NCBI GenBank assembly: GCA_965206745.1
Contig: OZ242220.1
Span: 1,696,001-1,760,000, forward strand
Direction: 5' to 3'
From: Nitrosopumilus sp.
GTDB lineage: Archaea > Thermoproteota > Nitrososphaeria > Nitrososphaerales > Nitrosopumilaceae
Length of the DNA stretch: 64,000 nucleotides
Shown: piece by piece, positions 1-64,000 of the stretch
Layout: every line of letters begins with the position of its first letter
Numbering within the stretch: the stretch's first letter is position 1
Made by a program: the position numbers and the translations under genes
The notes under the pieces: generated by a model
The model's input: the letters and a program-made list of their open reading frames with translations, nothing else
What the model was told of the DNA's origin: nothing
The model's database searches: none

Positions 1-690
1 TTTTCCATACCATGATGAGGAGAAACTATATCTCCTGGTTTTATGGATGATTCAGTTATTTCAGAAATATCATCAAATTTGATAAATTCAGATTGCCATT
101 TTGTAACAAAGTTCTTGTCTACATCATCTTCAAATAATTCGATAATTCTTTTTGCATAAAATCGATGATCCATCAATGATTTAGTATTATAATATACATG
201 CAAATATTTATGTACATTTTCACTAATGCATGCTAATGCGCTTAAATTATACTTTTGAATTACAATGTATTGTTCTACTGATAAATTTTTAATATCTTTT
301 TGTAGCATCTGAATTCTATACATAGGATTCTTTATAGTTTTTTTAAGACTCAAGATCCTTTTATAGTCATATTTTGAAAATTTCAAAGAAGCAGAAACAT
401 TTGGATCAAAATCAGGATGCATTTCTAACAGTTCATAAATTTGGACTTTTATAGCATCAACTGTACGCAGATAATCAAAGACAACTTTATTCGTATATTT
501 CAAATTTTTTTCAAATATTTTTTCTATTTTTGGTTTGAGAGGATATGTGACTATCAATATAGTAAAAAGAGAAATAACAATAGTGTATCCGATAGAAAAA
601 ATTGTATCACCATGTGTAATAATAAAGGGTGGTTCCATCACAACATTACATTTACTGTCTTTTTTAGAGTTTGCAGCGAAAATAAAGCAC
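1..690 (-). CDS. Partial hypothetical membrane protein running off the left edge (start uncertain, possibly frameshifted)
   Basis: Hand translation gives an open minus frame (...FSIGYTIVISLFTILIVTYPLKPKIEK...LEMHPDFDPN...DIVSPHHGME) with no stop before base 1. AT-rich, one TM-like segment. Confidence 0.45.
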
Positions 691-866
691 TTGGTGCAAA
701 TACAGTACTAAAAACAGATTCAATCAAACCAACAACAAATCATAGATGATTAGTTTTTTGTCAGACTAGTTTATGCATGATAAAATTCTAAAACACATTA
801 AAAGATACAGTAAAAATGCCTGAGCATCCTTTGGTCTGTCTCCCCAAGTCAGGCAGTTTTACACCA

Positions 867-1940
867 TCAAATGACACCATACAGCCTCAATTTTTCCTGC
901 ATACTAGTAGCATCAGCCTTTATCCCCTCTACCCCCATGGATTCAAGCAGCCTTACCGGCCCATCAATAGTCTTTTTTCCATGTGGAATCAAATCCCTCA
1001 ACGCATACAGTATGCCAAGCATTTTACCACCAAACCCGTATTTCCGTGCAAGAAACAGCAGCAGATCATAGTGTATTTCAGGATTCTTTGCAATGATTAC
1101 AGAAATTGCATCAATCCTTCTTGCGTCACCATGGAACATTATTGATGATATCACATGCTCCATACAAAACAGTCTTCCCTGTACAACTATAGATCCAAAC
1201 TCGGTATATCCAAACCTGGCAAGATTAAACACGATATCCTTTTCAGGTATCTTGGCAGGGCTGGTCTCCTGTGGAATGGCAGATATCCCGACTCTGTTGC
1301 TGTTCATATCTCTTACCTCCAGCCAAAAGTCCTGGGGGTGCATTACTGCAATTTTGTCATGTAACATCTCCCTGACTGTATTGCACTGGCCTGACTTTAG
1401 CAGGTCAAGGAATGCCCCATTCTCCAGTGTGAGATGGTCCACCCTTGTGTTGTGGTTCTGCTGCAGGGTTTCAGCTATTGCATGAATTTGGATCTTTGTC
1501 CTCTCTACTGCCTTTTCATCATTAGATGCCTTTAATTGAATCAGCATCTCTATCTTGTTTAGCTTTCTGTTCTTTTCGGGATACATCAGCAGTACATAAG
1601 ATATCAGGGGGACATTACGCAGACGCATGCCGGTATCCAGCATGAGCATCTGCATCTTTTGTCTGCCTTTCAGAAAATCATGCTTGCGCCTGAGTTCCAT
1701 CTCTGCAAGAATATCAGTTATTGTATAGTTGTCAAAGTTGAGTGCCACCAGAGATGACCTGCCAGCCTTGGTCAGCGTTAGAACCTTTTCCCCGTCAAGC
1801 TCCTTGATCTTTTCATGTGTGTTGGAATAATGGGTTTTGCCGTATATCCCATCAATGTTCTTTGTAATCTCATTAATCGACATGGGTATGCCCAGTCTTC
1901 GTGAGAGTATGTCCAGTATTCGATACGTTGCCTCATCCAT
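867..1940 (-). CDS. Winged-HTH protein with degenerate nucleotidyltransferase-like domain
   Basis: N-terminal wHTH pattern (SINEITK...YSNTHEKIKELDGEKVLTLTKAGRSSLVALN) typical of archaeal HTH-MNT fusions. The GS..DxD catalytic motif is not retained. Confidence 0.55.
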   Translation of the reverse strand: MDEATYRILDILSRRLGIPMSINEITKNIDGIYGKTHYSNTHEKIKELDGEKVLTLTKAGRSSLVALNFDNYTITDILAEMELRRKHDFLKGRQKMQMLMLDTGMRLRNVPLISYVLLMYPEKNRKLNKIEMLIQLKASNDEKAVERTKIQIHAIAETLQQNHNTRVDHLTLENGAFLDLLKSGQCNTVREMLHDKIAVMHPQDFWLEVRDMNSNRVGISAIPQETSPAKIPEKDIVFNLARFGYTEFGSIVVQGRLFCMEHVISSIMFHGDARRIDAISVIIAKNPEIHYDLLLFLARKYGFGGKMLGILYALRDLIPHGKKTIDGPVRLLESMGVEGIKADATSMQEKLRLYGVI

Positions 1941-2095
1941 GATATTTGATAGTATAGTAATTTGCTATAATATTATAGTTTTTGAGTATATACTGTGCCA
2001 GAATCATAGATGAGGTCATGGCAATAAACTAGCAGGTACTCTCATGCAAACCATATTACGCGATACTTAAGTGCAATTGGCTACTGAATCGGGTA

Positions 2096-3124
2096 TTGGC
2101 ATATGTCGTGCTTGTGCTACTGGCAGTATTGGCAGCTGGAGTTTTGGCGCCTGCATTTGCAGAATATATATCTCCTGCCAAACAGGTGCGTGATGGCATA
2201 CCATTAAACCAAATTCAATGTAATAATCAAAGAATTCTTCTCGAATCGCCTGCTGGCAGACCTGCATGCGTGTTTGTCGGTACTGTTGAAAAGCTATCTC
2301 AACGCGGATGGAATGTTGTTTTTTTTCTAAAACCTGCAACTGACACGCCAACTGACATAAAATCAATTTACAAAGAATTGCCATCATTGGTAGAAATGCT
2401 AGCAACAGATAAAAAAACAATACCGTTACAAAAAATACGCGATGAGCTGCTAATGCTTTCAGAATTGACAGAGAATTCAGGATTAGATGAGAGTATAGCT
2501 GGAACAGACTATGAAAATATAATGGCCACAGGTAATACCCACATAAAAAGTGAACTGAGTCTATGCAATAAACCCCTAACTAATCATAATAATGCTACAT
2601 TATTATCTTGCACTTACATTTTAGCTTTTGTAAGAAATGTAGAATTTAATCATTTATACGAAGTGATGAGTGAAAAATATGAGGCTGATCCAACATATGT
2701 TGATAATGCAAGCAACTATACACTTGACATTCGGGATTATACAAGTGTCCGTGATCCATCATACATTTATGAAACAGGCAATTATACAGATCCACGGGCT
2801 ATAGAAAGACTACATAATTATTCTGATAGCATTAAACGATTCGACAAATATGCAAAATTTTACTTGAAATATAACGATCTAATGAAGGATATCAATAATA
2901 GAGTACGGGGATGGGAAGCGGAAACAAAATCCAAGGTTGTTGAAACATTTTATGATAAAGCCGAGGAAGTAAAGGATTTAACAGTGAGAACAGGACTTAA
3001 AAATGCAATAAAAAGTTGTGATATACACAATTGGTTATATGTCTATGACAAACAAACGCTAAAATTTTCAGAACTGCTCACGTGTCTTAGGGATGCAAAT
3101 GAGAAATACGGTAATAGTGAATAA
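2096..3124 (+). CDS. Secreted protein with N-terminal thaumarchaeal SP.KQ..C..PACV..RGW domain
   Basis: Signal peptide ending AFA, then ISPAKQVRDGIPLNQIQC...PACVF...RGW. The same module occurs in 41726 and 43922. Confidence 0.75.
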   Translation: MAYVVLVLLAVLAAGVLAPAFAEYISPAKQVRDGIPLNQIQCNNQRILLESPAGRPACVFVGTVEKLSQRGWNVVFFLKPATDTPTDIKSIYKELPSLVEMLATDKKTIPLQKIRDELLMLSELTENSGLDESIAGTDYENIMATGNTHIKSELSLCNKPLTNHNNATLLSCTYILAFVRNVEFNHLYEVMSEKYEADPTYVDNASNYTLDIRDYTSVRDPSYIYETGNYTDPRAIERLHNYSDSIKRFDKYAKFYLKYNDLMKDINNRVRGWEAETKSKVVETFYDKAEEVKDLTVRTGLKNAIKSCDIHNWLYVYDKQTLKFSELLTCLRDANEKYGNSE

Positions 3125-3189
3125 TCAAAAATAGTGGGAAACCAGATTATAGTGGGATTATCCTACGACATGCCTTGAATCATGAGAGA

Positions 3190-3414
3190 ATTACGAAAAG
3201 CTTAAAGCAGTTTATGAGAAAATGAAATCTGATGGCAGAATCCCTTGATGACAGGCCCCCTCTGGAACCGCCTATAATTTACTATGACGAGGAGTTCCAC
3301 CCTGTCGAAAAACGTGAGGATGCAGCCTGGGAGAGAAAACTTGTCAGAGATGAGGAAGACGGCGAATTGGCCTTTGAGACTCTGCGAATCGATATGGAAT
3401 TTAACGAATAATTC
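3190..3414 (+). repeat. 225-bp direct repeat, copy 1 (copy 2 at 17708-17932)
   Basis: Aligns base for base with 17708-17932 at offset 14518; the 3' half is nearly identical. Confidence 0.95.
3232..3411 (+). CDS. Small acidic protein, 59 aa (below ORF-track cutoff), copy 1
   Basis: MAESLDDRPPLEPPIIYYDEEFHPVEKREDAAWERKLVRDEEDGELAFETLRIDMEFNE*. Frame and length are conserved in copy 2, with synonymous changes. Confidence 0.7.
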   Translation: MAESLDDRPPLEPPIIYYDEEFHPVEKREDAAWERKLVRDEEDGELAFETLRIDMEFNE

Positions 3415-3586
3415 TCCAAACACAACAAGATACTTCCAAAAACCTCACATTTTACTTCTTTATAGATACCACACAGTAAGAATCTCAAATGGATAATCCT
3501 ACCAAAGAAGACTACATGGAGATGGAGAAACAAAAGAATGCCATGGAGCATTGAAAATCTCAATAAAGAATGGATGTTATTTTTTA

Positions 3587-5170
3587 TCACCGTGATATCA
3601 ACAGTGCAGGATCAGACGGAGGGCATGTCTCATCAGCTAATTTGTAATTACGGGTTTTCTTCATGCATACTATTTCATCATCCACTGGTTCAGGCGAGTT
3701 CCAGAGGTAGTTGCCTCCCAAAGGATGTATGGTAAGCTCTTTGAGATATTTTATTGGAGAGTGTACGGTCTGGTTGTAATATAAGGCATAGTCTTTATCC
3801 CTGTACGAGAATCCAGGCGTCGTCTCAAGAACATGGACGTCATCGATGTGTGGCAGTCCCAAGAGGGCTGCCCTGAATGCATCGTGCGGGTCTGCAGTGT
3901 CTGGCACATACTGCAATCCATAGTATGCCAAAACTTTGGCAAACTCTTTGCGTTTTTGCTCAGATAGTTCGGGTGTCTTTTGTGCCCATTTTCTGTCCAT
4001 GAGGGTCTGTGCAGTGTCTGGCATCACACATGCGCCGTGCGGATCCTCAGAAGACTTTGCAACCAGGACCATCGGTGCGCGACACCATCCCACTTCAGGG
4101 TAATTTTTCGTATACGTGTATTGGTTATTCATCTTTAGAGGTATCTCTATCTCAAGTGTCGCATTACGATATGTCACCAGTCCCTTGGCATCAGGTTCAT
4201 CGTATCGTAGATGGTACTCATAGTCAGGTTCTGGAATCTGCCCATACTCCTTGAGATAGTCCTGATCGTACATCTCATGGTACCACTCTGATGCCTCCTC
4301 CAGTATCTCATCATGGCTCAGCTCAGGCCACCCGTGTTCTGTCATGTTTACCATAACTGAAAGGCAGGCATGCGGCAGACGCAAACAGGGAATCGGAGTG
4401 ACTTTGCCGTTGACTAGTATGCCCCCATCATATTTTTGTGCATCAGGCTCAAAAAAGTTAGGTGTATCAGGCTCAAAAAAAGTAGGTGTATCATGAACTT
4501 TCAGGTTTATAGATGGACTGTATATGCCCTCTACCCTGAGATTTAATGTCAAATCATGTGGCCTATAGTCAGGCACTACAACCATCGCACCATATGTACT
4601 AATGTCAAATCCTCGATATCCCTGGTCAGTCAGAATTGTGATTCGTCCGCGCCAATCGTCAGGATAAGATCCCATAGATTCAAAAGGATTTGATGAAAAA
4701 GGATCGGTGTTATAATAGCTAGAAAAATGTATAAATCTCGTGAATGGATCCCAAAATTTTCCATTTGCTGCTTGATCACGTGTTCTATAATCTTCTCCTG
4801 CTATAATGTAATCCCTGTCTGCATACTTGCATGTACTAGTCCAATGTGGCACCTGATCCCCGTGCATTATCAGGGTCTCACCTACTCCCTGACTGACTAA
4901 AAGTTGGGCATCTCCGTACCGATAAACAGATGTGCCATTTACATCCAGGGATTTATTAGGATCTGCAAGTTCATATACAAATTGATCATATTCTGAATCT
5001 ACCATTGGTCGAACTATGTCGTGACATCCGTATCCACTTGCAAATCCGTCAAACCTGTCGGGCATCTCAAAGCCTGCAACACGGGGGCGATCTATTACCC
5101 ACAACGGCAGTTCAGCATGTACTGCAGGCACAAATGCCAATATCAGCAACATGCAAAGTATTAGATGCAT
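3587..5170 (-). CDS. Secreted hypothetical protein with internal C..ACV..W module
   Basis: Likely start MHLILCMLLILAFVPAVHA (signal peptide). Internal WCRAPMVLVAK...GACVMPDTAQTLMDRKW and a short PTFFEPDT/PNFFEPDA duplication. Confidence 0.7.
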   Translation of the reverse strand: MHLILCMLLILAFVPAVHAELPLWVIDRPRVAGFEMPDRFDGFASGYGCHDIVRPMVDSEYDQFVYELADPNKSLDVNGTSVYRYGDAQLLVSQGVGETLIMHGDQVPHWTSTCKYADRDYIIAGEDYRTRDQAANGKFWDPFTRFIHFSSYYNTDPFSSNPFESMGSYPDDWRGRITILTDQGYRGFDISTYGAMVVVPDYRPHDLTLNLRVEGIYSPSINLKVHDTPTFFEPDTPNFFEPDAQKYDGGILVNGKVTPIPCLRLPHACLSVMVNMTEHGWPELSHDEILEEASEWYHEMYDQDYLKEYGQIPEPDYEYHLRYDEPDAKGLVTYRNATLEIEIPLKMNNQYTYTKNYPEVGWCRAPMVLVAKSSEDPHGACVMPDTAQTLMDRKWAQKTPELSEQKRKEFAKVLAYYGLQYVPDTADPHDAFRAALLGLPHIDDVHVLETTPGFSYRDKDYALYYNQTVHSPIKYLKELTIHPLGGNYLWNSPEPVDDEIVCMKKTRNYKLADETCPPSDPALLISR

Positions 5171-5319
5171 CAATTTACCATTCCTTGTCCATCTGAGCCA
5201 TGATGCTCGGAGAATATGCAGATACGAATAAGGCAGATACAACAAACAAAATGGCAATTTTGGGGCCACGCATCAGTGTGGTTCATCACAAACTAGTATT
5301 TATGCTAGAATGAAAGATG

Positions 5320-5469
5320 CACCGTTTAATTGAATGGAGGTTTCACTCCTCTGCAAAGTCAGAGTGGTTTGAGTACACTCTACATGTGGGATGACTAGAG
5401 TATACAGTGACAAGTTGAAAACCTCGCCTATTATACGGGTGAGTGAAAATACCACTTGACTTAGCAGTG
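5320..5469. mobile_element. About 150-bp MITE (family B), full copy
   Basis: Reverse-complement homolog of 31996-32142, with ends CACCGTTTAA...TTAGCAGTG. Confidence 0.75.
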
Positions 5470-5507
5470 CAATTGATGGTTTATTTGGATTATTGAAACC
5501 TGAGAAT

Positions 5508-6194
5508 CTATGACTTGGGTAGTTTTTTCTTGGAATCTATATCTTTTGTAACAGAACGTTTTTGCGGTGGAATAGACCATTTCCAATATCTGTATAATAA
5601 CAACAAAGAAATAGTTAATATCAAAATAGATCCATAGATTACCTGATCATTAATTATTCCAATCTGATTTTGTAATAACGAATCAAATATTACAGGTACA
5701 GCTACAAAGAAAGCTAGCCAAAATAGTATCGTTTTAGTTAAACTCCTTCCCAACGCAATATTGAATTTGTAATTGTTTTCTTTTCTATAATGTTCTTTTA
5801 GCTTGATAACATCCCATATCATAAACAATGTAAATAACGCGATTATCCAATTTAAGAAATGATCTCTAAATCCATTTTCAAGGTCCACTGAAGATATTAA
5901 TCCGAAATAACAAAATAAAATTGCAAGATCTAGTGAGAATCGTAACGCCCCAAACCTTGTATTTGTATGTGGCCATTTTATCATAGAGCGTGAATATCCC
6001 ACCCATCCTGAAATTATAGCAACGTATGCAAGAAAAAGTTCAAGACTAGGAATTATCGAACTAGTATCTGCTAGAAATCCACTTTCTGGATTTATAAATA
6101 TCTGCTTGGCAGAATCGTACGAATTTGTAATTATTATAGCAAATATAAAATGACATATATATGAAAAAATATCTGCAGGCTTCTTAGGGATCAA
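5508..6194 (-). CDS. Multi-pass membrane protein, AT-rich
   Basis: 228-aa ORF with about 6 hydrophobic segments. Confidence 0.75.
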   Translation of the reverse strand: MIPKKPADIFSYICHFIFAIIITNSYDSAKQIFINPESGFLADTSSIIPSLELFLAYVAIISGWVGYSRSMIKWPHTNTRFGALRFSLDLAILFCYFGLISSVDLENGFRDHFLNWIIALFTLFMIWDVIKLKEHYRKENNYKFNIALGRSLTKTILFWLAFFVAVPVIFDSLLQNQIGIINDQVIYGSILILTISLLLLYRYWKWSIPPQKRSVTKDIDSKKKLPKS

Positions 6195-6284
6195 GTACGA
6201 TTTACAATCATGAAAAGGCTATTAATGTATAGTTGAAACTAAAAAAAAGTAATGTATTTAGCATATGACTAACTATTGTGAAAC

Positions 6285-6494
6285 ATGTCTATGTTTACGA
6301 TTTTAAAAAATCTCAAAAATTATGAATTTGTATGTAAAAGAAGAAATCATCATGAACCATACCATGAAGATGAATCAGACTTTTTGTCTAATTCAAAATT
6401 CCCCAAGATTACTTATTGTGTTGATTGTGGTTTTGCTTTGGAATTAAAACTAGATGAGGATGACCCTGAATCTTATTGGATTCAAGAAGTATAA
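6285..6494 (+). CDS. Small Zn-binding protein
   Basis: C..H and CVDCG motifs, 69 aa, AT-rich TATA-like box upstream. Confidence 0.55.
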   Translation: MSMFTILKNLKNYEFVCKRRNHHEPYHEDESDFLSNSKFPKITYCVDCGFALELKLDEDDPESYWIQEV

Positions 6495-6879
6495 TTACAA
6501 TTTTTTTTAGTATGAGGTTTCACCTATTCTCACAATTTTATCAACAAGCGTCATGATCCATCAACCATGACTATACAGTCATCAAGTGCAGTCGACCTGC
6601 AAACAGGGAATCTTGGGATTGCCGTGCAACAATCCAACGATATGACAATCCGACAAAAGAGCCAAATGGACAAGTATACTGCAATGATTACACAATTACA
6701 AGGAACAAACAACATGCCAAGTTAAATTGTTACAAAAATCTAGCTTTATGACCTGAGCATCTACACATGGAGGACACACAGGAAAAGCATCGCAGATGAG
6801 GTTACGGGGATGATTTGGCAGGTGGCCTCATACATAATTTAGGGTATCATTTTTAAACAGGATTTGGACAATCAGAAAC

Positions 6880-6999
6880 ATGGCAGCCAAAAAAATAGCA
6901 ACCAAAAAAATAACAATGAGGTTGGAGGAGATTGAAGATTTTACCGCAAAAGAAGCTTTTGAGGAATGGAAAAGTCTCGGCACAAAGAAACGATCCTGA
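6880..6999 (+). CDS. Small hypothetical protein, 39 aa
   Basis: MAAKKIATKKITMRLEEIEDFTAKEAFEEWKSLGTKKRS*, with TTTTAAA about 25 nt upstream (leaderless archaeal spacing). Confidence 0.35.
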   Translation: MAAKKIATKKITMRLEEIEDFTAKEAFEEWKSLGTKKRS

Positions 7000-7109
7000 T
7001 CTGTTTTTTCTCTAGTCACCGATTAATGTTTAAGAGTACAATATCTAATAAAATATCTATCTGATTCTCTGGAATAATCTTTAAATAAAATAGATCATTC
7101 CACACTTCA

Positions 7110-7862
7110 TTGAAGAGATCCATCCTGTACATTGCAGTCTCACTGGCAGTAATTATCGGTGCAGGCGCATGGGTAATAATGTCACAAAACCCTGAATCTC
7201 CGGCTGAAATCTACATCGAGGAGAACGCTCTGGTCTATCACGGCGATATCAACGAGTCAAGCTATGAGAAGCTAAAGATGATGATGGATGAGAATCCGGG
7301 CATCGAAACCCTTGAGATAAGGTCACTTGGCGGGGACACCATAGCGGGCAAAAAGATTGCAAGGATGATATTTGAAGAAAAGCTCAACGTGGCAGTTGAT
7401 ACCATCTGTTTCTCATCGTGTGCCAACTACATATTTCCAAGCGGGGCACAGAAATTCATCCTAGAGGACGGCATTGTCGGCTGGCACGGCTCGGAACTAC
7501 AGTTTGAAGTCCTCGCAGAGATAATGGACAAGCCTGCCAGGGAGATCGTAAAGGAGATGGTACTCGAAGAGTCCCAGAGCAATCCTCTGTACCCTACCCC
7601 CACTGAGGAGGAGATAGAGGAGATATACCAGACGCTCGTAAAGGACCAGGAGGACGAGATAAGATTCTTTGAGATGATCAATGTGGATATAGATGTGACA
7701 CTAAACGGGCTGCGCCATATAGTTGAGAATGAGGAATGCATTGGGTGGGCCCACTCCATAGAGGACATGAACATGTACGGGATTAACGACGTGTTTTATC
7801 TCTCAGAGGAGTCATACCCTGACGAGTCAGCACTGTCCGAATACGGCATCTGCCTGATTTGA
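7110..7862 (+). CDS. Membrane-anchored ClpP/crotonase-like fold protein
   Basis: N-terminal TM; motifs YHGDI, IRSLGGD, CFSSCANYIF and VGWHG. Confidence 0.7.
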   Translation: MKRSILYIAVSLAVIIGAGAWVIMSQNPESPAEIYIEENALVYHGDINESSYEKLKMMMDENPGIETLEIRSLGGDTIAGKKIARMIFEEKLNVAVDTICFSSCANYIFPSGAQKFILEDGIVGWHGSELQFEVLAEIMDKPAREIVKEMVLEESQSNPLYPTPTEEEIEEIYQTLVKDQEDEIRFFEMINVDIDVTLNGLRHIVENEECIGWAHSIEDMNMYGINDVFYLSEESYPDESALSEYGICLI

Positions 7863-7944
7863 GCGTGAAATTTTACACGGTCCGGTTCCAAATATGGATG
7901 GCTTGGAAAAAGTTTCCATCTTGTACTGTACCCTAAAAGCAATG

Positions 7945-7998
7945 CACAGTTCAACTGAATCAAGGTTTCACTGGTGAATATTCTCCACATGCGGGATG
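7945..7998. mobile_element. Internally deleted MITE family B fragment
   Basis: CACAGTTCAACTGAATCAAGGTTTCAC...CACATGCGGGATGA resembles 5320-5395. Confidence 0.5.
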
Positions 7999-8013
7999 AA
8001 TAACAGTACCGAC

Positions 8014-9747
8014 TTATGCAGGATTCGAGATTCGTCCCATGAACAGGATCATTCCACTCTCATCATCCTGTATGACAAATAGAAATGGATGATCGGCGAT
8101 GAATTTGGGTGGGGGTGGGGGGGTGGGTGATACTGATTCAATTGTAGAAATAATAGTAGTTACAGCTGCCGCCTCGGTTCCTTCCTCATTTACCTTTACA
8201 TATGCATCTTGAACTGCCTCGGTTACATGCAGATTCCCACCGTTAGTGGATCCAATGCCTGATAAATCCGCATCACCACTAGAAAAAACATCAGGCATGC
8301 CCATTGCAGTCAGGTGATTACCTAATTTGTAATTTGTTCTTGTCTCAAATTTCGGAATCGAGACTATTACCTCCTGATTCCATAGGTTATCAGTCCACTT
8401 TTGTATCTGTTGGACCGACAGAGACTCTTCAAACTGTCTCATATCCGGATCGTCAGGTAAAATTACCAGCATGGATAACCGGTCACCCTCATATGGCATC
8501 TTTAGTACCTTGGCACCATCTGAATATACATAATTGAACATACTAACAACATTCATAAAATCTGTATTGACACTTTGCGTGTCATCTGTATAAAACTCTG
8601 ATTTTTTTGTATCCTCCTCTGCAAACTGTGTCAACCAGGTTCCCTTGAAATAGATTGCATTGTTTATCACCATTGCTGTATCTCCGTTTACATCACTTTT
8701 TCTTATTACCTCGGTAATCTTGCCGTGGGTTTTCTCAGCAGCCCAATCATTTATTCTATTTATACTGTCATCCTCATCTGAAAAGTTCACTGTCTGTGCA
8801 TCTGCAAGGTATGTGCTCCGTGTAATATCAAGATAGGATTCGTATGGTGCAAACCAGTTTGCAATCCACAGTGCGTTTGCCATATTTAGTGTTGCGTAAT
8901 CATCATCACGATTCAGTGAGGATAGTGCATGGGCTGTGGCGTTGTGTCGTGTGAGTATGTCTGATTCAAATCCAAAGATATCCTCCATCTGCTGTGCTGT
9001 GTTTTCTTTGGCACCCTCGTACAAAAGCGAGAATGCGACATACAAGCTGGCAGGCGAATAGAATATGTTATTGCCTTCTTCTGCATCCAGAATTTGCTTG
9101 TAAAAGTCGACTGCAAATTCATTGTTTGCAGAGGATATGGATTCTGGGATTGTCTGTGTCCCGTTCTGTGATACGGCATCTACTGTAACTAGGGCGTTTG
9201 GAGGTGGTGTTTGGCTCGGGGTAGTAGGAGACGAAGTGTATGTCTGTGGTGTTTGGCTTGGAGCTTCCGGAGACGAGGTGTCTGTCTGTGCTGTTTGGTT
9301 TGAATCTGCAGGGGATAGAGTATCTGTCTGTGCTGTTTGGTTTGAACCCAATTGCTTAACCGGTCCAACCAGCTCCACATGATACGGAATATCACCAAAT
9401 CGTTCCTTCAATCCTGTCATTACATCATTAAACGCATATTCACAATCTTCACATATTCCTATGTATAACGTATCTATTCCATCAATGCTCATGATACCTA
9501 ACATGTTGATAGGTACACCATCAAACACACTTGCAATAGGATCAGTACTATTACCATAGAATACATCACCCATAATGGCATCTGCTTGCAACAATTCATC
9601 AGATATCCCAACGCGTTCAATATAGACAGAATCTTCTTCAGGTATCGTTTGTACTGTTTGTACCGTCTGTACCATTGCTGTTAATCCTATAAACGAGATT
9701 GACACCAATACGGCTGTTAAAATTATTATTTTCTTACTAGATACCAA
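8014..9747 (-). CDS. Serpin 1 (membrane-anchored, extra N-terminal domain; predicted P1-P1' E-S)
   Basis: NIFYSPAS, NAIYFKGTW, hinge EEGTEAAAVT and FIADHPFLF..ILFMGRI serpin motifs. Confidence 0.97.
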   Translation of the reverse strand: MVSSKKIIILTAVLVSISFIGLTAMVQTVQTVQTIPEEDSVYIERVGISDELLQADAIMGDVFYGNSTDPIASVFDGVPINMLGIMSIDGIDTLYIGICEDCEYAFNDVMTGLKERFGDIPYHVELVGPVKQLGSNQTAQTDTLSPADSNQTAQTDTSSPEAPSQTPQTYTSSPTTPSQTPPPNALVTVDAVSQNGTQTIPESISSANNEFAVDFYKQILDAEEGNNIFYSPASLYVAFSLLYEGAKENTAQQMEDIFGFESDILTRHNATAHALSSLNRDDDYATLNMANALWIANWFAPYESYLDITRSTYLADAQTVNFSDEDDSINRINDWAAEKTHGKITEVIRKSDVNGDTAMVINNAIYFKGTWLTQFAEEDTKKSEFYTDDTQSVNTDFMNVVSMFNYVYSDGAKVLKMPYEGDRLSMLVILPDDPDMRQFEESLSVQQIQKWTDNLWNQEVIVSIPKFETRTNYKLGNHLTAMGMPDVFSSGDADLSGIGSTNGGNLHVTEAVQDAYVKVNEEGTEAAAVTTIISTIESVSPTPPPPPKFIADHPFLFVIQDDESGMILFMGRISNPA

Positions 9748-9859
9748 TGCAAATCAAACATTCTGAAAATATATAACAATGTCGAATGATTTGATCCTGA
9801 AGTTTGGGTGTATTGTTCAGATCACTTGTGGAAGAATTTGAGAACGCTCCAATCTGGCA

Positions 9860-9887
9860 AGTGAAACCTCCATTCAATTAAACAGTG
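9860..9887. mobile_element. MITE family B terminal fragment
   Basis: GTGAAACCTCCATTCAATTAAACAGTG is the reverse complement of the 5320 end. Confidence 0.75.
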
Positions 9888-9890
9888 TAC

Positions 9891-9917
9891 ATCTGATCAC
9901 TAATCTTGATCAGAGCC
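9891..9917. repeat. Half copy of 47-bp palindromic element (family A)
   Basis: ATCTGATCACTAATCTTGATCAGAGCC; the left arm is replaced by the MITE B end. Confidence 0.75.
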
Positions 9918-9930
9918 TATCAGTACAGAC

Positions 9931-11595
9931 TTAGGATGCAGGATTCGAGATTCTCCCCATGAACAGGATCATGCCGCTCTCATCATCCTGTATGACAAAT
10001 AGAAATGGATGATCGGCGATGAATTTGGGTGGGGGCGGAGGTACTGAGGTATACACAGATATAATAGTAGTCACGGCTGCCGCCTCGGTTCCTTCCTCAT
10101 TTACCTTTACATACGCGTCCTGAACAGCCTTGCTCACATACAGATTTCCACCTTCAGTGGATACAATGCCTGACAAATCTGCAACACCACTGATAAAAAC
10201 ATCAGGCATTCCCATTGCAATCAGAGGATCATTTAATTGGTATTTTGTTCTTGTCTCAAATTTTGGCATCGAGACTATTAACTCCTGATTCCACAGGTTA
10301 TCAGTCCACTTTTGTATCTGTTGGGCAGACAGAGACTCTTCAAATTCTCTCATATCCGGATCGTCAGGTAAGATTACCAGCATGGACAGCCTGTCACCCT
10401 TGTACGGCATCTGAAGCACTTTAGCACCGTCTGAATGGGTGTAGTTAAATCCACCTCTCATATTCATAAAATCTGTATTGACACTTTGCGTGTCACCTGT
10501 ATAAAACTCTGATTTTTTTGTATCCTCCTCTGCAAACTGTATCAGCCAGGTTCCCTTGAAATAGATTGCATTGTTTATCACCATTGCTGTGCCTCCGTTT
10601 ACATCATTTTTGCCTATTACCTCGGTAATCTTGTCATTGGTTTTCTCAGCGGCCCAATCATTTATCCTCTTTACACTGTCATTTTCATCTGTAAAGTCCA
10701 CTGTCTGTGAATCTGCAAGATATGAGCTTCGTGTAATATCAAGATAGGATTCGTATGGTGCAAACCAGTCTGCAATCCACAGTGCGTTTGCCATGTTTAG
10801 TGTTGCGTAATCATCATCACGGTTCAACGAGGATAGCGCATGGGCTGTGGCGTTTTGTCGTGCAAATGCGTCTGATTCAAACCCAAAGACATGTGCCATC
10901 TGCTGTGCTGTATTTTCTTTGGCACCCTCGTACAAAAGCGAGAATGCAACATACATGCTGGCAGGTGAATAGAATATGTTTTTGCCTACCTCTGTATCTA
11001 GAATTTGCTTGTAAAAGTCGACTGCAAATTGATTATTTGCAGAGGATATGGATTCTGGGATTCTCTGTGGTCCGTTCTGTGATACGGCATCTACTGTAAC
11101 TAGGGCGTTTGGAGGTGGTGTTTGGCTTGAATCTGCAGGGAGTCGAATGCCTGACTGTGCTGTTCCATTGGAATCCATGTACCATGGAGCAGGCAATGGT
11201 TGAGCCGGTGGAATCATCTCCACATAATATGGAATATCGCCAAATCGTTCCTTCAATCCTGTCATTACATCATTAAACGCATATTCACAATCTTCACATA
11301 TTCCTATGTATAACGTATCTATTCCATCAATGGACGCGATACCTAACATGTGAATAGGTACACCATCAAACACACTTGCAATAGGATCAGTACTAGTACC
11401 AAATAATACATCAGTCATAATATGCTCTGCTTGCAACAATTCATCAGATACCCCAACGCGTTCAATATAGATAGAATCTTCTTCTTCAGGTATCGTTTGT
11501 ACTGTTTGTACCGTTTGTACCATTACTGTCAATCCTATAAACAAGATTGACACCAATACGGCCGTTAAAATTATTATTTTCTTACTAGATACCAA
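9931..11595 (-). CDS. Serpin 2 (extra N-terminal domain; predicted P1-P1' T-S)
   Basis: Same serpin motifs; RCL EEGTEAAAVTTIISVYTSVPPPPP. Confidence 0.97.
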   Translation of the reverse strand: MVSSKKIIILTAVLVSILFIGLTVMVQTVQTVQTIPEEEDSIYIERVGVSDELLQAEHIMTDVLFGTSTDPIASVFDGVPIHMLGIASIDGIDTLYIGICEDCEYAFNDVMTGLKERFGDIPYYVEMIPPAQPLPAPWYMDSNGTAQSGIRLPADSSQTPPPNALVTVDAVSQNGPQRIPESISSANNQFAVDFYKQILDTEVGKNIFYSPASMYVAFSLLYEGAKENTAQQMAHVFGFESDAFARQNATAHALSSLNRDDDYATLNMANALWIADWFAPYESYLDITRSSYLADSQTVDFTDENDSVKRINDWAAEKTNDKITEVIGKNDVNGGTAMVINNAIYFKGTWLIQFAEEDTKKSEFYTGDTQSVNTDFMNMRGGFNYTHSDGAKVLQMPYKGDRLSMLVILPDDPDMREFEESLSAQQIQKWTDNLWNQELIVSMPKFETRTKYQLNDPLIAMGMPDVFISGVADLSGIVSTEGGNLYVSKAVQDAYVKVNEEGTEAAAVTTIISVYTSVPPPPPKFIADHPFLFVIQDDESGMILFMGRISNPAS

Positions 11596-11715
11596 TGCAA
11601 ATCAAACATTCTGAAAATATATAACAATGTCGAATGATTTGACCCTGAAATTTGGGAGTTTTGTCAAGTGTGTTAGACATCAAATATGGATTCTTTGAAT
11701 TCAAACTCTGAGAAT

Positions 11716-11762
11716 GGCTCGGATCATAAATGGTGATCTGATCACTAATCTTGACTAGAACC
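11716..11762. repeat. 47-bp palindromic element (family A)
   Basis: GGCTCGGATCATAAATGGTGATCTGATCACTAATCTTGACTAGAACC. Confidence 0.85.
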
Positions 11763-11867
11763 GAGTGGAACATTGTTTGACCAAGATCATGGATCAGTTA
11801 AATCAAAGCAATGATTCTAGCAGTGAATAATAGATAGCCTTTTTTTCAACCCTTCTAAGGTACTAAC

Positions 11868-12140
11868 ATGAAAAAAATAGTCGTAATTCTCATATGTTTG
11901 ACCATACCAATCCAGATACTCGTGATATCTGGAATAGTTCTAAAGGGTGCTCCTTTCTGTTATATGGGTGCTCCTCCATTACAGGAAGGTATGGCTACAA
12001 CACAGCAATATAGTTTGCAATGCTATTGGGAAATATACGCTTCTGAATCATATTTGCTTTTACCTGTAATCATAGTGACACTGCCTGTAATGTTGACAGT
12101 TTTCCTAATCCATTATGTGAAAAACCGTAGAAGAGTTTGA
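11868..12140 (+). CDS. Small 2-TM protein with Cys-bounded loop (paralog of 15553..15834)
   Basis: Two hydrophobic segments; C-terminus identical to the paralog (VFLIHYVKNRRRV). Confidence 0.75.
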   Translation: MKKIVVILICLTIPIQILVISGIVLKGAPFCYMGAPPLQEGMATTQQYSLQCYWEIYASESYLLLPVIIVTLPVMLTVFLIHYVKNRRRV

Positions 12141-12245
12141 GATTCTTTCCAGTTTTAGTTGATTGGTCATACAGAAATGGATCTTCAAATCATATGAATA
12201 ATTTTATTGCGAAATTATCAGTCAATTATATGCCTGAAGATGACT

Positions 12246-12292
12246 GGGACTCATCACAAACGGTGATCTGATCACTAATATTGACTAGAGCC
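12246..12292. repeat. 47-bp palindromic element (family A)
   Basis: GGGACTCATCACAAACGGTGATCTGATCACTAATATTGACTAGAGCC, 13 nt beyond the serpin 3 stop. Confidence 0.85.
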
Positions 12293-12305
12293 TATCAGTA
12301 TCGAC

Positions 12306-13637
12306 TTAGGATGTAGGATTCGAGATACGTCCCATAAATAGAATCATTCCGCTCTCATCATCCTGTATGACAAATAGAAATGGATGATCGGCGATGAATC
12401 TCGGTAAAGGAGGTGGGGCAGATACGATTGGAGAAACAATAATGGTAGTCACAGCTGCCGCCTCGGTGCCCTCTTCATTTACCTTTACATACGCATCATG
12501 AATTGCCTGGCTTACAAACAGATCTGCAAATCCAATGCCTGACAAATCTGCACCACCACGGGTAAAAACATCAGGCATCCCCATACTAGCTAGGGGACCG
12601 TTTAAAGAATATTTTGTCTTTGTCTCAAATTTTGGCATCGAGACTATTACCTCCTGATTCGACAGGTTATCTGTCCACTTCTGTATCTGCTGGGCAGACA
12701 AGGACTCTTCAAACTGTCTCATATCAGGATCGTCAGGCAAAATTACCAGCATGGACAGCCTGTCACCCTTGTACGGCATCTGAAGTACCTGGGCACCGTC
12801 TGAATGGATGTAGTTAAACGCACTTTTCACATTCATAAAATCTGCATTGACGCTGTCTGTGGAGTTTGTATGAAACTCTGATTTTTTTGTATCCTCCTCT
12901 GCAAACTGTGTCAACCAGGTTCCCTTGAAATAGATTGCATTGTTTATCACCATTACTGTATCTATGTGTACATCACTTTTTCTTATTACCTCGGTAATCT
13001 TGTCATTGGTTTTCTCAGCGGCCCAATCATTTATCCTCTTTACACTGCCATCCTTATCATCTCCAAAGTCCAATGTCTGTGCCCCTGCAAGGTAGGTGCT
13101 GCGTGCAATATCCAGATAGGATTCGTATGGTGCAAACCAGCCTGCCATCCACAGTGCGTTTGCCATTTCTAGTGTTGCATAGTCATCATCACGGTTCAAC
13201 GAGGATAGTGCATGGGCTGTGGTGTTTTGTCGTGCAAATGCATCTGATTCAAACCCAAAGACATCCTCCATCTGCTGCGCTGTGTCTTGTTTGGCACCCT
13301 CGTACAAAAGCGAGAATGCGACATACATGCTGGCAGGTGAGTAGAATATGTTTTTGCCTTTTTCTGCATCCAGAATTTGCTTGTAAAAGTCGACTGCAAA
13401 TTCATTGTTTGTAGAGGATATGGATTCTGGGATTGTCTGTGGTCCGTATTGTGATACGGCATCTACTGTAACTAGGGCATTTGGAGGTGGTGTTTGGCTC
13501 GGGGTAGTAGGAGACGAGGTGTCTGTCTGTGCTGTTTGGCTTGGGGCTGCAGGAGACGAGGTGTCTGTAGAACTAAACAATGCAATTGAGGCTGCAACTA
13601 GTACTGCACATATTGCAACAATGACGAGTTTATTCAC
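12306..13637 (-). CDS. Serpin 3 (predicted P1 I or V)
   Basis: Serpin motifs; RCL EEGTEAAAVTTIIVSPIVSAPPPLP. Confidence 0.97.
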   Translation of the reverse strand: MNKLVIVAICAVLVAASIALFSSTDTSSPAAPSQTAQTDTSSPTTPSQTPPPNALVTVDAVSQYGPQTIPESISSTNNEFAVDFYKQILDAEKGKNIFYSPASMYVAFSLLYEGAKQDTAQQMEDVFGFESDAFARQNTTAHALSSLNRDDDYATLEMANALWMAGWFAPYESYLDIARSTYLAGAQTLDFGDDKDGSVKRINDWAAEKTNDKITEVIRKSDVHIDTVMVINNAIYFKGTWLTQFAEEDTKKSEFHTNSTDSVNADFMNVKSAFNYIHSDGAQVLQMPYKGDRLSMLVILPDDPDMRQFEESLSAQQIQKWTDNLSNQEVIVSMPKFETKTKYSLNGPLASMGMPDVFTRGGADLSGIGFADLFVSQAIHDAYVKVNEEGTEAAAVTTIIVSPIVSAPPPLPRFIADHPFLFVIQDDESGMILFMGRISNPTS

Positions 13638-13719
13638 GATACAATCACGTATGGCTAGCGCTATATATTGTCCCCATCAGAGACTATAACCCAAAATACA
13701 TGAGAGCCTGTAGAAACAG

Positions 13720-13780
13720 GCGAGTGAGACCTCCACTCAATTAAACAATGTACATCTGATCACAGTATTTGACTAGAGCC
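13720..13780. repeat. MITE B end fused to half copy of the 47-bp element
   Basis: GAGTGAGACCTCCACTCAATTAAACAATG-TAC-ATCTGATCACAGTATTTGACTAGAGCC; same junction as 9860-9917. Confidence 0.75.
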
Positions 13781-13793
13781 TATCAGTACCGAC

Positions 13794-15107
13794 TTAGGAT
13801 GTAGGATCCGAAATTCTCCCCATGAATAGGATCATGCCGCTCTCATCATCCTGTATGACAAATAGAAATGGATGATCGGCGATGAAGGAAGGTGGTTGCG
13901 GTTGTTCTGACGTAGATTCAATAAGAAGAGCAGTTACAGCTGCTGCCTCTGTTCCTTCCTCATTTACCTTTACATAAGCACCTTGAGTTGCCTTGCTCAC
14001 AAACAGATTCCCACCTGGAGAAATTCCAATCCCTGTCAAATCCGCATCACCACTAGAAAAAACATCAGGCATTCCCATTGCAATTAGATGATCATTTAAT
14101 TGATAGTTTGTCCTTGTCTCAAATTTTGGCATCGAGACTATTACTTTCTGATTTGACAGATTATCAGTCCATTTCTGTATCTGTTGGGCAGACAGAGACT
14201 CTTCAAACTGTCTCATATCAGGATCGTCAGGCAAAATTACCAGCATGGACAGCCTGTCACCCTTGTACGGCATCTTTAGTACCTTGGCACCGTCTGAATG
14301 AGTGTAGCCAAATATATTTTCTTCATTCATAAAATCTGCATTAACACTGTCTGTGGCATCTGTATGAAACTCTGATTTTTTTGTATCCTCTTCTGCAAAC
14401 TGTATCAACCAGGTTCCCTTGAAATAGATTGCATTGTTTATCACCATTGCTGTATCATTGTTTACAGTGTTAGGTCCTATTATTTTTGGAATCTTGCCAC
14501 GAGTTTTTTCTGCCGCCCAATCATTTATTCTATCTACACTGTCAGTCTCATCTTCAAAGTCCACTGTCTGTGAATCTGCAAGGTATGTGCTTCGTGTAAT
14601 ATCAAGATAGGATTCGTATGGTGCAAACCAGTCTGCAATCCACAGTGCGTTTGCCATTTCTAGTATTGCGTAATCATCATCACGGTTCAACGAGGATAGT
14701 GCATGTGCTGTGGCGTTGTGTCGTGCAAATGCGTCTGATTCAAACCCAAAGACATCCTCTATCTGCTGTGCCGTGTTTTCTTTGGCACCCTCGTACAAAA
14801 GCGAGAATGCAACATACAAGCTGGCAGGGGAATAAAATATGTTTTTGCCTGATTCTTCATCCAGAATTTGCTTGTAAAAGTCGACTGCAAATTGATTGTT
14901 TGCAGAGGATATGGATTCTGGGATTCTCTGTGGTCCGTTCTGTGATACGGCATCTACTGTAACTAGTGCGTTTGGAGGTGCTGTTTGGCTTGGGGTAGCA
15001 GGGGATAGGGTGTCTGTCTGTGGTGTTTGGCTTGAGTCCACATAGTACAATGCAACAGTGGCAACGACTAGTACTGTACATATTGCGACAATGATGCCTT
15101 TGTTCAT
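13794..15107 (-). CDS. Serpin 4 (predicted P1-P1' T-S)
   Basis: Serpin motifs; RCL EEGTEAAAVTALLIESTSEQPQPP. Confidence 0.97.
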   Translation of the reverse strand: MNKGIIVAICTVLVVATVALYYVDSSQTPQTDTLSPATPSQTAPPNALVTVDAVSQNGPQRIPESISSANNQFAVDFYKQILDEESGKNIFYSPASLYVAFSLLYEGAKENTAQQIEDVFGFESDAFARHNATAHALSSLNRDDDYAILEMANALWIADWFAPYESYLDITRSTYLADSQTVDFEDETDSVDRINDWAAEKTRGKIPKIIGPNTVNNDTAMVINNAIYFKGTWLIQFAEEDTKKSEFHTDATDSVNADFMNEENIFGYTHSDGAKVLKMPYKGDRLSMLVILPDDPDMRQFEESLSAQQIQKWTDNLSNQKVIVSMPKFETRTNYQLNDHLIAMGMPDVFSSGDADLTGIGISPGGNLFVSKATQGAYVKVNEEGTEAAAVTALLIESTSEQPQPPSFIADHPFLFVIQDDESGMILFMGRISDPTS

Positions 15108-15204
15108 TAAACGATTACTCCATATGGCTTATGCTCGACATTGTCCCCCATCAGATATGATAACCCAAAAGATGTGTGCTCCTGCAGAAACAAACGAGGC
15201 ATCA

Positions 15205-15372
15205 ATGCAGTTATTATTTTCTTATTAAATATCAATGCAAATCAAGCATTCTGAAAATATATAAGAATGTCGAATGATTTGATCCTGAAGTTTGGGTATA
15301 CTGTTTAGATCACTTGTGGAAGAATTTGAGAACATTTCAATCTGACAAGTGAGACCTCCACTCAATTAACAG
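15205..15372 (-). pseudogene. Orphan 5' end and promoter of a deleted serpin 1/2-type gene
   Basis: Matches 9715-9885 (TTATTATTTTCTTA..CAATGCAAATCAA.CATTCTGAAAATATATAA..ATGTCGAATGATTTGATCCTGAAGTTTGGG...) with no serpin body. Confidence 0.7.
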
Positions 15373-15418
15373 AGCCTTGAAAAGATATATGTAAATATTT
15401 TCAAAAAAGAAGATAGCC

Positions 15419-15556
15419 ATGCCAAAGTTCTCGAGCCAACTTGAAGCATTAGAAATTCTAAGCGATGCTGAACTGATCAATGAATTAACACAGAGTAGTA
15501 AAGAAGCTAAAAAAGGCAGGACAGTGCCATGGAAGGAAGTAAAGATTTCTGCATGA
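15419..15556 (+). CDS. Orphan RelB/Phd-type antitoxin-like protein, 45 aa
   Basis: MPKFSSQLEALEILSDAELINELTQSSKEAKKGRTVPWKEVKISA*; the LEILSD...GR..PW.EVK pattern is typical of type II antitoxin C-termini. ATGA overlap with the next gene. Confidence 0.6.
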   Translation: MPKFSSQLEALEILSDAELINELTQSSKEAKKGRTVPWKEVKISA

Positions 15557-15834
15557 AAAATATAGGCGAAATTCTCATATGTTTAACCATACCACTCCAG
15601 ATATCCCTGATGCCGGGAATAATTCTAAGTGATGGTCCTTTCTGTTATTATGGCAGTCTTCCATCTCCATTTCCAGAGCTTTACAATATTCCCTCTGTCG
15701 AAGTTACTCTATGTTCTTGGGAAATAAGTGCCTTTTTTGAATCATATTCGGTTTTACCTGTAACTATAATAACACTGCCTGTAATGTTGGCAGTTTTCCT
15801 AATTCATTATGTGAAAAACCGTAGAAGAGTTTGA
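15553..15834 (+). CDS. Small 2-TM protein with Cys-bounded loop (paralog of 11868..12140)
   Basis: Start MKNIGEILICLTIP aligns with the paralog start. Confidence 0.75.
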   Translation: MKNIGEILICLTIPLQISLMPGIILSDGPFCYYGSLPSPFPELYNIPSVEVTLCSWEISAFFESYSVLPVTIITLPVMLAVFLIHYVKNRRRV

Positions 15835-15936
15835 GATTCTTTCCAGTCTTAGTTGATTTGTCATACAAAAATGGATCTTCAAATCATATGAATAATTTTA
15901 TTGTAAGATTACTGATCAGTGATGTGCCTGAACTGA

Positions 15937-15980
15937 AGCTCTGACAAATGGTGATCAGATCGCTGTATTTGACCAGAGCC
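15937..15980. repeat. 47-bp palindromic element (family A), 3-bp deletion
   Basis: AGCTCTGACAAATGGTGATCAGATCGCTGTATTTGACCAGAGCC, 13 nt beyond the serpin 5 stop. Confidence 0.85.
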
Positions 15981-15993
15981 TATCAGTACCGAC

Positions 15994-17589
15994 TTAGGAT
16001 GTAGGATTTGAGATTCGTCCCATGAATAGGATCATGCCGCTCTCATCATCCTGTATGACAAATAGAAATGGATGATCGGCGATGAATTTAGGTGGGGGTG
16101 GGGGGGCAGGTGATAATGAATCAGTTGTAACAATAACAGTAGTTACAGCTGCTGCCTCTGTTCCCTCTTCGTTTATCTTTACATACGCATCTTGCATTGC
16201 TTGGCTTACATACAAGTTTACAACTTCAGTGGACGCAATCCCTGACAAATCTGCAACACGACTAGAAAAAACATCAGGCATCCCCATACTAATTAGTGGA
16301 TTGTTTAAAGAATATTTTGTCTTTGTCTCAAATTTCGGAATCGAGACTATTACCTCCTGATCCCACAGGTTATCAGTCCACTTTTGTATCTGTTGGACAG
16401 ACAATGACTCTTCAAACTGTCTCATGTCAGGATCGTCAGGCAAAATTACCAGCATGGACAGCCTGTCGCCCTTGTACGGCATCTGAAGCACTTGGGCACC
16501 GTCTGAATGGGTGTAGTTAAACGCACTTCTCACATTCATAAAATCTGCATTGATGCCGTGTATGGAATTTGTATGAAACTCTGATTCCCTTGTATCCTCC
16601 TCTGCAAATTGTGTCAACCAAGTTCCCTTGAAATAGATTGCATTGTTTAGCACCATCGCTGTATCTGCGTTTACAGCTTCAGGTCCTATTATTTTTGGAA
16701 TCTTGTCACGAGTTTTTTCTGCCGCCCAATCATTTATTCTATTTACACTGTCATCCTCATCTGTAAAGTCCACTGTCTGTGCATCTGCAAGATATGAGCT
16801 TCGTGTAATATCAAGATAGGATTCGTATGGTGCAAACCAGTTCGCAATCCACAGTGCGTTTGCCATTTCTAGTGTTGTGTAATCATCATCACGGTTCAAC
16901 GAGGATAGTGCATGGGCTGTGGCGTTTTGTCGTGCAAATGCGTCTGATTCAAACCCAAAGACATCCTCCATCTGCTGTGCCGTGTTTTCTTTGGCACCCT
17001 CGTACAAAAGCGAGAATGCGACATACATGCTGGCAGGTGAGTAGAATATGTTTTTGCCTTTTTCTGCATCCAGAATTTGCTTGTAAAAGTCGACTGCAAA
17101 TTGATTGTTTGCAGAGGATGTGGATTCTGGGATTCTCTGTGGTCCGTTCTGTGATACGGCATCTACTGTAACTAGGGCGTTTGGAGGTGCTGTTTGGCTT
17201 GGGGTAGTAGGAGACGAGGTGTCTGTCTGTGGTGTTTGGCTTGGGGTAGTAGGAGACGAGGTGTCTGTCTGGGGTGTTTGGCTTGGGGCAGTAGGAGACG
17301 AGGTGTCTGTCTGTGGTGTTTGGCTTGGGGTAGTAGGAGACGAGGTGTCTGTCTGTGGTGTTTGGCTTGGGGTAGTAGGAGACGAGGTGTCTGTCTGGGG
17401 TGTTTGGCTTGGGGCAGTAGGAGACGAGGTGTCTGTCTGTGGTGTTTGGCTTGGGGTAGTAGGAGACGAGGTGTCTGTCTGGGGTGTTTGGCTTGGGGCA
17501 GTAGGAGACGAGGTGTCTGTAGAACTAAACAATGCAATCGAGGCTACAACTAGTACCGCACATATTGCGACAATGACTAGTTTATTCAC
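15994..17589 (-). CDS. Serpin 5 with long Ser/Thr/Pro stalk (predicted P1-P1' D-S)
   Basis: Serpin motifs; RCL EEGTEAAAVTTVIVTTDSLSPAPPPPP. Confidence 0.97.
   Translation of the reverse strand: MNKLVIVAICAVLVVASIALFSSTDTSSPTAPSQTPQTDTSSPTTPSQTPQTDTSSPTAPSQTPQTDTSSPTTPSQTPQTDTSSPTTPSQTPQTDTSSPTAPSQTPQTDTSSPTTPSQTPQTDTSSPTTPSQTAPPNALVTVDAVSQNGPQRIPESTSSANNQFAVDFYKQILDAEKGKNIFYSPASMYVAFSLLYEGAKENTAQQMEDVFGFESDAFARQNATAHALSSLNRDDDYTTLEMANALWIANWFAPYESYLDITRSSYLADAQTVDFTDEDDSVNRINDWAAEKTRDKIPKIIGPEAVNADTAMVLNNAIYFKGTWLTQFAEEDTRESEFHTNSIHGINADFMNVRSAFNYTHSDGAQVLQMPYKGDRLSMLVILPDDPDMRQFEESLSVQQIQKWTDNLWDQEVIVSIPKFETKTKYSLNNPLISMGMPDVFSSRVADLSGIASTEVVNLYVSQAMQDAYVKINEEGTEAAAVTTVIVTTDSLSPAPPPPPKFIADHPFLFVIQDDESGMILFMGRISNPTS
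17190..17520. repeat. Coding 39-bp VNTR, about 8.5 copies (QTDTSSPTT/APSQTP)
   Basis: Tandem GGTGTTTGGCTTGGGGTAGTAGGAGACGAGGTGTCTGTC units with no spacers. Confidence 0.95.
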
Positions 17590-17669
17590 GATACAATCAC
17601 GTATGGCTCGCGCTATATATTGTCCCCATCAGATACTATAACCCAAAAGACATGGGAGCCTACAGAAAC

Positions 17670-17702
17670 AGACGAGTAAAACCCCCATTCAATTAAACAA
17701 TG
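17670..17702. mobile_element. MITE family B terminal fragment
   Basis: GACGAGTAAAACCCCCATTCAATTAAACAATG. Confidence 0.65.
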
Positions 17703-17707
17703 CAAAG

Positions 17708-17932
17708 ATTACAAAAAACTTAAAGCAATGTATGAGAAGATGAAGTCTGATGGCAGAATCCCCTGATACCAGACCGCCTCTGGAACCGACTATAACTTAC
17801 TATGACGAAAAGTTCCACCCTGTCGAAAAACGTGAGGATGCTGCTTGGGAGAGAAAACTTGTCAGAGATGAGGAAGACGGCGAATTGGCCTTTGAGACTC
17901 TGCGAATCGATATGGAATTTAACGAATAATTC
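17708..17932 (+). repeat. 225-bp direct repeat, copy 2
   Basis: Homologous to 3190-3414. Confidence 0.95.
17750..17929 (+). CDS. Small acidic protein, 59 aa, copy 2
   Basis: MAESPDTRPPLEPTITYYDEKFHPVEKREDAAWERKLVRDEEDGELAFETLRIDMEFNE*. Confidence 0.7.
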   Translation: MAESPDTRPPLEPTITYYDEKFHPVEKREDAAWERKLVRDEEDGELAFETLRIDMEFNE

Positions 17933-17957
17933 CCAAGACACAGAATATTTCCACACA

Positions 17958-20543
17958 TCACAACTTGTATACTGTCACACCGCCGTTCTTGTTCCTTCTC
18001 ACGCCGAGACTGCGACGTTTAAGCTCCTCACAGATTTCATCGTACCCCTCAAAGTTCTCATCCTCTAACAATATCTTTAATGCCACGACATTAGAGTTTG
18101 CGTACTTGCCTGCAATGGTATCATCAGGTTTTGTATCATCAGGTTTTGTATCATCAGGTTTTGTATCATCAGGTTTTGTATCATCAGGTTTTGTATCATC
18201 AGGTTTTGTATCATCAGGTTTTGTATCATCAGGTTTTGTATCATCAGGTTTTGTATCATCAGGCTTTACATCAGATGTCTTTGCATAAGCAGACTTTGCA
18301 ACCACATCAAAAGGCCTCCCCTCCAAGGTCCCGTCCTCCCTCACAATGGATCCCAGGCATGCCAGCACCTGGGAGGCAGTAAGGCTTGGCCGGTCTACAA
18401 TCCCCTGCAGCGATGCATGCCCCACATCAGTATTCAAACCATCGATACTGCCAGAAGACTCTGACACATTGCAGAACCGCTTATCGTTTTGGATATCTAT
18501 GCTCTTTGGATCAACTACTATCAAGTCGTATGACTCGGCAGCAATGTTCTTCTCTGCCAGTGCATCAATGATGTACTGCTTGTGCTTTTGTGAGAACACC
18601 ACAAACCACACCCTCATGTCCCGCGAGGCGCTCTTTTCATAGTTGATTATTATCTGCCCCCGGTGCTTCATCGGATCGGTCTCCACCTCGACTGCAGTAA
18701 CATTCTCAGACCACAGTACGGGATTGACCATCTGCTGTTTTGTGACACCCTTGTCATCAAGGGGCTGGAACTCGTATACAAGCAGGTCTGCCCTCGGCCC
18801 GTAGGTGTCAGCCAGGTCGGGGATGCAGTAGTGGAACTGTGCAGTGTTCCTGTCTGCAATGGCAGAGATGACCCCAGTGTGCAATTCACTGCCTGCACTG
18901 GCACCGGCATACGCACGAGAGTAGATGAGGTTTATTGCCTTCTTTGTGATTGCAAATGACGCACTGGTGTCATACTGGTGCCAGCCCTCGCGATAGTCGA
19001 TGCTCCTCACCACAAACTTGTAGTGTGACAGCAGAGAATTGATCAGCGCCCGGACCACCTCCCTCTCATCTACTCCAAACTTTGCAATTCCTGCAGCTAC
19101 AAGTTCGCCGTGGTTGATCTCCCGCTTTTCCAGATATAACATGTTTAGCAAAAAGTACTCAAGCGGAGAAAGTTTTGGCATCATTGAGGACTTTACTGAC
19201 GAGAAAGAGTCGGCATGGACTGCCTTGCCGTACCTCTGCAGGCTCTTTCTTGCAACCTCCTCCCACCTCGAGGGCGTCTTGATGTACCGCGTCATGCCGA
19301 TTCCAGATATTCTCTCAACTCCCTGCGAGAAGGCGGCAAACCTGTGAAACCCGAGGTGCGCAAGCTGTCTCTCATCAAGCGGCAGGTTCCGTGCAAGCAG
19401 CCGCGCAGTGTCAAAGTCGCACCGGAACATCACCATGCAGCGAAATAAATCGTCAAGCTCCCTTGCAAGATCATCATCAAGTACTTTAACTGACTGGGTG
19501 GCAACTGTCACCTTCATGTTGTACTTTCTGACGCTGTTTAGCAGCTCACGGATGACGGGTGCTGAGAACATGTGTACCTCGTCGATGTATATGTTAAATG
19601 GGGTCCTCTCAGAGTCGCCAAGGTCAAAGCGGATCTTGTTCTCCAGGTTGAACATGTTGATAAGCAGCGTGCCGACAAACTCTATAATGTCAGTGGTTGC
19701 AGCAGAGCCGAGGTCAACTATTACAATCTTTCCCCCCTCGATTGCATCCCTAATTGATACTGTAGATTCGGCAGAGGAGAAGAGGGCAGCAATTGGGGGC
19801 GTGTTGATTATCTTGTCAAACTTGTTGTATATTGCGCCTGCAGCTTCTGGTGCAAACCTTGGAAACACGTTTGTCCAGAAGTTCCTCACAGTCGGAAGCG
19901 GGCACTTTTGCAGCGCGCGGTTCCTTGCGTTGACATCAAAGAGGACGGAGATTATATCGAGGAACCTAAAGGTCTCAGGGGTCGACATTACCAGGTTTAT
20001 CATGTTGCGCAGGATTGTCTCCAGCCTGTGGCCCCAGCCGTCTGTAAAGTACTGCTTGAGGTTGTCGATGCATCCTGCAGTCCTGATGTACTTTTCGTGC
20101 TCAGTCCTAGTCTGCAGTGGGTTGATGCAGACAGTCCTCTCAAACTGGTATATCGATGCAAGCGATATGTAGACTACCTTATCCTGCATGTCCTCTGGGA
20201 TCATCGAGAGGACCTCCCTGCTAAAGTCCCTGTGGGGATCAATTAGCAGAAATCCCGTCTTGCGGATTATATCCTGCATTATGAGCATCCGCATCACAGA
20301 GGTCTTGCCTGAACCAATCTCGCCAAATATTCCAATGTTCTGGCGGTCATCCTCTGGAATCACAAATGTCTGGCTGCCTGTCTCCTCGATATACCCAAGG
20401 GCTGTCATCTGCCTGCCTGCGTGCTTTGGAGTGTCAGATAGAAAAGATTCAGAGTCCTGCGGTCTATGATATCTGGCAAGCAGCACATAACACACTGCTG
20501 CCAGGCAGACTCCAATGTACAGCAGTACATCCCACGGACTCAA
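17958..20543 (-). CDS. VirD4/TraD/TrwB-like P-loop ATPase with C-terminal PD-(D/E)xK-like domain
   Basis: N-terminal TM; Walker A GEIGSGKT; LLIDPH; INPL; Walker B IYIDEVH; RKY...ATQS. C-terminus has H...RADLLV...AVEVET. Confidence 0.85.
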   Translation of the reverse strand: MSPWDVLLYIGVCLAAVCYVLLARYHRPQDSESFLSDTPKHAGRQMTALGYIEETGSQTFVIPEDDRQNIGIFGEIGSGKTSVMRMLIMQDIIRKTGFLLIDPHRDFSREVLSMIPEDMQDKVVYISLASIYQFERTVCINPLQTRTEHEKYIRTAGCIDNLKQYFTDGWGHRLETILRNMINLVMSTPETFRFLDIISVLFDVNARNRALQKCPLPTVRNFWTNVFPRFAPEAAGAIYNKFDKIINTPPIAALFSSAESTVSIRDAIEGGKIVIVDLGSAATTDIIEFVGTLLINMFNLENKIRFDLGDSERTPFNIYIDEVHMFSAPVIRELLNSVRKYNMKVTVATQSVKVLDDDLARELDDLFRCMVMFRCDFDTARLLARNLPLDERQLAHLGFHRFAAFSQGVERISGIGMTRYIKTPSRWEEVARKSLQRYGKAVHADSFSSVKSSMMPKLSPLEYFLLNMLYLEKREINHGELVAAGIAKFGVDEREVVRALINSLLSHYKFVVRSIDYREGWHQYDTSASFAITKKAINLIYSRAYAGASAGSELHTGVISAIADRNTAQFHYCIPDLADTYGPRADLLVYEFQPLDDKGVTKQQMVNPVLWSENVTAVEVETDPMKHRGQIIINYEKSASRDMRVWFVVFSQKHKQYIIDALAEKNIAAESYDLIVVDPKSIDIQNDKRFCNVSESSGSIDGLNTDVGHASLQGIVDRPSLTASQVLACLGSIVREDGTLEGRPFDVVAKSAYAKTSDVKPDDTKPDDTKPDDTKPDDTKPDDTKPDDTKPDDTKPDDTKPDDTKPDDTIAGKYANSNVVALKILLEDENFEGYDEICEELKRRSLGVRRNKNGGVTVYKL
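18118..18267. repeat. Coding 15-bp VNTR x10 (DDTKP)
   Basis: Tandem GTATCATCAGGTTTT. Confidence 0.95.
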
Positions 20544-20983
20544 AACGTCGACTCTATCTCCACGATATCTGCATCATGCTTTTTTAATATCTCAAAGGCA
20601 GAGTCGGTAATCCGGATGTACCGGCACGAGCATTTTTCTGCAAGGTTGAGCTTTTTCAGGCTTGTCATGCACATTGACATGTAGTTGCTTGACTTTTTTG
20701 TAAACAGAAACAGAAAGAGGTCCTGTGATGCAGGCATGTGGTTGCTTGCAGACTGCATGCACTTGTGGCAGTACAATATTGCAAGTATCTTAAATGACAG
20801 AATGGGGATGCCAAGCATATCAGAGTAGATGAGCATCTTTCCCTTTACGGTAAGCGAGCAGTCAGCACGTATGAATCCCAGCCGCTTTAGCTGCTTCTTC
20901 TGCTGGTAGTGGCATGCCTCCCCCCGATGTAGCATTTGCAGTGCCATAAAGTTCATCGAATTGTCCCGGGAGCGGTTAGCCAT
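20540..20983 (-). CDS. Hypothetical protein, wHTH-like
   Basis: Likely start MANRSRD overlaps the upstream stop. LKRLGFI...LTVKG and LKKLNLAE...IRITDSA resemble winged-helix wings. Confidence 0.55.
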   Translation of the reverse strand: MANRSRDNSMNFMALQMLHRGEACHYQQKKQLKRLGFIRADCSLTVKGKMLIYSDMLGIPILSFKILAILYCHKCMQSASNHMPASQDLFLFLFTKKSSNYMSMCMTSLKKLNLAEKCSCRYIRITDSAFEILKKHDADIVEIESTF

Positions 20984-21794
20984 CTGCACCACCAAACATC
21001 TCTGAGAAAAAGCCGGCAGGGTCCTCCATGGTGCCGCGTACATTTGAGAATGTCTTTTCAGCTCCGGACTCCATGGCGAGGCCAAACATGGAATGCGGCA
21101 GCGAGAGTATTGATGCCAGTTCCACTATGGAGAGTACCGGTGTCCTGGTGCTGCCAAGCCAGGGCAGTCTGGGAAGGCAGTCAAGTGCAAGCTTTCTCCC
21201 GTACTTTGGAACCAGCCCGTTGGGCTCTGAGAGTCTGTTTGTAAAGTTTATGCTGGAGAGAAGCGACGGGGCATCCTCCTTGTTGCAGGCAAAGAAGACA
21301 TTAGATACGAAAAAAGAGTTCTGCTCTAGCTTCCACTCTACTGGCTTGCTCATATCTGCCTGCGGGGCAGTCTTGTTGTAGATCCTCTCAAGGAACGACT
21401 TTGCCCTCTTTCGTATGATCCTCGGATCAATCCTCCTTCCAATTATACCAAACGTAAAGTCAGAGAGCAGCGATGACTGCTCGTATATCTTGCAGGTCTG
21501 CGGCGTGACGCACAGCGGGTGTATGTGGTCGTTTCGCAGTCTCATGGGGATGACGCGCGACGGCATGCCCATATCATCACATACAGCAGAGGTAACATCA
21601 GGCAGCCCGGTGATGTGGTGTGATTCTGACTCTGCAGCACCTAGGTAGAGTGACAGCGCAGAGTCCCTCTTTGAGAGGATGATTCCGACTGAATCCAGCG
21701 AGGAGAGCAGCGAGATGAATTTTTCGGACTCTTCATCCTCAAAGTCGGGCCTCGGTCTTGACTCGTGCCAGATCATCTCAACACCTGATAACAC
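20976..21794 (-). CDS. Hypothetical protein resembling the N-terminal region often fused to TraD-like ATPases
   Basis: VLSIVELASILSLPH motif near the C-terminus; operonic with the ATPase. Confidence 0.55.
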   Translation of the reverse strand: MLSGVEMIWHESRPRPDFEDEESEKFISLLSSLDSVGIILSKRDSALSLYLGAAESESHHITGLPDVTSAVCDDMGMPSRVIPMRLRNDHIHPLCVTPQTCKIYEQSSLLSDFTFGIIGRRIDPRIIRKRAKSFLERIYNKTAPQADMSKPVEWKLEQNSFFVSNVFFACNKEDAPSLLSSINFTNRLSEPNGLVPKYGRKLALDCLPRLPWLGSTRTPVLSIVELASILSLPHSMFGLAMESGAEKTFSNVRGTMEDPAGFFSEMFGGADG

Positions 21795-22439
21795 TCAGAG
21801 TATCACGTGCTGATAGAACAGCAGCATGACGGTGATTAATGACGCATACACGTAGGTGAGAATCGGAATCGAGGGAATCACATACTTGCACTGGCGGGAA
21901 TGGTCCATCCTCTTTCCCCTCATGCCCGAGTTAATATCAAAGACAAGCGTGTTCTCATCTGCCAGTACGGCAGGATACGCAAACCTGTCAAGTATCCCCC
22001 TTTTCTTGCACGATATCATTGCAAGTACCTTCATCATTCCAGATGAGTTGACATCGGGGAACGGATCACGCCGCAGATTTGTAGCAAGGCAGACAGTCAG
22101 GTGGTTGAGTACGGATACTGCAAATCCCAAGAGTACAGATAGCACTGCAAGGTGGATTCCAAACGGAAGCAGAAATGCAAAGCACGCAGAGGTGCACAGC
22201 CAGTCAGATATCTTGAAGAGTCCGCCTGCCCTTGCAACCCCGAGCATTGCAGTTACGGTACATGCAAATCCGAGCATGCCAAGTTCATCAGATGTATAGA
22301 GATGAATTACAGACAATACCCCAAGCAGTAACACAAGATAGTTTTGGATTTTACGGTATCGCAGTTCCTGGTATGACACCATACCAAAGACGGCAAGAAA
22401 CGGTACCAGTAAAATTACAGAGGATAGTATTTCAGGCAA
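21795..22439 (-). CDS. A24-family prepilin peptidase-like protein (atypical catalytic motifs)
   Basis: Multi-TM. SYQELRYRKIQN corresponds to the D-l-k-r-I-n motif with D changed to E; LFKISD sits at the GxGD position; C-terminal IPSIPILTY. Confidence 0.65.
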   Translation of the reverse strand: MPEILSSVILLVPFLAVFGMVSYQELRYRKIQNYLVLLLGVLSVIHLYTSDELGMLGFACTVTAMLGVARAGGLFKISDWLCTSACFAFLLPFGIHLAVLSVLLGFAVSVLNHLTVCLATNLRRDPFPDVNSSGMMKVLAMISCKKRGILDRFAYPAVLADENTLVFDINSGMRGKRMDHSRQCKYVIPSIPILTYVYASLITVMLLFYQHVIL

Positions 22440-22444
22440 CAGTA

Positions 22445-23422
22445 CTATTGTACGGGTTTCTTGTCGAGTCGCACCAGAAGGAAGGGACCGTCAATTTTCA
22501 GATCCTCCAACTCTGCAACGTCCTCGTGCTTTGAGAAATGCAGCGCATCATCCCTGGTCAGTGCCCCGAGGAACTTGGCATACTTTGGCGGAACAGAATG
22601 TGCCGCATTTCCGAACCTGTCCCTTACGACAAGGCATCCGTCCTCCTCCTCGAATCGGCATATCTGGTCATTAATCACCCCGTATGACGTGCCGCACTTG
22701 ATGCAATCAAAGCTCGGCGTCCCCTTTGAGACTGACCCGCGCGTCTTGGGCTTGGGCTTTTTGACCCCCAGTAATAGCTTGAAGAGGTGCATGTCAGGCC
22801 AGGTGAAATATTTCTGCTTTAGTTCCTCGCACAGATAGCGCGTCTTCACTATTGCCTGCCTCTGGACATCCCCGTCAAGCTTTGATAGGGAGGTAAAAAA
22901 CGACAGCGGAGGCCCTATCCTTATGCCCATCTCAAAGATGGAATCAATTAGCTCTGCAAGAAGCAGTTCAGTCGCCGAGTCAAACTCTGTCTCCAGCACG
23001 CGCTCAAGGTAGGGATTCATCCTCAGTTCCTGCGCTTTAGGCGAGATGTGACGCAGCGCCATCTTTGCGCGCATGGGGTTGGCCATCGGCTTGGATATTG
23101 AGAGCTGCAGGTGCGTCAGGACGGGGTCCTTTCTGCCCAGGTGAACTGCGTTGATTCTTGGAATCTTTGCAATCCTTGCGGCATCCAGTACCTCGATGTT
23201 GTCCACCGCTACAAAGCCCCCCTCGCCGCTTACTACCGTAACATGGTACTGGGTGAAGGTCTTTGCCATCTTTGATGCAATGTGGTCAATCTCATATCGG
23301 GGAGTGACAGAGACCATCACCTTTGGCCTGCTTACAAGCAGGGTGTCAACCTTTAGCAGCTTCAACTGGCATCGACTCCGATGTACTCTATGATGTCGAC
23401 TGCAGTCTTTACAGAATCGCAC
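22445..23422 (-). CDS. Hypothetical protein with Zn-binding motifs
   Basis: CKDC..H..H..C at the N-terminus and CIKCG internally; operonic. Confidence 0.6.
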   Translation of the reverse strand: MRFCKDCSRHHRVHRSRCQLKLLKVDTLLVSRPKVMVSVTPRYEIDHIASKMAKTFTQYHVTVVSGEGGFVAVDNIEVLDAARIAKIPRINAVHLGRKDPVLTHLQLSISKPMANPMRAKMALRHISPKAQELRMNPYLERVLETEFDSATELLLAELIDSIFEMGIRIGPPLSFFTSLSKLDGDVQRQAIVKTRYLCEELKQKYFTWPDMHLFKLLLGVKKPKPKTRGSVSKGTPSFDCIKCGTSYGVINDQICRFEEEDGCLVVRDRFGNAAHSVPPKYAKFLGALTRDDALHFSKHEDVAELEDLKIDGPFLLVRLDKKPVQ

Positions 23423-24021
23423 TTGGATGAGAGTCTAAGTGCTGCCCTTCTCCAGGCCTCCGAGTTGATCCTCTTGAGGTTCGAATCATCTGTGGGTTTT
23501 GTACTTGCAAGGTGTATCTTTTTTGCAGAGTCAAGCAGCACTGACTCTGCGACAAATATTGCATTCTTTGGCTTGATTGGTCGTTTCAGTGAGAAGGACT
23601 TTTGGATTGCAAGTATGATGGTGTCGTTGTCAGTACTGATGTCATTCTCCCTGCATGTCTGCCATACGCTAAAGAATGCAACGATTGCAATCGGGGTCTT
23701 TTTTGTACTGCGTATGGCATGGAACAGGTAGATTGCGCGCCTTGTAAGGTTGCGGTTAATCGAGAGTGCGGCGCAGCAGTCAAAGAGCTTCTTCTCGTAC
23801 GGGTTCCTCCTTGACTCAAGTATGTTCCTGTACCTTCTCGAACGCAGTATGGATCGCGGGGATATGTCTGCGCTGCCTACCCTTGACTCGTCGCACGGTA
23901 TCACCTTGCTCTTTGTGGGGACGGGATCAGGCTCTATGATCTGATCGTGTATCACGCCGCATCCGGAGCAGACGAGATCAATGCCGGCATGAACCAGTCT
24001 CTTGTTTGAACAGCAGTCCAT
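23362..24021 (-). CDS. Truncated TFIIB/TFB-like protein (Zn ribbon plus a single cyclin repeat)
   Basis: MDCC...DLVCSGCGVIHD Zn ribbon; CAALSINRNLTRRAIYLF...IVAFFSVWQTCRE matches the first cyclin repeat; no second repeat. Confidence 0.75.
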   Translation of the reverse strand: MDCCSNKRLVHAGIDLVCSGCGVIHDQIIEPDPVPTKSKVIPCDESRVGSADISPRSILRSRRYRNILESRRNPYEKKLFDCCAALSINRNLTRRAIYLFHAIRSTKKTPIAIVAFFSVWQTCRENDISTDNDTIILAIQKSFSLKRPIKPKNAIFVAESVLLDSAKKIHLASTKPTDDSNLKRINSEAWRRAALRLSSKCDSVKTAVDIIEYIGVDAS

Positions 24022-24025
24022 GTCT

Positions 24026-24565
24026 TTACCGTAGTTGGGATCCCCTGATGTCAGCAGAGTCGTTTGCAGGTATTGACATACGGCAAACAATGCTTGCAGG
24101 TCTAGAAGGGAGGGCATTGCTTTGAGCCATCACGCAGATGTACCCAAGGCCATGCGTGCCTGCTGCAGCATTAATGATTCCACCACATGTGTTACTTGCC
24201 CGCAGGTACGCACAAAGTCCTGCCAGTGTACAGATAACGGTACCAAGGATGCAGTGCTGGATGGCCAGGCTCTCTGTGCCAACAGTACTTTGACGACACT
24301 GCATGAGACAATTAGCAAGATGTGTAAAATTCAGGACAGTCTTGTACAAGTCATATTTTGTGCTTGGGACATACGCGCTTGCAGATAAATCGGATTCTGT
24401 CTTGCAGTCTAGGAGGGATCGGCATGCTGCAAGGTATACGGCAGTCTCTGCCCTGGAACAGTCTTTCCTTGTCAAAAGAAAAGGAGGTGTGGATTTTGCA
24501 GACTCCTCTGATGTACCTGTACATCGACGTGTGAGATTTGGATTCCACATAAAGTTAGCTTGCAT
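24026..24565 (-). CDS. Hypothetical Cys-rich protein
   Basis: The frame fills the gap between the RHH gene (11-nt overlap) and the TFB start (4-nt gap); no recognisable motif. Confidence 0.35.
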   Translation of the reverse strand: MQANFMWNPNLTRRCTGTSEESAKSTPPFLLTRKDCSRAETAVYLAACRSLLDCKTESDLSASAYVPSTKYDLYKTVLNFTHLANCLMQCRQSTVGTESLAIQHCILGTVICTLAGLCAYLRASNTCGGIINAAAGTHGLGYICVMAQSNALPSRPASIVCRMSIPANDSADIRGSQLR

Positions 24566-24725
24566 TGATTGCTGCCTCCCTTTGTAGATTCCTGTTGGCG
24601 TACTCACGATCAATTAGTCGATGCAGGTATCTTGTGGCAGACCTGTCGTCAAAATCAGCTAGTTCGTGCAGTTTCTGCAGGTGTTCTTTGTCCAGTGATG
24701 CGGTTGTCAATTCTTGAACATCCAT
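24555..24725 (-). CDS. Ribbon-helix-helix (CopG-like) regulator, 56 aa (below ORF-track cutoff)
   Basis: MDVQELTTASLDKEHLQKLHELADFDDRSATRYLHRLIDREYANRNLQREAAINAS*; TATA-like AATAATATAA about 25 nt upstream. Confidence 0.7.
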   Translation of the reverse strand: MDVQELTTASLDKEHLQKLHELADFDDRSATRYLHRLIDREYANRNLQREAAINAS

Positions 24726-25251
24726 GCACTAGTATACGGCGTTCAGAGTTATATTATTTCTCAAGTATATTTCTAAACCAAAAGTCAAAAGAAGCTAATA
24801 CATGAATAACTCATGAGGATTCATGGATCCCGTGAAAAACATCATTCACAGTTGATATCAGGGGAGATGCACATGCAAGTATCGCAGGATTCAAGCAAGA
24901 AGACACTGGTACAAGTTTGTAATGTCATGTATAGGTAGACTAGAGATATAGATTCTCTAAAAAGAATTGCACTGAAGCTGAGGATGACGATGTTTTGTGA
25001 TGATACATTTGCAGGGAACAGGATTCATCAAAGTTACAATACGGAGGCTTTGGTGTCATTGATGGAAAAACAACTGCAAGCATGTGTCCGGTGCTGCTCT
25101 TCTAGTTTACAAAATTAAAAAACAATGCAGAGAGGATTTGATCCGGGAATCAACGACGGTCTTGCAGATGCAGAAAACTTCAAGAGCGCATCACTTGACT
25201 CAACGATACAGTAGGATCCGAATTCAAGTATGGATGGTTTTGTATTTTAGT

Positions 25252-25330
25252 GGTTTGCTGCATGACATGCCTAGACCACAGAGAGATCAAACGAGTTATC
25301 ATGCCGAAAATTTGAATCATGCAACAAAGC
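25252..25330. mobile_element. About 79-bp MITE with IS903-like ends
   Basis: GGTTTGCTGCATGAC ... AATCATGCAACAAAGC resembles the TIRs of the 61571-62604 IS. Confidence 0.55.
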
Positions 25331-25511
25331 ATTTTTTGAATTTTTCCGCTCAGGATTCTCAAGATCTAGGCACAAAGATGGCGATTTTAAATGATTCTTG
25401 ATAATGTGGAATTAGCATAAAGGTTACAAGAAAGATATACAAAAGATAATTAGCAAGTCAGGATTAAAGATAGTTAAAAGAGAATGAAATAGAATTGGTA
25501 GAAGAACAATA

Positions 25512-25754
25512 ATGGAAAAACTGCAATACCTCAAGATTGAAATGAAGTCCATGAAATACAGGCCACGAACAAAAGACGATGTCTGTGCATAACTCAATAA
25601 TTGGGGAGATGGCAGGGCATCAGAACTGTTTGATTATGCAGTGGAGAATGGATACTTGGAGAAAGACTATGAGCACAAGGTGTTTGGAATATTTTGGAAG
25701 GCTACTGACAAACTTAAAGGTGCAGAATTTGAAGATTCTCCGACAAATCTGTAA
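25512..25754 (+). pseudogene. Small gene interrupted by an in-frame TAA
   Basis: MEKLQYLKIEMKSMKYRPRTKDDVCA*LNNWGDGRASELFDYAVENGYLEKD...SPTNL*. Confidence 0.4.
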
Positions 25755-25893
25755 ATCACACAGTCAATCAACTAACTCAATCTAATCATAAATTAATTTC
25801 ATGTTCGTTTGCATGTAAATGATCCTTGCAGACAGAAAAACATTTCCAAAAATCCCTCATTTTGTTTCTTTAAATCAATCTACAGCAGAATCC

Positions 25894-26009
25894 ACAGAAC
25901 AGGTCATACTGTTACATCTTGTACAGGTTTTGCAGAACAGATTGTACTGTTATGTCTTGGATATGTTTTGCAGAACAGATTGTACTGTTATGTCTTGGAT
26001 ATGTTTTGC
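25894..26009. repeat. Non-coding 38-bp tandem repeat (2 exact copies plus 1 degenerate)
   Basis: GTTTTGCAGAACAGATTGTACTGTTATGTCTTGGATAT at 25927 and 25965. Confidence 0.85.
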
Positions 26010-26109
26010 TACAAACATTAAACAGGTTTGGCCAAAGTTTTGAATCCAGTTTCAAAGTGTCAGATGTCACTCTAGCTTGTGCATGAATGTCTGTCAAGGA
26101 AAAAACATC

Positions 26110-27105
26110 TTACTCTGCCAAAGTTTGTTCACGCAGTTGGCCTATTGGTTTTGACTTCCAGAGTATCGGTGACTCTGCAACACCATCATCTCTGAGAATG
26201 TAACTGTATGGAACGCCCCCATGTACTGAGAGGGTGCCATCGTCTTGTGCAGACAGGTAGACAAACACGTCATCGCCGACCTTCCAGTCAAATCCCTTGT
26301 ACTCTGATATGACGCTGTCAGATTCATCATCGCGCGTAAATGTTAGCGTCTCTGCAGGCGTACCCTTGTAGATCCTGCCTACATCAAGCGTCCAGTCTGT
26401 GGCAGCAGAGGCAAAATCAGGGTATTTTGGATCCCTGACGGCTTTGCCGGGCACTGCCCTTACCAGCTCACCTTCCACGATGTATGCTGCACTGGCAGCT
26501 ATCTCATCTTCTGACACAGATGATATTCGCAGGGAACCGGCGTGTATCTTCTCGTCATACACCTTGTCATTTGCCGATGATCGTAATTGTCCTACTAGTT
26601 TTGAGTTCCAGGGCACATATGACTCGGCAATACCGTAATCCCTGAGGACGTAGCTGTATGGAACTCCTGCATATACTGAGTGGGTGCCATCGTCCTCTGT
26701 GGACAAGTAGACAAACACGTTGTCTCCTATTTCCCAATCAAGTCCCTCGTACTCCGTTACTGCTCTGTCAGTCTCACCGCCACTGCGCATAAACGTTAGC
26801 GTCTCTGCAGGTGCGCCCTTGTAGATATGATCCACATCAAGTGTCCAATCTGTAACAGCAGAGACAAACTCAGGATAGTTGGGACGATCAACGATTTCTC
26901 TAGATACTGCTTTTATCAGCTCACCTTCCACGATGTATGCTGCAGTGGCAGCTATGTTCTCCTCAGAACCACCGGCATATATTGATGAAGTAGTGGTATA
27001 GATTCTGTCATCATGCACCTCGTCATTGGCATATGATGATATCAACAGTGCAGACGGAATGATTGCAGCTAGTGCCACCAACGGAATAATTATCTCCCTA
27101 TTCAT
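26110..27105 (-). CDS. Secreted or anchored protein with two tandem copies of an about 150-aa beta-rich domain
   Basis: IAATAAYIVEGELIKAV...TDWTLDV..IYKG.PAETLTF...VFVYLS occurs twice; related to 34043..34657. Confidence 0.8.
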   Translation of the reverse strand: MNREIIIPLVALAAIIPSALLISSYANDEVHDDRIYTTTSSIYAGGSEENIAATAAYIVEGELIKAVSREIVDRPNYPEFVSAVTDWTLDVDHIYKGAPAETLTFMRSGGETDRAVTEYEGLDWEIGDNVFVYLSTEDDGTHSVYAGVPYSYVLRDYGIAESYVPWNSKLVGQLRSSANDKVYDEKIHAGSLRISSVSEDEIAASAAYIVEGELVRAVPGKAVRDPKYPDFASAATDWTLDVGRIYKGTPAETLTFTRDDESDSVISEYKGFDWKVGDDVFVYLSAQDDGTLSVHGGVPYSYILRDDGVAESPILWKSKPIGQLREQTLAE

Positions 27106-27504
27106 GACAGATGCCCTGCCTCCATGTCATGTGGTGTTCGCACTTGTTCTCCAAAGTCCGTGCCGTCAGCCATGACAGGATTGCACCATTCATTACTGAC
27201 ACCTTGTGTATGGTTTGATGGTTGCAATACTGGCTGCATCTCAAAACATGTTATTTGCGATCTGGGATCTGCAGAGTCTGCAAGACAGAAACCAGGATCA
27301 CGCGTAATGGCTGATCCTGCAACACCACTGCATGCCTCAGATATTTCTCGAACTGCATCACATGGCGTGGCATTATACATAGAATTACTCAAATTAGCAC
27401 GCCTGAATGCACCGGCATTCAAAGTTTCAAAGTCCCCATGCAAAAGATCGGCTACTTTGAGCATCATGGTTAAAGGGATGGATGCAGAGGGCATCCTTGA
27501 GTCA

Positions 27505-27620
27505 TTCTTCGTCATTGGCAATATCATGCTGCAGAGATTAAAAGGAGTTGTGTACAATTTACAGTTGTAACTTGTCCACAATGAATTTAAGCAACATTGA
27601 AGATTTTGTAACGTGAAGAT
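27505..27620. promoter_or_regulatory. Divergent promoter with 34-bp palindromic operator, copy 1
   Basis: TTGTGTACAATTTACAGTTGTAACTTGTCCACAA (27548-27581) between GATTAAAAG and TTTAAG boxes. Confidence 0.7.
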
Positions 27621-27623
27621 ACA

Positions 27624-28109
27624 TTGACTGAAGATTCCAGAGCATTTGCAGACATGCTAATTGACCACATGATGTCCAGAAAAAAGCATCACTACATCCA
27701 GGTGGTATCGGCACTAATCCTGTTTGTACTGACTTTCACATTTGTGGTGTTTCTGCTCACGCCGATACCCATATGGTGGGATCCGTTGTTTGACTTGAAG
27801 GATGATCAGAATTGGAGTCTGACTGAAAGGGTGGCCCCGTCGGAGACCACTGTGGCAAATTCCACTGTGACAAATTCCACTGCGGCAACTGGTTCTGCAG
27901 AGTATCCAGATGGTGACCCCAATGAATCAATGCAGTATGACGTGACAATCTATGTGTGGCTGCTTGTCCTGGCACCCTTTATGGTTGCAGCATATCTGCT
28001 GTATCTGGGCGTATCAGGGGTATTGTTTTACAAGAGATGGGATGAGAAATACCAGAAATACCTTGAAAAGACAAAATCCTTAGGGGCTGAACTTGACGAT
28101 GTCCTATAA
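27624..28109 (+). CDS. 2-TM membrane protein translationally coupled to a wHTH gene
   Basis: Two TM helices around an N-glycosylation-site-rich loop; TAATG overlap with the downstream gene. Confidence 0.75.
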   Translation: MTEDSRAFADMLIDHMMSRKKHHYIQVVSALILFVLTFTFVVFLLTPIPIWWDPLFDLKDDQNWSLTERVAPSETTVANSTVTNSTAATGSAEYPDGDPNESMQYDVTIYVWLLVLAPFMVAAYLLYLGVSGVLFYKRWDEKYQKYLEKTKSLGAELDDVL

Positions 28110-28370
28110 TGTGTAGGGACAAGGTCCTAGGTCATTACAGATATAATTACAAAGCTTGCAGAATCCGAATCAATAGTGAGGACAAACCTGCTCTCATTGT
28201 GCAATCTTAATGCAACAAGGGATCCAGTCAATACTGGACGAACTAGAGGAGAAGAATCCCATCAAAGAGTAATAACCCTAATGGCAAGAAAGCCATCATA
28301 AAACAGTCACACAAAAGGGAGACCACCGGAAGATATTGGCGCCATACGGGGCGTCATTCTCTAGATGGTA
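28109..28370 (+). pseudogene. Frameshifted copy of the wHTH regulator at 58008..58280
   Basis: Nucleotide homology (GGGACAAGGT...GAATCAATAGT.AGGACAAA.CTGCTCTCA...CAGTCAATACT...GCCATACGGG) with indels. Confidence 0.8.
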
Positions 28371-28488
28371 TCTGCCCTGCCTCAGATTCCCCAGGGGAAG
28401 GCAGGGTTTGGTGATTCAAAGTGGAATGACAAATCAGGGCACACACACTGTACAACTGCGGTGCAATGTCAGAAACTATTATACATAA

Positions 28489-28863
28489 ATGGCAGATACA
28501 GTAGGCATGGAAGTTTTTGACGGCAAAAAGGCCGCACAGGATTACATGTCAAAGCACACGCTGGCATTCTCCACCCCGGAGCTGACACTGATGAGGTTTG
28601 CGTTCTGGATGGGCGACTCGGTACCGGACCCAGACAACGACGGCAAGGGGATTCCAAGAATGATGACATACTTGATAGAGCAGGACTTTGAGCCCGTACT
28701 AGTAGATGACGAGACGTACGTCCCCTCAGGGGCGGTAAAAAGTTCGGCCACGGTAGGAAACGCGTTTAGCGAAAAGGTTCCAGACGGCAAGTTCTGTTCA
28801 GAGTGCGGCAACACCCTCTCAACTAGCGCAAAGTTCTGTCCCGAGTGTGGGACGACACAGTAA
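28489..28863 (+). CDS. Zinc-ribbon domain protein (conserved thaumarchaeal)
   Basis: KFCSECG...KFCPECGT. Confidence 0.9.
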   Translation: MADTVGMEVFDGKKAAQDYMSKHTLAFSTPELTLMRFAFWMGDSVPDPDNDGKGIPRMMTYLIEQDFEPVLVDDETYVPSGAVKSSATVGNAFSEKVPDGKFCSECGNTLSTSAKFCPECGTTQ

Positions 28864-28877
28864 AGAATAGTCTGATA

Positions 28878-29411
28878 TTACACCTTGGTTCCGCACTTTG
28901 TGCAAAACTTTGCATTCCCACGAAGTGGTGCGCCGCATGAGGAGCATCCGTTCTGCGGGGATACAGTCTGTCTTGGCACCAGTGCCGGATCAGGGGATGG
29001 CAGTGTTCCAACATCCCCGAATGACTCTTGTGCAGAGACAATTCCCGGCGGACCTCTGCCTACGGGATTCTCGGCAGTTCCGGTCCTTGGAGGCTGTCCC
29101 ATTCCGCCTGCCATCATTCCCGGCGGCATTCCAGGCTGCATGCCCTGCGGCATGCCAGAGGGGGGTGCGCCTGCAGGACCAGAAGCGATGGATTTTTTTA
29201 ATTCAAATATTACCTTGATTGCCAGAAACTCTAGTGCAGAGTATGCAACGGTATAGTCGCCGAGCTTTTGAAAGAACTCTTTGTCACTGATCTGGCCCTT
29301 TTTGTACATGTTGTTTGTGTCAAGAAACGACTCATAGTACCCCTGGGACTCGTCAAAGAGGCTCTGGAGCTTGTCAGAGAGCATGCCGAGCGTATCCACG
29401 TCAAATGACAT
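28878..29411 (-). CDS. Zinc-ribbon domain protein (conserved thaumarchaeal)
   Basis: CSSCG...KFCTKCGT; Pro/Gly/Met-rich linker. Confidence 0.9.
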   Translation of the reverse strand: MSFDVDTLGMLSDKLQSLFDESQGYYESFLDTNNMYKKGQISDKEFFQKLGDYTVAYSALEFLAIKVIFELKKSIASGPAGAPPSGMPQGMQPGMPPGMMAGGMGQPPRTGTAENPVGRGPPGIVSAQESFGDVGTLPSPDPALVPRQTVSPQNGCSSCGAPLRGNAKFCTKCGTKV

Positions 29412-29479
29412 GACCTAGCTTGGATTCTTGGAATATTAATTACTTTAGGATCAAAAAAGAGGAGAAACGTGTTTTGGGT

Positions 29480-29806
29480 TTATGCAAGTGCTCTGTCTAT
29501 CATGCTTCGGTATGATTCCTTGGATGCTGCACCCACCTGCTGGCTGACTATCTCGCCCTTCTTAAGGAGGATCAGGGTCGGGATGCTAAAGACATTGTAT
29601 TTTGATGCCAACTCGTTGGCCTCATCAACGTTGACCTTGACGAACTTTACCTTGCCGTCATAGTCAGTTGCCAGTTCTTCGACTACGGGACCTACCATCC
29701 TGCACGGACCGCACCATTCGGCCCAAAAGTCTACAAATACGGGAATCTCAGAATTTATCACATCGACTTCCCATGATTTTGCATCTGAAATTTGCGTAAC
29801 TGCCAT
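29480..29806 (-). CDS. trxA: Thioredoxin
   Basis: FVDFWAEWCGPCRM, SIPTL; start MAVTQISD. Confidence 0.97.
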   Translation of the reverse strand: MAVTQISDAKSWEVDVINSEIPVFVDFWAEWCGPCRMVGPVVEELATDYDGKVKFVKVNVDEANELASKYNVFSIPTLILLKKGEIVSQQVGAASKESYRSMIDRALA

Positions 29807-29921
29807 TATATGATCACTTTGCTGAACGTACCTAAAAATGTTCACCAGAATTAATGCCGCAATTTTTGCCGCAGGACTGATTCTGATATATACTTAAATG
29901 ACCTTTTGGTAAATCCTACGT

Positions 29922-30662
29922 ATGAGTTCTGAGCAAAGGCTTAAAAAATTAAGGGGCTCCGGCGGCTATGTCATGGCTACCGTAACTGATGAGCAGCAGA
30001 TGAAGGGGAACCTGGGAGGCCCCGACCTGTTCCTGGCGCCCATCGGAAGGCTCGATGCCAATACCATTACTAAACATTTTTGCAATACCTGTGAGAAGGA
30101 GTTTGAAGGCCCTCCAAAGATAGAGTTTGAGAATCCAAACGAGGAGGTCGCAGAGAACCTGATTCTTGCAGAGCGTGGACAGTACATCTGCAACTCGTGC
30201 AACGCATCAATAGCAGAGTACAGGGATTTCAAAAAGCAGGACGAGGCAGAGGCAGTCGGGGTTGCAAAGCCGCTGGAATCCCAGGGCGTGGCACCGCAGA
30301 AAGAGACAACACAGGGTGCAGCACCGCAGAAAGAGCAGGCAGCCAAACCCGATGCAGCAACGCAGCCAGGTCCTGCAACTTCTGTAACGTCAATTGAGGG
30401 CAAAGCCATATTTGATGAGAACGCAAACAAGATAGGCACTGCAAAGCAGGTTGGAATTGACTCTGCACAGTCAATGGTTCTGGTAATTACTAAAGAGGAC
30501 GGGACAGAGGGCAGCATACCATGGAGTAGCATCAAGAAGATCGGCCAGGTAGTTCTGCTCGGAGATCCCAAGGCAGCCACCAAGCAGGGAGAGTGTTCAG
30601 AGTGCGGGTTTGCAAACAAGGAGGGTTCAAAGTTCTGTGAAGAGTGCGGAACCAAGATCTGA
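29922..30662 (+). CDS. Zinc-ribbon plus PRC-barrel protein
   Basis: CNTC and CNSC motifs, PRC-barrel (GKAIFDENANKIG...IPWSSIKKIGQVVLL), C-terminal CSEC..CEEC. Confidence 0.9.
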   Translation: MSSEQRLKKLRGSGGYVMATVTDEQQMKGNLGGPDLFLAPIGRLDANTITKHFCNTCEKEFEGPPKIEFENPNEEVAENLILAERGQYICNSCNASIAEYRDFKKQDEAEAVGVAKPLESQGVAPQKETTQGAAPQKEQAAKPDAATQPGPATSVTSIEGKAIFDENANKIGTAKQVGIDSAQSMVLVITKEDGTEGSIPWSSIKKIGQVVLLGDPKAATKQGECSECGFANKEGSKFCEECGTKI

Positions 30663-30701
30663 TAGCAGGTTAGTTTGATCAATGACAGTGAGGCAAGATA
30701 G

Positions 30702-31385
30702 TTGGCAAGAACAATCCCCAAGGGAATAGTAAAAGACGTCATAATTGTCGGCATAGCGGTGCTTGTCATCTGGATTGGACTGCAGGTGGCATTTGGCACG
30801 CCAAACCCGTTCTATGTAGTTGTGAGCGGAAGCATGATTCCGGTTTTGGAGATATATGATGTACTGGTGGTTTCAGGGCACGTCTCCTTTGATGATATAG
30901 AGGTGGGGGACATCATCGTGTTTAACCGGCCATCTGATCACGACAGGGTGATCGTGCACAGGGTCGCATCAATTATTGACGATGATCCAAAGACGATTAG
31001 GACCAAGGGGGATGCAAATCCCGCATCTATTCCGGGAACGGACTTTCCCATAACAGAGGAGGAGTACATAGGGGAGGTCGTATATGCGATTCCGCAGGTC
31101 GGCTATATCACCCAGCTGATAAAGCCGCCGATCAACTATATCATAATTGCAATAGTCATCGGAATAATGGTGGCAAAGCAGTTTGTAAAGAAAAAGCCCT
31201 CATTGGAGGAGTCTGATACTGCAGATGAGCTAGCAGATATCGGCAAGATAGAGAAAGACTCAGAGTATGTCACGGAAGAAGACGACAAGGAGTCAGATGA
31301 CATTGCAAAGACTGCAGAGATTGATGAAAAGATGGAAGGGATAGACGAGTCGATCAGCAAGGATGCAGACGGGGATTCAAAGTAG
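30702..31385 (+). CDS. sec11: Signal peptidase I, archaeal Sec11 type
   Basis: VVSGSMIP, GDIIVF, IVHRV and TKGDAN. Confidence 0.93.
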   Translation: MARTIPKGIVKDVIIVGIAVLVIWIGLQVAFGTPNPFYVVVSGSMIPVLEIYDVLVVSGHVSFDDIEVGDIIVFNRPSDHDRVIVHRVASIIDDDPKTIRTKGDANPASIPGTDFPITEEEYIGEVVYAIPQVGYITQLIKPPINYIIIAIVIGIMVAKQFVKKKPSLEESDTADELADIGKIEKDSEYVTEEDDKESDDIAKTAEIDEKMEGIDESISKDADGDSK

Positions 31386-31501
31386 GATGTTTCATAACGG
31401 ATACAGAATTAGATTTGCAAGATAATTTGTTTTCTAGTTCAGGGGTTGCCTCTTTCAAGTATTGATTTTGTCAGATTATAATTCACATTATTAAAACTAG
31501 A

Positions 31502-31975
31502 CTAAGGAAACGACCCTATTATTTCCAAGATTTCACTGTGAATAGGTACTTTAATTTCAAAAGTTTGATGGTAAAGATTTCGATTTGGTAAATTTTCTAA
31601 CGAATAACCCGAATAATTATTATTGATAAGTATGGTAATAGTATAATTCTGTAAATGTTCCAACATATCAGATTGTTGCTCATTAATAGATAGGATAAAA
31701 TCCCGTAAATTTTCCTTATTCATTATTGGGAAATGACCATATGGAATATCTACAGTTAACTTGGCATTTGAATTTATATTTTGTAAATCAAAAAGAAGTG
31801 CGTATCCTGTGAAATAAATTTTCTTAACTTCACCATTATTGATTTTGTAGTTATAATCTAATTCTTCAGGATAATACATCTCATCTCTCCAATCTGCATA
31901 AGCCACTGGTACTGTAACAGTGATTAAAACTAAGATTGCACTGAAACCCAGGTATCTCAATAATTGTAAAATCAT
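31502..31975 (-). CDS. Secreted protein with thaumarchaeal Ig-like domain (type usually followed by PEFG-CTERM)
   Basis: Signal peptide; YKINNGEV...LTVDIP...EILEIIGS; no sorting tail. Confidence 0.6.
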   Translation of the reverse strand: MILQLLRYLGFSAILVLITVTVPVAYADWRDEMYYPEELDYNYKINNGEVKKIYFTGYALLFDLQNINSNAKLTVDIPYGHFPIMNKENLRDFILSINEQQSDMLEHLQNYTITILINNNYSGYSLENLPNRNLYHQTFEIKVPIHSEILEIIGSFP

Positions 31976-31995
31976 AAACCTGTCTTATAATACTA

Positions 31996-32142
31996 CACTG
32001 TTAAGTGGTGTCTTCATTCACCTGTACAATAGGTGAGGTTTTCAACTTTTCTTCATGTATGTTCCAGTCATCCCACATGTGGAGAGTACTGAAATCACTC
32101 TGACTTTACAGACGAGTGAAACATCCACTGAACTTAACAGTG
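31996..32142. mobile_element. 147-bp MITE (family B), full copy
   Basis: Perfect 11-bp TIR CACTGTTAAGT/ACTTAACAGTG; homologous to 5320-5469. Confidence 0.8.
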
Positions 32143-32161
32143 CAGTATTTTATACGATGTA

Positions 32162-33526
32162 TCAGTGAATTAATTCAGAATCAATTTTTACTAGTTTTTC
32201 CAAGCTCTTTTTACTACCAATATCTGCTCTATATTCCAAGGAACCATTTTTAGATGATACAACATGTATGTCAATTGCATTGTTTATGATTAATGAAGCC
32301 TTTTCTATACTATCAGAAATAACACTAAATGCACAAACTCGTGATTTTTTTAGGGTTTCATATTTGGATGGTCCTGTCTTGATACAAGATGCAAAAAATA
32401 TTTTTATACCCATATCATTAATTGCCTCTTCATCAATGGTAAAGGATGTTACCTCATTACTAGTATCTGGATATTCCTTTGCCACCAAATACTTTACAAC
32501 ACTTGCCTTTTTCACAAAAGAAACAACATCGTCAGATAGTGTCTTGTTCCAAAGATGAATTAATAGTTCTGAAAATGACCCTTCAAGAATGCTGAGTATG
32601 TTCAACCCTTCAGGATCACCAAAGCGACTATTCCACTCCATGAATTTTATGCCGTATTTTGTTTTAAAGAATCCACCATTAATAACACCATTGAAAAAAA
32701 GATTATTAGATTTCATCTCATCAATTATTTTCTGCATTATACACTGACAATCATCCAAGTCTTTATCAGTCATGAATGGAAGTTTCTTTTCAGAATTTGT
32801 AAAGCAACCCATACCACCAGTTCCTGCACCTAAATCATCTTCATCTCTAAAGGGATAATCGTAACTTGCAGGAGATACTACCAAGTTTTCACCATCAGTT
32901 ATTCCCATGATTGTAAATTCTATACCTTGTAATTTTTCTACCAACAGAACCTTTTCATCAGGATTTTTCTTTAGTAGATGAGATGCATAATTAAAACAAT
33001 CCTGATACGTCAATAGATGCTCAGGCATCACTTTGACACCTTTGCCTCCTGTGAGTCCCTGTGGCTTTACCACAATATCCAGTCCTTTTGATTCAAATGG
33101 AATCATTGCATTTTGCAACTCTTCAATGGTACTGATAACTTTGTAAAATGGTGTAAACTCTGGACAAACTTTTTGCATCATTTGGATGGAATATACCTTA
33201 TCCCATTCTATTCGTGTTGCCTCTTTTGTTCCTCCAATTGCTTTAAAGTTATTCTCAAGTAAAACATCTACAACACCATTAGCCAAAGGTTGGTCTGCAT
33301 TGACAAATGTATAATCTATGTTATTTTCTTTTGCAAATTGCAATACCACTTGAGGATCATCAGAATCTCCAACCAAATATTTTCCGCCAGATGATACAAC
33401 ACAGTCTACAATGAGTGGGTTTTTGTGTGAAATAATTGCATAAACTATACAATCTTTTGCCAGTCTAAAAGCAAAAGCACTTTCACGTCCTCCTCCCCCT
33501 ACAATGAGAAATTTCTTTTTCTCCAA
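32162..33526 (-). CDS. purD: Phosphoribosylamine-glycine ligase (GARS), AT-rich stand-alone copy
   Basis: LIVGGGGRE, VVKPQGLTGGKGV, GAGTGGMG, EWNSRFGDPE and YRADIG. Confidence 0.9.
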   Translation of the reverse strand: MEKKKFLIVGGGGRESAFAFRLAKDCIVYAIISHKNPLIVDCVVSSGGKYLVGDSDDPQVVLQFAKENNIDYTFVNADQPLANGVVDVLLENNFKAIGGTKEATRIEWDKVYSIQMMQKVCPEFTPFYKVISTIEELQNAMIPFESKGLDIVVKPQGLTGGKGVKVMPEHLLTYQDCFNYASHLLKKNPDEKVLLVEKLQGIEFTIMGITDGENLVVSPASYDYPFRDEDDLGAGTGGMGCFTNSEKKLPFMTDKDLDDCQCIMQKIIDEMKSNNLFFNGVINGGFFKTKYGIKFMEWNSRFGDPEGLNILSILEGSFSELLIHLWNKTLSDDVVSFVKKASVVKYLVAKEYPDTSNEVTSFTIDEEAINDMGIKIFFASCIKTGPSKYETLKKSRVCAFSVISDSIEKASLIINNAIDIHVVSSKNGSLEYRADIGSKKSLEKLVKIDSELIH

Positions 33527-33653
33527 TGAAATGTTTTGAGTATTGTGGGAAATAAACCTTCATGGAATATTTTTTTAATGCAACTCTAATGTTGACATTA
33601 GATATAATAAAAAATCATTAGAATTTTCTGATAAACTTCTTAAAGCGATTATT

Positions 33654-33700
33654 GGCTCTGGTCACAAATGGTGATCTGATCACCATATTTGACCAAAGCC
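33654..33700. repeat. 47-bp palindromic element (family A), best-preserved copy
   Basis: GGCTCTGGTCA-CAAAT-GGTGATC-T-GATCACC-ATATT-TGACCAAAGCC. Confidence 0.9.
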
Positions 33701-33711
33701 GGAACGCCTAA

Positions 33712-34007
33712 TCAACAAATCAAAGATCTAAACCACTCACAGAATAAATAACATAACTAGAAACAACATAGGCGGAAAAACATCAAAGTTATCGCAATTA
33801 GGATTATTCTAATTTTAGAAAGTTTTGTTAGTGTCAAAAAGACAGCAGACGCACCAAAAACATTAATTGGTACAAGTATAGACAAGAAGAAAACAATACT
33901 TCCTGCCCAAATATTAAGTGGTAATATTGACTCTACTAAAATATAAAAAATCCACGGTGATCCTAAAACACCAATCCAATTAATATCAGATGTATCTTAT
34001 GCAACAT
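33712..34007 (-). pseudogene. Frameshifted paralog of the membrane protein at 36528..36845
   Basis: MLHKIHLILIGLV, then a 1-bp deletion; PINVFGASAVFLTLTKLSKIRII is preserved. Confidence 0.7.
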
Positions 34008-34042
34008 TTTGTAATTTGTTTGTGTATAAATAAAGAGAGAAG

Positions 34043-34657
34043 TTACTTGGCCTCATCAAATACTGTATCTAATGATTTGCCAAACGGATGTTTTTCATTG
34101 TATGCCTTTTCTTCAATAACTTTGTACTTTCCAAACTTGCCTATTGCTGCAAAGTAGCTATCTTCATCTACTCCATTTGGACCTAGATCACTCTTACCAA
34201 TGTGCACGATAATTTTTTCACCAATTTCGAACTGAGGTTCAAAATTCAAAATATAGTGTTGACCATATAGATAATGTCCATGCAAATTAAATGTAAATTC
34301 ATCACCCTTGTCTAATTTCAGATGTGATTCTTCATTTTTGCTTTTTTTATCTACCTGAATTGTTACTGGTACATGACCCATGGCATGACCGGTTTCATGA
34401 TCCGTCCAATCCACGGGATCTCCAACAGACAACACGGTTCCAGACAGTGTTAGTACCACGCTATCCTTTGCATACTCTATATCTTCTACCATATAGGCTG
34501 AACCTTTAGCTATTGTAAGATTTGGATTTGCCTTTGTGATGTCTGATTGGGTGTAAACATATGCAGATTCTGGTGTTGCGGGTATTGCCAAAATAATCAC
34601 AGATATTGCTGCAATCAAAACACAGGTGACTAGTATTTTTTGTCTGCTCATTTCCAA
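34043..34657 (-). CDS. Anchored protein, single copy of the beta-rich domain seen in 26110..27105
   Basis: N-terminal TM; LSGTVLSV...VTIQVDK...FEIGEKIIVHI. Confidence 0.75.
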   Translation of the reverse strand: MEMSRQKILVTCVLIAAISVIILAIPATPESAYVYTQSDITKANPNLTIAKGSAYMVEDIEYAKDSVVLTLSGTVLSVGDPVDWTDHETGHAMGHVPVTIQVDKKSKNEESHLKLDKGDEFTFNLHGHYLYGQHYILNFEPQFEIGEKIIVHIGKSDLGPNGVDEDSYFAAIGKFGKYKVIEEKAYNEKHPFGKSLDTVFDEAK

Positions 34658-34719
34658 TATCCCCTAATGATACCAATCATTTATGTCCTCAGCTTGTCCA
34701 GGAATCATTGTATACAGAT

Positions 34720-34811
34720 GGGAGTTACATTGTAAAACAATGTACAGTTGATTAAAACCATGGTGTACAAATTACAGCTACAAATTGTACATAACGCTTT
34801 TAGTCTTCTGC
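34720..34811. promoter_or_regulatory. Divergent promoter with palindromic operator, copy 2 (inverted)
   Basis: TGGTGTACAAATTACAGCTACAAATTGTACATAA (34761-34794); the reverse complement aligns with 54443-54535. Confidence 0.7.
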
Positions 34812-34825
34812 CATAGATATTACTG

Positions 34826-35485
34826 TTGACTAATATTTCACGGTATGTGGCTCCAATATTATTCGGACTTGTAGGCCACTTGATTGTCTCAAATTCCCTT
34901 GTTTGTGATGACAAAAAGGCAGTTAGAAAAAGTTTCAGGTTGGCAATTGTTTCATCTGGTTTGTGGACCATGCTACTTGTAACATATTTAGTTCTCGCTT
35001 CAGGTGCTGATAGGATATATGATGATGATGGCTCGACTCATTTTATTCAAGTGTATGCTATGCCCTCCTACATAGAGGCAATAAACCGAGATACGCCTTA
35101 TGTCCCACCAAAACTTACAGAGCAGGATTTGATACCTGCAAAAATAAAGCAAGGGATGGGTTATATTTTGAATGCATCAAATGCACAAATAAACGATCAG
35201 ATGATTTTTGGTGCAGGCAACAGTTCAACTGGACTGGATGGTGTTCAAACCGCTCTATCTGGTTATATGACTAACATTTACATTCTGCATGAAGAATTTG
35301 ATCAGTATAGATCATGGGCAGATAAAAATTTGGTTTCAAAGGGAATTGACTATGATTCTAACCTTTATTATTTTGAGTATGATGGGGAGGTTTTTGAAAT
35401 GTTATTTATGAATAAAAAAGACATGAATATACAAAATAGTAATTATTCAGACACCCAATATCCTAATGCTATGTTGGTGCCATGA
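34826..35485 (+). CDS. Membrane-anchored protein, TPY.PP family (paralogs 51887 and 53821)
   Basis: TPYVPPKLTEQDL..KIKQG...EFDQYRSWAD.NL..KG...YYFEYDGE. Confidence 0.8.
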   Translation: MTNISRYVAPILFGLVGHLIVSNSLVCDDKKAVRKSFRLAIVSSGLWTMLLVTYLVLASGADRIYDDDGSTHFIQVYAMPSYIEAINRDTPYVPPKLTEQDLIPAKIKQGMGYILNASNAQINDQMIFGAGNSSTGLDGVQTALSGYMTNIYILHEEFDQYRSWADKNLVSKGIDYDSNLYYFEYDGEVFEMLFMNKKDMNIQNSNYSDTQYPNAMLVP

Positions 35486-36093
35486 TCATGTCTGACATAG
35501 TAGAACCAAGAAAGACACTAAGTTCTGTGTGGTATATGATGCCGCTTTTCTTTGGAGTCATCGGGGGTCTGATTGTATGGATGACCAAAAAGGATGACGA
35601 TCATGCAAAGGCCAAGAGAATGCTGGTGCTGGGAATAGTGATATCAATATTGTATGTGGCAATCATTGTATATTCACAAATAACATTTTATGACACTCAG
35701 ATGAGTACGCCACAATTCTTACAAGATGCAAACTATACAAAATATTGTGACACACATTTTTCACAACCTCCTACCAACTGCGTGGTAAAAGATCAACATG
35801 GTGTACCAATAACCGAGGATTCAGTAAATCGCATATCAGAGATTAAGGATTATTCTTGTTGGTATAGGTCTGATGATAACAATGAATATCTACCTTGTAA
35901 TATAGAGAGCTTGTCTTATCCAGCAGCTGTGATTATTCAGATACTTCTGGTCGTACCCACTCTCCTGTCTTATATCTCGTTCCAGGGCTTTCCTTATCTC
36001 TTGTTATTCATTACTGGAATTGCCAGATCTGAGATCATCCCATTGGATATAACATATCAATTTATCACGTGGGTTAATTCGATCATGCCTTAG
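35482..36093 (+). CDS. Membrane protein
   Basis: WYMMPLFFGVIGGLIVW..KDDD..KAK N-terminal TM pair, Cys-containing loop, C-terminal TM. Confidence 0.75.
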   Translation: MIMSDIVEPRKTLSSVWYMMPLFFGVIGGLIVWMTKKDDDHAKAKRMLVLGIVISILYVAIIVYSQITFYDTQMSTPQFLQDANYTKYCDTHFSQPPTNCVVKDQHGVPITEDSVNRISEIKDYSCWYRSDDNNEYLPCNIESLSYPAAVIIQILLVVPTLLSYISFQGFPYLLLFITGIARSEIIPLDITYQFITWVNSIMP

Positions 36094-36215
36094 ATGGCCA
36101 AAAGTTCGGATTACAGTTTCCAAACTGTCCAAAAAATCATCCTTTTCTAGAATTTGGATCTATGTGGAGAGTGATCATGTTAATGAATCACAACAAAGCA
36201 ATAGTCCTGATAAAT

Positions 36216-36262
36216 TATTCCAGTCAAATACGGTGATCAGATCACCGTTTGTACCCAGAGCT
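36216..36262. repeat. 47-bp palindromic element (family A), inverted
   Basis: CAGTCAAATACGGTGATCAGATCACCGTTTGTACCCAGAGCT. Confidence 0.8.
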
Positions 36263-36365
36263 CGTTTTTAATCATTGGGACTTTTCCAATATCTTAGATT
36301 ATTCCATTTTGATACAAAGAATCTATTTGGGATTATCTGCACCTGTCCAAAATATCACATAGTTT

Positions 36366-36452
36366 GCTTTGTTGCATGACTGCCTGTATCATCTTTCAGA
36401 TCTCCAGTTTGACAAAGTTAAATCAAAAAAGCTAAAGATCAATCATGGTTCA
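36366..36452 (+). mobile_element. Isolated terminal fragment of the IS903-like element
   Basis: GCTTTGTTGCATGACTGCCTGTATCATCTTT..GATCTCCAGT..AAATCAAAAAAGCTAAAGATCA is the reverse complement of about 62515-62604. Confidence 0.85.
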
Positions 36453-36527
36453 CCTCGTATTTCGCACTTAGATCCCAAAGACTTGAGAATGCCCATTATT
36501 CAAGTAATTTGTTTGGAATGAAAAATA

Positions 36528-36845
36528 TCAAAAGTATGCATTACTTGTAGAAATAAGAACGTAAATAAAAATAGTATAGGCTGAAAAAATAATTGCCGCA
36601 ATTATGATTATTCTAATTTTAGAGAATTTTGTCAGTGTCAAAAAGACAATAGATGCACCAAAAACATTGATTGGTATAAACAGGAGCCAGAAAGCAATCT
36701 CTACTGTATAGCCTATTGCATCATAACTTGGTGTATGTGTTGCACGATCCGTAATAGATGACCATATTGACCATGAGTATAAAATAATCCATGACGAGCC
36801 TAAAATCACCAATCCAATTAATATCCGATATATTTTATCCAGCAT
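36528..36845 (-). CDS. Small 3-TM membrane protein
   Basis: Start MLDKIYRILIGLV is supported by the paralog at 34007. Confidence 0.7.
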   Translation of the reverse strand: MLDKIYRILIGLVILGSSWIILYSWSIWSSITDRATHTPSYDAIGYTVEIAFWLLFIPINVFGASIVFLTLTKFSKIRIIIIAAIIFSAYTIFIYVLISTSNAYF

Positions 36846-36975
36846 TTTATGATTTGTTTGTATTGGAAACAAAAAAAGGTTATCAACAGCGTTATCTCTG
36901 TTGCATAATCTGGATATGGCATCTATACGATTCCACACGTTATAATTTGAGATGGCTCTACAATTACAGAACTGA

Positions 36976-37296
36976 ATGAGGGATTTGAATTCGAAGAAGA
37001 TCCGTATTTTAGGTCTCCCAAGATTACACAGAACCATCAGAAAGAATATTAAAAAAGAGACAAGTACAACAGATGATAGATGGTATGGTTTGGTTCAAAT
37101 GTCAATGAGCAATAATGAGGATAATTTTGATTTGGATAAAGAAAGTGTTAAAAAAATAATATTAAAAGAAGTCAGGATAGGTCAGGTATTCTATCCAAGT
37201 GACATAGCTAATGAATATAATTTAGATCTGGAAACAGTGATGGATGTAATCTCTGAATTAAAAGAATCTAAACAAATTACTGAAAATTCAAAATAA
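36976..37296 (+). CDS. Small HTH-like protein
   Basis: YPSDIANEYNLDLETVMDVISELKE HTH pattern. Confidence 0.55.
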   Translation: MRDLNSKKIRILGLPRLHRTIRKNIKKETSTTDDRWYGLVQMSMSNNEDNFDLDKESVKKIILKEVRIGQVFYPSDIANEYNLDLETVMDVISELKESKQITENSK

Positions 37297-37491
37297 CATG
37301 ACAGTTCATCATAACAAAAATGATCATGGTGAAAATATTGCATGTCAGTTCAGAAAAAAGAATAAGGAGCAACTAATACGTATGATAGGAGATCATATAA
37401 GAACAAGGATGATCTAGGGTCAGTGTATTCTTCGTATTGAATCTCTTGCCACCTTGATCCTCATGGTAAAACAATAGAATTAATTTGCACC

Positions 37492-37686
37492 TTAATTGCT
37501 ACAGACTTGTTGGAATTTGATGTTTCTTTCCACTAGGGCATCATGTGCATCCTTGGCAATTTCAATCGTGTCAATGCCCACGCCTTTGAATGCAAAGCTT
37601 GCATGCAATAGGAATCCTATTGCCTTTGTCTTTTCTTCCTTGCTGGTAAAAGTAATCGTATGTGTCCTGCCGGTTCTCACACTCAT
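37492..37686 (-). CDS. Small hypothetical protein, 64 aa
   Basis: Plausible composition; TTTTATAA about 25 nt upstream. Confidence 0.55.
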   Translation of the reverse strand: MSVRTGRTHTITFTSKEEKTKAIGFLLHASFAFKGVGIDTIEIAKDAHDALVERNIKFQQVCSN

Positions 37687-37833
37687 GAATATAACGAGTA
37701 TAATTGTTATAAAAAGAATAGCCTACTTTTCCACGCATTAGATGCAGCAAACCTGATCAAAGCGTACCCAGACCTGCCGACTCTCAAAGACCCGGATATT
37801 CAAAAACACCAGAGCAAAAATACAAGACGAATC

Positions 37834-39360
37834 TCAGAGGACAGAGTCCTTGGTCTTAAAGACGCGCTTAAAGTAGTCAGATGCCTCCTTTGGCTCCTCA
37901 ATGTCGTTTGTGATGCCTGCAAGGTTCTTTGCCAGATTCTTTTTGTAGCCTACCTGCATCTGCCTCTGAATCTGGATTCTCTGCGCCTGCGGCGAGCCGG
38001 CACCGTGCATCGACTCTGTAAGGTATCCCACTGCGTTTCGTCCCAGGGTCATATTCTCAATGAGCCTCAGAATCCTCATCCTATTCTCCACATCAACACC
38101 CTTTCTTCCCACAAGGTACTTTCGAAGCATCGGCCCCGCCTCAGGATGCCTAAAGTCCTTCTCAGAGGGCAGCGTCACTACCAGTCCGCCTGCGATGTCC
38201 TGTGCCAGCCTGCTGATCTCGTATGGGAACCGGGTTACGTTGTGCTTGCAGACCTGTGCAAGCATGTCATCGTTCAGATAGACGCCGGACTTCATCTGTT
38301 GTCCCTGGTATGATGATGCAATTCCTGCAGCAAAGATAGTCTCATTGAGGTGCGTCATCTCTGTAATCTTGTCCTTGATGTGCGATACTGTAGGGACGCC
38401 GTTGTAATCTGCAATCGTGGCTGCAGCACCAATGAGCACGTCACCGAGGCCAGTCTTGCAGACATAGCTGCGCCGGTGATAGCATGTAAACCTCTCGACA
38501 AGCATGGATGCAAACTCGTACTCCCCATGCATGAATATCTTGTCCCACGGAATAAACACCCTCTCAAGAATCATCAGGGCCTCCTGGCCGCCAAACTTTG
38601 CATTACCGTCATCAATGTCGCCCTCCTCCATGCTGCGCGTGTCGCAGGACTGCCTGCCGTAAATGTAGGTGATGCCCTTGGCATCTGCAGGTACTGCGCC
38701 GACTATTGCCCAGTCCTTGTCATCTAAAGTCAGCCTGATTGTCGGCATGAGAATTATCCAGTGGGAGTTGATGCATCCGGTCTGGTGGGCCTTTGCACCT
38801 GAGACATAGACGCCCTTTTCGTCCCTGTCCACAATCCTTGTAAACAGATCAGGATCATCCTGCTGTGCCGGACCCTTGCTTCTGTCCCCCTTTGGATCAG
38901 TCATCGCCCCGCCGATGACGAGGTTCTCCTGCTGGACCATCTTTACAAACTCTAGGAACCGCTTGTGATAGTCAGTGCCGTGCTTTTCGTCAATCTCAAA
39001 TGTGGTAGAGTGCAGAGAGTTTAACGCATCCATGCCGACGCACCTCTGGAAGCATGTTCCGGTGTTCTGTCCGAGCTTTCTCTGCATCTTGTTTTGTAAA
39101 ACCAAATCCTCTGCGCTCTCTGCAATGTGTAAAAATCTGTTAACCTTCAGTCCGGTAATCTTTGAATCAGCAGATGCCAGGGCCTCCTCGCGCACTGCAA
39201 GATCATAGGTCTCTGCAACTGCGTTAATTGAGGGCCTGATCATCGGATGATCCACTGGTTCTGAGACCAGCTGGCCAAATAGGTAGATTTTGAGATCCCG
39301 TCCCCTGAGGCTTTCAATGTAGTCATTTCCAGTCCTAATTGTCTTCAAGACATTAGCCAT
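37834..39360 (-). CDS. abfD: 4-hydroxybutyryl-CoA dehydratase (3HP/4HB carbon fixation)
   Basis: GTCFQRCVGMDA (Fe-S cysteines), AMTDPKGDRS, CYHRRSYVCK, ESMHGAGSPQAQ; Nmar_0207-type. Confidence 0.97.
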   Translation of the reverse strand: MANVLKTIRTGNDYIESLRGRDLKIYLFGQLVSEPVDHPMIRPSINAVAETYDLAVREEALASADSKITGLKVNRFLHIAESAEDLVLQNKMQRKLGQNTGTCFQRCVGMDALNSLHSTTFEIDEKHGTDYHKRFLEFVKMVQQENLVIGGAMTDPKGDRSKGPAQQDDPDLFTRIVDRDEKGVYVSGAKAHQTGCINSHWIILMPTIRLTLDDKDWAIVGAVPADAKGITYIYGRQSCDTRSMEEGDIDDGNAKFGGQEALMILERVFIPWDKIFMHGEYEFASMLVERFTCYHRRSYVCKTGLGDVLIGAAATIADYNGVPTVSHIKDKITEMTHLNETIFAAGIASSYQGQQMKSGVYLNDDMLAQVCKHNVTRFPYEISRLAQDIAGGLVVTLPSEKDFRHPEAGPMLRKYLVGRKGVDVENRMRILRLIENMTLGRNAVGYLTESMHGAGSPQAQRIQIQRQMQVGYKKNLAKNLAGITNDIEEPKEASDYFKRVFKTKDSVL

Positions 39361-39384
39361 GTAACATCAGTTACCTCGGTGTCG

Positions 39385-39392
39385 TATAAATA
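39385..39392 (-). promoter_or_regulatory. Archaeal TATA box for the 4HB-CoA dehydratase gene
   Basis: TATTTATA about 25 nt upstream of the ATG (leaderless spacing). Confidence 0.6.
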
Positions 39393-39433
39393 TTCTAAAC
39401 TGCCGTTTGGCAGCATCTAGGAGTGAGTCGCGA

Positions 39434-41527
39434 TCAGAGGCCTATGCGGACATCGAGAATTCTGCAGCCCCTGCCCTTCTCCATGACTAGCACGGGGTTC
39501 ATGTCAAGCTCCTTGATCTCTGCAAAGTCCGAGACCAGCTGGGAGAGTCTCTGGATGCACTCGGAGAGTTTTATAATATCAGATGGCCTCTCGCCCCTGA
39601 CGCCCTGGAGCAGCTTTTGGGTCCTAATTGATGCAATCATGTCGTCAGCCTCCATGTCAGTTACCGGTGCAAGCTTGAATGTGACATCCTTGAGGACCTC
39701 GACATAGATTCCCCCCATGCCAAGCATGATGACAGGTCCAAAGCCCGGCTCCAGCTTTGAGCCTATGATGAGTTCCTTGCCGCCCTTTACCATCTCAACT
39801 ATCAGGACGCCCTTGATCTCAGCCTTTTTGTCATATCTCTTGGCATTTTTAATTATAGTTTTGAATGCGGACCGGACCTCTGCATCGCTTGCCAGGTTTA
39901 CCTTTACGCCGCCTGCATCAGACTTGTGAATTATCTGCGGGGATGCAATCTTCATGACTATAGGATAGCCGATCTTTCTTGCAGTGTTTACGGCCTCTGC
40001 TTCTGTGGTTGCAAGCGCGCTCTTTGGCAGCGGCAGTCCGTAGGCCTTTAGAATTTGCTGTCCCTCCTCCTCTAGCAGGTTTGGCCTGCCCTCCTCCATG
40101 GCCTTCTCAAAGATCTTTTGCGCCCTTGCCTTGTTGACTTTGAACTTTGTAATCTTGCCGCTTGGAGACTTTGTCCAGTTTGAGAACCTGATCATTGCAG
40201 AGAGGGTCCTGATTGCGCCCTCTGCATAATTATAATACGGGACGTCCCCCTTTGCGAGAATCTCCCTGTTTGTGATCCCCTCATCCAGCCCCATCAGGCT
40301 TGCAAGCATTGTCTTTTTGTATCTCTTTGACATTGCAACTATGACCTCTGCGAGCTTGTCATAGTCAAGCGTACCTGACGGGGTACACATTGAGATGACC
40401 GAGCCCACCTTGGGATGCTGCAGCACGCGGTCAAGGACGTTGTGGAACCTGTTAAAGTCGGCATCACCTACAATGTCAACGGGGTTTCTAGAGCTTCCCC
40501 AGGGGGGAATTACAGCATCAATCTTTTTTCTCACACTAGTAATGTCTGCCATCCTCACCTTCAGCTTTGAGCACGCATCAGTTGAGATGATTGCAGGACC
40601 ACCTGCATTTGATACAATCACGAGATCGCCTGATGGAAGCGGCTGCTTTGAGAAGGCAGTCGCATAGTCAAAGAGTTCCTCCATGGTATCAACCCGTATG
40701 GCGCCGGACTGCCTTAGCAGCGCATCGTAAATCTCATCAGAGCCCATCAGGGCGCCGGTATGGGACATTGCAGCCTTTGCACCCTCCGGACTGCGTCCCG
40801 ACTTTAGCACAAGGACAGGTTTTTTGAGCTTTTTAGTTATACGCTTGCAGACCTTGAGAAACTCCTGGCCGTTACCCATGTCCTCAAGGTACATTACGAT
40901 TACCTCAGTCTGCTTGTGATCTGCGAGAATTTTGAGGATCTCAACCTCGCTCATCACTGCCTTGTTCCCGAGACTTACAACTGCAGAAAAGCCGATTCCC
41001 TGCGCGCTGGCATCCTCGACTAGGGCTGCACATATTGCGCCGCTCTGTGAGACAAGGGCGATCTTGCCTGATTTTGGGGTCACTTTGAGGAACGTCGAGT
41101 TCATCATCGTCTTTGGATCAAGGTTCATGACCCCGAGGCAGTTGGGTCCGATTATTTGGATGTTGTACTTTTTGGCTATACTTTTAATCTCCTCCTCGCG
41201 CCTTGCCCCCTCCTCGTCGACCTCCTTGAAGCCGGCAGTGATTATTATGACGCCCTTGATCTTTTTTCTTCCGCACTCCTCTAGTACCGGTGCGACCAGC
41301 GTGTTCTTAATCACAATGACTGCAAGATCGATGGGCTTTGGGACATCCAGGACGGTCTTGTATGCCTTCTTGTAAAAGACCTTCTCCCGGGACGGGCTGA
41401 TTGGATAGACTGTTCCCTGAAAGCCGTTAATGATATTTGAGGTGATGGTGGCACCGACGCTTCCCCTCTTGTCAGATGCGCCAATTACTGCAATGGATTT
41501 TGGTGATAGTATAACGGACTCTGCCAT
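39434..41527 (-). CDS. 4-hydroxybutyryl-CoA synthetase (ADP-forming acyl-CoA ligase)
   Basis: PKSIAVIGAS, GPNCLG, SQSGA, SHTGAL, NAGG, HKSDAGGV, ELDMNP; adjacent to the dehydratase as in Nmar_0206/0207. Confidence 0.93.
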   Translation of the reverse strand: MAESVILSPKSIAVIGASDKRGSVGATITSNIINGFQGTVYPISPSREKVFYKKAYKTVLDVPKPIDLAVIVIKNTLVAPVLEECGRKKIKGVIIITAGFKEVDEEGARREEEIKSIAKKYNIQIIGPNCLGVMNLDPKTMMNSTFLKVTPKSGKIALVSQSGAICAALVEDASAQGIGFSAVVSLGNKAVMSEVEILKILADHKQTEVIVMYLEDMGNGQEFLKVCKRITKKLKKPVLVLKSGRSPEGAKAAMSHTGALMGSDEIYDALLRQSGAIRVDTMEELFDYATAFSKQPLPSGDLVIVSNAGGPAIISTDACSKLKVRMADITSVRKKIDAVIPPWGSSRNPVDIVGDADFNRFHNVLDRVLQHPKVGSVISMCTPSGTLDYDKLAEVIVAMSKRYKKTMLASLMGLDEGITNREILAKGDVPYYNYAEGAIRTLSAMIRFSNWTKSPSGKITKFKVNKARAQKIFEKAMEEGRPNLLEEEGQQILKAYGLPLPKSALATTEAEAVNTARKIGYPIVMKIASPQIIHKSDAGGVKVNLASDAEVRSAFKTIIKNAKRYDKKAEIKGVLIVEMVKGGKELIIGSKLEPGFGPVIMLGMGGIYVEVLKDVTFKLAPVTDMEADDMIASIRTQKLLQGVRGERPSDIIKLSECIQRLSQLVSDFAEIKELDMNPVLVMEKGRGCRILDVRIGL

Positions 41528-41550
41528 GTAAAGTTGAGTCCGGGATTTTG

Positions 41551-41560
41551 TATAATAAAG
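41551..41560 (-). promoter_or_regulatory. Archaeal TATA box for the 4HB-CoA synthetase gene
   Basis: CTTTATTATA about 25 nt upstream of the ATG. Confidence 0.55.
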
Positions 41561-41725
41561 TTATTCACGGCAGTTTCGTATGAGGTCAGATACTTGAAAA
41601 AACTAGGCGTGAGAATGTTTCTGACAGTGTTGATTCGTGCCTGACTAAAAGGTATAGGAATCTCATACGAAGTGTGATCTCAGTTTTGCACTATGGATTT
41701 TTGTATGCAAGTTATAATTTAATAT

Positions 41726-43723
41726 CTAGTCTGTGATTCTTTCACATTTGTCAGGTTTTAACAATATCAGGTTATAATCAAAGTCGTAACATTCTAACTT
41801 TATTTGTCCATTCTCATGGTAATGTTTGTAGTATTCCTTGATCTCATCATATTCATTATCTTCAGATGCAAGATATTTCACTTCAGTGTTTACATTTCCA
41901 TTTTCATAATAGATTTTGCCTAGGTAAGATTGTGAACTCCAACTTGCATAATATGTCCGAATGAGTTCACTTGATAATTCCCCATTATCATACCAGTTAC
42001 GCTGGAATTTTGTTTGTCCATTTTCGTGCCATTCTCCCTCACGTGATAACTGTCCATCTTCATTCCACCGTTTGTCAGATTTTATAAATCCGTTATCACC
42101 GTCATGATAATGAGTTTCCTGTTCCAAATTTCCATTTCCAAGCAGACTGTATTTTTTTTGGGTTTTTGGATTTCCGTTTTCATGGTACCACTTTTCATCT
42201 ATCAAATTTCCATTTTCATGGTAATGGGATTCAAAGAGATCCTTTGTTGATGTGTCTGTGATTGGTTTTATAGCAGGTATTGGTTTAGCTGCTCCTGGCT
42301 GTTCCTGTATTTTTGATTGTAAATGGGTCAGGGCATACTCTGGGATGTCAATGTTTTCATACCAGTCCTCCTCATAGATTAAATCCAGATGATGTTCAAA
42401 AAAGATGATCTCACCTTTCAGTGCTTCTATATTTACATATATTGTATGATTCCGACCGCCATCAGGCTCAACACAACGACCTACGTTTATAGTGCTAAAC
42501 ATAGTGCCGGCAAATACATCTAGTCGACCTGAATGGCCTGTCAAAGGATGTTCCTCAAACGATACGCAATATTCGGGATTAAGTAAATGCATGTGGTTTT
42601 TTACAAATTCGTGTGCACGTCTTTCCCGTTCAGCCCCACTTAGGACTAACTGGTAAAGCGATTCTACATTATTTGTCCAGCCATGAAAGACTATTCTTAT
42701 AGAAGGTTTGTCATCAGAGTTTACCCAATCAAAGGCAGTTACTGGTTTTATTCCTCCACGGACCTCAATCCTTTCACCTAGGGGATCACGTATGTCAGAA
42801 TTATGGAATCCGGCCTTTTCCATAAGCGAGGTGATAAATGCTTCTCGTTGATCAGGTGACATACGTTTGGATATGCCATAGGTTAGACCGTTTATTGCAT
42901 GTGGTGCATCGATATCAAATCTTGCTTCAAAAGACGCATGTTTCTTGCTCAGTGAAAACTCGTTACCTTTTTCTGTATGGTACAGATAACCACCATTAGA
43001 TTCTGCAGACGGTCTAAACATATTGGTGCCTTGCTCAGGTATGCGACATTTACCAGAAGCAACGCATGGGAATGATGATGAGTGGTCTATGAATGTTATT
43101 TTATCATCATTGGCTTCTGCTATGCGTTGCATTACAATTTCGGCATCTGCAAATGGCATGGGAAACCACACCGCATCAGGGTCTGGCAGCTTTGGGGCAT
43201 ACTTTGTGGTTATATGGCCACCAGCTAGTAGATACGCGATATCATTTTCAGGGGAAGATTCTGCTCGGGGTGCTGTTGTGTCAAGGGGTGCTGTTGTGTC
43301 AAGGGGTGCTGTTGTGTCAAGGGGTGCTGTTGTGTCAAGGGGTGCTGTTGTGTCAAGGGGTGCTGTTGTGTCAAGGGGTGCTGTTGTGTCAAGGGGTGCT
43401 GTTGTGTCAAGGGGTGCTGTGTTAGGGGGTGCTGCTGTGTCAAGGGGTTCTGCAATGTCGGATATCCCTTGAGGTTCAGGGGTTGGCTCGACTTGTATAA
43501 TGCTCCATCCCCGCACAAGGAGTCTTTCCAAAGTGGGATCAAAGACGCATGCAGGCTTGCCTACAGGTGACTGTATGAGGGTCTTTTCCTCACTGCATTG
43601 AATCTGGTTTATGGGAGTACCGTTTTTGAGTTGTTCCCGCGGCGATGATTCGGCATATGCCGGGGCAACCATCATTCCTACAAATAGCACTGCAAAGAGT
43701 GCCAGCATTGCATTTCTAGCCAA
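41726..43723 (-). CDS. Secreted multidomain protein: C..PACV..GW module, PLDTTA stalk, C-terminal MORN/YwqK-like repeats
   Basis: Signal peptide; repeated YHENG, WYDNG and YYENG units. Confidence 0.85.
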   Translation of the reverse strand: MARNAMLALFAVLFVGMMVAPAYAESSPREQLKNGTPINQIQCSEEKTLIQSPVGKPACVFDPTLERLLVRGWSIIQVEPTPEPQGISDIAEPLDTAAPPNTAPLDTTAPLDTTAPLDTTAPLDTTAPLDTTAPLDTTAPLDTTAPLDTTAPRAESSPENDIAYLLAGGHITTKYAPKLPDPDAVWFPMPFADAEIVMQRIAEANDDKITFIDHSSSFPCVASGKCRIPEQGTNMFRPSAESNGGYLYHTEKGNEFSLSKKHASFEARFDIDAPHAINGLTYGISKRMSPDQREAFITSLMEKAGFHNSDIRDPLGERIEVRGGIKPVTAFDWVNSDDKPSIRIVFHGWTNNVESLYQLVLSGAERERRAHEFVKNHMHLLNPEYCVSFEEHPLTGHSGRLDVFAGTMFSTINVGRCVEPDGGRNHTIYVNIEALKGEIIFFEHHLDLIYEEDWYENIDIPEYALTHLQSKIQEQPGAAKPIPAIKPITDTSTKDLFESHYHENGNLIDEKWYHENGNPKTQKKYSLLGNGNLEQETHYHDGDNGFIKSDKRWNEDGQLSREGEWHENGQTKFQRNWYDNGELSSELIRTYYASWSSQSYLGKIYYENGNVNTEVKYLASEDNEYDEIKEYYKHYHENGQIKLECYDFDYNLILLKPDKCERITD
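43267..43418. repeat. Coding 18-bp VNTR (PLDTTA, about 8 copies)
   Basis: Tandem GGGGTGCTGTTGTGTCAA. Confidence 0.9.
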
Positions 43724-43921
43724 TACAGATTTGTAAGATCTATGGTATTAAAGCAAGGCGAAGCTAAAATCGTATGAGGTCAGATATTCAAAAAAAACTA
43801 GGCGTGAGAATGTTTCTGACAGTGTTGATTCGTGCCTGACTAAAAGGTATAGTGGACCCCATACGAAATGAGATCTCAGTTTTGCACTATGGATTTTTGT
43901 ATGCAAGTTATAATTTAACAT

Positions 43922-45940
43922 CTAGTCTGTGATTCTTTCACATTTGTCAGGTTTTAACAATATCAGGCTATAATCAAAGTCGTAACATTCTAACTTTATT
44001 TGTCCATCCTCATGGTAGTGTTTATAGTATTCTTTGGTCATGTGATTCTCCGATCTAACATATTTCACTTCAGTGTTTACATTTCCATTTTCATAATAGA
44101 TTTTGACTAGATGAGATTGTGATTTCCAATTTTCATCCCATGTCCGAATGACGTCACTTGATAATTCCCCATTATCATACCAGTTACGCTGAAATTTTGT
44201 TTGTCCATTTTCATGCCATTCTCCCTCACTTGATAACTGTCCAACTTCATTCCACCGTTTGTCAGATTTTATAAATCCGTTATCACCATCATGATAATGA
44301 GTTTCCTGTTCCAAATTTCCATTTCCAAGCAGACTGTATTTTTTTTGGGTTTTTGGATTTCCGTTTTCATGGTACCATTTCTCATCTATCAAATTTCCAT
44401 TTTCATGATAACGGGATTCAAAGAGATCTTTTACTATTGATGTGTCTGTGATTGGTTTTATAGCAGGTATTGACTTGGCTGTTCCTGGCTGTTCCTGTAT
44501 TTTTGATTGTAAATGGGTCAGGGCGTACTCTGGGATGTCAATTTTTTCATACCAGTCCTCCTCATAGATTAAATTCAAATGATGTTTAAAAAAGACGATC
44601 TCACCTTTCAGTGTTTCTATATTTACATATATTTGATGATTCCGACCACCATCAGGCTCAACACAACGACCTACGTTTACGGTGCTAAACATAGTGCCAG
44701 CAAATACATCTAGTGTACCTGAACGGCCTGACAAAGGATGTTCCTCAAATGATACGCAATATTCGGGATTAAGTAGATGCATATGGTTTTTTACAAATTC
44801 GTGTGCACGTCTTTCCAGTTCAGCCCCATTTAGAGTTGACTGGAAAAGTGGTTCTGCATTATTTGTCCAGCCATCAAAGACTATTCTTGTAGAAGGTTTG
44901 TCATCAGAGTTTACCCAATCAAAGGCAGTTACTGATTTTATTCCTCCATAGACATCAACTCTTTCACCTAAGGGATTATGTATGTCAGAATTATGGAATC
45001 CGGCCTTTTCCATAAGCGAGGTGATAAACGCTTCTCGTTGATCAGGTGACATACGTTTGGATATGCCATATGTTATACCGTTTATTGCATGTGGTGCGTC
45101 GATATCAAAGCTTGCCTCAAAAGATGCATGTTTCTTGCTCAGTGAAAACTCGTTACCTTTTTCTGTATGGTACAGATAACCACCATTAGATTCTGCAGAC
45201 GGTCTAAACATATTGGTGCCTTGCTCAGGTATGCGACATTTGCCAGAAGCAACGCATGGGAATGATGATGAGTGGTCTATGAATATTATTTTATCATCAT
45301 TGGCTTTTGCTATGCGTTGCATTACAATTTCAGCATCTGCAAATGGCATGGGAAACCACACCGCATCAGGGTCTGGCAGCTTTGGGGCATACTTTGTGGT
45401 TATATGGCCACCAGCTAGTAGGTACGCGATATCATTTTCAGGGGAAGATTCTGCTCGGGGTGCTGTTGTGTTAGGGGGTGCTGTGTCAAGAGGTGCTGTG
45501 TCAAGAGGTGCTGTGTCAAGAGGTGCTGTGTCAAGAGGTGCTGTGTCAAGAGGTGCTGTGTCAAGAGGTGCTGTGTCAAGAGGTGCTGTGTCAAGAGGTG
45601 CTGTGTCAAGGGGTGCTGCTGTGTTAGGGGGTGCTGTGTCAAGAGGTGCTGTTGTGTCAAGGGGTTCTGCAATGTCGGATATCCCTTGAGGTTCAGGGGT
45701 TGGCTCGACTTGTATGATGCTCCATCCCCGCACAAGGAGTCTTTCCAAAGTGGGATCAAAGACGCATGCAGGCTTGCCTACGGGTGACTGTATGAGGGTC
45801 TTTTTCTCACTGCACTGAATCTGGTTTATGGGAATGCCGTCTTTGAGTTGTTCCCGTGGCGATGATTCGGCATATGCTGGAATAATCATCATTCCTACAA
45901 ATAGCACTGCAAAGAGTGCCAGCATTGCATTTCTAGCCAA
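43922..45940 (-). CDS. Paralog of 41726..43723
   Basis: Same architecture, with long identical stretches. Confidence 0.85.
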   Translation of the reverse strand: MARNAMLALFAVLFVGMMIIPAYAESSPREQLKDGIPINQIQCSEKKTLIQSPVGKPACVFDPTLERLLVRGWSIIQVEPTPEPQGISDIAEPLDTTAPLDTAPPNTAAPLDTAPLDTAPLDTAPLDTAPLDTAPLDTAPLDTAPLDTAPLDTAPPNTTAPRAESSPENDIAYLLAGGHITTKYAPKLPDPDAVWFPMPFADAEIVMQRIAKANDDKIIFIDHSSSFPCVASGKCRIPEQGTNMFRPSAESNGGYLYHTEKGNEFSLSKKHASFEASFDIDAPHAINGITYGISKRMSPDQREAFITSLMEKAGFHNSDIHNPLGERVDVYGGIKSVTAFDWVNSDDKPSTRIVFDGWTNNAEPLFQSTLNGAELERRAHEFVKNHMHLLNPEYCVSFEEHPLSGRSGTLDVFAGTMFSTVNVGRCVEPDGGRNHQIYVNIETLKGEIVFFKHHLNLIYEEDWYEKIDIPEYALTHLQSKIQEQPGTAKSIPAIKPITDTSIVKDLFESRYHENGNLIDEKWYHENGNPKTQKKYSLLGNGNLEQETHYHDGDNGFIKSDKRWNEVGQLSSEGEWHENGQTKFQRNWYDNGELSSDVIRTWDENWKSQSHLVKIYYENGNVNTEVKYVRSENHMTKEYYKHYHEDGQIKLECYDFDYSLILLKPDKCERITD
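45477..45612. repeat. Coding 15-bp VNTR (PLDTA, about 9 copies)
   Basis: Tandem GGTGCTGTGTCAAGA. Confidence 0.9.
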
Positions 45941-46229
45941 TACAGATTTGTAAGATCTATGGTATTAAAGCAAGGCGAAGCTAATGTATGGTCACAGTTA
46001 ATGGATCATAATGCTTGTCGATAAGATTGTGAGAACAGGCAAGCCTCATATGAAATTTCTGATCCCCCAGATTCCCAGCATCCCCAATCTCTCTTCTGGG
46101 AATGCATGGATTTGAAAATTTTGCAATGATTTTACACGTCAAATGACGGGATTTCATCCTTGAAATGTGTCTTGTAGATAACCAGCACTCTGAACCATCA
46201 GGCAGGATACTCCCCGAATACGAGGCAGG

Positions 46230-48500
46230 CTATTGGGAGGACCGTACATGAGTATTTTCAGTATAGTCTATCAAGTTGCCATACTCATCATACTCTTTTG
46301 TGGATTCCAGATTTCCGTATTCGTCAAATTGGGATTCGGATTCTAGATGTCCATCGATGTAATGTTTTTCTGATTTGGAATGTCTGTTCTCGGAAAATTG
46401 AGATTCATGTTTTAGATGTCCATCGGTATAATATTTTATTGATTTGTGATATCAGTTTTCAAAATATTGATCTTCTTTTAGCTCTCCGCTGTTCAAATTA
46501 CTGAGTTGTGATTTTAGATTTCCGTTCTCGTGATACTCGTAGTGTATCTCTTCTTCTAGTTGTCCGTTGACATAGTGTTTTTTGGATTTGAGGTTTTGGT
46601 TCTCGTCATAGTATAGTTCCTGTAGTTGTCCGTTCATATGCTGTTTTACAGATTTGAGGTTTTGGTTCTCATACTCGTAGTCAATTGAAAAGTTTAGTTC
46701 TCCGTCCACATAGTGTTCTACGGATTTGGTACTTTGGTTTTCATAATATCCAATAACATATCGAACTGGGCTGCCCATATGATGCTTGTAGTGTATCTCT
46801 TGCTTTAGTTGTCCGTTGCTATAATATTTATAGGATTTTAGGTTTTGGTTCTCGTCATAGTGTTGTTCCTGTAGTTGTCCCTGTAGTTGTCCGCCCCCAT
46901 AGCGCTTTTTGGATTTGAGATGGTGGTTCTCGTCATACTCGTAGTCTATCTCTTGTTCTGGTTGTCCGTTGATATAATATTTATAGGATTTTAGGTTTTG
47001 GTTCTCGTCATAGTGTTGTTCCCGTAGTTGTCCGTTCATATGCCATTTTGAAGATTTGAGGTTTTGGTTCTCGTCATACTCGTAGTGTATCTCTTGTTCT
47101 AGTTGTCCGTCCACATAGTGTTTTCCAGATTTTAGATTTTTGTTCTCATACTCGTAGTATGTCTCACCTTTTAGTTCTCCATCCACATAGTGTTTTACGG
47201 ATTTTGGATTTTTGTTCTCATACTCGTAGTGTGTCTCACTTTCTAGCTGTCCGCCCACATAGCGTTTTACGGACTTGGTACTTTGGTTTTCATAATATTC
47301 AGCGACATATCGAATTGAGCTGTCCACATAATATTGATCAAGTTTGAAATCACCATTCTCGTCATACTCATAGTCAACTGCAAAGTTTAGTTCTCCGTCT
47401 GCATAGTGCTTTTTGGATTTGAGGTTTTGGTTCTCATACTCGTAGTGTGTCTCTCGTTCTAGTTGTCCGTTGACATATTGTTTTATGGATTTTAGATTTT
47501 GATTCTCGTCATACTCGTAGTGTGTTTCAATTACTTGTGGTCTATCCACATAGCGTTTTTCGAATTTGAGGTTTTGGTTCTCGTCATACTCGTAGGCAAT
47601 TGAAAAATTTAGTTCCCCGTCCACATAGTGTTTTTCGAATTTGAGGTTTTGGTTCTCGTCATACTCGTAGTGTCTCTCTTCTTCTAGTTGCCAGTTGACA
47701 TGATGTTTTTCGGATTTTAGATTTTGATTCTCGTCATACTCATAGTGTATCTTCTTTACTAGCTGGCCGATTACATAGTGTTTTTCGGATTTGAGGTTTT
47801 GGTTCTCGTCATAGTGTAGTTCCTTCACTAGTCCGTTTTCATCAAATTGAGATTCAGATTTTAGATGTCCATCGGCATAATGTTTTACTGATTTACGATA
47901 TTCGTTCTCATAAGATTGGGGTTTCGTCATATTTTCGTTGAAAAGATCAATGAATGGTAATTTTAGATATTCGTTCTCATACTTGTAGTGTGTCTCCCTT
48001 TCTAGCTGTCCGTCCACATAACGTTTTACGGATTTGGTACTTTGGTTTTCATAATATTCAGTAACATATCGAACCGATCTGTCCACATGATACTCGTCAA
48101 GTTTAAAGTCGCCGTTCTCGCGATACTCGTAGTTAAATGAAAATTTTAGTTCTCCGTCCACATAGTGCTTTTTGGATTTGAGATTATCATTCTCATACTC
48201 GTAGTGTGTTTCACTATCTGGCTGCCCGTCTAGATAATATTTTCTGAATTTCAAATATTCGTTGCTGTCATAGTGCTGTTCCTCCACTAGTTGTCCGTTC
48301 TCGTCATAATAGAATTTTAATTTCATATTTCCATCCTTGTCATATTGGATCAGTTGCGAGTATTCGTCTCCATAATACGTCTCAAGTGGCTCATTGACTG
48401 GAGATATTTCTGCAAGTACAGAGGGAATCATCAAAGGGAGCAGGGCTACTAGGGCCAGTAATAGGAGAACTGATCTTTTCAACAGTGTACAATAGGGCAA
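46230..48500 (-). pseudogene. Secreted MORN/YwqK-like repeat protein with premature TGA at 46452-46454
   Basis: 682 aa of YEYDENQNLKSEKHYVDGQLE-type repeats. The frame continues 73 codons past the TGA with the same repeats, to TAG at 46230. Confidence 0.8.
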
Positions 48501-48828
48501 TACTCAATTTAAGAATTGACTCAATGGAGTAGCGTTTGCATCAATTCAAGTCTTGCAATACCGGAGAATCATCAGGATAAAAGTTTCTTTGGTGTATGGC
48601 AATTACCTGAAAGTTGAAAAGATCAATGTTTTTCATATTCATGTATCCAGTCACCTGCCACAGGTTATCAGACAAGACGAGTAACCAGAAGACAGTTCTT
48701 GGTACAAAACAAATACCAGAAACGCTACACTGCTGCCAACATACAGTGGGATGCAGACATGAGTCAGACAAGAATCCAAAGACCCTGCTGCACAATCACT
48801 GCAAGAACGACAAAACAGGTGCCAGTCC

Positions 48829-49281
48829 CTATTGCTTGTACAGCCTTGTCGCCTTTACGGTAAGATTCAGCACCGCCATGTAGATGACTGTAGAGATACC
48901 CTGCGATACAATTGATGCCATGTACGGATCATACTGTGCCGTCAAAAGATAGTACTGCAGTACCCACCTCAACACGGTATAGATGATCTCGGCTATTCCA
49001 AGGGAGGTGATCAGCTTTTTCAGGTCGCGCCTCAGCCTTGCAGTGTCCGTCCCGCCAGATTCCAGCCGGTATTTTTTCCTGTTGTCGATATAGAACATAC
49101 AGCTAAAGACTGAAAAGTAAACGGCATAGTCTGCAACTGTCGTGTATGTGGTGTTTAGATAGTCGGGCTGATCAGATAGGGCCTGTGCTATGAGAGCCGA
49201 GGTCACTATTGACGCTGCAAGTGCAATGAGAACGTTCTTGTTTAGTTTGAGGTACTGCTCCAACACATTCCAAACCCCCAA
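48829..49281 (-). CDS. Conserved membrane protein (GtrA-like)
   Basis: Four hydrophobic segments; core-like composition. Confidence 0.75.
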   Translation of the reverse strand: MGVWNVLEQYLKLNKNVLIALAASIVTSALIAQALSDQPDYLNTTYTTVADYAVYFSVFSCMFYIDNRKKYRLESGGTDTARLRRDLKKLITSLGIAEIIYTVLRWVLQYYLLTAQYDPYMASIVSQGISTVIYMAVLNLTVKATRLYKQ

Positions 49282-49296
49282 TCCATTACAAATAAA

Positions 49297-49581
49297 CTAG
49301 TCCAGGGCAATCTTGAGAAACATTATCAGTCCTGCAAGCTCTGCAATGCCGACTCCCAGCATGTACGGGAATATGTCGTGTGAAAAGATCTCATCCATCG
49401 AGAAATAGGCCAGTGCCCCCATGATGTTATGCAAGAACAGCATGCCTGCCACCACTATCATGCCCAAGGGAAGCTGGGCCTGGGTCTTTTGATACATTTT
49501 GGCAAATACGCAGATCAGAATTCCAAGTATGCCCATGTTTGCAATGGATACGACAGACAGCACTAGAGAGGTGGGCTCCAT
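49297..49581 (-). CDS. Small 3-TM membrane protein
   Basis: 94 aa, downstream of the ArsR-type gene, a common archaeal pairing. Confidence 0.8.
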   Translation of the reverse strand: MEPTSLVLSVVSIANMGILGILICVFAKMYQKTQAQLPLGMIVVAGMLFLHNIMGALAYFSMDEIFSHDIFPYMLGVGIAELAGLIMFLKIALD

Positions 49582-49605
49582 TAGAATAAAACACCTCGAA
49601 TTCTC

Positions 49606-49908
49606 TTATTTACTTTTATCCAATTTTCTCTCAATTTCTTCAAATGCCTCCATGTTGACTTCAAGGAAGGTTGAGATAAAATAGGTCACATTGTATCTCT
49701 CCCCTACCTTGCTTACCATGTTGTTTTTTTCCAGCACGCGTATATGGTGCTGGATGGCCTTGTAGTCAAGGCCCAGCTCCCGTGCAAGCTGGTTTATGTT
49801 AAACGGGTTCTCCCCTAGCTTGGAGATTATCCTTAGTCGGTTCAGGCCGCCCCGTGAGCCTGCAAACACAAACCACAGGAGTCTCTTTGCGTCAGGATCA
49901 TTGGCCAT
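49606..49908 (-). CDS. ArsR-family winged-HTH regulator
   Basis: LLWFVFAGSRGGLNRLRII...NINQLARELGLDYKAIQHHIRVLEKNNMV; start MANDPD. Confidence 0.9.
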   Translation of the reverse strand: MANDPDAKRLLWFVFAGSRGGLNRLRIISKLGENPFNINQLARELGLDYKAIQHHIRVLEKNNMVSKVGERYNVTYFISTFLEVNMEAFEEIERKLDKSK

Positions 49909-49995
49909 AAGTTGTTTAAATTTCTCCGTATTTACTACTAAAAGGATTCGGAGACACAAGTAGAAGGTATAAAAAACATAGTCAGGCAAATTCCA

Positions 49996-50889
49996 GTGAA
50001 CCAAAAAATGATGCTAAACTATGACGCCCCGCTGTACAGGCCGCCATCAGAGGCCAAATCACTTATCTTTCAGGTGACGCTGGGATGCTCGTTTAACGAG
50101 TGCTCGTTTTGCGACATGTACAGATCAAAAGAGTACTCGGAGAGGCCCTGGGAGCAGCTCAAAGAAGAGATCGACATGATGGCAGGCTACCTTCCAGACA
50201 CCAAGAGGGTGTTTCTTGCAGACGGGGATGCACTAAACGTCGACTCCCAGTACATGATCAAGGTTGTAAGGTACATCAGGGAAAAGTTCCAGGGCATCCA
50301 GAGGATTTCCTGCTATGCAATGCCCATGAACATACTGAAAAAGACGCCAGAGGAGCTAAAGATGATGAACGATGCGGGCCTTGACATGTTTTATCTCGGG
50401 ATTGAGAGCGGTTCTGATACCGTCTTAAAAAAAGTCACAAAGGGGGCAGTCGCAAAGACGATCGTCAAGTCAGTGAAGAAGGCAAAGGAGGCAGGATATG
50501 TAATGTCGTGCATGGTAATCTTGGGGCTGGGCGGAAAGGCATACTCGGAGGACCACATCAGTGGAACTGCCAGAGTCATCAGTGAGTGCTCGCCGGACTA
50601 TGTCGGCGCCCTGACACTATACCTGGAGAACGGGATCAAGGAGGAGTTTATCAGCAAGTACGAGGGCCAGTTTGCAAAGATCAGCGACGAGGAGTCACTG
50701 GAGGAGCTGTACAATTTGATAGACCAGATTGACACAAGAGAGGAGATCGTCTTTAGGGTAAACCACGGCTCAAACGCATACAGCGTAAAGGGAACGTTCC
50801 CACAGGACAAGCAGGAGATGCTAGAAAAGGTCACATGGATGAGGCAGCATCCGGAGACTGCGCGTCCAGAGGGACTCCGAGGATTCTAG
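49996..50889 (+). CDS. Radical SAM protein
   Basis: YRPPSEA; GCSFNECSFCDMY (CX4CX2C); FLADGDA; GIESGSD. Confidence 0.92.
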   Translation: MNQKMMLNYDAPLYRPPSEAKSLIFQVTLGCSFNECSFCDMYRSKEYSERPWEQLKEEIDMMAGYLPDTKRVFLADGDALNVDSQYMIKVVRYIREKFQGIQRISCYAMPMNILKKTPEELKMMNDAGLDMFYLGIESGSDTVLKKVTKGAVAKTIVKSVKKAKEAGYVMSCMVILGLGGKAYSEDHISGTARVISECSPDYVGALTLYLENGIKEEFISKYEGQFAKISDEESLEELYNLIDQIDTREEIVFRVNHGSNAYSVKGTFPQDKQEMLEKVTWMRQHPETARPEGLRGF

Positions 50890-51350
50890 ACCAGGTTTTC
50901 CTGGGACTTGTACACCACTTTGAAGATCTTGACTAGATAGTCGCCATCAAATATCCTCGTTGTAATGCCGTCATCAGAGTTTAGCACCCTGAATTTGTAC
51001 TGGTAGGTGCCATCAGGACTGACATCTGCCTGGGCAAAGTGAACGGCCTCCTCGCCTCTGAAAATTTGTATAATTACAGGATAGCCATCTACGGGGTCTG
51101 CAATCTTTCCTTCAACATACGCCCAAGGTATGGTGCTGTCTTTGGGGGAATGAAAGAGGAGTGTCGACTGCTCAAGGTTAGTCGTCTGGGTCAGCGGGCT
51201 GGTTTGAGTCTGGGGCGTGTGCGTGTGGCCGTTGATGAGGACCTGGCCAGTATGCGGATGCGCAGAGGCAGAACCCAGTGAGAGTGACAGAAGAATGGTA
51301 AAAGCCAGAATGCCTGAGAATACTAGTTTGTCCATATCAGGGTATGACAT
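50886..51350 (-). CDS. Secreted Ig-like-fold protein
   Basis: Signal peptide, HPH..HTH, PVIIQIF...HFAQADV..DGTYQYKF. Confidence 0.8.
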   Translation of the reverse strand: MSYPDMDKLVFSGILAFTILLSLSLGSASAHPHTGQVLINGHTHTPQTQTSPLTQTTNLEQSTLLFHSPKDSTIPWAYVEGKIADPVDGYPVIIQIFRGEEAVHFAQADVSPDGTYQYKFRVLNSDDGITTRIFDGDYLVKIFKVVYKSQENLV

Positions 51351-51374
51351 GTGCTAGTTTAAGAATTTTTCAAG

Positions 51375-51626
51375 CTAGAGACTATCAACTATTAACTTGA
51401 GGTTCTCTGGGAGATCGGGCAGCTCTGTGTGGCTCTCGTTGTTTTGCAGGATCTCGGGGCCTATGCGTCTGACCCGCTGTGTCCCAATAAGGGTGTCAAT
51501 GTTTCTCATGATGTCTTTCTCAGAGAGTACAGCCCTTAGTTTTTCGGTAACGACCCCCTCGTTTTCGTACTTTTTGATCCCGTACTGAACCAGGATGGTC
51601 TTCTCCTCAGATGAGAACTCTGTCAT
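51375..51626 (-). CDS. Conserved small thaumarchaeal protein, 83 aa
   Basis: MTEFSSEEKTILVQYGIKKYE...RNIDTLIGTQRVRRIG; the upstream part of the 189-aa ORF looks non-coding. Confidence 0.75.
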   Translation of the reverse strand: MTEFSSEEKTILVQYGIKKYENEGVVTEKLRAVLSEKDIMRNIDTLIGTQRVRRIGPEILQNNESHTELPDLPENLKLIVDSL

Positions 51627-51886
51627 GTCTTTGAGAGGCAGGTCTGGTGGTAATAATCTTTGGTCAACAGACGCACTACCAGTTGTACGAGTATCAGCAG
51701 GCCTGCATTTCAGGTGACGGCAGGCAAGAGAATTGCATGTCGCACTAGAACTTGTCCTTTGAATCAGATTAGATACGATTGCAAGATGATGGAGCCGCCA
51801 AAGGAGTAATGGTACAATCAGACATCTCTTGACAAAGACCCGTGTATTTTGGCAGGTGACATATACACAAAAAAATTGCACAGGCA

Positions 51887-52462
51887 ATGCTAGTGAACCA
51901 AATGCAAATCCAGATAAACCCCAGGATGTCTTTATTATTTGCATTGAATAAATATCAGATTCTAATCATTGCAGTTGCAGTACTGGCTACCGCCCTTGTC
52001 TTGACAATTACCATGAATACATCAATAACACTACCTGAGCCAGTCGATGGCGACCTTACTCATTCTATTGAGGTACTGACTAGTCCCTCTGAGATAGACG
52101 GGCTGAACCGAAAGACGCCTTATCTTCCACCAAAGATTACAGAGCAGGAACTGGTACATGAAAAAATAAAGCAGGGTGTGGTGTATGTTTTGGGTGCATC
52201 AAATGCACCGGAAATAAAAGGACAGGTAATTTTCAGTACTGATTATCCCCCATCCAAATACAAGATTACTCAACCCGGCCCGTTTGATTACATAACTGAA
52301 ATTTACGTCACGGACAAAGAATTCAATCAGTACAGATCGTGGGCAGATGAAAACCTGGTTCCAAAGGGGGTTGAACACGATTCTGACAGTTATTATTTTG
52401 AGTATGATGGGGAGATTATCATAATGAACTTTGTAGATACAGTCATGCGACAAGGCAACTAA
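51887..52462 (+). CDS. Membrane-anchored protein, TPY.PP family
   Basis: Paralog of 34826 and 53821. Confidence 0.8.
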   Translation: MLVNQMQIQINPRMSLLFALNKYQILIIAVAVLATALVLTITMNTSITLPEPVDGDLTHSIEVLTSPSEIDGLNRKTPYLPPKITEQELVHEKIKQGVVYVLGASNAPEIKGQVIFSTDYPPSKYKITQPGPFDYITEIYVTDKEFNQYRSWADENLVPKGVEHDSDSYYFEYDGEIIIMNFVDTVMRQGN

Positions 52463-52659
52463 GACCCCGTCATCCTCCCAGTCTCATCTCCAATTCCTCC
52501 TGCAATCAGCATCAATGCAATAGCCGAATCTGCAGATTGCAGTTACAGTCTTGACTAGTAACCACACAGGCGTGAATCATTCGATGATCCCGGGAGACTA
52601 GGGGCGATACAGTCATGCAACAAGATGCTTTTATTTCTCTGATACCTGATTCTATTTTT

Positions 52660-53544
52660 TCAGTTCTCAGGATACTCGTTGGCTATTGTTCCGTCAGCCA
52701 AATAAGTGAATTTTGTATTCCCGTTCTCCCAGTACTCTGCATATAATATTCCATTTTCGCGATAGTGGAATTTTTTCTTTCTGTTTTGATCTTCTGCATA
52801 CTCGTACTCGATCTGTCCATTTGGATGATAATTATATCTTATATTCCCGTTTTCATACCATTCATCTGTGATTCTGCCTTTATCATCATAACCTGTTTTC
52901 CGTTTCCCATCTTCCCAGTACTCCATTCGTGTACTGCCATCCTCATAGTATGATACTTTGTTGGTTCCGTCTTCACGGAATTCCATTCGTGTACTGCCAT
53001 CCTCATAGTATGATACTTTGCTGGTTCCGTCTTCACGGAATTCCATTCGTGTACTGCCATCCTCATAGTATGATATTTTGCGGGTTCCGTCTTCATGGAA
53101 TTCTTCTAACAGGTTTCCATTCTTGGAATAAGATGCTTTCTGATTCCCGTTTTCCCAATACACCCTTCCCGTGTTTCCATTATTCCAGTATGATATTATG
53201 GGGGTTCCGTCTTCACGGAATTCACTAGCTTTTGTTGTCATGTTTCCAACAAGCCAATAGTCTGTTTTCACGTTTCCATTATCCCAGTATTCCGTTTTAC
53301 TGTCATCTATTCTTTCTATCGATAATGGATCATCGGAGGGGACTCGTGGCTGATGATGACAATATTCGGATACTTTGAGAAATTTTTCTTCTTGAGCAGG
53401 TGTCATGTCTGTGCCGTCAAAGTCGTCTATGACATTGCAATCCCTATTAGCCAGAACCTGATCCAGCTGTGACTGACTGCCGGCAGCTACTGTTACAATT
53501 GCTGCAACTGCGACAATCCCGATAATAATGTAAATGTATTTCAT
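52660..53544 (-). CDS. Anchored MORN/YwqK-like repeat protein
   Basis: TM MKYIYIII..., Cys pair, YWENG and FREDG repeats; 60-bp tandem x3 at 52922-53101. Confidence 0.82.
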   Translation of the reverse strand: MKYIYIIIGIVAVAAIVTVAAGSQSQLDQVLANRDCNVIDDFDGTDMTPAQEEKFLKVSEYCHHQPRVPSDDPLSIERIDDSKTEYWDNGNVKTDYWLVGNMTTKASEFREDGTPIISYWNNGNTGRVYWENGNQKASYSKNGNLLEEFHEDGTRKISYYEDGSTRMEFREDGTSKVSYYEDGSTRMEFREDGTNKVSYYEDGSTRMEYWEDGKRKTGYDDKGRITDEWYENGNIRYNYHPNGQIEYEYAEDQNRKKKFHYRENGILYAEYWENGNTKFTYLADGTIANEYPEN

Positions 53545-53652
53545 TTGAACACTTAAATTTTTAGGGATTGCAGGAGTATCCAATAATTTTAAAGAGATTG
53601 CCCATTTTAAAAAAATTGTGTTTTGCATGACTCAGTTCAGATGATTGTTTGC

Positions 53653-53699
53653 GGTTCTGGTTACAAATGGTGATTGAATCACTGTGTTTGACCAGAACA
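53653..53699. repeat. 47-bp palindromic element (family A)
   Basis: GGTTCTGGTTACAAATGGTGATTGAATCACTGTGTTTGACCAGAACA. Confidence 0.8.
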
Positions 53700-53820
53700 T
53701 GCCCATGCAGTCAAATCTCCGATGATTCCCAAAAGAATTGGCAAAAGATACCATATGGAACACTCTACCCATGTTTTAACTCATCCTCATATCCTAGATC
53801 ACCATTTCTGATTAGCGTCA

Positions 53821-54387
53821 TCATGGCACTATTACAGGCTCAAGATCCTCTGTGTACGCCTGATTATAACTTTGTATATTTTCTTCATCCATAAAGATCA
53901 CTTCAACGACCTCCCCATCATACTCAAAATAATAACGGTTAAAATCGTGATCAACTCCTTTTGGAATCAGGTTTTCATCTGCCCACGATTGGTACTGATT
54001 GAATTCATCATGTGTGACGTAAATGTAAGTTTCAGAACCGAATGCACTGAGTTGAACAACACTATATTTGGATGGAGGATGATCGGTACTGAAAATCATC
54101 TCTCCTTGTATTTGTACATTTGATGCACCCATAACATACACCACTCCCTGCTTTATTTTTTCATGTACCAGATCCTGCTCTGTAAGGGTTGGTGGGAGAT
54201 AGGGTGTCCTTCGGTTCAATCCGTCTATCTCAGAGGGAGTAGTCTCTACTTTAATAAAATGAGTAAGGTCGTTATCGGCAGGATCAGGACTCGGTAAGAA
54301 CATAGATGCATTCATGGCCATTGCCAAGACAAGGACGGCAGCCAGTATTCCAGTCGCAATGATTGGAATCTGATATTTAGTGTTCAA
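53821..54387 (-). CDS. Membrane-anchored protein, TPY.PP family
   Basis: Paralog of 51887 and 34826. Confidence 0.8.
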   Translation of the reverse strand: MNTKYQIPIIATGILAAVLVLAMAMNASMFLPSPDPADNDLTHFIKVETTPSEIDGLNRRTPYLPPTLTEQDLVHEKIKQGVVYVMGASNVQIQGEMIFSTDHPPSKYSVVQLSAFGSETYIYVTHDEFNQYQSWADENLIPKGVDHDFNRYYFEYDGEVVEVIFMDEENIQSYNQAYTEDLEPVIVP

Positions 54388-54416
54388 TAGAAAAAAATGA
54401 AATCGTTTTTGCGTTG

Positions 54417-54537
54417 TTTTTCGTCATTGGTAGTATCACACTGTAGAGATTAATAGGGATTGTGTACAATTTACAGCTGTAATTTGTACACAATGGTTTT
54501 AAGCAAGTGCACGAGGTTTTACAATGTAACTTCCATT
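54417..54537. promoter_or_regulatory. Divergent promoter with palindromic operator, copy 3
   Basis: TTGTGTACAATTTACAGCTGTAATTTGTACACAA (54460-54493), a near-perfect dyad flanked by GATTAATAG and TTTTAAG. Confidence 0.75.
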
Positions 54538-54714
54538 GACGGTTTTGTGTAATCTTGGGAGGCCTGAAACATGGATCTTGTTCTGATTCAAAAATTCCTC
54601 AAATCACATCCTCTTGAAGGCAGGCCCCCACATCCGGAATTGAGCAGGCAGTCAAATATCCCCGGCTTCAGACCGTATAGGAACTTTTATTCATTTGAAT
54701 GAAACTAGCTTATC

Positions 54715-55965
54715 ATGAACTTTACACACAAGATCCTAGTGCTGGTGGCACTACAGATCATACTAATCATTACAAGCTTTTTGATCATAGTATACTTTGA
54801 GTCCCAGACTGCCCTTACTGGAAACAGGGTCAATATTGCCGGCAAGAACAGGGTATTGACAAGTCTGGTTCATGTGAATATGATTCAGAGCATGTATAGT
54901 GGTGCAGATGATGTCAGGGTGGTCACAGCACTTGAGGATTTGGAGGAGAACATTATGTTTCTCAGGGATGGGGGAATGCTAAATGACATCGAGATACCTC
55001 CTCTTCCATCAGAGTTTGTAGCCGATTGGGGTGCCGTATGGACCAAATTCACAGCATATGATAGTGTTATCAGATCCTCATTGAGTGATCTCAATCTTGA
55101 TGATGTGGACCAAGTCATGAATATAGATACAACAAACTTGGAACTAGTGGGTGTCTCTGACTCGCTCACCAGGAAGCTAGGCGACAGCGTGGATGACCTC
55201 TCTGATCATCTTATAATGCTTCAGATTACACTAGGTATAGTAAACGTGATGGTGCACGTTTTTATGATCATATTCGTACTTCGGATCTTCAAAAGTCACA
55301 CAGAGCAGAAGATAAAGACAGAACGGTTTACCACCATAGGCCAGTTTGCATCCCTGATGGCCCATGATCTGAGGAATCCACTTGGAGCGATAAGAAACTC
55401 GCTTGTAATAATAACTGGTCGCAACGACGGTAACAACGAGGTGATCGACTCTGAGTGCTCCAGAATCGACCGTTCCATAAACAGGATGGCCCACCAGATA
55501 GACGGCGTCATGCACTATGCACGCAATGTCCCACTCTTCACAAAGTCATGTTCCATGTGTGAGATCATACATAGGAGCATGGAGACGATAAATATCCCAG
55601 AAAATATAGACACAAAGTTTCCAGAGAATGACACGGCAATAACGTGTGACTCGACAAAGATGGAGTTTGTCTTTACAAACCTAATGCTCAACGCGATTCA
55701 GGCAATAGGCAGCAATAAAGGCAGCATCACAATACGGCTGACAGACCGACCTGCAGAAATCGCCCTTGAGTTTGAAAATTCCGGTCCTGCAATACCGGAA
55801 GAGAACCTACAGCGCATATTCGAACCGCTCTTTACGACAAAGATGCAGGGAACGGGTCTGGGCCTGGTCAGCTGTACGGGGATAGTTCAACGGCACGGCG
55901 GGCACATCACCGTGCGAAATGATCCGGTCACATTTACAGTGGTGATCCCAAAGGAAGGTATCTGA
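54715..55965 (+). CDS. Sensor histidine kinase (2 TM, PilJ/NarX-like sensor)
   Basis: VNIAGKNR P-box-like motif; H-box AHDLRNPL; NLMLNAIQA; FEPLFTTK; GTGLGL. Confidence 0.93.
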   Translation: MNFTHKILVLVALQIILIITSFLIIVYFESQTALTGNRVNIAGKNRVLTSLVHVNMIQSMYSGADDVRVVTALEDLEENIMFLRDGGMLNDIEIPPLPSEFVADWGAVWTKFTAYDSVIRSSLSDLNLDDVDQVMNIDTTNLELVGVSDSLTRKLGDSVDDLSDHLIMLQITLGIVNVMVHVFMIIFVLRIFKSHTEQKIKTERFTTIGQFASLMAHDLRNPLGAIRNSLVIITGRNDGNNEVIDSECSRIDRSINRMAHQIDGVMHYARNVPLFTKSCSMCEIIHRSMETINIPENIDTKFPENDTAITCDSTKMEFVFTNLMLNAIQAIGSNKGSITIRLTDRPAEIALEFENSGPAIPEENLQRIFEPLFTTKMQGTGLGLVSCTGIVQRHGGHITVRNDPVTFTVVIPKEGI

Positions 55966-56330
55966 TGCATTCTAAGAAGATTCTGATCATCGATGATGAC
56001 GTGGAGTTTCGCGAGTCAATACACATGATTCTAATGGATGTGGATCACAACGTCATCTCCATTCCAAACGCCATCGAGGCTACCTCAGTCTATGCCGAGT
56101 TTGAGCCAGACATAGTGTTTCTGGACATAAGGATGCCCATAGTTGATGGGTATAGTGCCTTTTTTCAGATAACCAGGCGGGATCCTGATGCACGGATAGT
56201 CTTTGTATCAAGCTATGATCTGGATGAGAAAAAGTACAGGCGTGCCATGGATGTCGCACCCGTAGGTGTGCTTGAAAAGCCGCTCAGATTTTCAGATCTC
56301 AAAAAGATGATCAAGATGCACGCAAAATAA
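55965..56330 (+). CDS. Stand-alone response regulator receiver
   Basis: ILIIDDD, VFLDIRMP, LEKP. Confidence 0.93.
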   Translation: MHSKKILIIDDDVEFRESIHMILMDVDHNVISIPNAIEATSVYAEFEPDIVFLDIRMPIVDGYSAFFQITRRDPDARIVFVSSYDLDEKKYRRAMDVAPVGVLEKPLRFSDLKKMIKMHAK

Positions 56331-56334
56331 GATA

Positions 56335-57174
56335 TCATGGCAAAGCATGCTTGTTCTTCATGCCGCTGACTATTCCGGCATAGTGGGCAGAGGCATTGTG
56401 AAAGAATTCAGAGTACCATCCATGCAGGTCCTCATCACCTTCCAGCATCCTGCGCATTCTCTTGGCCCTGCCCTGTGTCTTTCTGGAGTGCAGATGCGGA
56501 TACATCAGAAACGTATAGAACCAGTATGATATCTGCTCTGCCAGATCCTGCTCTATGATTGATTCCAGGTTTCTGGCATATTTGACATGGATAAACGACA
56601 TGAGTGCGTAGAGGGGATTGCTCGGATCCTGCATTACCTGGCTGTCAAGAAGTATTCCCTTTGCAAGAATCCGCAGCTTGTACACATCACTTTTCAGTGC
56701 CGATTTTAGATCCTTCCACCTGCCAAACACCCTTGGAAGCTGATCTGAATATTTTGATGCCATGGTGTCAATCTCTCTGTTGGTGGGATTCAGGACATCC
56801 ATACAGTACAGTATCCCGTGCAGGGAGAGGCAGTACAAATGGGATATCTTTTTGCCTGTTATTTTCTTACTTTTCAGCACCAGTCCAAGGTCAAACATTC
56901 CGTCGTTGTGGCTGCCTCCATCTGACCTTCCGATGAGGAGCCTTCTGTATCCCTTCTCGTTTGCCCTGATCACGCTAATCTTGGAATGCTGTATCTTTGC
57001 CATCTCCCACGTGGTGCACTGCCCGTTTGTAAACAGGATGTACAACAGTTCTCGCACGTTCCTCTGGTGTTTTGTCAGCCTCTTGCTGTTACCACCGTAC
57101 AGCCTGTGGGCTGCAGGCATGGTGTGAATCTTGTATGACATGAGGTTCCCGTAGCGTATTCCATGTTCAGTCAA
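56335..57174 (-). CDS. Thaumarchaeal winged-helix-like putative regulator
   Basis: TTWEMAK...YRRLLIGR...LSLHGILY...LPRVFGRW. Confidence 0.7.
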   Translation of the reverse strand: MTEHGIRYGNLMSYKIHTMPAAHRLYGGNSKRLTKHQRNVRELLYILFTNGQCTTWEMAKIQHSKISVIRANEKGYRRLLIGRSDGGSHNDGMFDLGLVLKSKKITGKKISHLYCLSLHGILYCMDVLNPTNREIDTMASKYSDQLPRVFGRWKDLKSALKSDVYKLRILAKGILLDSQVMQDPSNPLYALMSFIHVKYARNLESIIEQDLAEQISYWFYTFLMYPHLHSRKTQGRAKRMRRMLEGDEDLHGWYSEFFHNASAHYAGIVSGMKNKHALP

Positions 57175-57420
57175 TGACGTAGATGTGTAATGTTGCTATA
57201 TAATGATGTTAAGAATTGCATCAAGTTACAGTCCGGATTCGTATCATCTTGAGCATGTCCTGCCTCAAACTGGCACAGATGTGTAAATGGGTTTTGTTCA
57301 TCTCGGTTTTTCCGATCCTGCAATAAATATGGGGTTTTTTACAGTTTTCACGCCTAAGAGGCATGCCGTAGGGAGGCAGATGTCGCTAAATAACACCATG
57401 ATGATAGATATGACAATAAC

Positions 57421-58008
57421 ATGAAAAACATGCAAAAATCAGAAATGATTTTTTCAGGTATTAACAACATGAAAAATGCAAAATGTACAATACCGTTCTT
57501 GGCATTAATTTTACTGATACCAGCAGGCATCGATAATTCATTTGCACAAGAATCAAGTCAAAAGGCACCCATCTATGATCCTGCTGTTGTACAATACATC
57601 AAAGAGATCATTTCTCGAAATGGTGAACACACACAAGAGAAAACAATAGACGGGCAAACTATGTCAGTTACAACAAACATCCAAGTAACAGATGGTAGTT
57701 ATGTAGCAAGAACTACAGCTAGTGTAAACGATGAAAGAATAATGTCTGAAACTTTCAGAATAGTTGCAAATGATGATAGCACATACAAACTCATCAATGA
57801 CAATCTGGGAATTGATGAAACGTTTACAGATGTATCTCAAGGTGCAACTGGAGATGCGACTTCATCAACCAGATCTAGCATATCTCTAACCGATAGAGAG
57901 TGTGATACTTTTCATACGTTACTTCCAAGTGACAGTTATTCAGCTTGTTCTACCTTTAATCAAGAACAAATAAAATCTTTAGAGGCTGAACCGGGTGATA
58001 TCCTATAA
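57421..58008 (+). CDS. Secreted protein, apparently chimeric or truncated
   Basis: Signal peptide ending SFA. The last about 12 codons (KSLEAEPGDIL) are homologous to the end of 27624..28109 (KSLGAELDDVL). Confidence 0.6.
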   Translation: MKNMQKSEMIFSGINNMKNAKCTIPFLALILLIPAGIDNSFAQESSQKAPIYDPAVVQYIKEIISRNGEHTQEKTIDGQTMSVTTNIQVTDGSYVARTTASVNDERIMSETFRIVANDDSTYKLINDNLGIDETFTDVSQGATGDATSSTRSSISLTDRECDTFHTLLPSDSYSACSTFNQEQIKSLEAEPGDIL

Positions 58009-58280
58009 TGTACAGGGACAAGGTTCAGATTATTGCAGAAATCATTGCAAGGCTTACAGAATCTGAATCAATAGTAAGGACAAATCTGCTCTCATACTGC
58101 AATCTTAATCCATCAAGGGACCAGTCAATACTAGATGAATTAGAAGAGAAAGATCTCATCAAAAAAGATGTGTACTCTAATGGCAGAAAAACAATCAGCA
58201 AATACGCAATTACGCAGAAAGGGAGAGAATTCCACCAAAGGGTACTAGAGCCATACGGGGAGTTGTTTTGTAGGAAATGA
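58008..58280 (+). CDS. Archaeal winged-HTH regulator (HTH_45-like)
   Basis: YRDKVQIIAEII...TNLLSYCNLN...LDELEEKDLI...YAITQKGREF. Confidence 0.88.
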   Translation: MYRDKVQIIAEIIARLTESESIVRTNLLSYCNLNPSRDQSILDELEEKDLIKKDVYSNGRKTISKYAITQKGREFHQRVLEPYGELFCRK

Positions 58281-58529
58281 TTTGTTTTGCCTCAGATTCC
58301 GGAAAAACAGGATTCTAGTACAGATTGTCCTTGAATGATAAGCCGGATTAAGGCACACGCAAGTATGGCATCTATATGATTTCACACTTTGTGATTTTTG
58401 AGATGTTTCCATAATTGCAGATCTGAATGAGGGCTTTTTTGATTCAATTTTGTTGGACCGGGGAAGACTAGAGACGATACAGTCATGCAACAAGATACTT
58501 TTATCTTTCTGATACCTGATTCTAGTCTT

Positions 58530-59183
58530 TCAATTCTCAGAATATTGGTCAGCTAATGTCCCATTTTCATGATAGCGGAATTTTTTCTTTCCGTATTCAT
58601 CTTCTGCATATTCGTAGATCTGTCCAGTTGGATGATACCAATATTTTGGATTTCCATTTTCATAGAATTCATTTGTCATTCTGCCTTTATCATCATAACG
58701 TGTTTTCTCATTCCCATTCTCCCAGTACTCCATTTCCGTACTACCATTATCCCAGTATGATATTTTACCGGTTCCGTCTTCACTGTACTCATAATATATT
58801 GTTGTCGAGTTTACAGTATCCCAGTATGATATTTTACCGGTTTCGTCTTCACGGTACTCACGATATATTGTTGTCGAGTTTACAACATCCCAGTATTCTG
58901 TTTTCTTGTTTCCATTATCCCAATATTCTGTTTTACTGTCATCTATTTTTTCTATCGATGGCGGATCATCGAGTCCAATAAACGGATGTAGACCGCAATA
59001 TTCACCTAGTTTACCTAATTTTTCTGCTTGATCTGGAGATATTATCCCGAAGCTAGGGCTATTGGCTAATGCATAGCAATCCCTATTAGCCAGAATCTGA
59101 TCTAGTGACTGTTGACTGCCGATAGCCATTATTACAATTGTTGCAACAGCGATAATCGCGATAATAATGTAAATGTATTCCAT
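58530..59183 (-). CDS. Anchored MORN/YwqK-like repeat protein (paralog of 52660)
   Basis: Shared LDQ.LANRDC and SIE.IDDSKTEYWDNGN; fewer repeats. Confidence 0.82.
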   Translation of the reverse strand: MEYIYIIIAIIAVATIVIMAIGSQQSLDQILANRDCYALANSPSFGIISPDQAEKLGKLGEYCGLHPFIGLDDPPSIEKIDDSKTEYWDNGNKKTEYWDVVNSTTIYREYREDETGKISYWDTVNSTTIYYEYSEDGTGKISYWDNGSTEMEYWENGNEKTRYDDKGRMTNEFYENGNPKYWYHPTGQIYEYAEDEYGKKKFRYHENGTLADQYSEN

Positions 59184-59430
59184 TTGAACGCTTGAATTTT
59201 TAGGGACTGCAGGAGTATCCAATAATTTTAAAGAGATCGTACATTTTAAAAAAATTGTGCCTTATTGCATGACTCTTCAGATGATTGGTTTGCTCTGCAG
59301 TCTGAACCAAACCATACTCTCTGAGATCATGTCGCCATCTGGAGATGTTTTTGGTGAGACTGTAAGTACGTGTGGACCCTCATACCAGTCAAAGATGGTT
59401 AAAATATGATGAATTACAAGCAAGATTGAT

Positions 59431-59922
59431 TTGGCAAGCAAGCTGGAACTGATATCAAGTGTGCTGAGGACAAGGAGGTACGCATCTGTTGCCATAGTTA
59501 GCGGCACAGGACTTGGAATAATCTACTACTTTTTGACAATGTCGCTGTTTTCATCCCATCTGGAAGTCACAATGAATACAATGCAGTCATACATTATAAC
59601 CTCCGTGGTGCTGACAGTGGTAATATCATCACTGGCAGGGATAAACTTTGCAATGATGGCATTCAAGATAAAGAGGATGAAAATGATGAATTCCGTAAAA
59701 TCAAACTCGTCGGCAGTACTCGGAGGGGCGTTTGCCGCATTCACTCCGGGATGTCCGGCATGTACTGCACCCCTTGCAGTGATTTTAAGTGCAGTCGGTG
59801 GACTCTCACTGTTCCCAATGCAGGGACTGGAGTTAAAGTTCATCTCAGTGGGGGTTTTGACATTCTCCATCTGGTGGATTGCAAGGGGCCTGCAAAGCAA
59901 GAGCTGCTGCAAGATAGGCTGA
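59431..59922 (+). CDS. Membrane protein with CxxC and terminal CC motifs
   Basis: 4 TM; TPGCPACT; KSCC. Confidence 0.75.
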   Translation: MASKLELISSVLRTRRYASVAIVSGTGLGIIYYFLTMSLFSSHLEVTMNTMQSYIITSVVLTVVISSLAGINFAMMAFKIKRMKMMNSVKSNSSAVLGGAFAAFTPGCPACTAPLAVILSAVGGLSLFPMQGLELKFISVGVLTFSIWWIARGLQSKSCCKIG

Positions 59923-60008
59923 GGCATACCAGTAGAGCTGCCAAGTGCAATCCCTTGCTTGAGGAATATAGAGAATGAGTTTTAAATGCACAGATCAATG
60001 CAGTATCC

Positions 60009-60815
60009 GTGAGAAGAAAGAGAGCATTGCTAATCATCCTGCTCGGCATCATCACGGTATCAGGGGTGGACGCGTTTGTAATCGAGCCCAACATCATCGA
60101 GGTAAACGAGATAGACATCACAGGTACGGGAACCGAGATGAAGGTCGGCTTTATTGCGGATTTCCAAAGACAAAACTCTGATCCCGCGTTTGTTCAGCGT
60201 GCAGTCGACATGCTAAATGCAAGAGAACCTGATGTAATAGTGATTGGAGGTGATTTCATAGATACCAGTCTTGATGAGCTGCCGTCCCTTGAGCCGCTGG
60301 GGGGGTTGGATGCCAGATACGGCGTGTATGGCGTACTGGGAAATCACGATTATAGCGTGTATTCTTTTAGCCGGGGCAACGCCAACCTGGAGCTGGCTGA
60401 GGCAGTGATAGAGTATCTTCAGGGGAACGGTCCAATCAGGATTCTCAGAAACGAGAATGTTGCAGTCAAAGACATTAGGATAGTGGGCCTTGACTCTTAC
60501 TGGGCCGGTCTGAGGGATTCAGAGAAGGCCTTTGCAGGTACAGCAGACGAGTTTAAAATTTTATTGTCACACAATCAGAATGACTTGGAGATAAGCAAGG
60601 AGACAGCAGACGTGTATCTGTTCGGGCACACGCACTGCGGACAGGTCAGGCTCCCATATATCGGATCCATACCAAAAATTGCGGGCTTTGAGGGGGAGTA
60701 CGACTATAAGCACTATATCGTCAACGGCGCTGACGTGTACACGACGTGCGGCCTGGCCCCTGCGCCAAGGTTCTTCAATCCGCCTGAAATCACAATCATA
60801 AACTTGTTAGAGTAG
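60009..60815 (+). CDS. Calcineurin-like metallophosphoesterase (YkuE type)
   Basis: ADFQ, GGDFID, LGNHD, LSHN, GHTHCGQ. Confidence 0.92.
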   Translation: MRRKRALLIILLGIITVSGVDAFVIEPNIIEVNEIDITGTGTEMKVGFIADFQRQNSDPAFVQRAVDMLNAREPDVIVIGGDFIDTSLDELPSLEPLGGLDARYGVYGVLGNHDYSVYSFSRGNANLELAEAVIEYLQGNGPIRILRNENVAVKDIRIVGLDSYWAGLRDSEKAFAGTADEFKILLSHNQNDLEISKETADVYLFGHTHCGQVRLPYIGSIPKIAGFEGEYDYKHYIVNGADVYTTCGLAPAPRFFNPPEITIINLLE

Positions 60816-60861
60816 GCTCTGGTCAAATACAGTGATCAGACCACCATTTATGACCAGAACT
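60815..60861. repeat. 47-bp palindromic element (family A), inverted, overlapping the stop codon
   Basis: GGCTCTGGTCAAATACAGTGATCAGACCACCATTTATGACCAGAACT. Confidence 0.85.
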
Positions 60862-60995
60862 TCTCATTTTGAACAAGCTGCCATTTTAGTGGTAAAATAC
60901 CCATCATATTATAGATTGATTTCAAGTAATGAGGGGCACTCATTAATGGAAAAATTATTTATCAAAGGTTTAAGAAAAGGAAAGAGGATGTTTGG

Positions 60996-61298
60996 ATGAC
61001 TGCAAATATAATGACTAAATCAAAAATTGGAAAATCAAACACATCAGCAATGGAACTATTCATGGCAGTTGATTCACCATCGGATGAAAAATTGAATGAT
61101 TTTAGAAAAAATTCAGAGTGGTTTGCTCAAAACAAAGATAGCTTGAGAAAGAAATATGGAGAAAGTTATGTTGCAATTTATGAGAATAAAATTTGTCTTA
61201 CAGATAAAGACCCGATAAAATTACTCAAACAGGTTAAAGTGAAATATGGTCATGATCCAAGTGTTGTAGTAAGCTTTATTGGCTCTAGTCAAGAGTAG
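60996..61298 (+). CDS. DUF5678-like small protein
   Basis: N.EWF..N...L..KYG..YVAI...I...KD...L pattern. Confidence 0.7.
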   Translation: MTANIMTKSKIGKSNTSAMELFMAVDSPSDEKLNDFRKNSEWFAQNKDSLRKKYGESYVAIYENKICLTDKDPIKLLKQVKVKYGHDPSVVVSFIGSSQE

Positions 61299-61563
61299 TA
61301 ATTCAATTATAGTATTACACCACTCAGAAGATACGTTGAAGATTAGATTTTATCTGCTGGCTCTGCTATCAGGCTTGTTTCTCATTGTGGCCTTGCCTGT
61401 CGGAATTGTATTTTTGGTCTTTGTTGCCCTGTACTATGTGGTTTCCAATAGGGAGGAAACCAGGATTGAGCCTGCTAGTGCTGATGCACATCCCCCGGAT
61501 CCCGACTTTAACAGCTTGTTTAACAATGAAGACTTTGTAAACGAGCAAGAAAAGTTAAGATGA
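61279..61563 (+). CDS. Small membrane protein (start may be the TTG near 61337)
   Basis: Hydrophobic hairpin followed by an acidic tail. Confidence 0.5.
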   Translation: MALVKSSNSIIVLHHSEDTLKIRFYLLALLSGLFLIVALPVGIVFLVFVALYYVVSNREETRIEPASADAHPPDPDFNSLFNNEDFVNEQEKLR

Positions 61564-61570
61564 TTTAATT

Positions 61571-62604
61571 GCTTTGTTGTATGACTCGATCAATTCAGAT
61601 GATTATTTGTCTCTGCATAATTTAATCCAGACAGTATCCACTGAAATCATGCCAGTACCATCCTGTTGTTGTACAGCAACTTGAGTTTCATCCCGTGCAT
61701 CATGTTTTTCCTTTTTCGTGCCATCACATACTCTCCAAACAGCCTCTTTATTGCAGAAAATACTGCCTCAACCAACCCATCTTTTTCCAGAACCTGCAGT
61801 CTTTTTCCATTCCGTGTTACATCTCTGCATCTTTGCTGTCATTGTGCGCGGATACGACGGGGTATCACATCTGGAATTTTTTCGGACCGGAATTACACGC
61901 CGTATTCTCTCATGGTACATGTGCTCAAATATTATGGCCGCATCATACGTATCATCTGCCAGCACACAAGATACGGTGTTTCTTTTGCCTGACTCTTCGG
62001 CCAGATCAATTAGATGCTTTGAGTCATGTGAGCTCTCATCTGTAATGATCATGCCTGTTACAGTCATTGTTTTGGTATCAACTGTACCATGCAATTTTAT
62101 GAATCCTCTTCTCGGGGTACCGTGCTTGTATCTTATCGAATCGCCACTGTTTGTTACCTTTATTCCAGTACTGTCAATTGCAATGGTGATATTGCCATGT
62201 GTGTTTTTGCTCTGGGTCAAGTCAAGCTGTAACTGGTTTATTTTTCATATGGTGCTGTATGATGGAACCTTGATTTTATCACCAAACAAGGTTTCTGCCA
62301 GACCAGATGTCTGTATGGCAATGTACAGTAGAGATGAATGTATGCATGAATCGTGATCAACTCGTCTGGATATTGGTATTGTCCTCCCAGTTTTTTCTGA
62401 TTCATCTTTTTTAATTCCCTTTTGAATCCGTTTATGAGGTTGACATCGATGCGAAAGTAACCTCGTCTGCAGAGTTTGTTGTTGTACCCATTCCAATTTT
62501 TACTCACACATGCATGAACTATTTGATGATCTTTAGCTTTTTTGATTTAATTTTGTTAGACTGGAGATCAAAAAGATGATACAGGCAGAGTCATGCAACA
62601 AAGC
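61571..62604 (-). mobile_element. IS5-family (IS903-group-like) insertion sequence, decayed
   Basis: 17-bp TIR GCTTTGTTGTATGACTC / GAGTCATGCAACAAAGC; no clear target duplication. Confidence 0.88.
61640..62507 (-). pseudogene. DDE transposase split by frameshifts
   Basis: Pieces: NWNGYNNKLCRRG..GGQYQYPD; VPSYSTI; IAIDSTGIKV..KLH..VLADDTYD..VIPVRKN. Confidence 0.88.
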
Positions 62605-62704
62605 AGAATAAACCATAACTTAGAATCATGACAGCTACATAAGATATTGGTTTATTTTTCCAGTCATCCAACAAGAGTTCTTAAAATTCAACTATGAATA
62701 TGTT

Positions 62705-63088
62705 TTATCTTATCCATGAAAACCACCTTCGAAACTTTCCAAAATGTCTAGCTTTTGATTTCTTATCTAGTGCACGACCTGTTTTTATTTCTGAATCATC
62801 CCATTTTTTGGACCAGATAATTTTATTCTTCTCTATCCAGTAATGGGATTGACACGGTATATTCCAATTTCCAATTGATGGGTTTAGTGAAATTGTTTCC
62901 CCATTCCAGGTTAGATTCCAATCCATAGGTTTGATGGGCGTTACAGTAATTTCACCACAACCACAAGCACATTTGTGGATAGCTGTAGCATATGGAATGG
63001 ATATGTACAGTATTCCCTCTTCCACTGGATCTGGAATTAAATCAACAAACTCATATCTGATAATCTTATGTTTCATTTGCAACATCAC
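62705..63088 (-). CDS. DUF6527-family protein
   Basis: EFVDLIPD..EEGILYIS..Y.TA.H.CACGCG...TP...SL.PSIGNW..PCQSHYWI. Confidence 0.88.
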   Translation of the reverse strand: MMLQMKHKIIRYEFVDLIPDPVEEGILYISIPYATAIHKCACGCGEITVTPIKPMDWNLTWNGETISLNPSIGNWNIPCQSHYWIEKNKIIWSKKWDDSEIKTGRALDKKSKARHFGKFRRWFSWIR

Positions 63089-64000
63089 TATTTGTCAAAG
63101 TGTTAGTAGAGATTCCATAAACAGTATGGTATTCATTTGGGATATCGTGATAGAATCCACAGGTCTTTTTCCATTTGATAACTGCAAATGCGGCATTTAA
63201 TGCATTCATATCAGCAACTTGGATATTAGTTGAGTATTGGTTATCTTCGTTGCCATCAAAAGGGATTTTGTTTGATGGATCATTATTAAGAGATGGATCA
63301 TAGCTAGTTGTTCGAATCAAACCAGTTAGTGCTTCATTCTCATTTAAGAGACCGATTCCCACATCAATGAAAGGTATTTTATTTTTCATAAGATAATTCA
63401 CTATAATTTTTCTAGATTCTCCTTTGTCAACACAAAGGAACACCATATCCATAGAAATTAATTTTCCAATATTTGATTCATCTATGAGATGTGGGTGTGG
63501 GATAATGTTTCTTCGCATCCGAGAATAATTTTCCGCAAACCACTCTACCTTAGTTATATCTTTTGAGAGATCATCATACGATGGCGCTCCAGGAGAACGA
63601 AAGGCATTGTGATTGTGGAATTTATCGCCATCAAAAAGATGAATTTCACCCACAGGGGTTTTAGCAACAAGATCGAGAATGTATGATCCTGTTCCACCTA
63701 ATCCAACGATAGCAATTTTATCTTTCTTTAGCTTTTCATTAATTGATGTAATACCTGCACGACTGGAAGCTGTATCCAAATAACAGAAGACAGATTCATC
63801 CTCGGTGAGTTTGACAGGATGAAATGTGGTGGCTTTAACTTTTGAGTCAATTGCTCGGGCTTCATTCTCTAATATTTTGACATAATGTGTCATCTTTTGA
63901 TGATAATTCTGATATCCTCCTGAAGGTTTTTGAGAAAACATTTGAATGGTAACTAGCCCATCGCGAATTTTTTCTGGTAAACTCCTAGTTCCTAATTTGA
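63066..64000 (-). CDS. ThiF/E1-like adenylyltransferase (DUF6791-ThiF type), 5'-partial
   Basis: YLDTASSRA, IAIVGLGGTGS, FDGD...HNAFRSPG, FLCVD, IDVGIG, NIQVADMNALNA. The frame stays open to the window edge. Confidence 0.9.
   Translation of the reverse strand, partial: KLGTRSLPEKIRDGLVTIQMFSQKPSGGYQNYHQKMTHYVKILENEARAIDSKVKATTFHPVKLTEDESVFCYLDTASSRAGITSINEKLKKDKIAIVGLGGTGSYILDLVAKTPVGEIHLFDGDKFHNHNAFRSPGAPSYDDLSKDITKVEWFAENYSRMRRNIIPHPHLIDESNIGKLISMDMVFLCVDKGESRKIIVNYLMKNKIPFIDVGIGLLNENEALTGLIRTTSYDPSLNNDPSNKIPFDGNEDNQYSTNIQVADMNALNAAFAVIKWKKTCGFYHDIPNEYHTVYGISTNTLTNSDVANET

Follow-up and report, generated by a model that had tools for sequence, protein, structure and literature searches.

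The 64-kb window (the whole stretch of DNA analysed here, from an ammonia-oxidising archaeon) contains a non-coding family of short inverted repeats in intergenic DNA. The unit of this family is a near-palindrome of 47 bp, present in seven full copies, of which one has a 3-bp deletion, and two right-half copies, and beyond those a third, degenerate right half and a 7-nt stub (Table 1). We see about an even chance that the family represents a lineage-specific, non-autonomous small mobile palindrome, the copies of which later became recombination substrates and built a serpin array. It looks like a decaying mobile repeat of the MITE or REP kind with repeated DNA breakage and rejoining, rather than a new gene-shuffling system. 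All nine coordinates at which the initial annotation had placed the 47-bp repeat hold sequence as described.

Anatomy and decay of the element

No copies are expected by chance in the window; the left-arm pattern, allowing at most three mismatches, had five matches compared to 0.00 expected from 100 shuffles. An nhmmer profile recovered the seven full-length copies of the window (E 5e-16 to 3e-13), and a covariance model (CM) run with filters off recovered the same seven full copies plus the two halves, with nothing else convincing in the window. Two 23-bp arms surround one central base, there is no internal sequence, and GC content is about 45%. In the alignment, the element is 47 bp long in six of seven copies and 44 bp at 15937, and every copy scores at least 20 bits better one way round with the covariance model, which bears out the initially annotated fixed length, save for one 3-bp deletion, and orientability. 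Terminal inverted repeats are present on this short non-coding element, with 86% of the arm cells being standard pairs. The copies are old, with a mean pairwise identity of 76% (range 66-86%).

Table 1 Full, partial and possible copies of the 47-bp element in the window
Feature	Position	Strand	Description
Right half only	9891..9917	+	nhmmer match 9883-9917, E 8.7e-5; 13 nt past serpin 2 stop
Full copy	11716..11762	+	CM 64.7 bits; sole copy in divergent intergenic region
Full copy, left arm degraded	12246..12292	+	CM 62.4 bits; 13 nt past serpin 3 stop
Right half only	13754..13780	+	nhmmer E 4.5e-6; 13 nt past serpin 4 stop
7-nt stub of right arm's outer end, joined to head of second repeat R2	15370..15376	+	upstream of serpin 4
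Full copy with 3-bp deletion	15937..15980	+	CM 58.2 bits; 13 nt past serpin 5 stop
Full 47-bp copy	33654..33700	+	CM 71.9 bits; best palindrome, 20/23 Watson-Crick pairs; RNA fold -29.2 kcal/mol, z -7.3; 127 nt upstream of purD; 342 nt past stop of 34043-34657
Full copy, inverted relative to 33654	36216..36262	-	CM 62.8 bits; one arm's outer end degraded; 14 Watson-Crick pairs; flanked by convergent genes; 122 nt past stop of 35482-36093
Full copy	53653..53699	+	CM 67 bits
Possible left-half remnant, weak and uncertain	53796..53815	-	nhmmer E 0.075; 12 exact bases of inner left arm; 8 nt past stop of 53821-54387
Full copy	60815..60861	-	CM 69.8 bits; first base is last base of phosphoesterase stop codon
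Degenerate right half, missing from about the centre on	61281..61304	-	nhmmer E 0.025

Target duplications were absent from all seven full copies, in agreement with the initial annotation; the best direct repeat was 0-3 bp, even with ends shifted by 3 nt, and thus not above chance, as random sites gave a 2-3 bp direct repeat in 75% of trials. IS200/IS605 elements insert beside a short, conserved target word. The flanks of independent copies of the 47-bp element share no such word, which makes a typical IS200/IS605 derivative less likely.

The hairpins are eroded to 13-20 Watson-Crick pairs of 23. Stem covariation, proposed initially as a check, gave no compensatory signal; pairing and covariation were no better than in shuffles, and double changes, seen at two pairs of a single copy, were equalled by 140 of 500 shuffles. 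Such hairpin decay without compensation matches the prediction of neutral decay after insertion. Conservation nevertheless differs along the element. Variation affects 10 of 140 cells in columns 11-30 and 38 of 186 in the remaining columns (Fisher p 0.0008 for this region, which was picked post hoc), the right-arm TTGAC is invariant (0/35) while its left-arm mirror is not, and conservation of the central GGTGATC-N-GATCACC and of TTGAC clearly exceeds that of other positions, with the inner palindrome being the best-conserved part. The uneven conservation and the invariant TTGAC imply a sequence-specific constraint beyond plain decay.

Placement at gene ends

All seven full copies reside in non-coding DNA (overlap of at most 1 nt), as compared to 14% of random 47-mers. 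The four serpin-linked copies are parts of one duplicated unit and therefore count as one event. On this basis, the nearest gene 3' end lies toward the same arm in six of six independent cases (two-sided p about 0.03), and a stop codon is at most 24 nt away for three independent copies. The gap of 13 nt past four serpin stops and the overlap with the phosphoesterase stop (1 nt at the 60815 copy) were both found as initially annotated. The proposed core/accessory border is shown for one copy only, that at 60815, which alone sits on a clear GC step (0.49 to 0.37 between the 1-kb flanks). The genes beside independent copies are mutually unrelated (serpin, purD region, DUF4870-like, repeat-protein paralogues, phosphoesterase, DUF5678-like). 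One copy lies downstream of each of two paralogous loci for membrane proteins (33741-34023 and 36549-36861), and the two copies are in opposite orientation and at unequal distances. Copy orientations are mixed outside the serpin region, with 33654/36216 and 53653/60815 forming inverted pairs.

The constant arm toward the gene 3' end could alternatively reflect a role in transcripts. The host might retain the element because it acts at the ends of genes, either as a hairpin in the 3' UTR that protects or ends transcripts in a REP-like manner or as the site of a dimeric DNA-binding protein, with dispersal being secondary. Arm orientation, proximity to stop codons, the well-conserved centre and TTGAC, and RNA folding, in which all seven copies were better than their own shuffles (z -2.0 to -7.3), are consistent with such a function. 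However, four of the seven hairpins are weak (-10.8 to -13.5 kcal/mol), compensatory changes do not exceed chance, and the 17 G-T versus nine A-C pairs on the strand opposite the transcripts are in the wrong direction for selection on RNA, and not significantly so. None of eight terminator-like sites in positions 9500-16500, 33000-37000, and 53000-62000 coincides with a copy in a scan of bacterial type, which does not cover archaeal termination, and Rfam gave no match at the gathering threshold or at E up to 1. A general thaumarchaeal signal is contradicted by the lack of copies in other species genomes (see below). In addition, one copy truncates a gene, and this replacement of a coding-sequence end argues against a purely selected 3'-UTR origin. 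We thus consider a host-kept function unlikely as the primary explanation.

Homology breakpoints and possible recombination at the element

Paralogues and shared short intergenic modules make the window a patchwork. Rearrangement breakpoints, the absence of which would, according to the initial annotation, have reduced the element to an ordinary MITE, occur both at the ends of the element (three independent cases) and near its centre (two independent truncations). Homology ends at the outer end of the element in the comparison of serpin 1 with the other four serpins, between the 52660 and 58530 paralogues, and in ORF 60996; two or more of nine elements fell on a homology boundary in only 0.3% of 20,000 random placements. 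For the paralogues 52660-53628 and 58530-59222, homology ends at base 53652, just before the 53653 copy, and the respective HSP (53170-53652 versus 58806-59293) stops 1 nt short of the element and does not resume beyond it. In the DUF5678-like ORF 60996-61298, the last eight codons are replaced by the degenerate right half, which supplies the stop codon and the five codons before it, beginning with that for the conserved glycine. All nine homologues of this ORF extend 8-10 residues beyond the start of the element, and no remnant of the lost codons was found downstream of it. The half copies at 9891 and 13754 have an identical junction, at which the palindrome is cut at its centre and joined to the head of R2, with which the junction has four bases of possible overlap in common. 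The stub upstream of serpin 4 is probably a derivative of this junction.

Modules between copies are a further feature of the window. The 9.9-16 kb stretch is a series of modules with same-orientation copies between them, and two modules are bracketed by direct copies, namely 11763-12245, which has copies 11716 and 12246 on either side (483 nt, with a 90-aa ORF), and 60862-61280, which is flanked by the full copy at 60815 and the half at 61281. Together with the inverted pairs, the breakpoints at centre and ends, the half-copy junction with R2, and the best-conserved inner palindrome, this arrangement would suit an element on which a site-specific or hairpin-directed recombinase acts, with integron-, lox- or dif-like insertion, excision, and inversion of modules and crossover at the centre or the arm tips. 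Left-arm and right-arm variants are present in all four combinations, as recombination at the centre would give, but the variants are C/T transitions, which can recur. The recombination-site reading of the initial annotation fits the breakpoints, the two bracketed modules, and the array-like region. Against it, integrases and recombinases are absent from the 64 kb, covariation is lacking, and the attC core motif occurs in none of the seven copies. Moreover, the serpin-linked copies represent one duplicated unit, and live sites would hardly be expected to have arms as badly degraded as those of many copies. Any dispersed repeat that undergoes homologous recombination yields bracketed modules and breakpoints at its ends, and ordinary recombination of this type explains the same pattern, which leaves a dedicated recombinase site quite improbable.

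Integrons have been reported in Archaea (bioRxiv 10.1101/2022.02.06.479319). The 47-bp element shares with attC sites an imperfect, orientable palindrome after ORFs and a local run of same-orientation copies between single-gene modules. It differs in the lack of the core motif and of an integrase domain in the window, in its fixed length of 47 bp where attC length is variable, in the mixed orientations outside the serpin region, and in the absence of covariation. One could also envisage an undescribed archaeal module-shuffling system in which an enzyme encoded elsewhere would cut the palindrome at its centre and arm tips, insert single-gene modules (serpins, small ORFs) beside copies, invert segments between inverted copies, and build symbiont-type accessory arrays, yet we hold this to be quite unlikely.

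Passive carriage of a single, never self-mobile ancestral palindrome by segmental duplication of paralogous families would fit the patchwork of the window, the four copies demonstrably inside one serpin unit, and the copies downstream of both membrane-protein loci, but has little probability given that independent copies lie beside unrelated genes, that paralogy or orthology in three cases ends exactly at the element rather than continuing through it, and that the two membrane-protein loci carry their copies in opposite orientation and at different distances.

Inferred mobility, distribution, and relation to known elements

A small mobile palindrome would have owed its past spread to an enzyme acting in trans from a gene elsewhere in the genome. 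Judging from the placement of copies, it would have inserted at non-coding sites close behind genes, and once into a gene end, without leaving a target duplication, after which the copies would have drifted apart. Ectopic and illegitimate recombination may then have used the dispersed copies as substrates, breaking the DNA at arm tips and at the hairpin centre. Such recombination could have generated the tandem serpin array with the element at every unit junction. It could also have produced the half copies, the modules with a direct copy on each side, and the points at which paralogy breaks off at element ends. Direct signs of mobility (empty site, polymorphism, parent element, transposase) were not found in the one 64-kb window.

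The search for a linked enzyme, as suggested by the initial annotation, detected no transposase, integrase or other recombinase, or HUH nuclease in any of 149 ORFs or frames of the window (including NCBIfam searches), and no IS of any family, Y1 domain, TnpA or TnpB was found in the 64 kb. A pattern scan of 185,579 species genomes revealed no copy and returned no relatives; the core pattern, which fits five of the seven window copies, gave 33 chance matches that agreed in the pattern columns only. The finding of chance matches only suggests a narrow lineage range. Plasmids and phages also had no match to the element.

The MITE reading is supported insofar as the family consists of short, non-coding, intergenic inverted repeats, which it has in common with MITEs of DDE transposons. 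It differs from these in the absence of target duplications (0/7), the lack of internal sequence, and the lack of a parent IS with matching ends in the window. The label 'IS5-like MITE' is unsupported. The arm tips may resemble IS6-family ends. IS200/IS605 is the dominant IS family in the thaumarchaeon Ca. Nitrososphaera gargensis (PMC6563490). This dominance and the absence of target duplications favour a duplication-free mechanism (HUH-type or SMR-like) over a DDE MITE.

In our best reading, the element is closest to the SMR and terminal-only PATE elements of Haloquadratum and to bacterial REPs. The Haloquadratum walsbyi study describes SMRs that leave no target duplication and whose inverted terminal repeats have no relation to known transposons, and a PATE that is a 52-bp terminal-only, palindrome-bearing remnant with strain-specific insertions (PMC3119063). 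Like these, the 47-bp element is archaeal and non-coding, with a length that leaves no room for a transposase, and it is fused to another small repeat (R2), as is often the case for SMRs and PATEs, which may also be interrupted by small repeats (PMC3119063). The likeness to SMRs in terminal repeats, missing target duplication, and non-coding length is one of description only. SMRs form a class defined by description, about 110 bp long and with internal sequence, which the arms-only 47-bp element lacks; PATEs lack terminal inverted repeats and are tied to IS605-type ends in their own genome (PMC3119063). Both stem from another phylum.

REPs and RAYT-mobilised REPINs are described as short, imperfect, orientable extragenic palindromes without target duplications, often right behind or touching stop codons, and as hot spots of recombination and IS insertion (PMC3733652; PMC2817692, PMC3116915), all of which resembles the 47-bp element. 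The conserved GTAG or CGTC tetranucleotide given for one end of REPs (PMC3733652), however, heads none of the seven copies, although one CTAC straddles a boundary. A RAYT is missing from the window, the element is not GC-rich, and REPs are reported for bacterial phyla (PMC3733652).

We found no published work that describes small palindromic or MITE-like repeats for Thaumarchaeota, the ammonia-oxidising archaea. A survey of thaumarchaeal mobile elements, which covers proviruses, casposons, ICEs, cryptic elements, and IS elements, never uses the term MITE. The 47-bp family would thus bring this class of repeats to Thaumarchaeota. Its base-exact breakpoints make the element useful as a marker for reconstructing rearrangements and, if an enzyme acts on it, the element would provide a handle on archaeal genome plasticity. 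It also offers a concrete explanation for the origin of the tandem serpin array; expanded serpins are a reported hallmark of sponge-associated relatives (PMC6790972).

Copies of the palindrome, their state and their placement

The near-palindrome, two 23-bp arms around one central base, was present as described at all nine sites named in the initial annotation. A left-arm search allowing up to three mismatches gave five matches in the window, with 0.00 expected. With the seven full copies as input, an nhmmer profile detected each of them again (E 5e-16 to 3e-13), together with the right halves at 13754 and 9891. Weaker nhmmer matches lie at 61281-61306 (E 0.025) and 53796-53815 (E 0.075), and a covariance model run with filters off found no further copies in the window. 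Positions 61281-61304 represent a third right half, which agrees with the variant of the serpin region in about 21 of 24 bases up to the palindrome centre, where the similarity ends. The same arm is also present as a 7-nt stub at 15370-15376. Constant length and a recognizable orientation, both part of the original description, were confirmed: six copies measure 47 bp and the one at 15937 measures 44 bp, and in the covariance-model search the two orientations of every copy differed by at least 20 bits in score.

Pairwise identity among copies averages 76% (range 66-86%). A good hairpin is formed only at 33654 (20 of 23 Watson-Crick pairs, -29.2 kcal/mol), the remaining full copies having 13-17 pairs (-10.8 to -14.6 kcal/mol), and folding is better than that of their own shuffles in all seven. 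Covariation in the stems, which the initial annotation had proposed as a check, was not evident. With partners shuffled among copies, the observed pairing, double changes and covariation score were reached by 223, 140 and 130 of 500 shuffles, respectively, and both double changes are confined to one copy. The excess of G-T over A-C wobbles (17 vs 9) is not significant as a strand preference and is partly shared by descent. Columns 11-30 vary in 10 of 140 cells compared to 38 of 186 elsewhere (p 0.0008, for a region picked after looking), and TTGAC is invariant in the right arm, whereas its left-arm mirror varies. This uneven variation implies that the inner palindrome is read for its sequence, and asymmetrically. 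The two central GATC sites give no obvious methylation or restriction signal, as GATC is only mildly under-represented in the window (0.79 of expectation).

Each of the seven full copies lies in non-coding DNA and overlaps a gene by at most 1 nt, as against 14% of random 47-mers. The same arm always faces the nearest gene 3' end (six of six independent cases, p ~0.03, the serpin copies being treated as one event); only 11716, between divergent genes, departs from 3' placement. No terminator-like site of bacterial type coincides with any copy. The proposed core/accessory border is accompanied by a GC step at 60815, but the other copies lack such a step (1 of 10). Copies occupy parts of the window that are lower in GC and rich in paralogues.

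Homology boundaries at the element

The initial annotation regarded an absence of rearrangement breakpoints as the mark of an ordinary MITE. Breakpoints do occur, at the end as well as the centre of the element, and are the most informative result of this analysis. The alignment of serpin 1 with serpins 2-5 of the tandem array runs through the stop codon and a 13-nt spacer and stops at the element's first base in the others, with 8001 pairing with 9918, 12293, 13781 and 15981; past this point, serpin 1 has an inverted piece of R2, a second dispersed repeat. Likewise, the paralogues 52660-53628 and 58530-59222 are alignable up to 53652, one base short of the element, and no homology between them resumes beyond it. 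The third case is ORF 60996-61298, which departs from nine of nine homologues right after a conserved glycine whose codon forms the first three bases of the half element. The homologues extend 8-10 residues further, and no remnant of the lost codons was found downstream. This ORF is a 100-aa DUF5678-like gene with the half palindrome in place of its last 8 codons; its homologues include a 104-aa paralogue (82% identical), presumably from the same genome.

When elements were placed at random, at least two of nine fell on homology boundaries in 0.3% of 20,000 trials. Two near-centre truncations are independent, namely the junction common to 9891 and 13754, and 61281. In addition, direct copies bracket two small modules, and two inverted pairs of copies are present.

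Affinities and possible roles

The element is best described as a small non-autonomous mobile repeat, to which we give about even chances. It consists of arms only, is non-coding and intergenic without duplication, exists in diverged and decaying copies, one of which replaces a gene end, and has a narrow lineage range. The range was assessed with a 27-nt core pattern, matched by five of the seven window copies, in 185,579 species-representative genomes that do not include the source genome. The 33 loci found, in unrelated bacteria and one Poseidonia MAG, match the pattern columns alone and are thus chance matches; in the form of these five copies, the element is absent from the genomes scanned. 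The best copy gave only partial blastn matches to plasmids and phages (E 0.3 or worse), and Rfam gave nothing at the gathering threshold or at E up to 1.

The closest described elements are the SMR elements of Haloquadratum and the 52-bp terminal-only PATE (PMC3119063), and bacterial REPs (PMC3733652) are closest functionally. The defining feature of each narrower family is missing: target duplication, absent above chance at every copy as originally reported, for a classical MITE; a head tetranucleotide (GTAG or CGTC) for a REP; and cores and an integrase for attC. The element is therefore filed under small mobile repeats in general and not under any one described family.

Breakpoints at ends and centre, and the bracketed modules, could have arisen through recombination between dispersed copies and through breaks at hairpin tips and centre. 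A host function at gene ends is unlikely overall, yet it stays alive because plain decay accounts neither for the uneven conservation nor for the bias in orientation. The end and centre breakpoints and bracketed modules are also the traces that a dedicated recombination site would leave; to such a site we give a small probability.

Returning to the mobile repeat, no transposase, integrase or HUH nuclease was detected in the window (Pfam, 60 main ORFs and 89 further ORFs or frames; NCBIfam, 57). The only sizeable unknown cytoplasmic protein encoded between the inverted copies 53653 and 60815 is 56335-57174. This conserved hypothetical protein has 366 matches at E up to 0.001; among the 120 listed are records from Nitrosopumilus and Nitrosarchaeum with 43-75% identity. 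It is thus the product of a core gene, not a transposase. A tRNA-linked att site is ruled out, as the window has no tRNA genes. On anatomy alone, we dropped replication-origin boxes, a dif site, a CRISPR repeat and viral att sites: the element is dispersed instead of forming an array, it is not single-copy, and it does not occur as a pair around an integrated element.

Neighbouring genes and other repeats

Repeats and gene modules in the window
Feature	Position	Description
Element, full copies (starts)	11716, 12246, 15937, 33654, 36216 (-), 53653, 60815 (-)	
Element, right halves	9891, 13754, 61281 (-)	61281 degenerate
Modules between direct copies	11763-12245, 60862-61280	
R2 full copies	5318-5460 (+), 32000-32144 (-)	~145 nt, 81% identical to each other
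R2 heads	~9845-9890, 13700-13750, 15330-15369, 17669-17704	
R2 inverted partial copy	~7930-8000	directly behind serpin 1
Third intergenic repeat	36365-36441, 62527-62605; weaker 58433-58493	~79 nt, 91% identical, inverted
Further common intergenic pieces	27497, 34718, 36915, 36984, 52592, 54409-54592, 58364-58562	56-101 nt
Serpin array	8014-17589	five tandem genes, minus strand, DNA 83-88% identical
Higher-GC block	17958-24613	GC 0.47-0.53
15-nt tandem repeat within this block	18103-18282	about 10-12 copies
purD-like gene	32162-33526	GC 0.34, unusually low; 256.5 bits, under purD equivalog cut-off 288
Tandem duplication	41576-45984	2.2 kb, 91.6% identical
RHS/YD-repeat protein	46452-48500	after the tandem duplication
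Inverted paralogues	51887-52462 (+), 53821-54387 (-)	80% identical; third paralogue 34826-35485
Repeat-protein gene	52660-53628	60-nt internal repeats
ThiF/E1-like and DUF6527 pair	62705-63941	

The window encodes a 4-hydroxybutyrate--CoA ligase (1372 bits, equivalog cut-off 1300), adjoined by an HpaB-family enzyme that is a putative 4-hydroxybutyryl-CoA dehydratase. Together, these two enzymes are a signature of the thaumarchaeal carbon-fixation cycle. Expanded serpins are reported for sponge-associated ammonia oxidisers (PMC6790972). The five tandem serpins fit that picture and would suggest a similar lifestyle here. Their N-terminal linkers are rich in Ser, Thr, Pro and Gln and derive from 42-nt repeats whose number differs between genes, so that the proteins are 437-577 aa long, and two types of promoter region are shuffled among the five genes.

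The R2 head has a small hairpin and is fused to the palindrome half copies; four of the five serpins have it ~110 nt upstream. At 32000, 25 nt separate the far end of R2 from the start of gene 31502-31975, and R2 may thus be a promoter or leader module that can move. One copy of the third repeat lies ~100 nt from palindrome 36216.

The purD-like gene is within a 6-kb low-GC stretch (31.5-37.8 kb) with higher-GC core genes on either side. The inverted paralogues enclose the repeat-protein gene and palindrome 53653. The tandem duplication encodes two proteins of 665-672 aa with an N-terminal WING-49 domain, MORN-variant repeats and 15-18-nt tandem coding repeats. In the higher-GC block, an 861-aa HerA/FtsK-like ATPase with weak matches to TraD, VirB4 and CedD is followed by five or six ORFs without a family match; the block may be a DNA-transfer module or the remnant of an integrated element. 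Finally, the ThiF/E1-like protein (DUF6791 and ThiF, running off a 310-aa open frame) and its DUF6527 neighbour match an anti-phage cap2-type model weakly and are reminiscent of ubiquitin-like defence modules.

Follow-up and report, generated by a model that had tools for sequence, protein, structure and literature searches.

A compact, probably ICE-derived DNA-transfer block and an upstream structured RNA-like element in the chromosome of Nitrosopumilus sp.

Ammonia-oxidising archaea are abundant in the ocean and genetically hard to handle, and to our knowledge conjugation-like DNA transfer in these organisms is known from sequence only. In a 64,000-nucleotide stretch of the Nitrosopumilus sp. 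contig OZ242220.1 (hereafter the window), a 6.8-kb run of open reading frames, all on the minus strand at positions 17958-24725, raises the question of whether it is an undescribed DNA-exchange system that carries its own short TFB, as a first-pass annotation proposed, or part of a known kind of mobile element. The block stands out by composition, with a GC fraction of 0.497 (near the 99th percentile among 5-kb windows), compared with a mean of 0.412 across the genome and about 0.40 in the flanks. With a probability of roughly 0.6, we read it as an ICE-derived block that has lost the means of integration and excision and is retained on the chromosome, where it forms the control-and-coupling half of a conjugation (type IV secretion-like) apparatus of the thaumarchaeal ICE type; this DNA-transfer apparatus, ICE-derived and immobilised, has probably been domesticated. 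The gene identities given here rest on homology or predicted fold, and we infer every functional step, including the movement of DNA and its direction. Of the eight genes initially described as one operon, six (g3-g8) were upheld, whereas the two most upstream calls, a ribbon-helix-helix (RHH) protein (g1) and a "Cys-rich ORF" (g2), were not. In minus-strand order, the features are (window coordinates):

24555..24725, minus strand: g1, a 56-codon open reading frame outside the conserved module
24179..24322, minus strand: structured element, model R1 (four helices, 136 positions, 28 pairs)
23362..24021, minus strand: g3, TFB/TFIIB-like protein, 219 aa (true start M33; assigned by fold and conservation)
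22445..23422, minus strand: g4, ParB-like protein (ParB/Srx N-domain, helical domain and C-terminal CxxC region)
21795..22439, minus strand: g5, divergent A24 (prepilin/class III signal) peptidase-like membrane protein, 214 aa
20976..21794, minus strand: g6, 272 aa, conserved partner upstream of VirD4-like ATPases
20540..20983, minus strand: g7, about 147 aa (start placed at M35 of the 181-aa open reading frame first listed, from orthologue starts)
17958..20543, minus strand: g8, predicted VirD4/TraG-type coupling ATPase, 861 aa, of the FtsK-HerA superfamily

The g8 ATPase displays an N-terminal hydrophobic segment (read from the sequence), a Walker A motif (GEIGSGKT) and a long C-terminal extension, and it carries ten KPDDT repeats. 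For g8 itself, AAA_10 and DUF87 scored above the cut-off, while TrwB_AAD_bind (E 0.0068-0.027) and TraG-D_C (E 0.008-0.027) fell below it; within the g8 family, TrwB_AAD_bind was matched by 7/7 members and TraG-D_C by 4/7, and the best PDB match was DotL (1e-6). At the family level, the coupling-protein models point to a VirD4/TraG-type enzyme, in agreement with the initial VirD4/TraD-like call. Residues 39-811 share 33-34% identity with the ATPase of genome G009, where a VirB4-like gene adjoins the g8 homologue and a TBP-like gene lies nearby; in G054, VirB4-type and coupling ATPase genes sit about 3.5 kb apart in one cluster, and both our genome and G170 have their VirB4-like gene at a locus far from g8. 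The 272-aa protein g6 was confirmed as a conserved gene, with orthologues 55-58% identical and full-length alignment to the 288-aa open reading frames that immediately precede the ATPase gene in G044 and G059; family searches with it gave no match. The g7 orthologues are 37-39% identical and a coding signature is present, but the winged-helix label once attached to g7 was dropped, the only leads being sub-threshold with atlas scores below 0.9. A hexameric g8, together with g6, would hand DNA to a VirB4-powered channel.

Structural comparison of the g3 model placed residues 73-164 on the first cyclin repeat of TFIIB/TFB (VIA Z 10.7-11.7, rmsd 1.9-2.3 over 85-87 residues), a predicted cyclin fold that aligns to TFIIB 115-204 and Pyrococcus woesei TFB 1110-1198. 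TFIIB chains also ranked top in Foldseek (E 2.4e-3), and cyclins C and K reached nearly the same Z (10-11); the model derives from a shallow 8-row alignment and has a mean pLDDT of 64. In g3, the repeat is preceded by an N-terminal Cys cluster (CC-x13-CxxC; C3, C4, C18 and C21 invariant in 8/8 sequences) and a disordered linker, and followed by three further helices. The sequence signals were weak, both against the host TFBs (hhalign E 0.019, probability 2.4%) and against the Pyrococcus furiosus TFB ribbon 1pft (E 0.43, in a region modelled at a pLDDT of about 48-50), and they fall in the expected regions. No Pfam match was obtained for g3 at E <= 0.1, hence none to TFIIB PF00382, and the 12 PF00382 matches in the genome all lie in six host TFB genes. 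The second cyclin repeat with its BRE-reading HTH is missing: after the first repeat the chain continues for only about 50 residues (three helices, 176-214), and among the structural alignments listed none reaches beyond residue 170. A TFB-like protein with a single cyclin repeat is supported by the structural comparison, and with it the proposal that the block holds its own short TFB. Together with the host TBP or a TBP paralogue, g3 would guide RNA polymerase to promoters of the module itself.

The neighbouring g4 had been called a zinc protein; a C-terminal Cys pair is indeed present, but its identity was revised to ParB-like. The profile of g4 found ParB 4umk_A as its best PDB match (E 0.0019, residues 22-118), and Foldseek with the AF2 model, for which pLDDT is about 71-94 across residues 21-220, returned ParB 7bnk_B on top (5.6e-6) along with Noc, KorB and Spo0J (23 chains at E <= 0.001), so that g4 is predicted to combine a ParB N-domain fold with a subsequent helical DNA-binding domain. 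The C-terminal CxxC region is poorly modelled, and the true start probably lies downstream of the listed GTG. In ParB proteins, an Arg-rich motif binds CTP. This motif is absent from 9/9 g4-family sequences, in which the segment reads VDNIEVLDAA or VDRYDVYLAA, as compared with AGERRLRAS in 4umk_A. Among known proteins, KorB of plasmid RK2, a ParB-family transcriptional regulator, shares the fold of the two domains (Foldseek 7e-5 to 1e-4) and a place on a conjugative-element backbone, but differs from g4 by the latter's Cys pair and its VDNIEVLDAA/VDRYDVYLAA segment at the position of the Arg-rich motif of ParB. In the cell, g4 would bind the element's DNA, for partition or for KorB-like regulation.

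The call of g5 as an A24-like peptidase was sustained by hhalign across the membrane core, in which the g5 family aligned with canonical Nitrosopumilus A24 peptidases over 185 columns (E 1.6e-5, probability 79%), and by a BLASTP match (E 4e-5) to a peptidase from metagenome locus L031 that itself matches PF01478 (1.6e-5). Of the two positions that we take to be the A24 catalytic aspartate sites, the second, Asp79, is invariant (12/12), whereas the first is Glu25 (motif SYQE, aligned to the Asp of the canonical SIID) in 7/7 members covering it, so that g5 lacks the pair of catalytic aspartates of A24 enzymes. Because of this Glu and a score under the Pfam threshold, g5 may be inactive, judging from the sequence; its pN of 0.21 and pS of 0.72 correspond to a dN/dS of about 0.10. 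If active, g5 would mature the pilin-like proteins described below.

PF01478 matched neither g5 nor any other protein of the genome; as no other A24 peptidase is detectable with this profile, g5 could be the sole candidate class III signal peptidase. This finding and the two T2SSE/FlaI-type ATPases of the genome would fit a cassette that serves type IV pili or other surface filaments instead of DNA transfer: the TFB-like protein would turn on pilus genes, pilins would be cleaved by the A24-like enzyme, and the ATPase would serve some purpose other than conjugation. TFIIB homologues do occur in archaeal type IV pilus loci, including the single-cyclin arCOG05559 of the T4P-like subclade 4D loci of Pyrobaculum/Thermoproteus (Makarova et al. 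2016, PMC4858521). As far as the part of that paper used here describes it, arCOG05559 has a Zn finger and resembles g3 in having one cyclin domain and in sharing its operon with genes for a membrane protein and a secretion-type ATPase; its loci differ in belonging to another phylum-level lineage and in having a VirB11-type ATPase and RPB8 and no ParB, A24 or VirD4. We nevertheless consider such a cassette quite unlikely, given the coupling-protein matches of the g8 family, the VirB4 gene adjoining the g8 homologue in G009 and the absence of the block from most of the genus, in which 61/151 genomes have PF01478 peptidases without it.

The DNA-transfer reading is further supported by published elements. 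Thaumarchaeal ICEs, as presented in the portion of Krupovic et al. 2019 (PMC6563490) drawn on here, all carry TFIIB homologues, whose genes in most cases sit right before one for a ParB-like protein; they also encode VirB4/VirD4 ATPases, a prepilin peptidase and pilins, and their stated median size is 64 kb. The paper also cites NCAV2-E1/E2 of Abby et al. 2018. Since the published hallmark of these ICEs is a TFIIB gene placed directly before ParB and accompanied by VirB4/VirD4 and a prepilin peptidase, the block is not an undescribed system as had been suggested, while its origin from a mobile element of DNA-transfer type is supported. The published ICEs and the block, taken with the distant locus described below, share TFIIB-ParB, the prepilin peptidase, VirD4/TraG-type and VirB4-type ATPases, membrane proteins and pilin-like genes, and neither has a relaxase. 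The block departs from them in its lack of a detectable integrase, its length of 6.8 kb against the 64-kb median, a VirB4 half located 1.33 Mb away and the Glu at the A24 Asp position. What is new is therefore its form: compact, integrase-less and with the VirB4 half at a second, distant locus. In the main text of PMC6563490, the words TBP, TATA, ncRNA and non-coding do not appear, and its supplementary annotation may list related Nitrosopumilus elements.

That second locus (locus B) lies at 381.6-391.1 kb of the same contig and encodes a VirB4-like ATPase (PF19044 3.6e-11), polytopic membrane proteins, a TBP paralogue (PF00352 2e-12) and two small pilin-like proteins with an N-terminal hydrophobic helix, in line with the expectation that pilins are encoded outside the block. 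The second block is also found in G170, with VirB4 at 83% identity, so the split is common to both species. No relaxase and no recognised VirB6 or VirB2 family match was found. A chromosomal arrangement of this kind recalls the Ced/Ted systems of Thermoproteota (CedA/A1/A2/B, CedD), non-mobile conjugation derivatives with VirB4-like and VirD4-like membrane ATPases that in Sulfolobales are controlled by the short TFB paralogue TFB3 (PMC9905601, PMC11823120, PMC11868833). Both are chromosomal and combine the two ATPase types with a short TFB, but the block is not a Ced member (24 bits with the NCBIfam CedD model, against a cut-off of 600), and g3 retains one full cyclin repeat whereas TFB3 has none; the parallel to TFB3, Ups and Ced drawn in the first-pass annotation thus holds as an analogy only.

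The g3-g8 order is conserved far beyond chance expectation, being colinear in both loci found in genome contigs (OZ253552.1 and DAXZ01000034.1, from two other Nitrosopumilus genomes; 37-66% amino acid identity). More distant versions in metagenome loci L031 and L033 comprise a TFB-like protein, proteins of 401 aa and 264 aa and an A24 peptidase (PF01478 E 1.6e-5); beyond the A24 gene the comparison rests on L031, as the L033 DNA ends before the ATPase position, and there an opposite-strand nuclease-family gene precedes a 1053-aa ATPase matching TrwB, TraG-D_C and T4SS-DNA_transf. TFB-like and ParB-like genes are adjacent in 6/7 further loci, and in five further genomes TFB-like and A24 genes lie about 2-2.7 kb apart on one strand. 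Between the window and G170, all six genes show pN (0.20-0.38; 0.21 for g3) well below pS (0.72-0.82; 0.82 for g3) and an excess of third-position changes; the block is therefore kept by purifying selection and is not decaying. This bears on the reading of the block as an inert, decaying ICE fragment with no present function, in favour of which one can cite the missing integrase, the non-adjacent VirB4, the replaced catalytic Asp of the peptidase and the fact that neither g1 nor g2 proved to be a genuine conserved gene. With g3-g8 intact in three genomes (apart from a masked N stretch in g4 of DAXZ01000034.1), selection acting on all six and strain variants in three further runs that keep the block, we regard it as very improbable. 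Decay of a described ICE had been named at the outset as an outcome that would overturn the proposal; derivation from an ICE holds, decay does not.

The "Cys-rich ORF" at 24026-24613 was rejected as a protein gene: only about 140 nt of it are conserved, at the nucleotide level, with tblastx scores equal across all six frames and differences without codon periodicity. The conserved stretch carries R1, a covarying four-helix structure located 158-301 nt before the start codon of the TFB-like gene. R1 is 67-83% conserved at the nucleotide level in 10 genomes, more than any neighbouring protein; 13 of its 28 pairs show double changes and 97.5% of cells are paired, a level reached in 0/500 shuffles, and the helices are kept in non-seed matches in G086 and G009. 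Searches of Rfam gave no match at gathering score across the window, and none at E <= 1 in 23900-26200 or in five full-ICE loci. Its covariation is strong, and as judged from the alignment R1 is a structured RNA-like element not listed before and the most novel item of the block. It is restricted to the genus (15/151 genomes), lies beside ICE-type genes each time, and invariably precedes the TFB-like gene in the same orientation. As a cis-acting element, R1 would influence either expression or the processing of DNA. We know of no relaxase or oriT in archaeal conjugative elements, for which R1 could provide the first defined signal that acts in cis on transfer or regulation.

Such a signal would also suit a mobilisable hitch-hiker comparable to bacterial IMEs that still moves between cells: it would bring its own coupling ATPase and an origin that acts in cis, and would borrow the mating channel, and perhaps the recombinase, of a co-resident full ICE; R1 would then be an oriT or single-strand signal, and its conservation far above that of the neighbouring proteins is indeed like that of cis-acting origins. 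The raised GC of the block relative to its flanks and its patchy occurrence in the genus (close TFB-like orthologues in 3/151 genomes) fit this scenario, as does the varying genomic context around the conserved block in our genome (G000), G170 and G073. The differing flanks of G000 and G170 also count against the preferred reading, since related elements may have inserted independently instead of being inherited vertically. The marks of an ICE as a mobile unit (integrase, att repeats, excision or empty-site forms) were, however, not found. No PF00589 (tyrosine integrase) match exists in our genome at E <= 0.01, a profile that could miss an atypical integrase; it matched in 5/5 relatives tested, and the two matches in G170 are close to neither block. 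The block has no flanking direct repeats, the window no tRNA, and contigs of four runs span the block, with no joint that skips it. With no full ICE or integrase detectable in our genome to borrow from, and the VirB4 half conserved in G170 as a separate block, we consider a hitch-hiker unlikely.

Returning to the preferred reading of an ICE-derived block retained on the chromosome, a bolder version is conceivable, which we put forward as doubtful. Here, a Nitrosopumilus lineage would have domesticated the ICE apparatus and made of it a chromosomal DNA-exchange system spread over two loci, comparable to Ced/Ted but mesophilic. The system would use its own orthogonal initiation factors (the single-cyclin TFB at the first locus and, in G000, the TBP paralogue at locus B), and a new class of structured RNA would gate it. 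Of the ancestral integrase-proximal ICE end, this RNA would be the sole piece that selection has kept, now relocated beside the TFB gene. Being compact, under selection and free of an integrase, the module offers a small, defined gene set with which to probe DNA exchange in ammonia-oxidising archaea, and a test case for how archaeal transcription is redirected by a truncated TFB and for the role of a Glu-for-Asp A24 peptidase.

Upstream of R1, the RHH call for g1 found no backing: g1 has no Pfam or NCBIfam match, no PDB match below E 1 and no tblastn match in OZ253552.1 or DAXZ01000034.1, and the homologue search was positive in 0/5 relevant genomes. An AT-rich, TATA-like stretch, read from the sequence, lies about 26-35 nt upstream of its ATG.

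Our analysis favors, at roughly three chances in five, a reading of the minus-strand gene block as an immobilised, functional derivative of the conjugation apparatus of an integrative-conjugative element (ICE), split over two loci; the mechanism by which it would act is proposed from the roles of the protein families involved. The window corresponds to positions 1696001-1760000 of contig C1 in genome G000 (1.86 Mb, 99.6% complete), and the ORFs listed in the first-pass annotation are present on the minus strand, as follows:

17958-24725, minus strand: the block, g1 to g8
g1, minus strand: 56-codon ORF, formerly called RHH
24026-24613, minus strand: g2, formerly called a Cys-rich ORF
24179-24322, inside g2 and upstream of g3: structured element, a ~136-nt covarying stretch
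g3, minus strand: TFB-like protein
g4, minus strand: ParB-like protein, formerly called a Zn protein
g5, minus strand: A24-like peptidase
g6, minus strand: 272-aa protein
g7, minus strand: ~147-aa protein, formerly called wHTH
g8, minus strand: 861-aa VirD4/TraG-type ATPase

The GC content of the block is 0.497, against a genome mean of 0.412 and a 99th percentile of 0.494 for 5-kb windows. Among its proteins Pfam and NCBIfam recognise only g8, and a PHROGs search of the block also matched g8 alone. The synteny check proposed in the first-pass annotation showed g3-g8 to be colinear at 37-66% identity in both genome records that encode g3 (OZ253552.1 and DAXZ01000034.1, both Nitrosopumilus MAGs); these two loci contain nothing that matches g1, and similarity to g2 spans just ~50-70 residues. 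Comparison of the window with the related genome G170 revealed an excess of third-position change in all six genes g3-g8, with pN at 0.20-0.38 and pS, which is saturated, at 0.72-0.82. These values bear directly on the rival reading of the block as an inert remnant: since gene order is conserved and pN is lower than pS, the block is a selected unit, neither a chance run of ORFs nor a decaying one.

Sharing with the related loci is limited to the block genes, and the flanks differ. Synteny between the window and genomes G064 and G017 ends at ~28470, and nothing to the left of this position is in common, which places the block within a variable or rearranged region of at least 28 kb whose left limit lies beyond what could be defined. 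No empty site for the block was identified in G064 and G017, and the window holds no tRNA or tmRNA. Excision, envisaged earlier for a mobile module, left no trace as a joint skipping the block in the contigs of four sequencing runs (four studies), where the block is present and varies at strain level. Upstream, a gene-poor stretch contains a 38-nt tandem repeat in three copies (25895-26008) beside a membrane-anchored protein of 331 aa that consists of two ~150-aa internal duplicates (26110-27105); neither is present in the related loci.

A search of 5.8 billion clustered proteins returned only seven relatives of g3, at 55-64% identity and ~216-233 aa each, and these lengths place the start of g3 at M33, giving 219 aa. 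The AlphaFold2 model, built on an eight-row alignment, has a mean pLDDT of 64, rising to 70-92 over residues ~71-160. Its best Foldseek matches in the PDB are the TFIIB chains of Pol II pre-initiation complexes (E 2.4e-3), and in VIA-align the first cyclin repeat, in human TFIIB (115-204) as in P. woesei TFB, superimposes on residues 73-164 (Z 10.7-11.7, rmsd 1.9-2.3); cyclins C and K also score at about Z 10-11. Too few residues follow the first repeat for a second one to be present. The invariant N-terminal CC-x13-CxxC motif aligned to the P. furiosus TFB ribbon at just E 0.43, and hhalign linked the family weakly to five of six host TFBs in the first-cyclin region (E 0.019, probability 2.4%). 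With these structural matches, the earlier call of a TFB-like protein with one cyclin repeat is sustained as the best reading of a model predicted from a shallow alignment. No relatives were found among 90 pattern matches when viral contigs were scanned with the g3 profile, and complex prediction for g3 with g4 scored 0.20 against a mark of 0.32, which is evidence neither way.

A profile of eight g4 family members matched ParB best in the PDB (4umk_A, E 0.0019, residues 22-118). The g4 model (pLDDT ~71-94 over residues 21-220) likewise matched ParB, Noc, KorB and Spo0J in Foldseek (lowest E 5.6e-6; 23 chains reach E <= 0.001), and its segment opposite the ParB motif AGERRLRAS is without Arg. 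For g5, the full-length alignment was with the peptidase of metagenome contig L031, itself a PF01478 match, and the family aligned with canonical Nitrosopumilus A24 peptidases at E 1.6e-5 and 79% probability (hhalign); Glu25 stands opposite the first conserved Asp of A24, and the invariant Asp79 opposite the second. G000 has no PF01478 match at E <= 0.1, while 61 of the 151 genomes of the genus have one. In g8, AAA_10 and DUF87 score above cut-off and TraG-D_C, TrwB, SXT_TraD and CedD weakly (Pfam, NCBIfam); across its family TrwB_AAD_bind is found in all seven members and TraG-D_C in four, and the coupling protein DotL matches best in the PDB (1e-6). The homologue in genome G009, 33-34% identical over residues 39-811, adjoins a VirB4-like gene (P-loop_TraG 9.9e-14) near a TBP-like gene. 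The C-terminal part of g8 carries a perfect 15-nt tandem repeat (18118-18267) encoding ten KPDDT units, a low-complexity motif with weak matches to many unrelated ORFs across the genus. Full-length alignment of g6 was obtained with 288-aa ORFs directly upstream of the ATPase in G044 and G059, two genomes of another family; the atlas offered just clusters without a name and, for 39% of one of them, a DUF8128 lead, and neither Pfam on five family members nor a PDB profile search gave anything usable. Atlas scores for g7 did not exceed 0.88, and homologue and structure searches with g1 were without result.

Across the genus, the g3 profile matched 20 of 151 genomes. In six of seven additional loci a g4 homologue directly follows the TFB-like gene, and an A24 gene lies 2-2.7 kb downstream of it on the same strand in five genomes. 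In G009, G154, G163 and G172, the structured element is followed on one strand by TFB-like and ParB-like genes 19-38 kb on and then by VirB4; VirD4 was located in the same strand order in G009, and three of the four genomes have a tyrosine recombinase (563-579-codon frame) at 4-8 kb on the upstream side of the element. The compact module has the order of the larger ICE-type regions within 6.8 kb. Exactly this gene set, with TFIIB immediately upstream of ParB, is described for thaumarchaeal ICEs in the text of Krupovic et al. (2019), and Makarova et al. (2016) describe TFIIB homologues at archaeal T4P loci, one with a single cyclin domain; because of these two accounts the proposal of an undescribed system is not upheld. 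A less likely rival reading is a cassette regulating pili: the T4P homologues and the A24-like g5 speak for it, the coupling-protein matches of g8 and the VirB4-like neighbor of its G009 homologue against it. As outlined in PMC9905601, PMC11823120 and PMC11868833, the Ced/Ted systems provide a model of domesticated conjugation machinery in which TFB3 controls VirB4-like and VirD4-like ATPases; the TFB3 architecture is unlike that of g3.

The full ICE-type region in G009 has a 185-aa TBP-like ORF (L014 6727-7284; PF00352 3.3e-6) next to its VirD4/VirB4 pair, so ICE-borne TBP paralogues may be recurrent; the main text of the 2019 ICE paper (Krupovic et al.) does not mention TBP. On L031, a distant TFB-like/A24/VirD4 module (1053-7161) adjoins extracellular contractile injection system genes, namely baseplate J, gp25, PAAR/DUF4280 and a fusion of an eCIS core domain with a deaminase domain.

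Against the less likely rival in which the block is a mobilisable hitch-hiker stand the integrase search and a second locus. PF00589 has no match in G000, against matches in all five relatives tested. A second block (C1:381661-391135; L039, L040) encodes a 602-aa VirB4-like ATPase 30% identical to the ICE VirB4 of G009, along with a polytopic protein of 221 aa and a 167-aa TBP paralogue (PF00352 2e-12). It also encodes two small proteins (123 and 133 aa) that each begin with a hydrophobic helix, as well as homologues of two other ICE proteins of G009 (292 and 729 aa). The second block is conserved in G170 (VirB4 83% identical, no TBP match), where it lies far from the module, and the two integrase matches of that genome are near neither block. 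The favored reading remains the immobilised apparatus split over two loci.

As a gene, g2 was rejected: just ~140 nt are kept among the three compact loci, at 78-80% nucleotide identity, and tblastx scores are alike in six frames. BLAST with 211 nt matched 10 genus genomes including G000 (E <= 3e-5, 67-83% identity); with six more rows at E 0.004-0.01, whose matches span just 19-34 nt, the count at E <= 0.01 is 16 of 151. ICE proteins in element-matching genomes are just ~25% identical. RNAalifold on 10 sequences gave four helices with 28 pairs in all, of which 13 are changed on both sides. Pairing holds in 97.5% of cells against a shuffle mean of 87.9%, with none of 500 shuffles reaching the observed value, and in 30-47% with slid partners. 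Since 33 of the 279 cells are G-U, the strand sense to the operon is favored. The covariance model found one copy each in 15 of 151 genus genomes, with helices kept via new compensatory changes in the non-seed copies of G086 (3e-25) and G009 (6e-17), and none in 146 genomes of other genera in the order under strict filters; Rfam gave no match. On neither strand did single-sequence folding outperform shuffles (z 0.38, 0.17), and the consensus is not reproduced by the MFE fold, so that the structure draws its support solely from comparison.

In the larger ICE-type regions the element sits in an open frame of 157-199 codons whose start overlaps the upstream stop. A real protein was rejected here because in one genome pair differences are flat over the codon positions (35/36/40), with 9 synonymous and 65 non-synonymous changes; as control, the ORF upstream of it gave 39/22/76 and 43 versus 52 in this pair. 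The structured element may be an RNA (leader or small RNA) or a signal on a transferred single strand. We did not find it in print, and the main text of Krupovic et al. (2019), to which that word search was confined, contains neither 'ncRNA' nor 'non-coding'.

Elsewhere in the window, five tandem serpin genes (8014-17589, minus strand; PF00079, E ~1e-117 each) encode N-terminal signal anchors and variable linkers of Pro/Thr-rich repeats, and in the last gene a 42-nt unit is present in seven copies (17134-17553); more serpin paralogues occur elsewhere in G000 (C1:151587-152773). Three large minus-strand ORFs (41726-48500; 665-682 aa) carry MORN-variant or RHS repeats and look like an insertion relative to G064 and G017, where their flanking genes are adjacent. 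At 62705-63941, DUF6527 adjoins an E1-like DUF6791-ThiF; the pair suggests a cassette for ubiquitin-like conjugation or defence.
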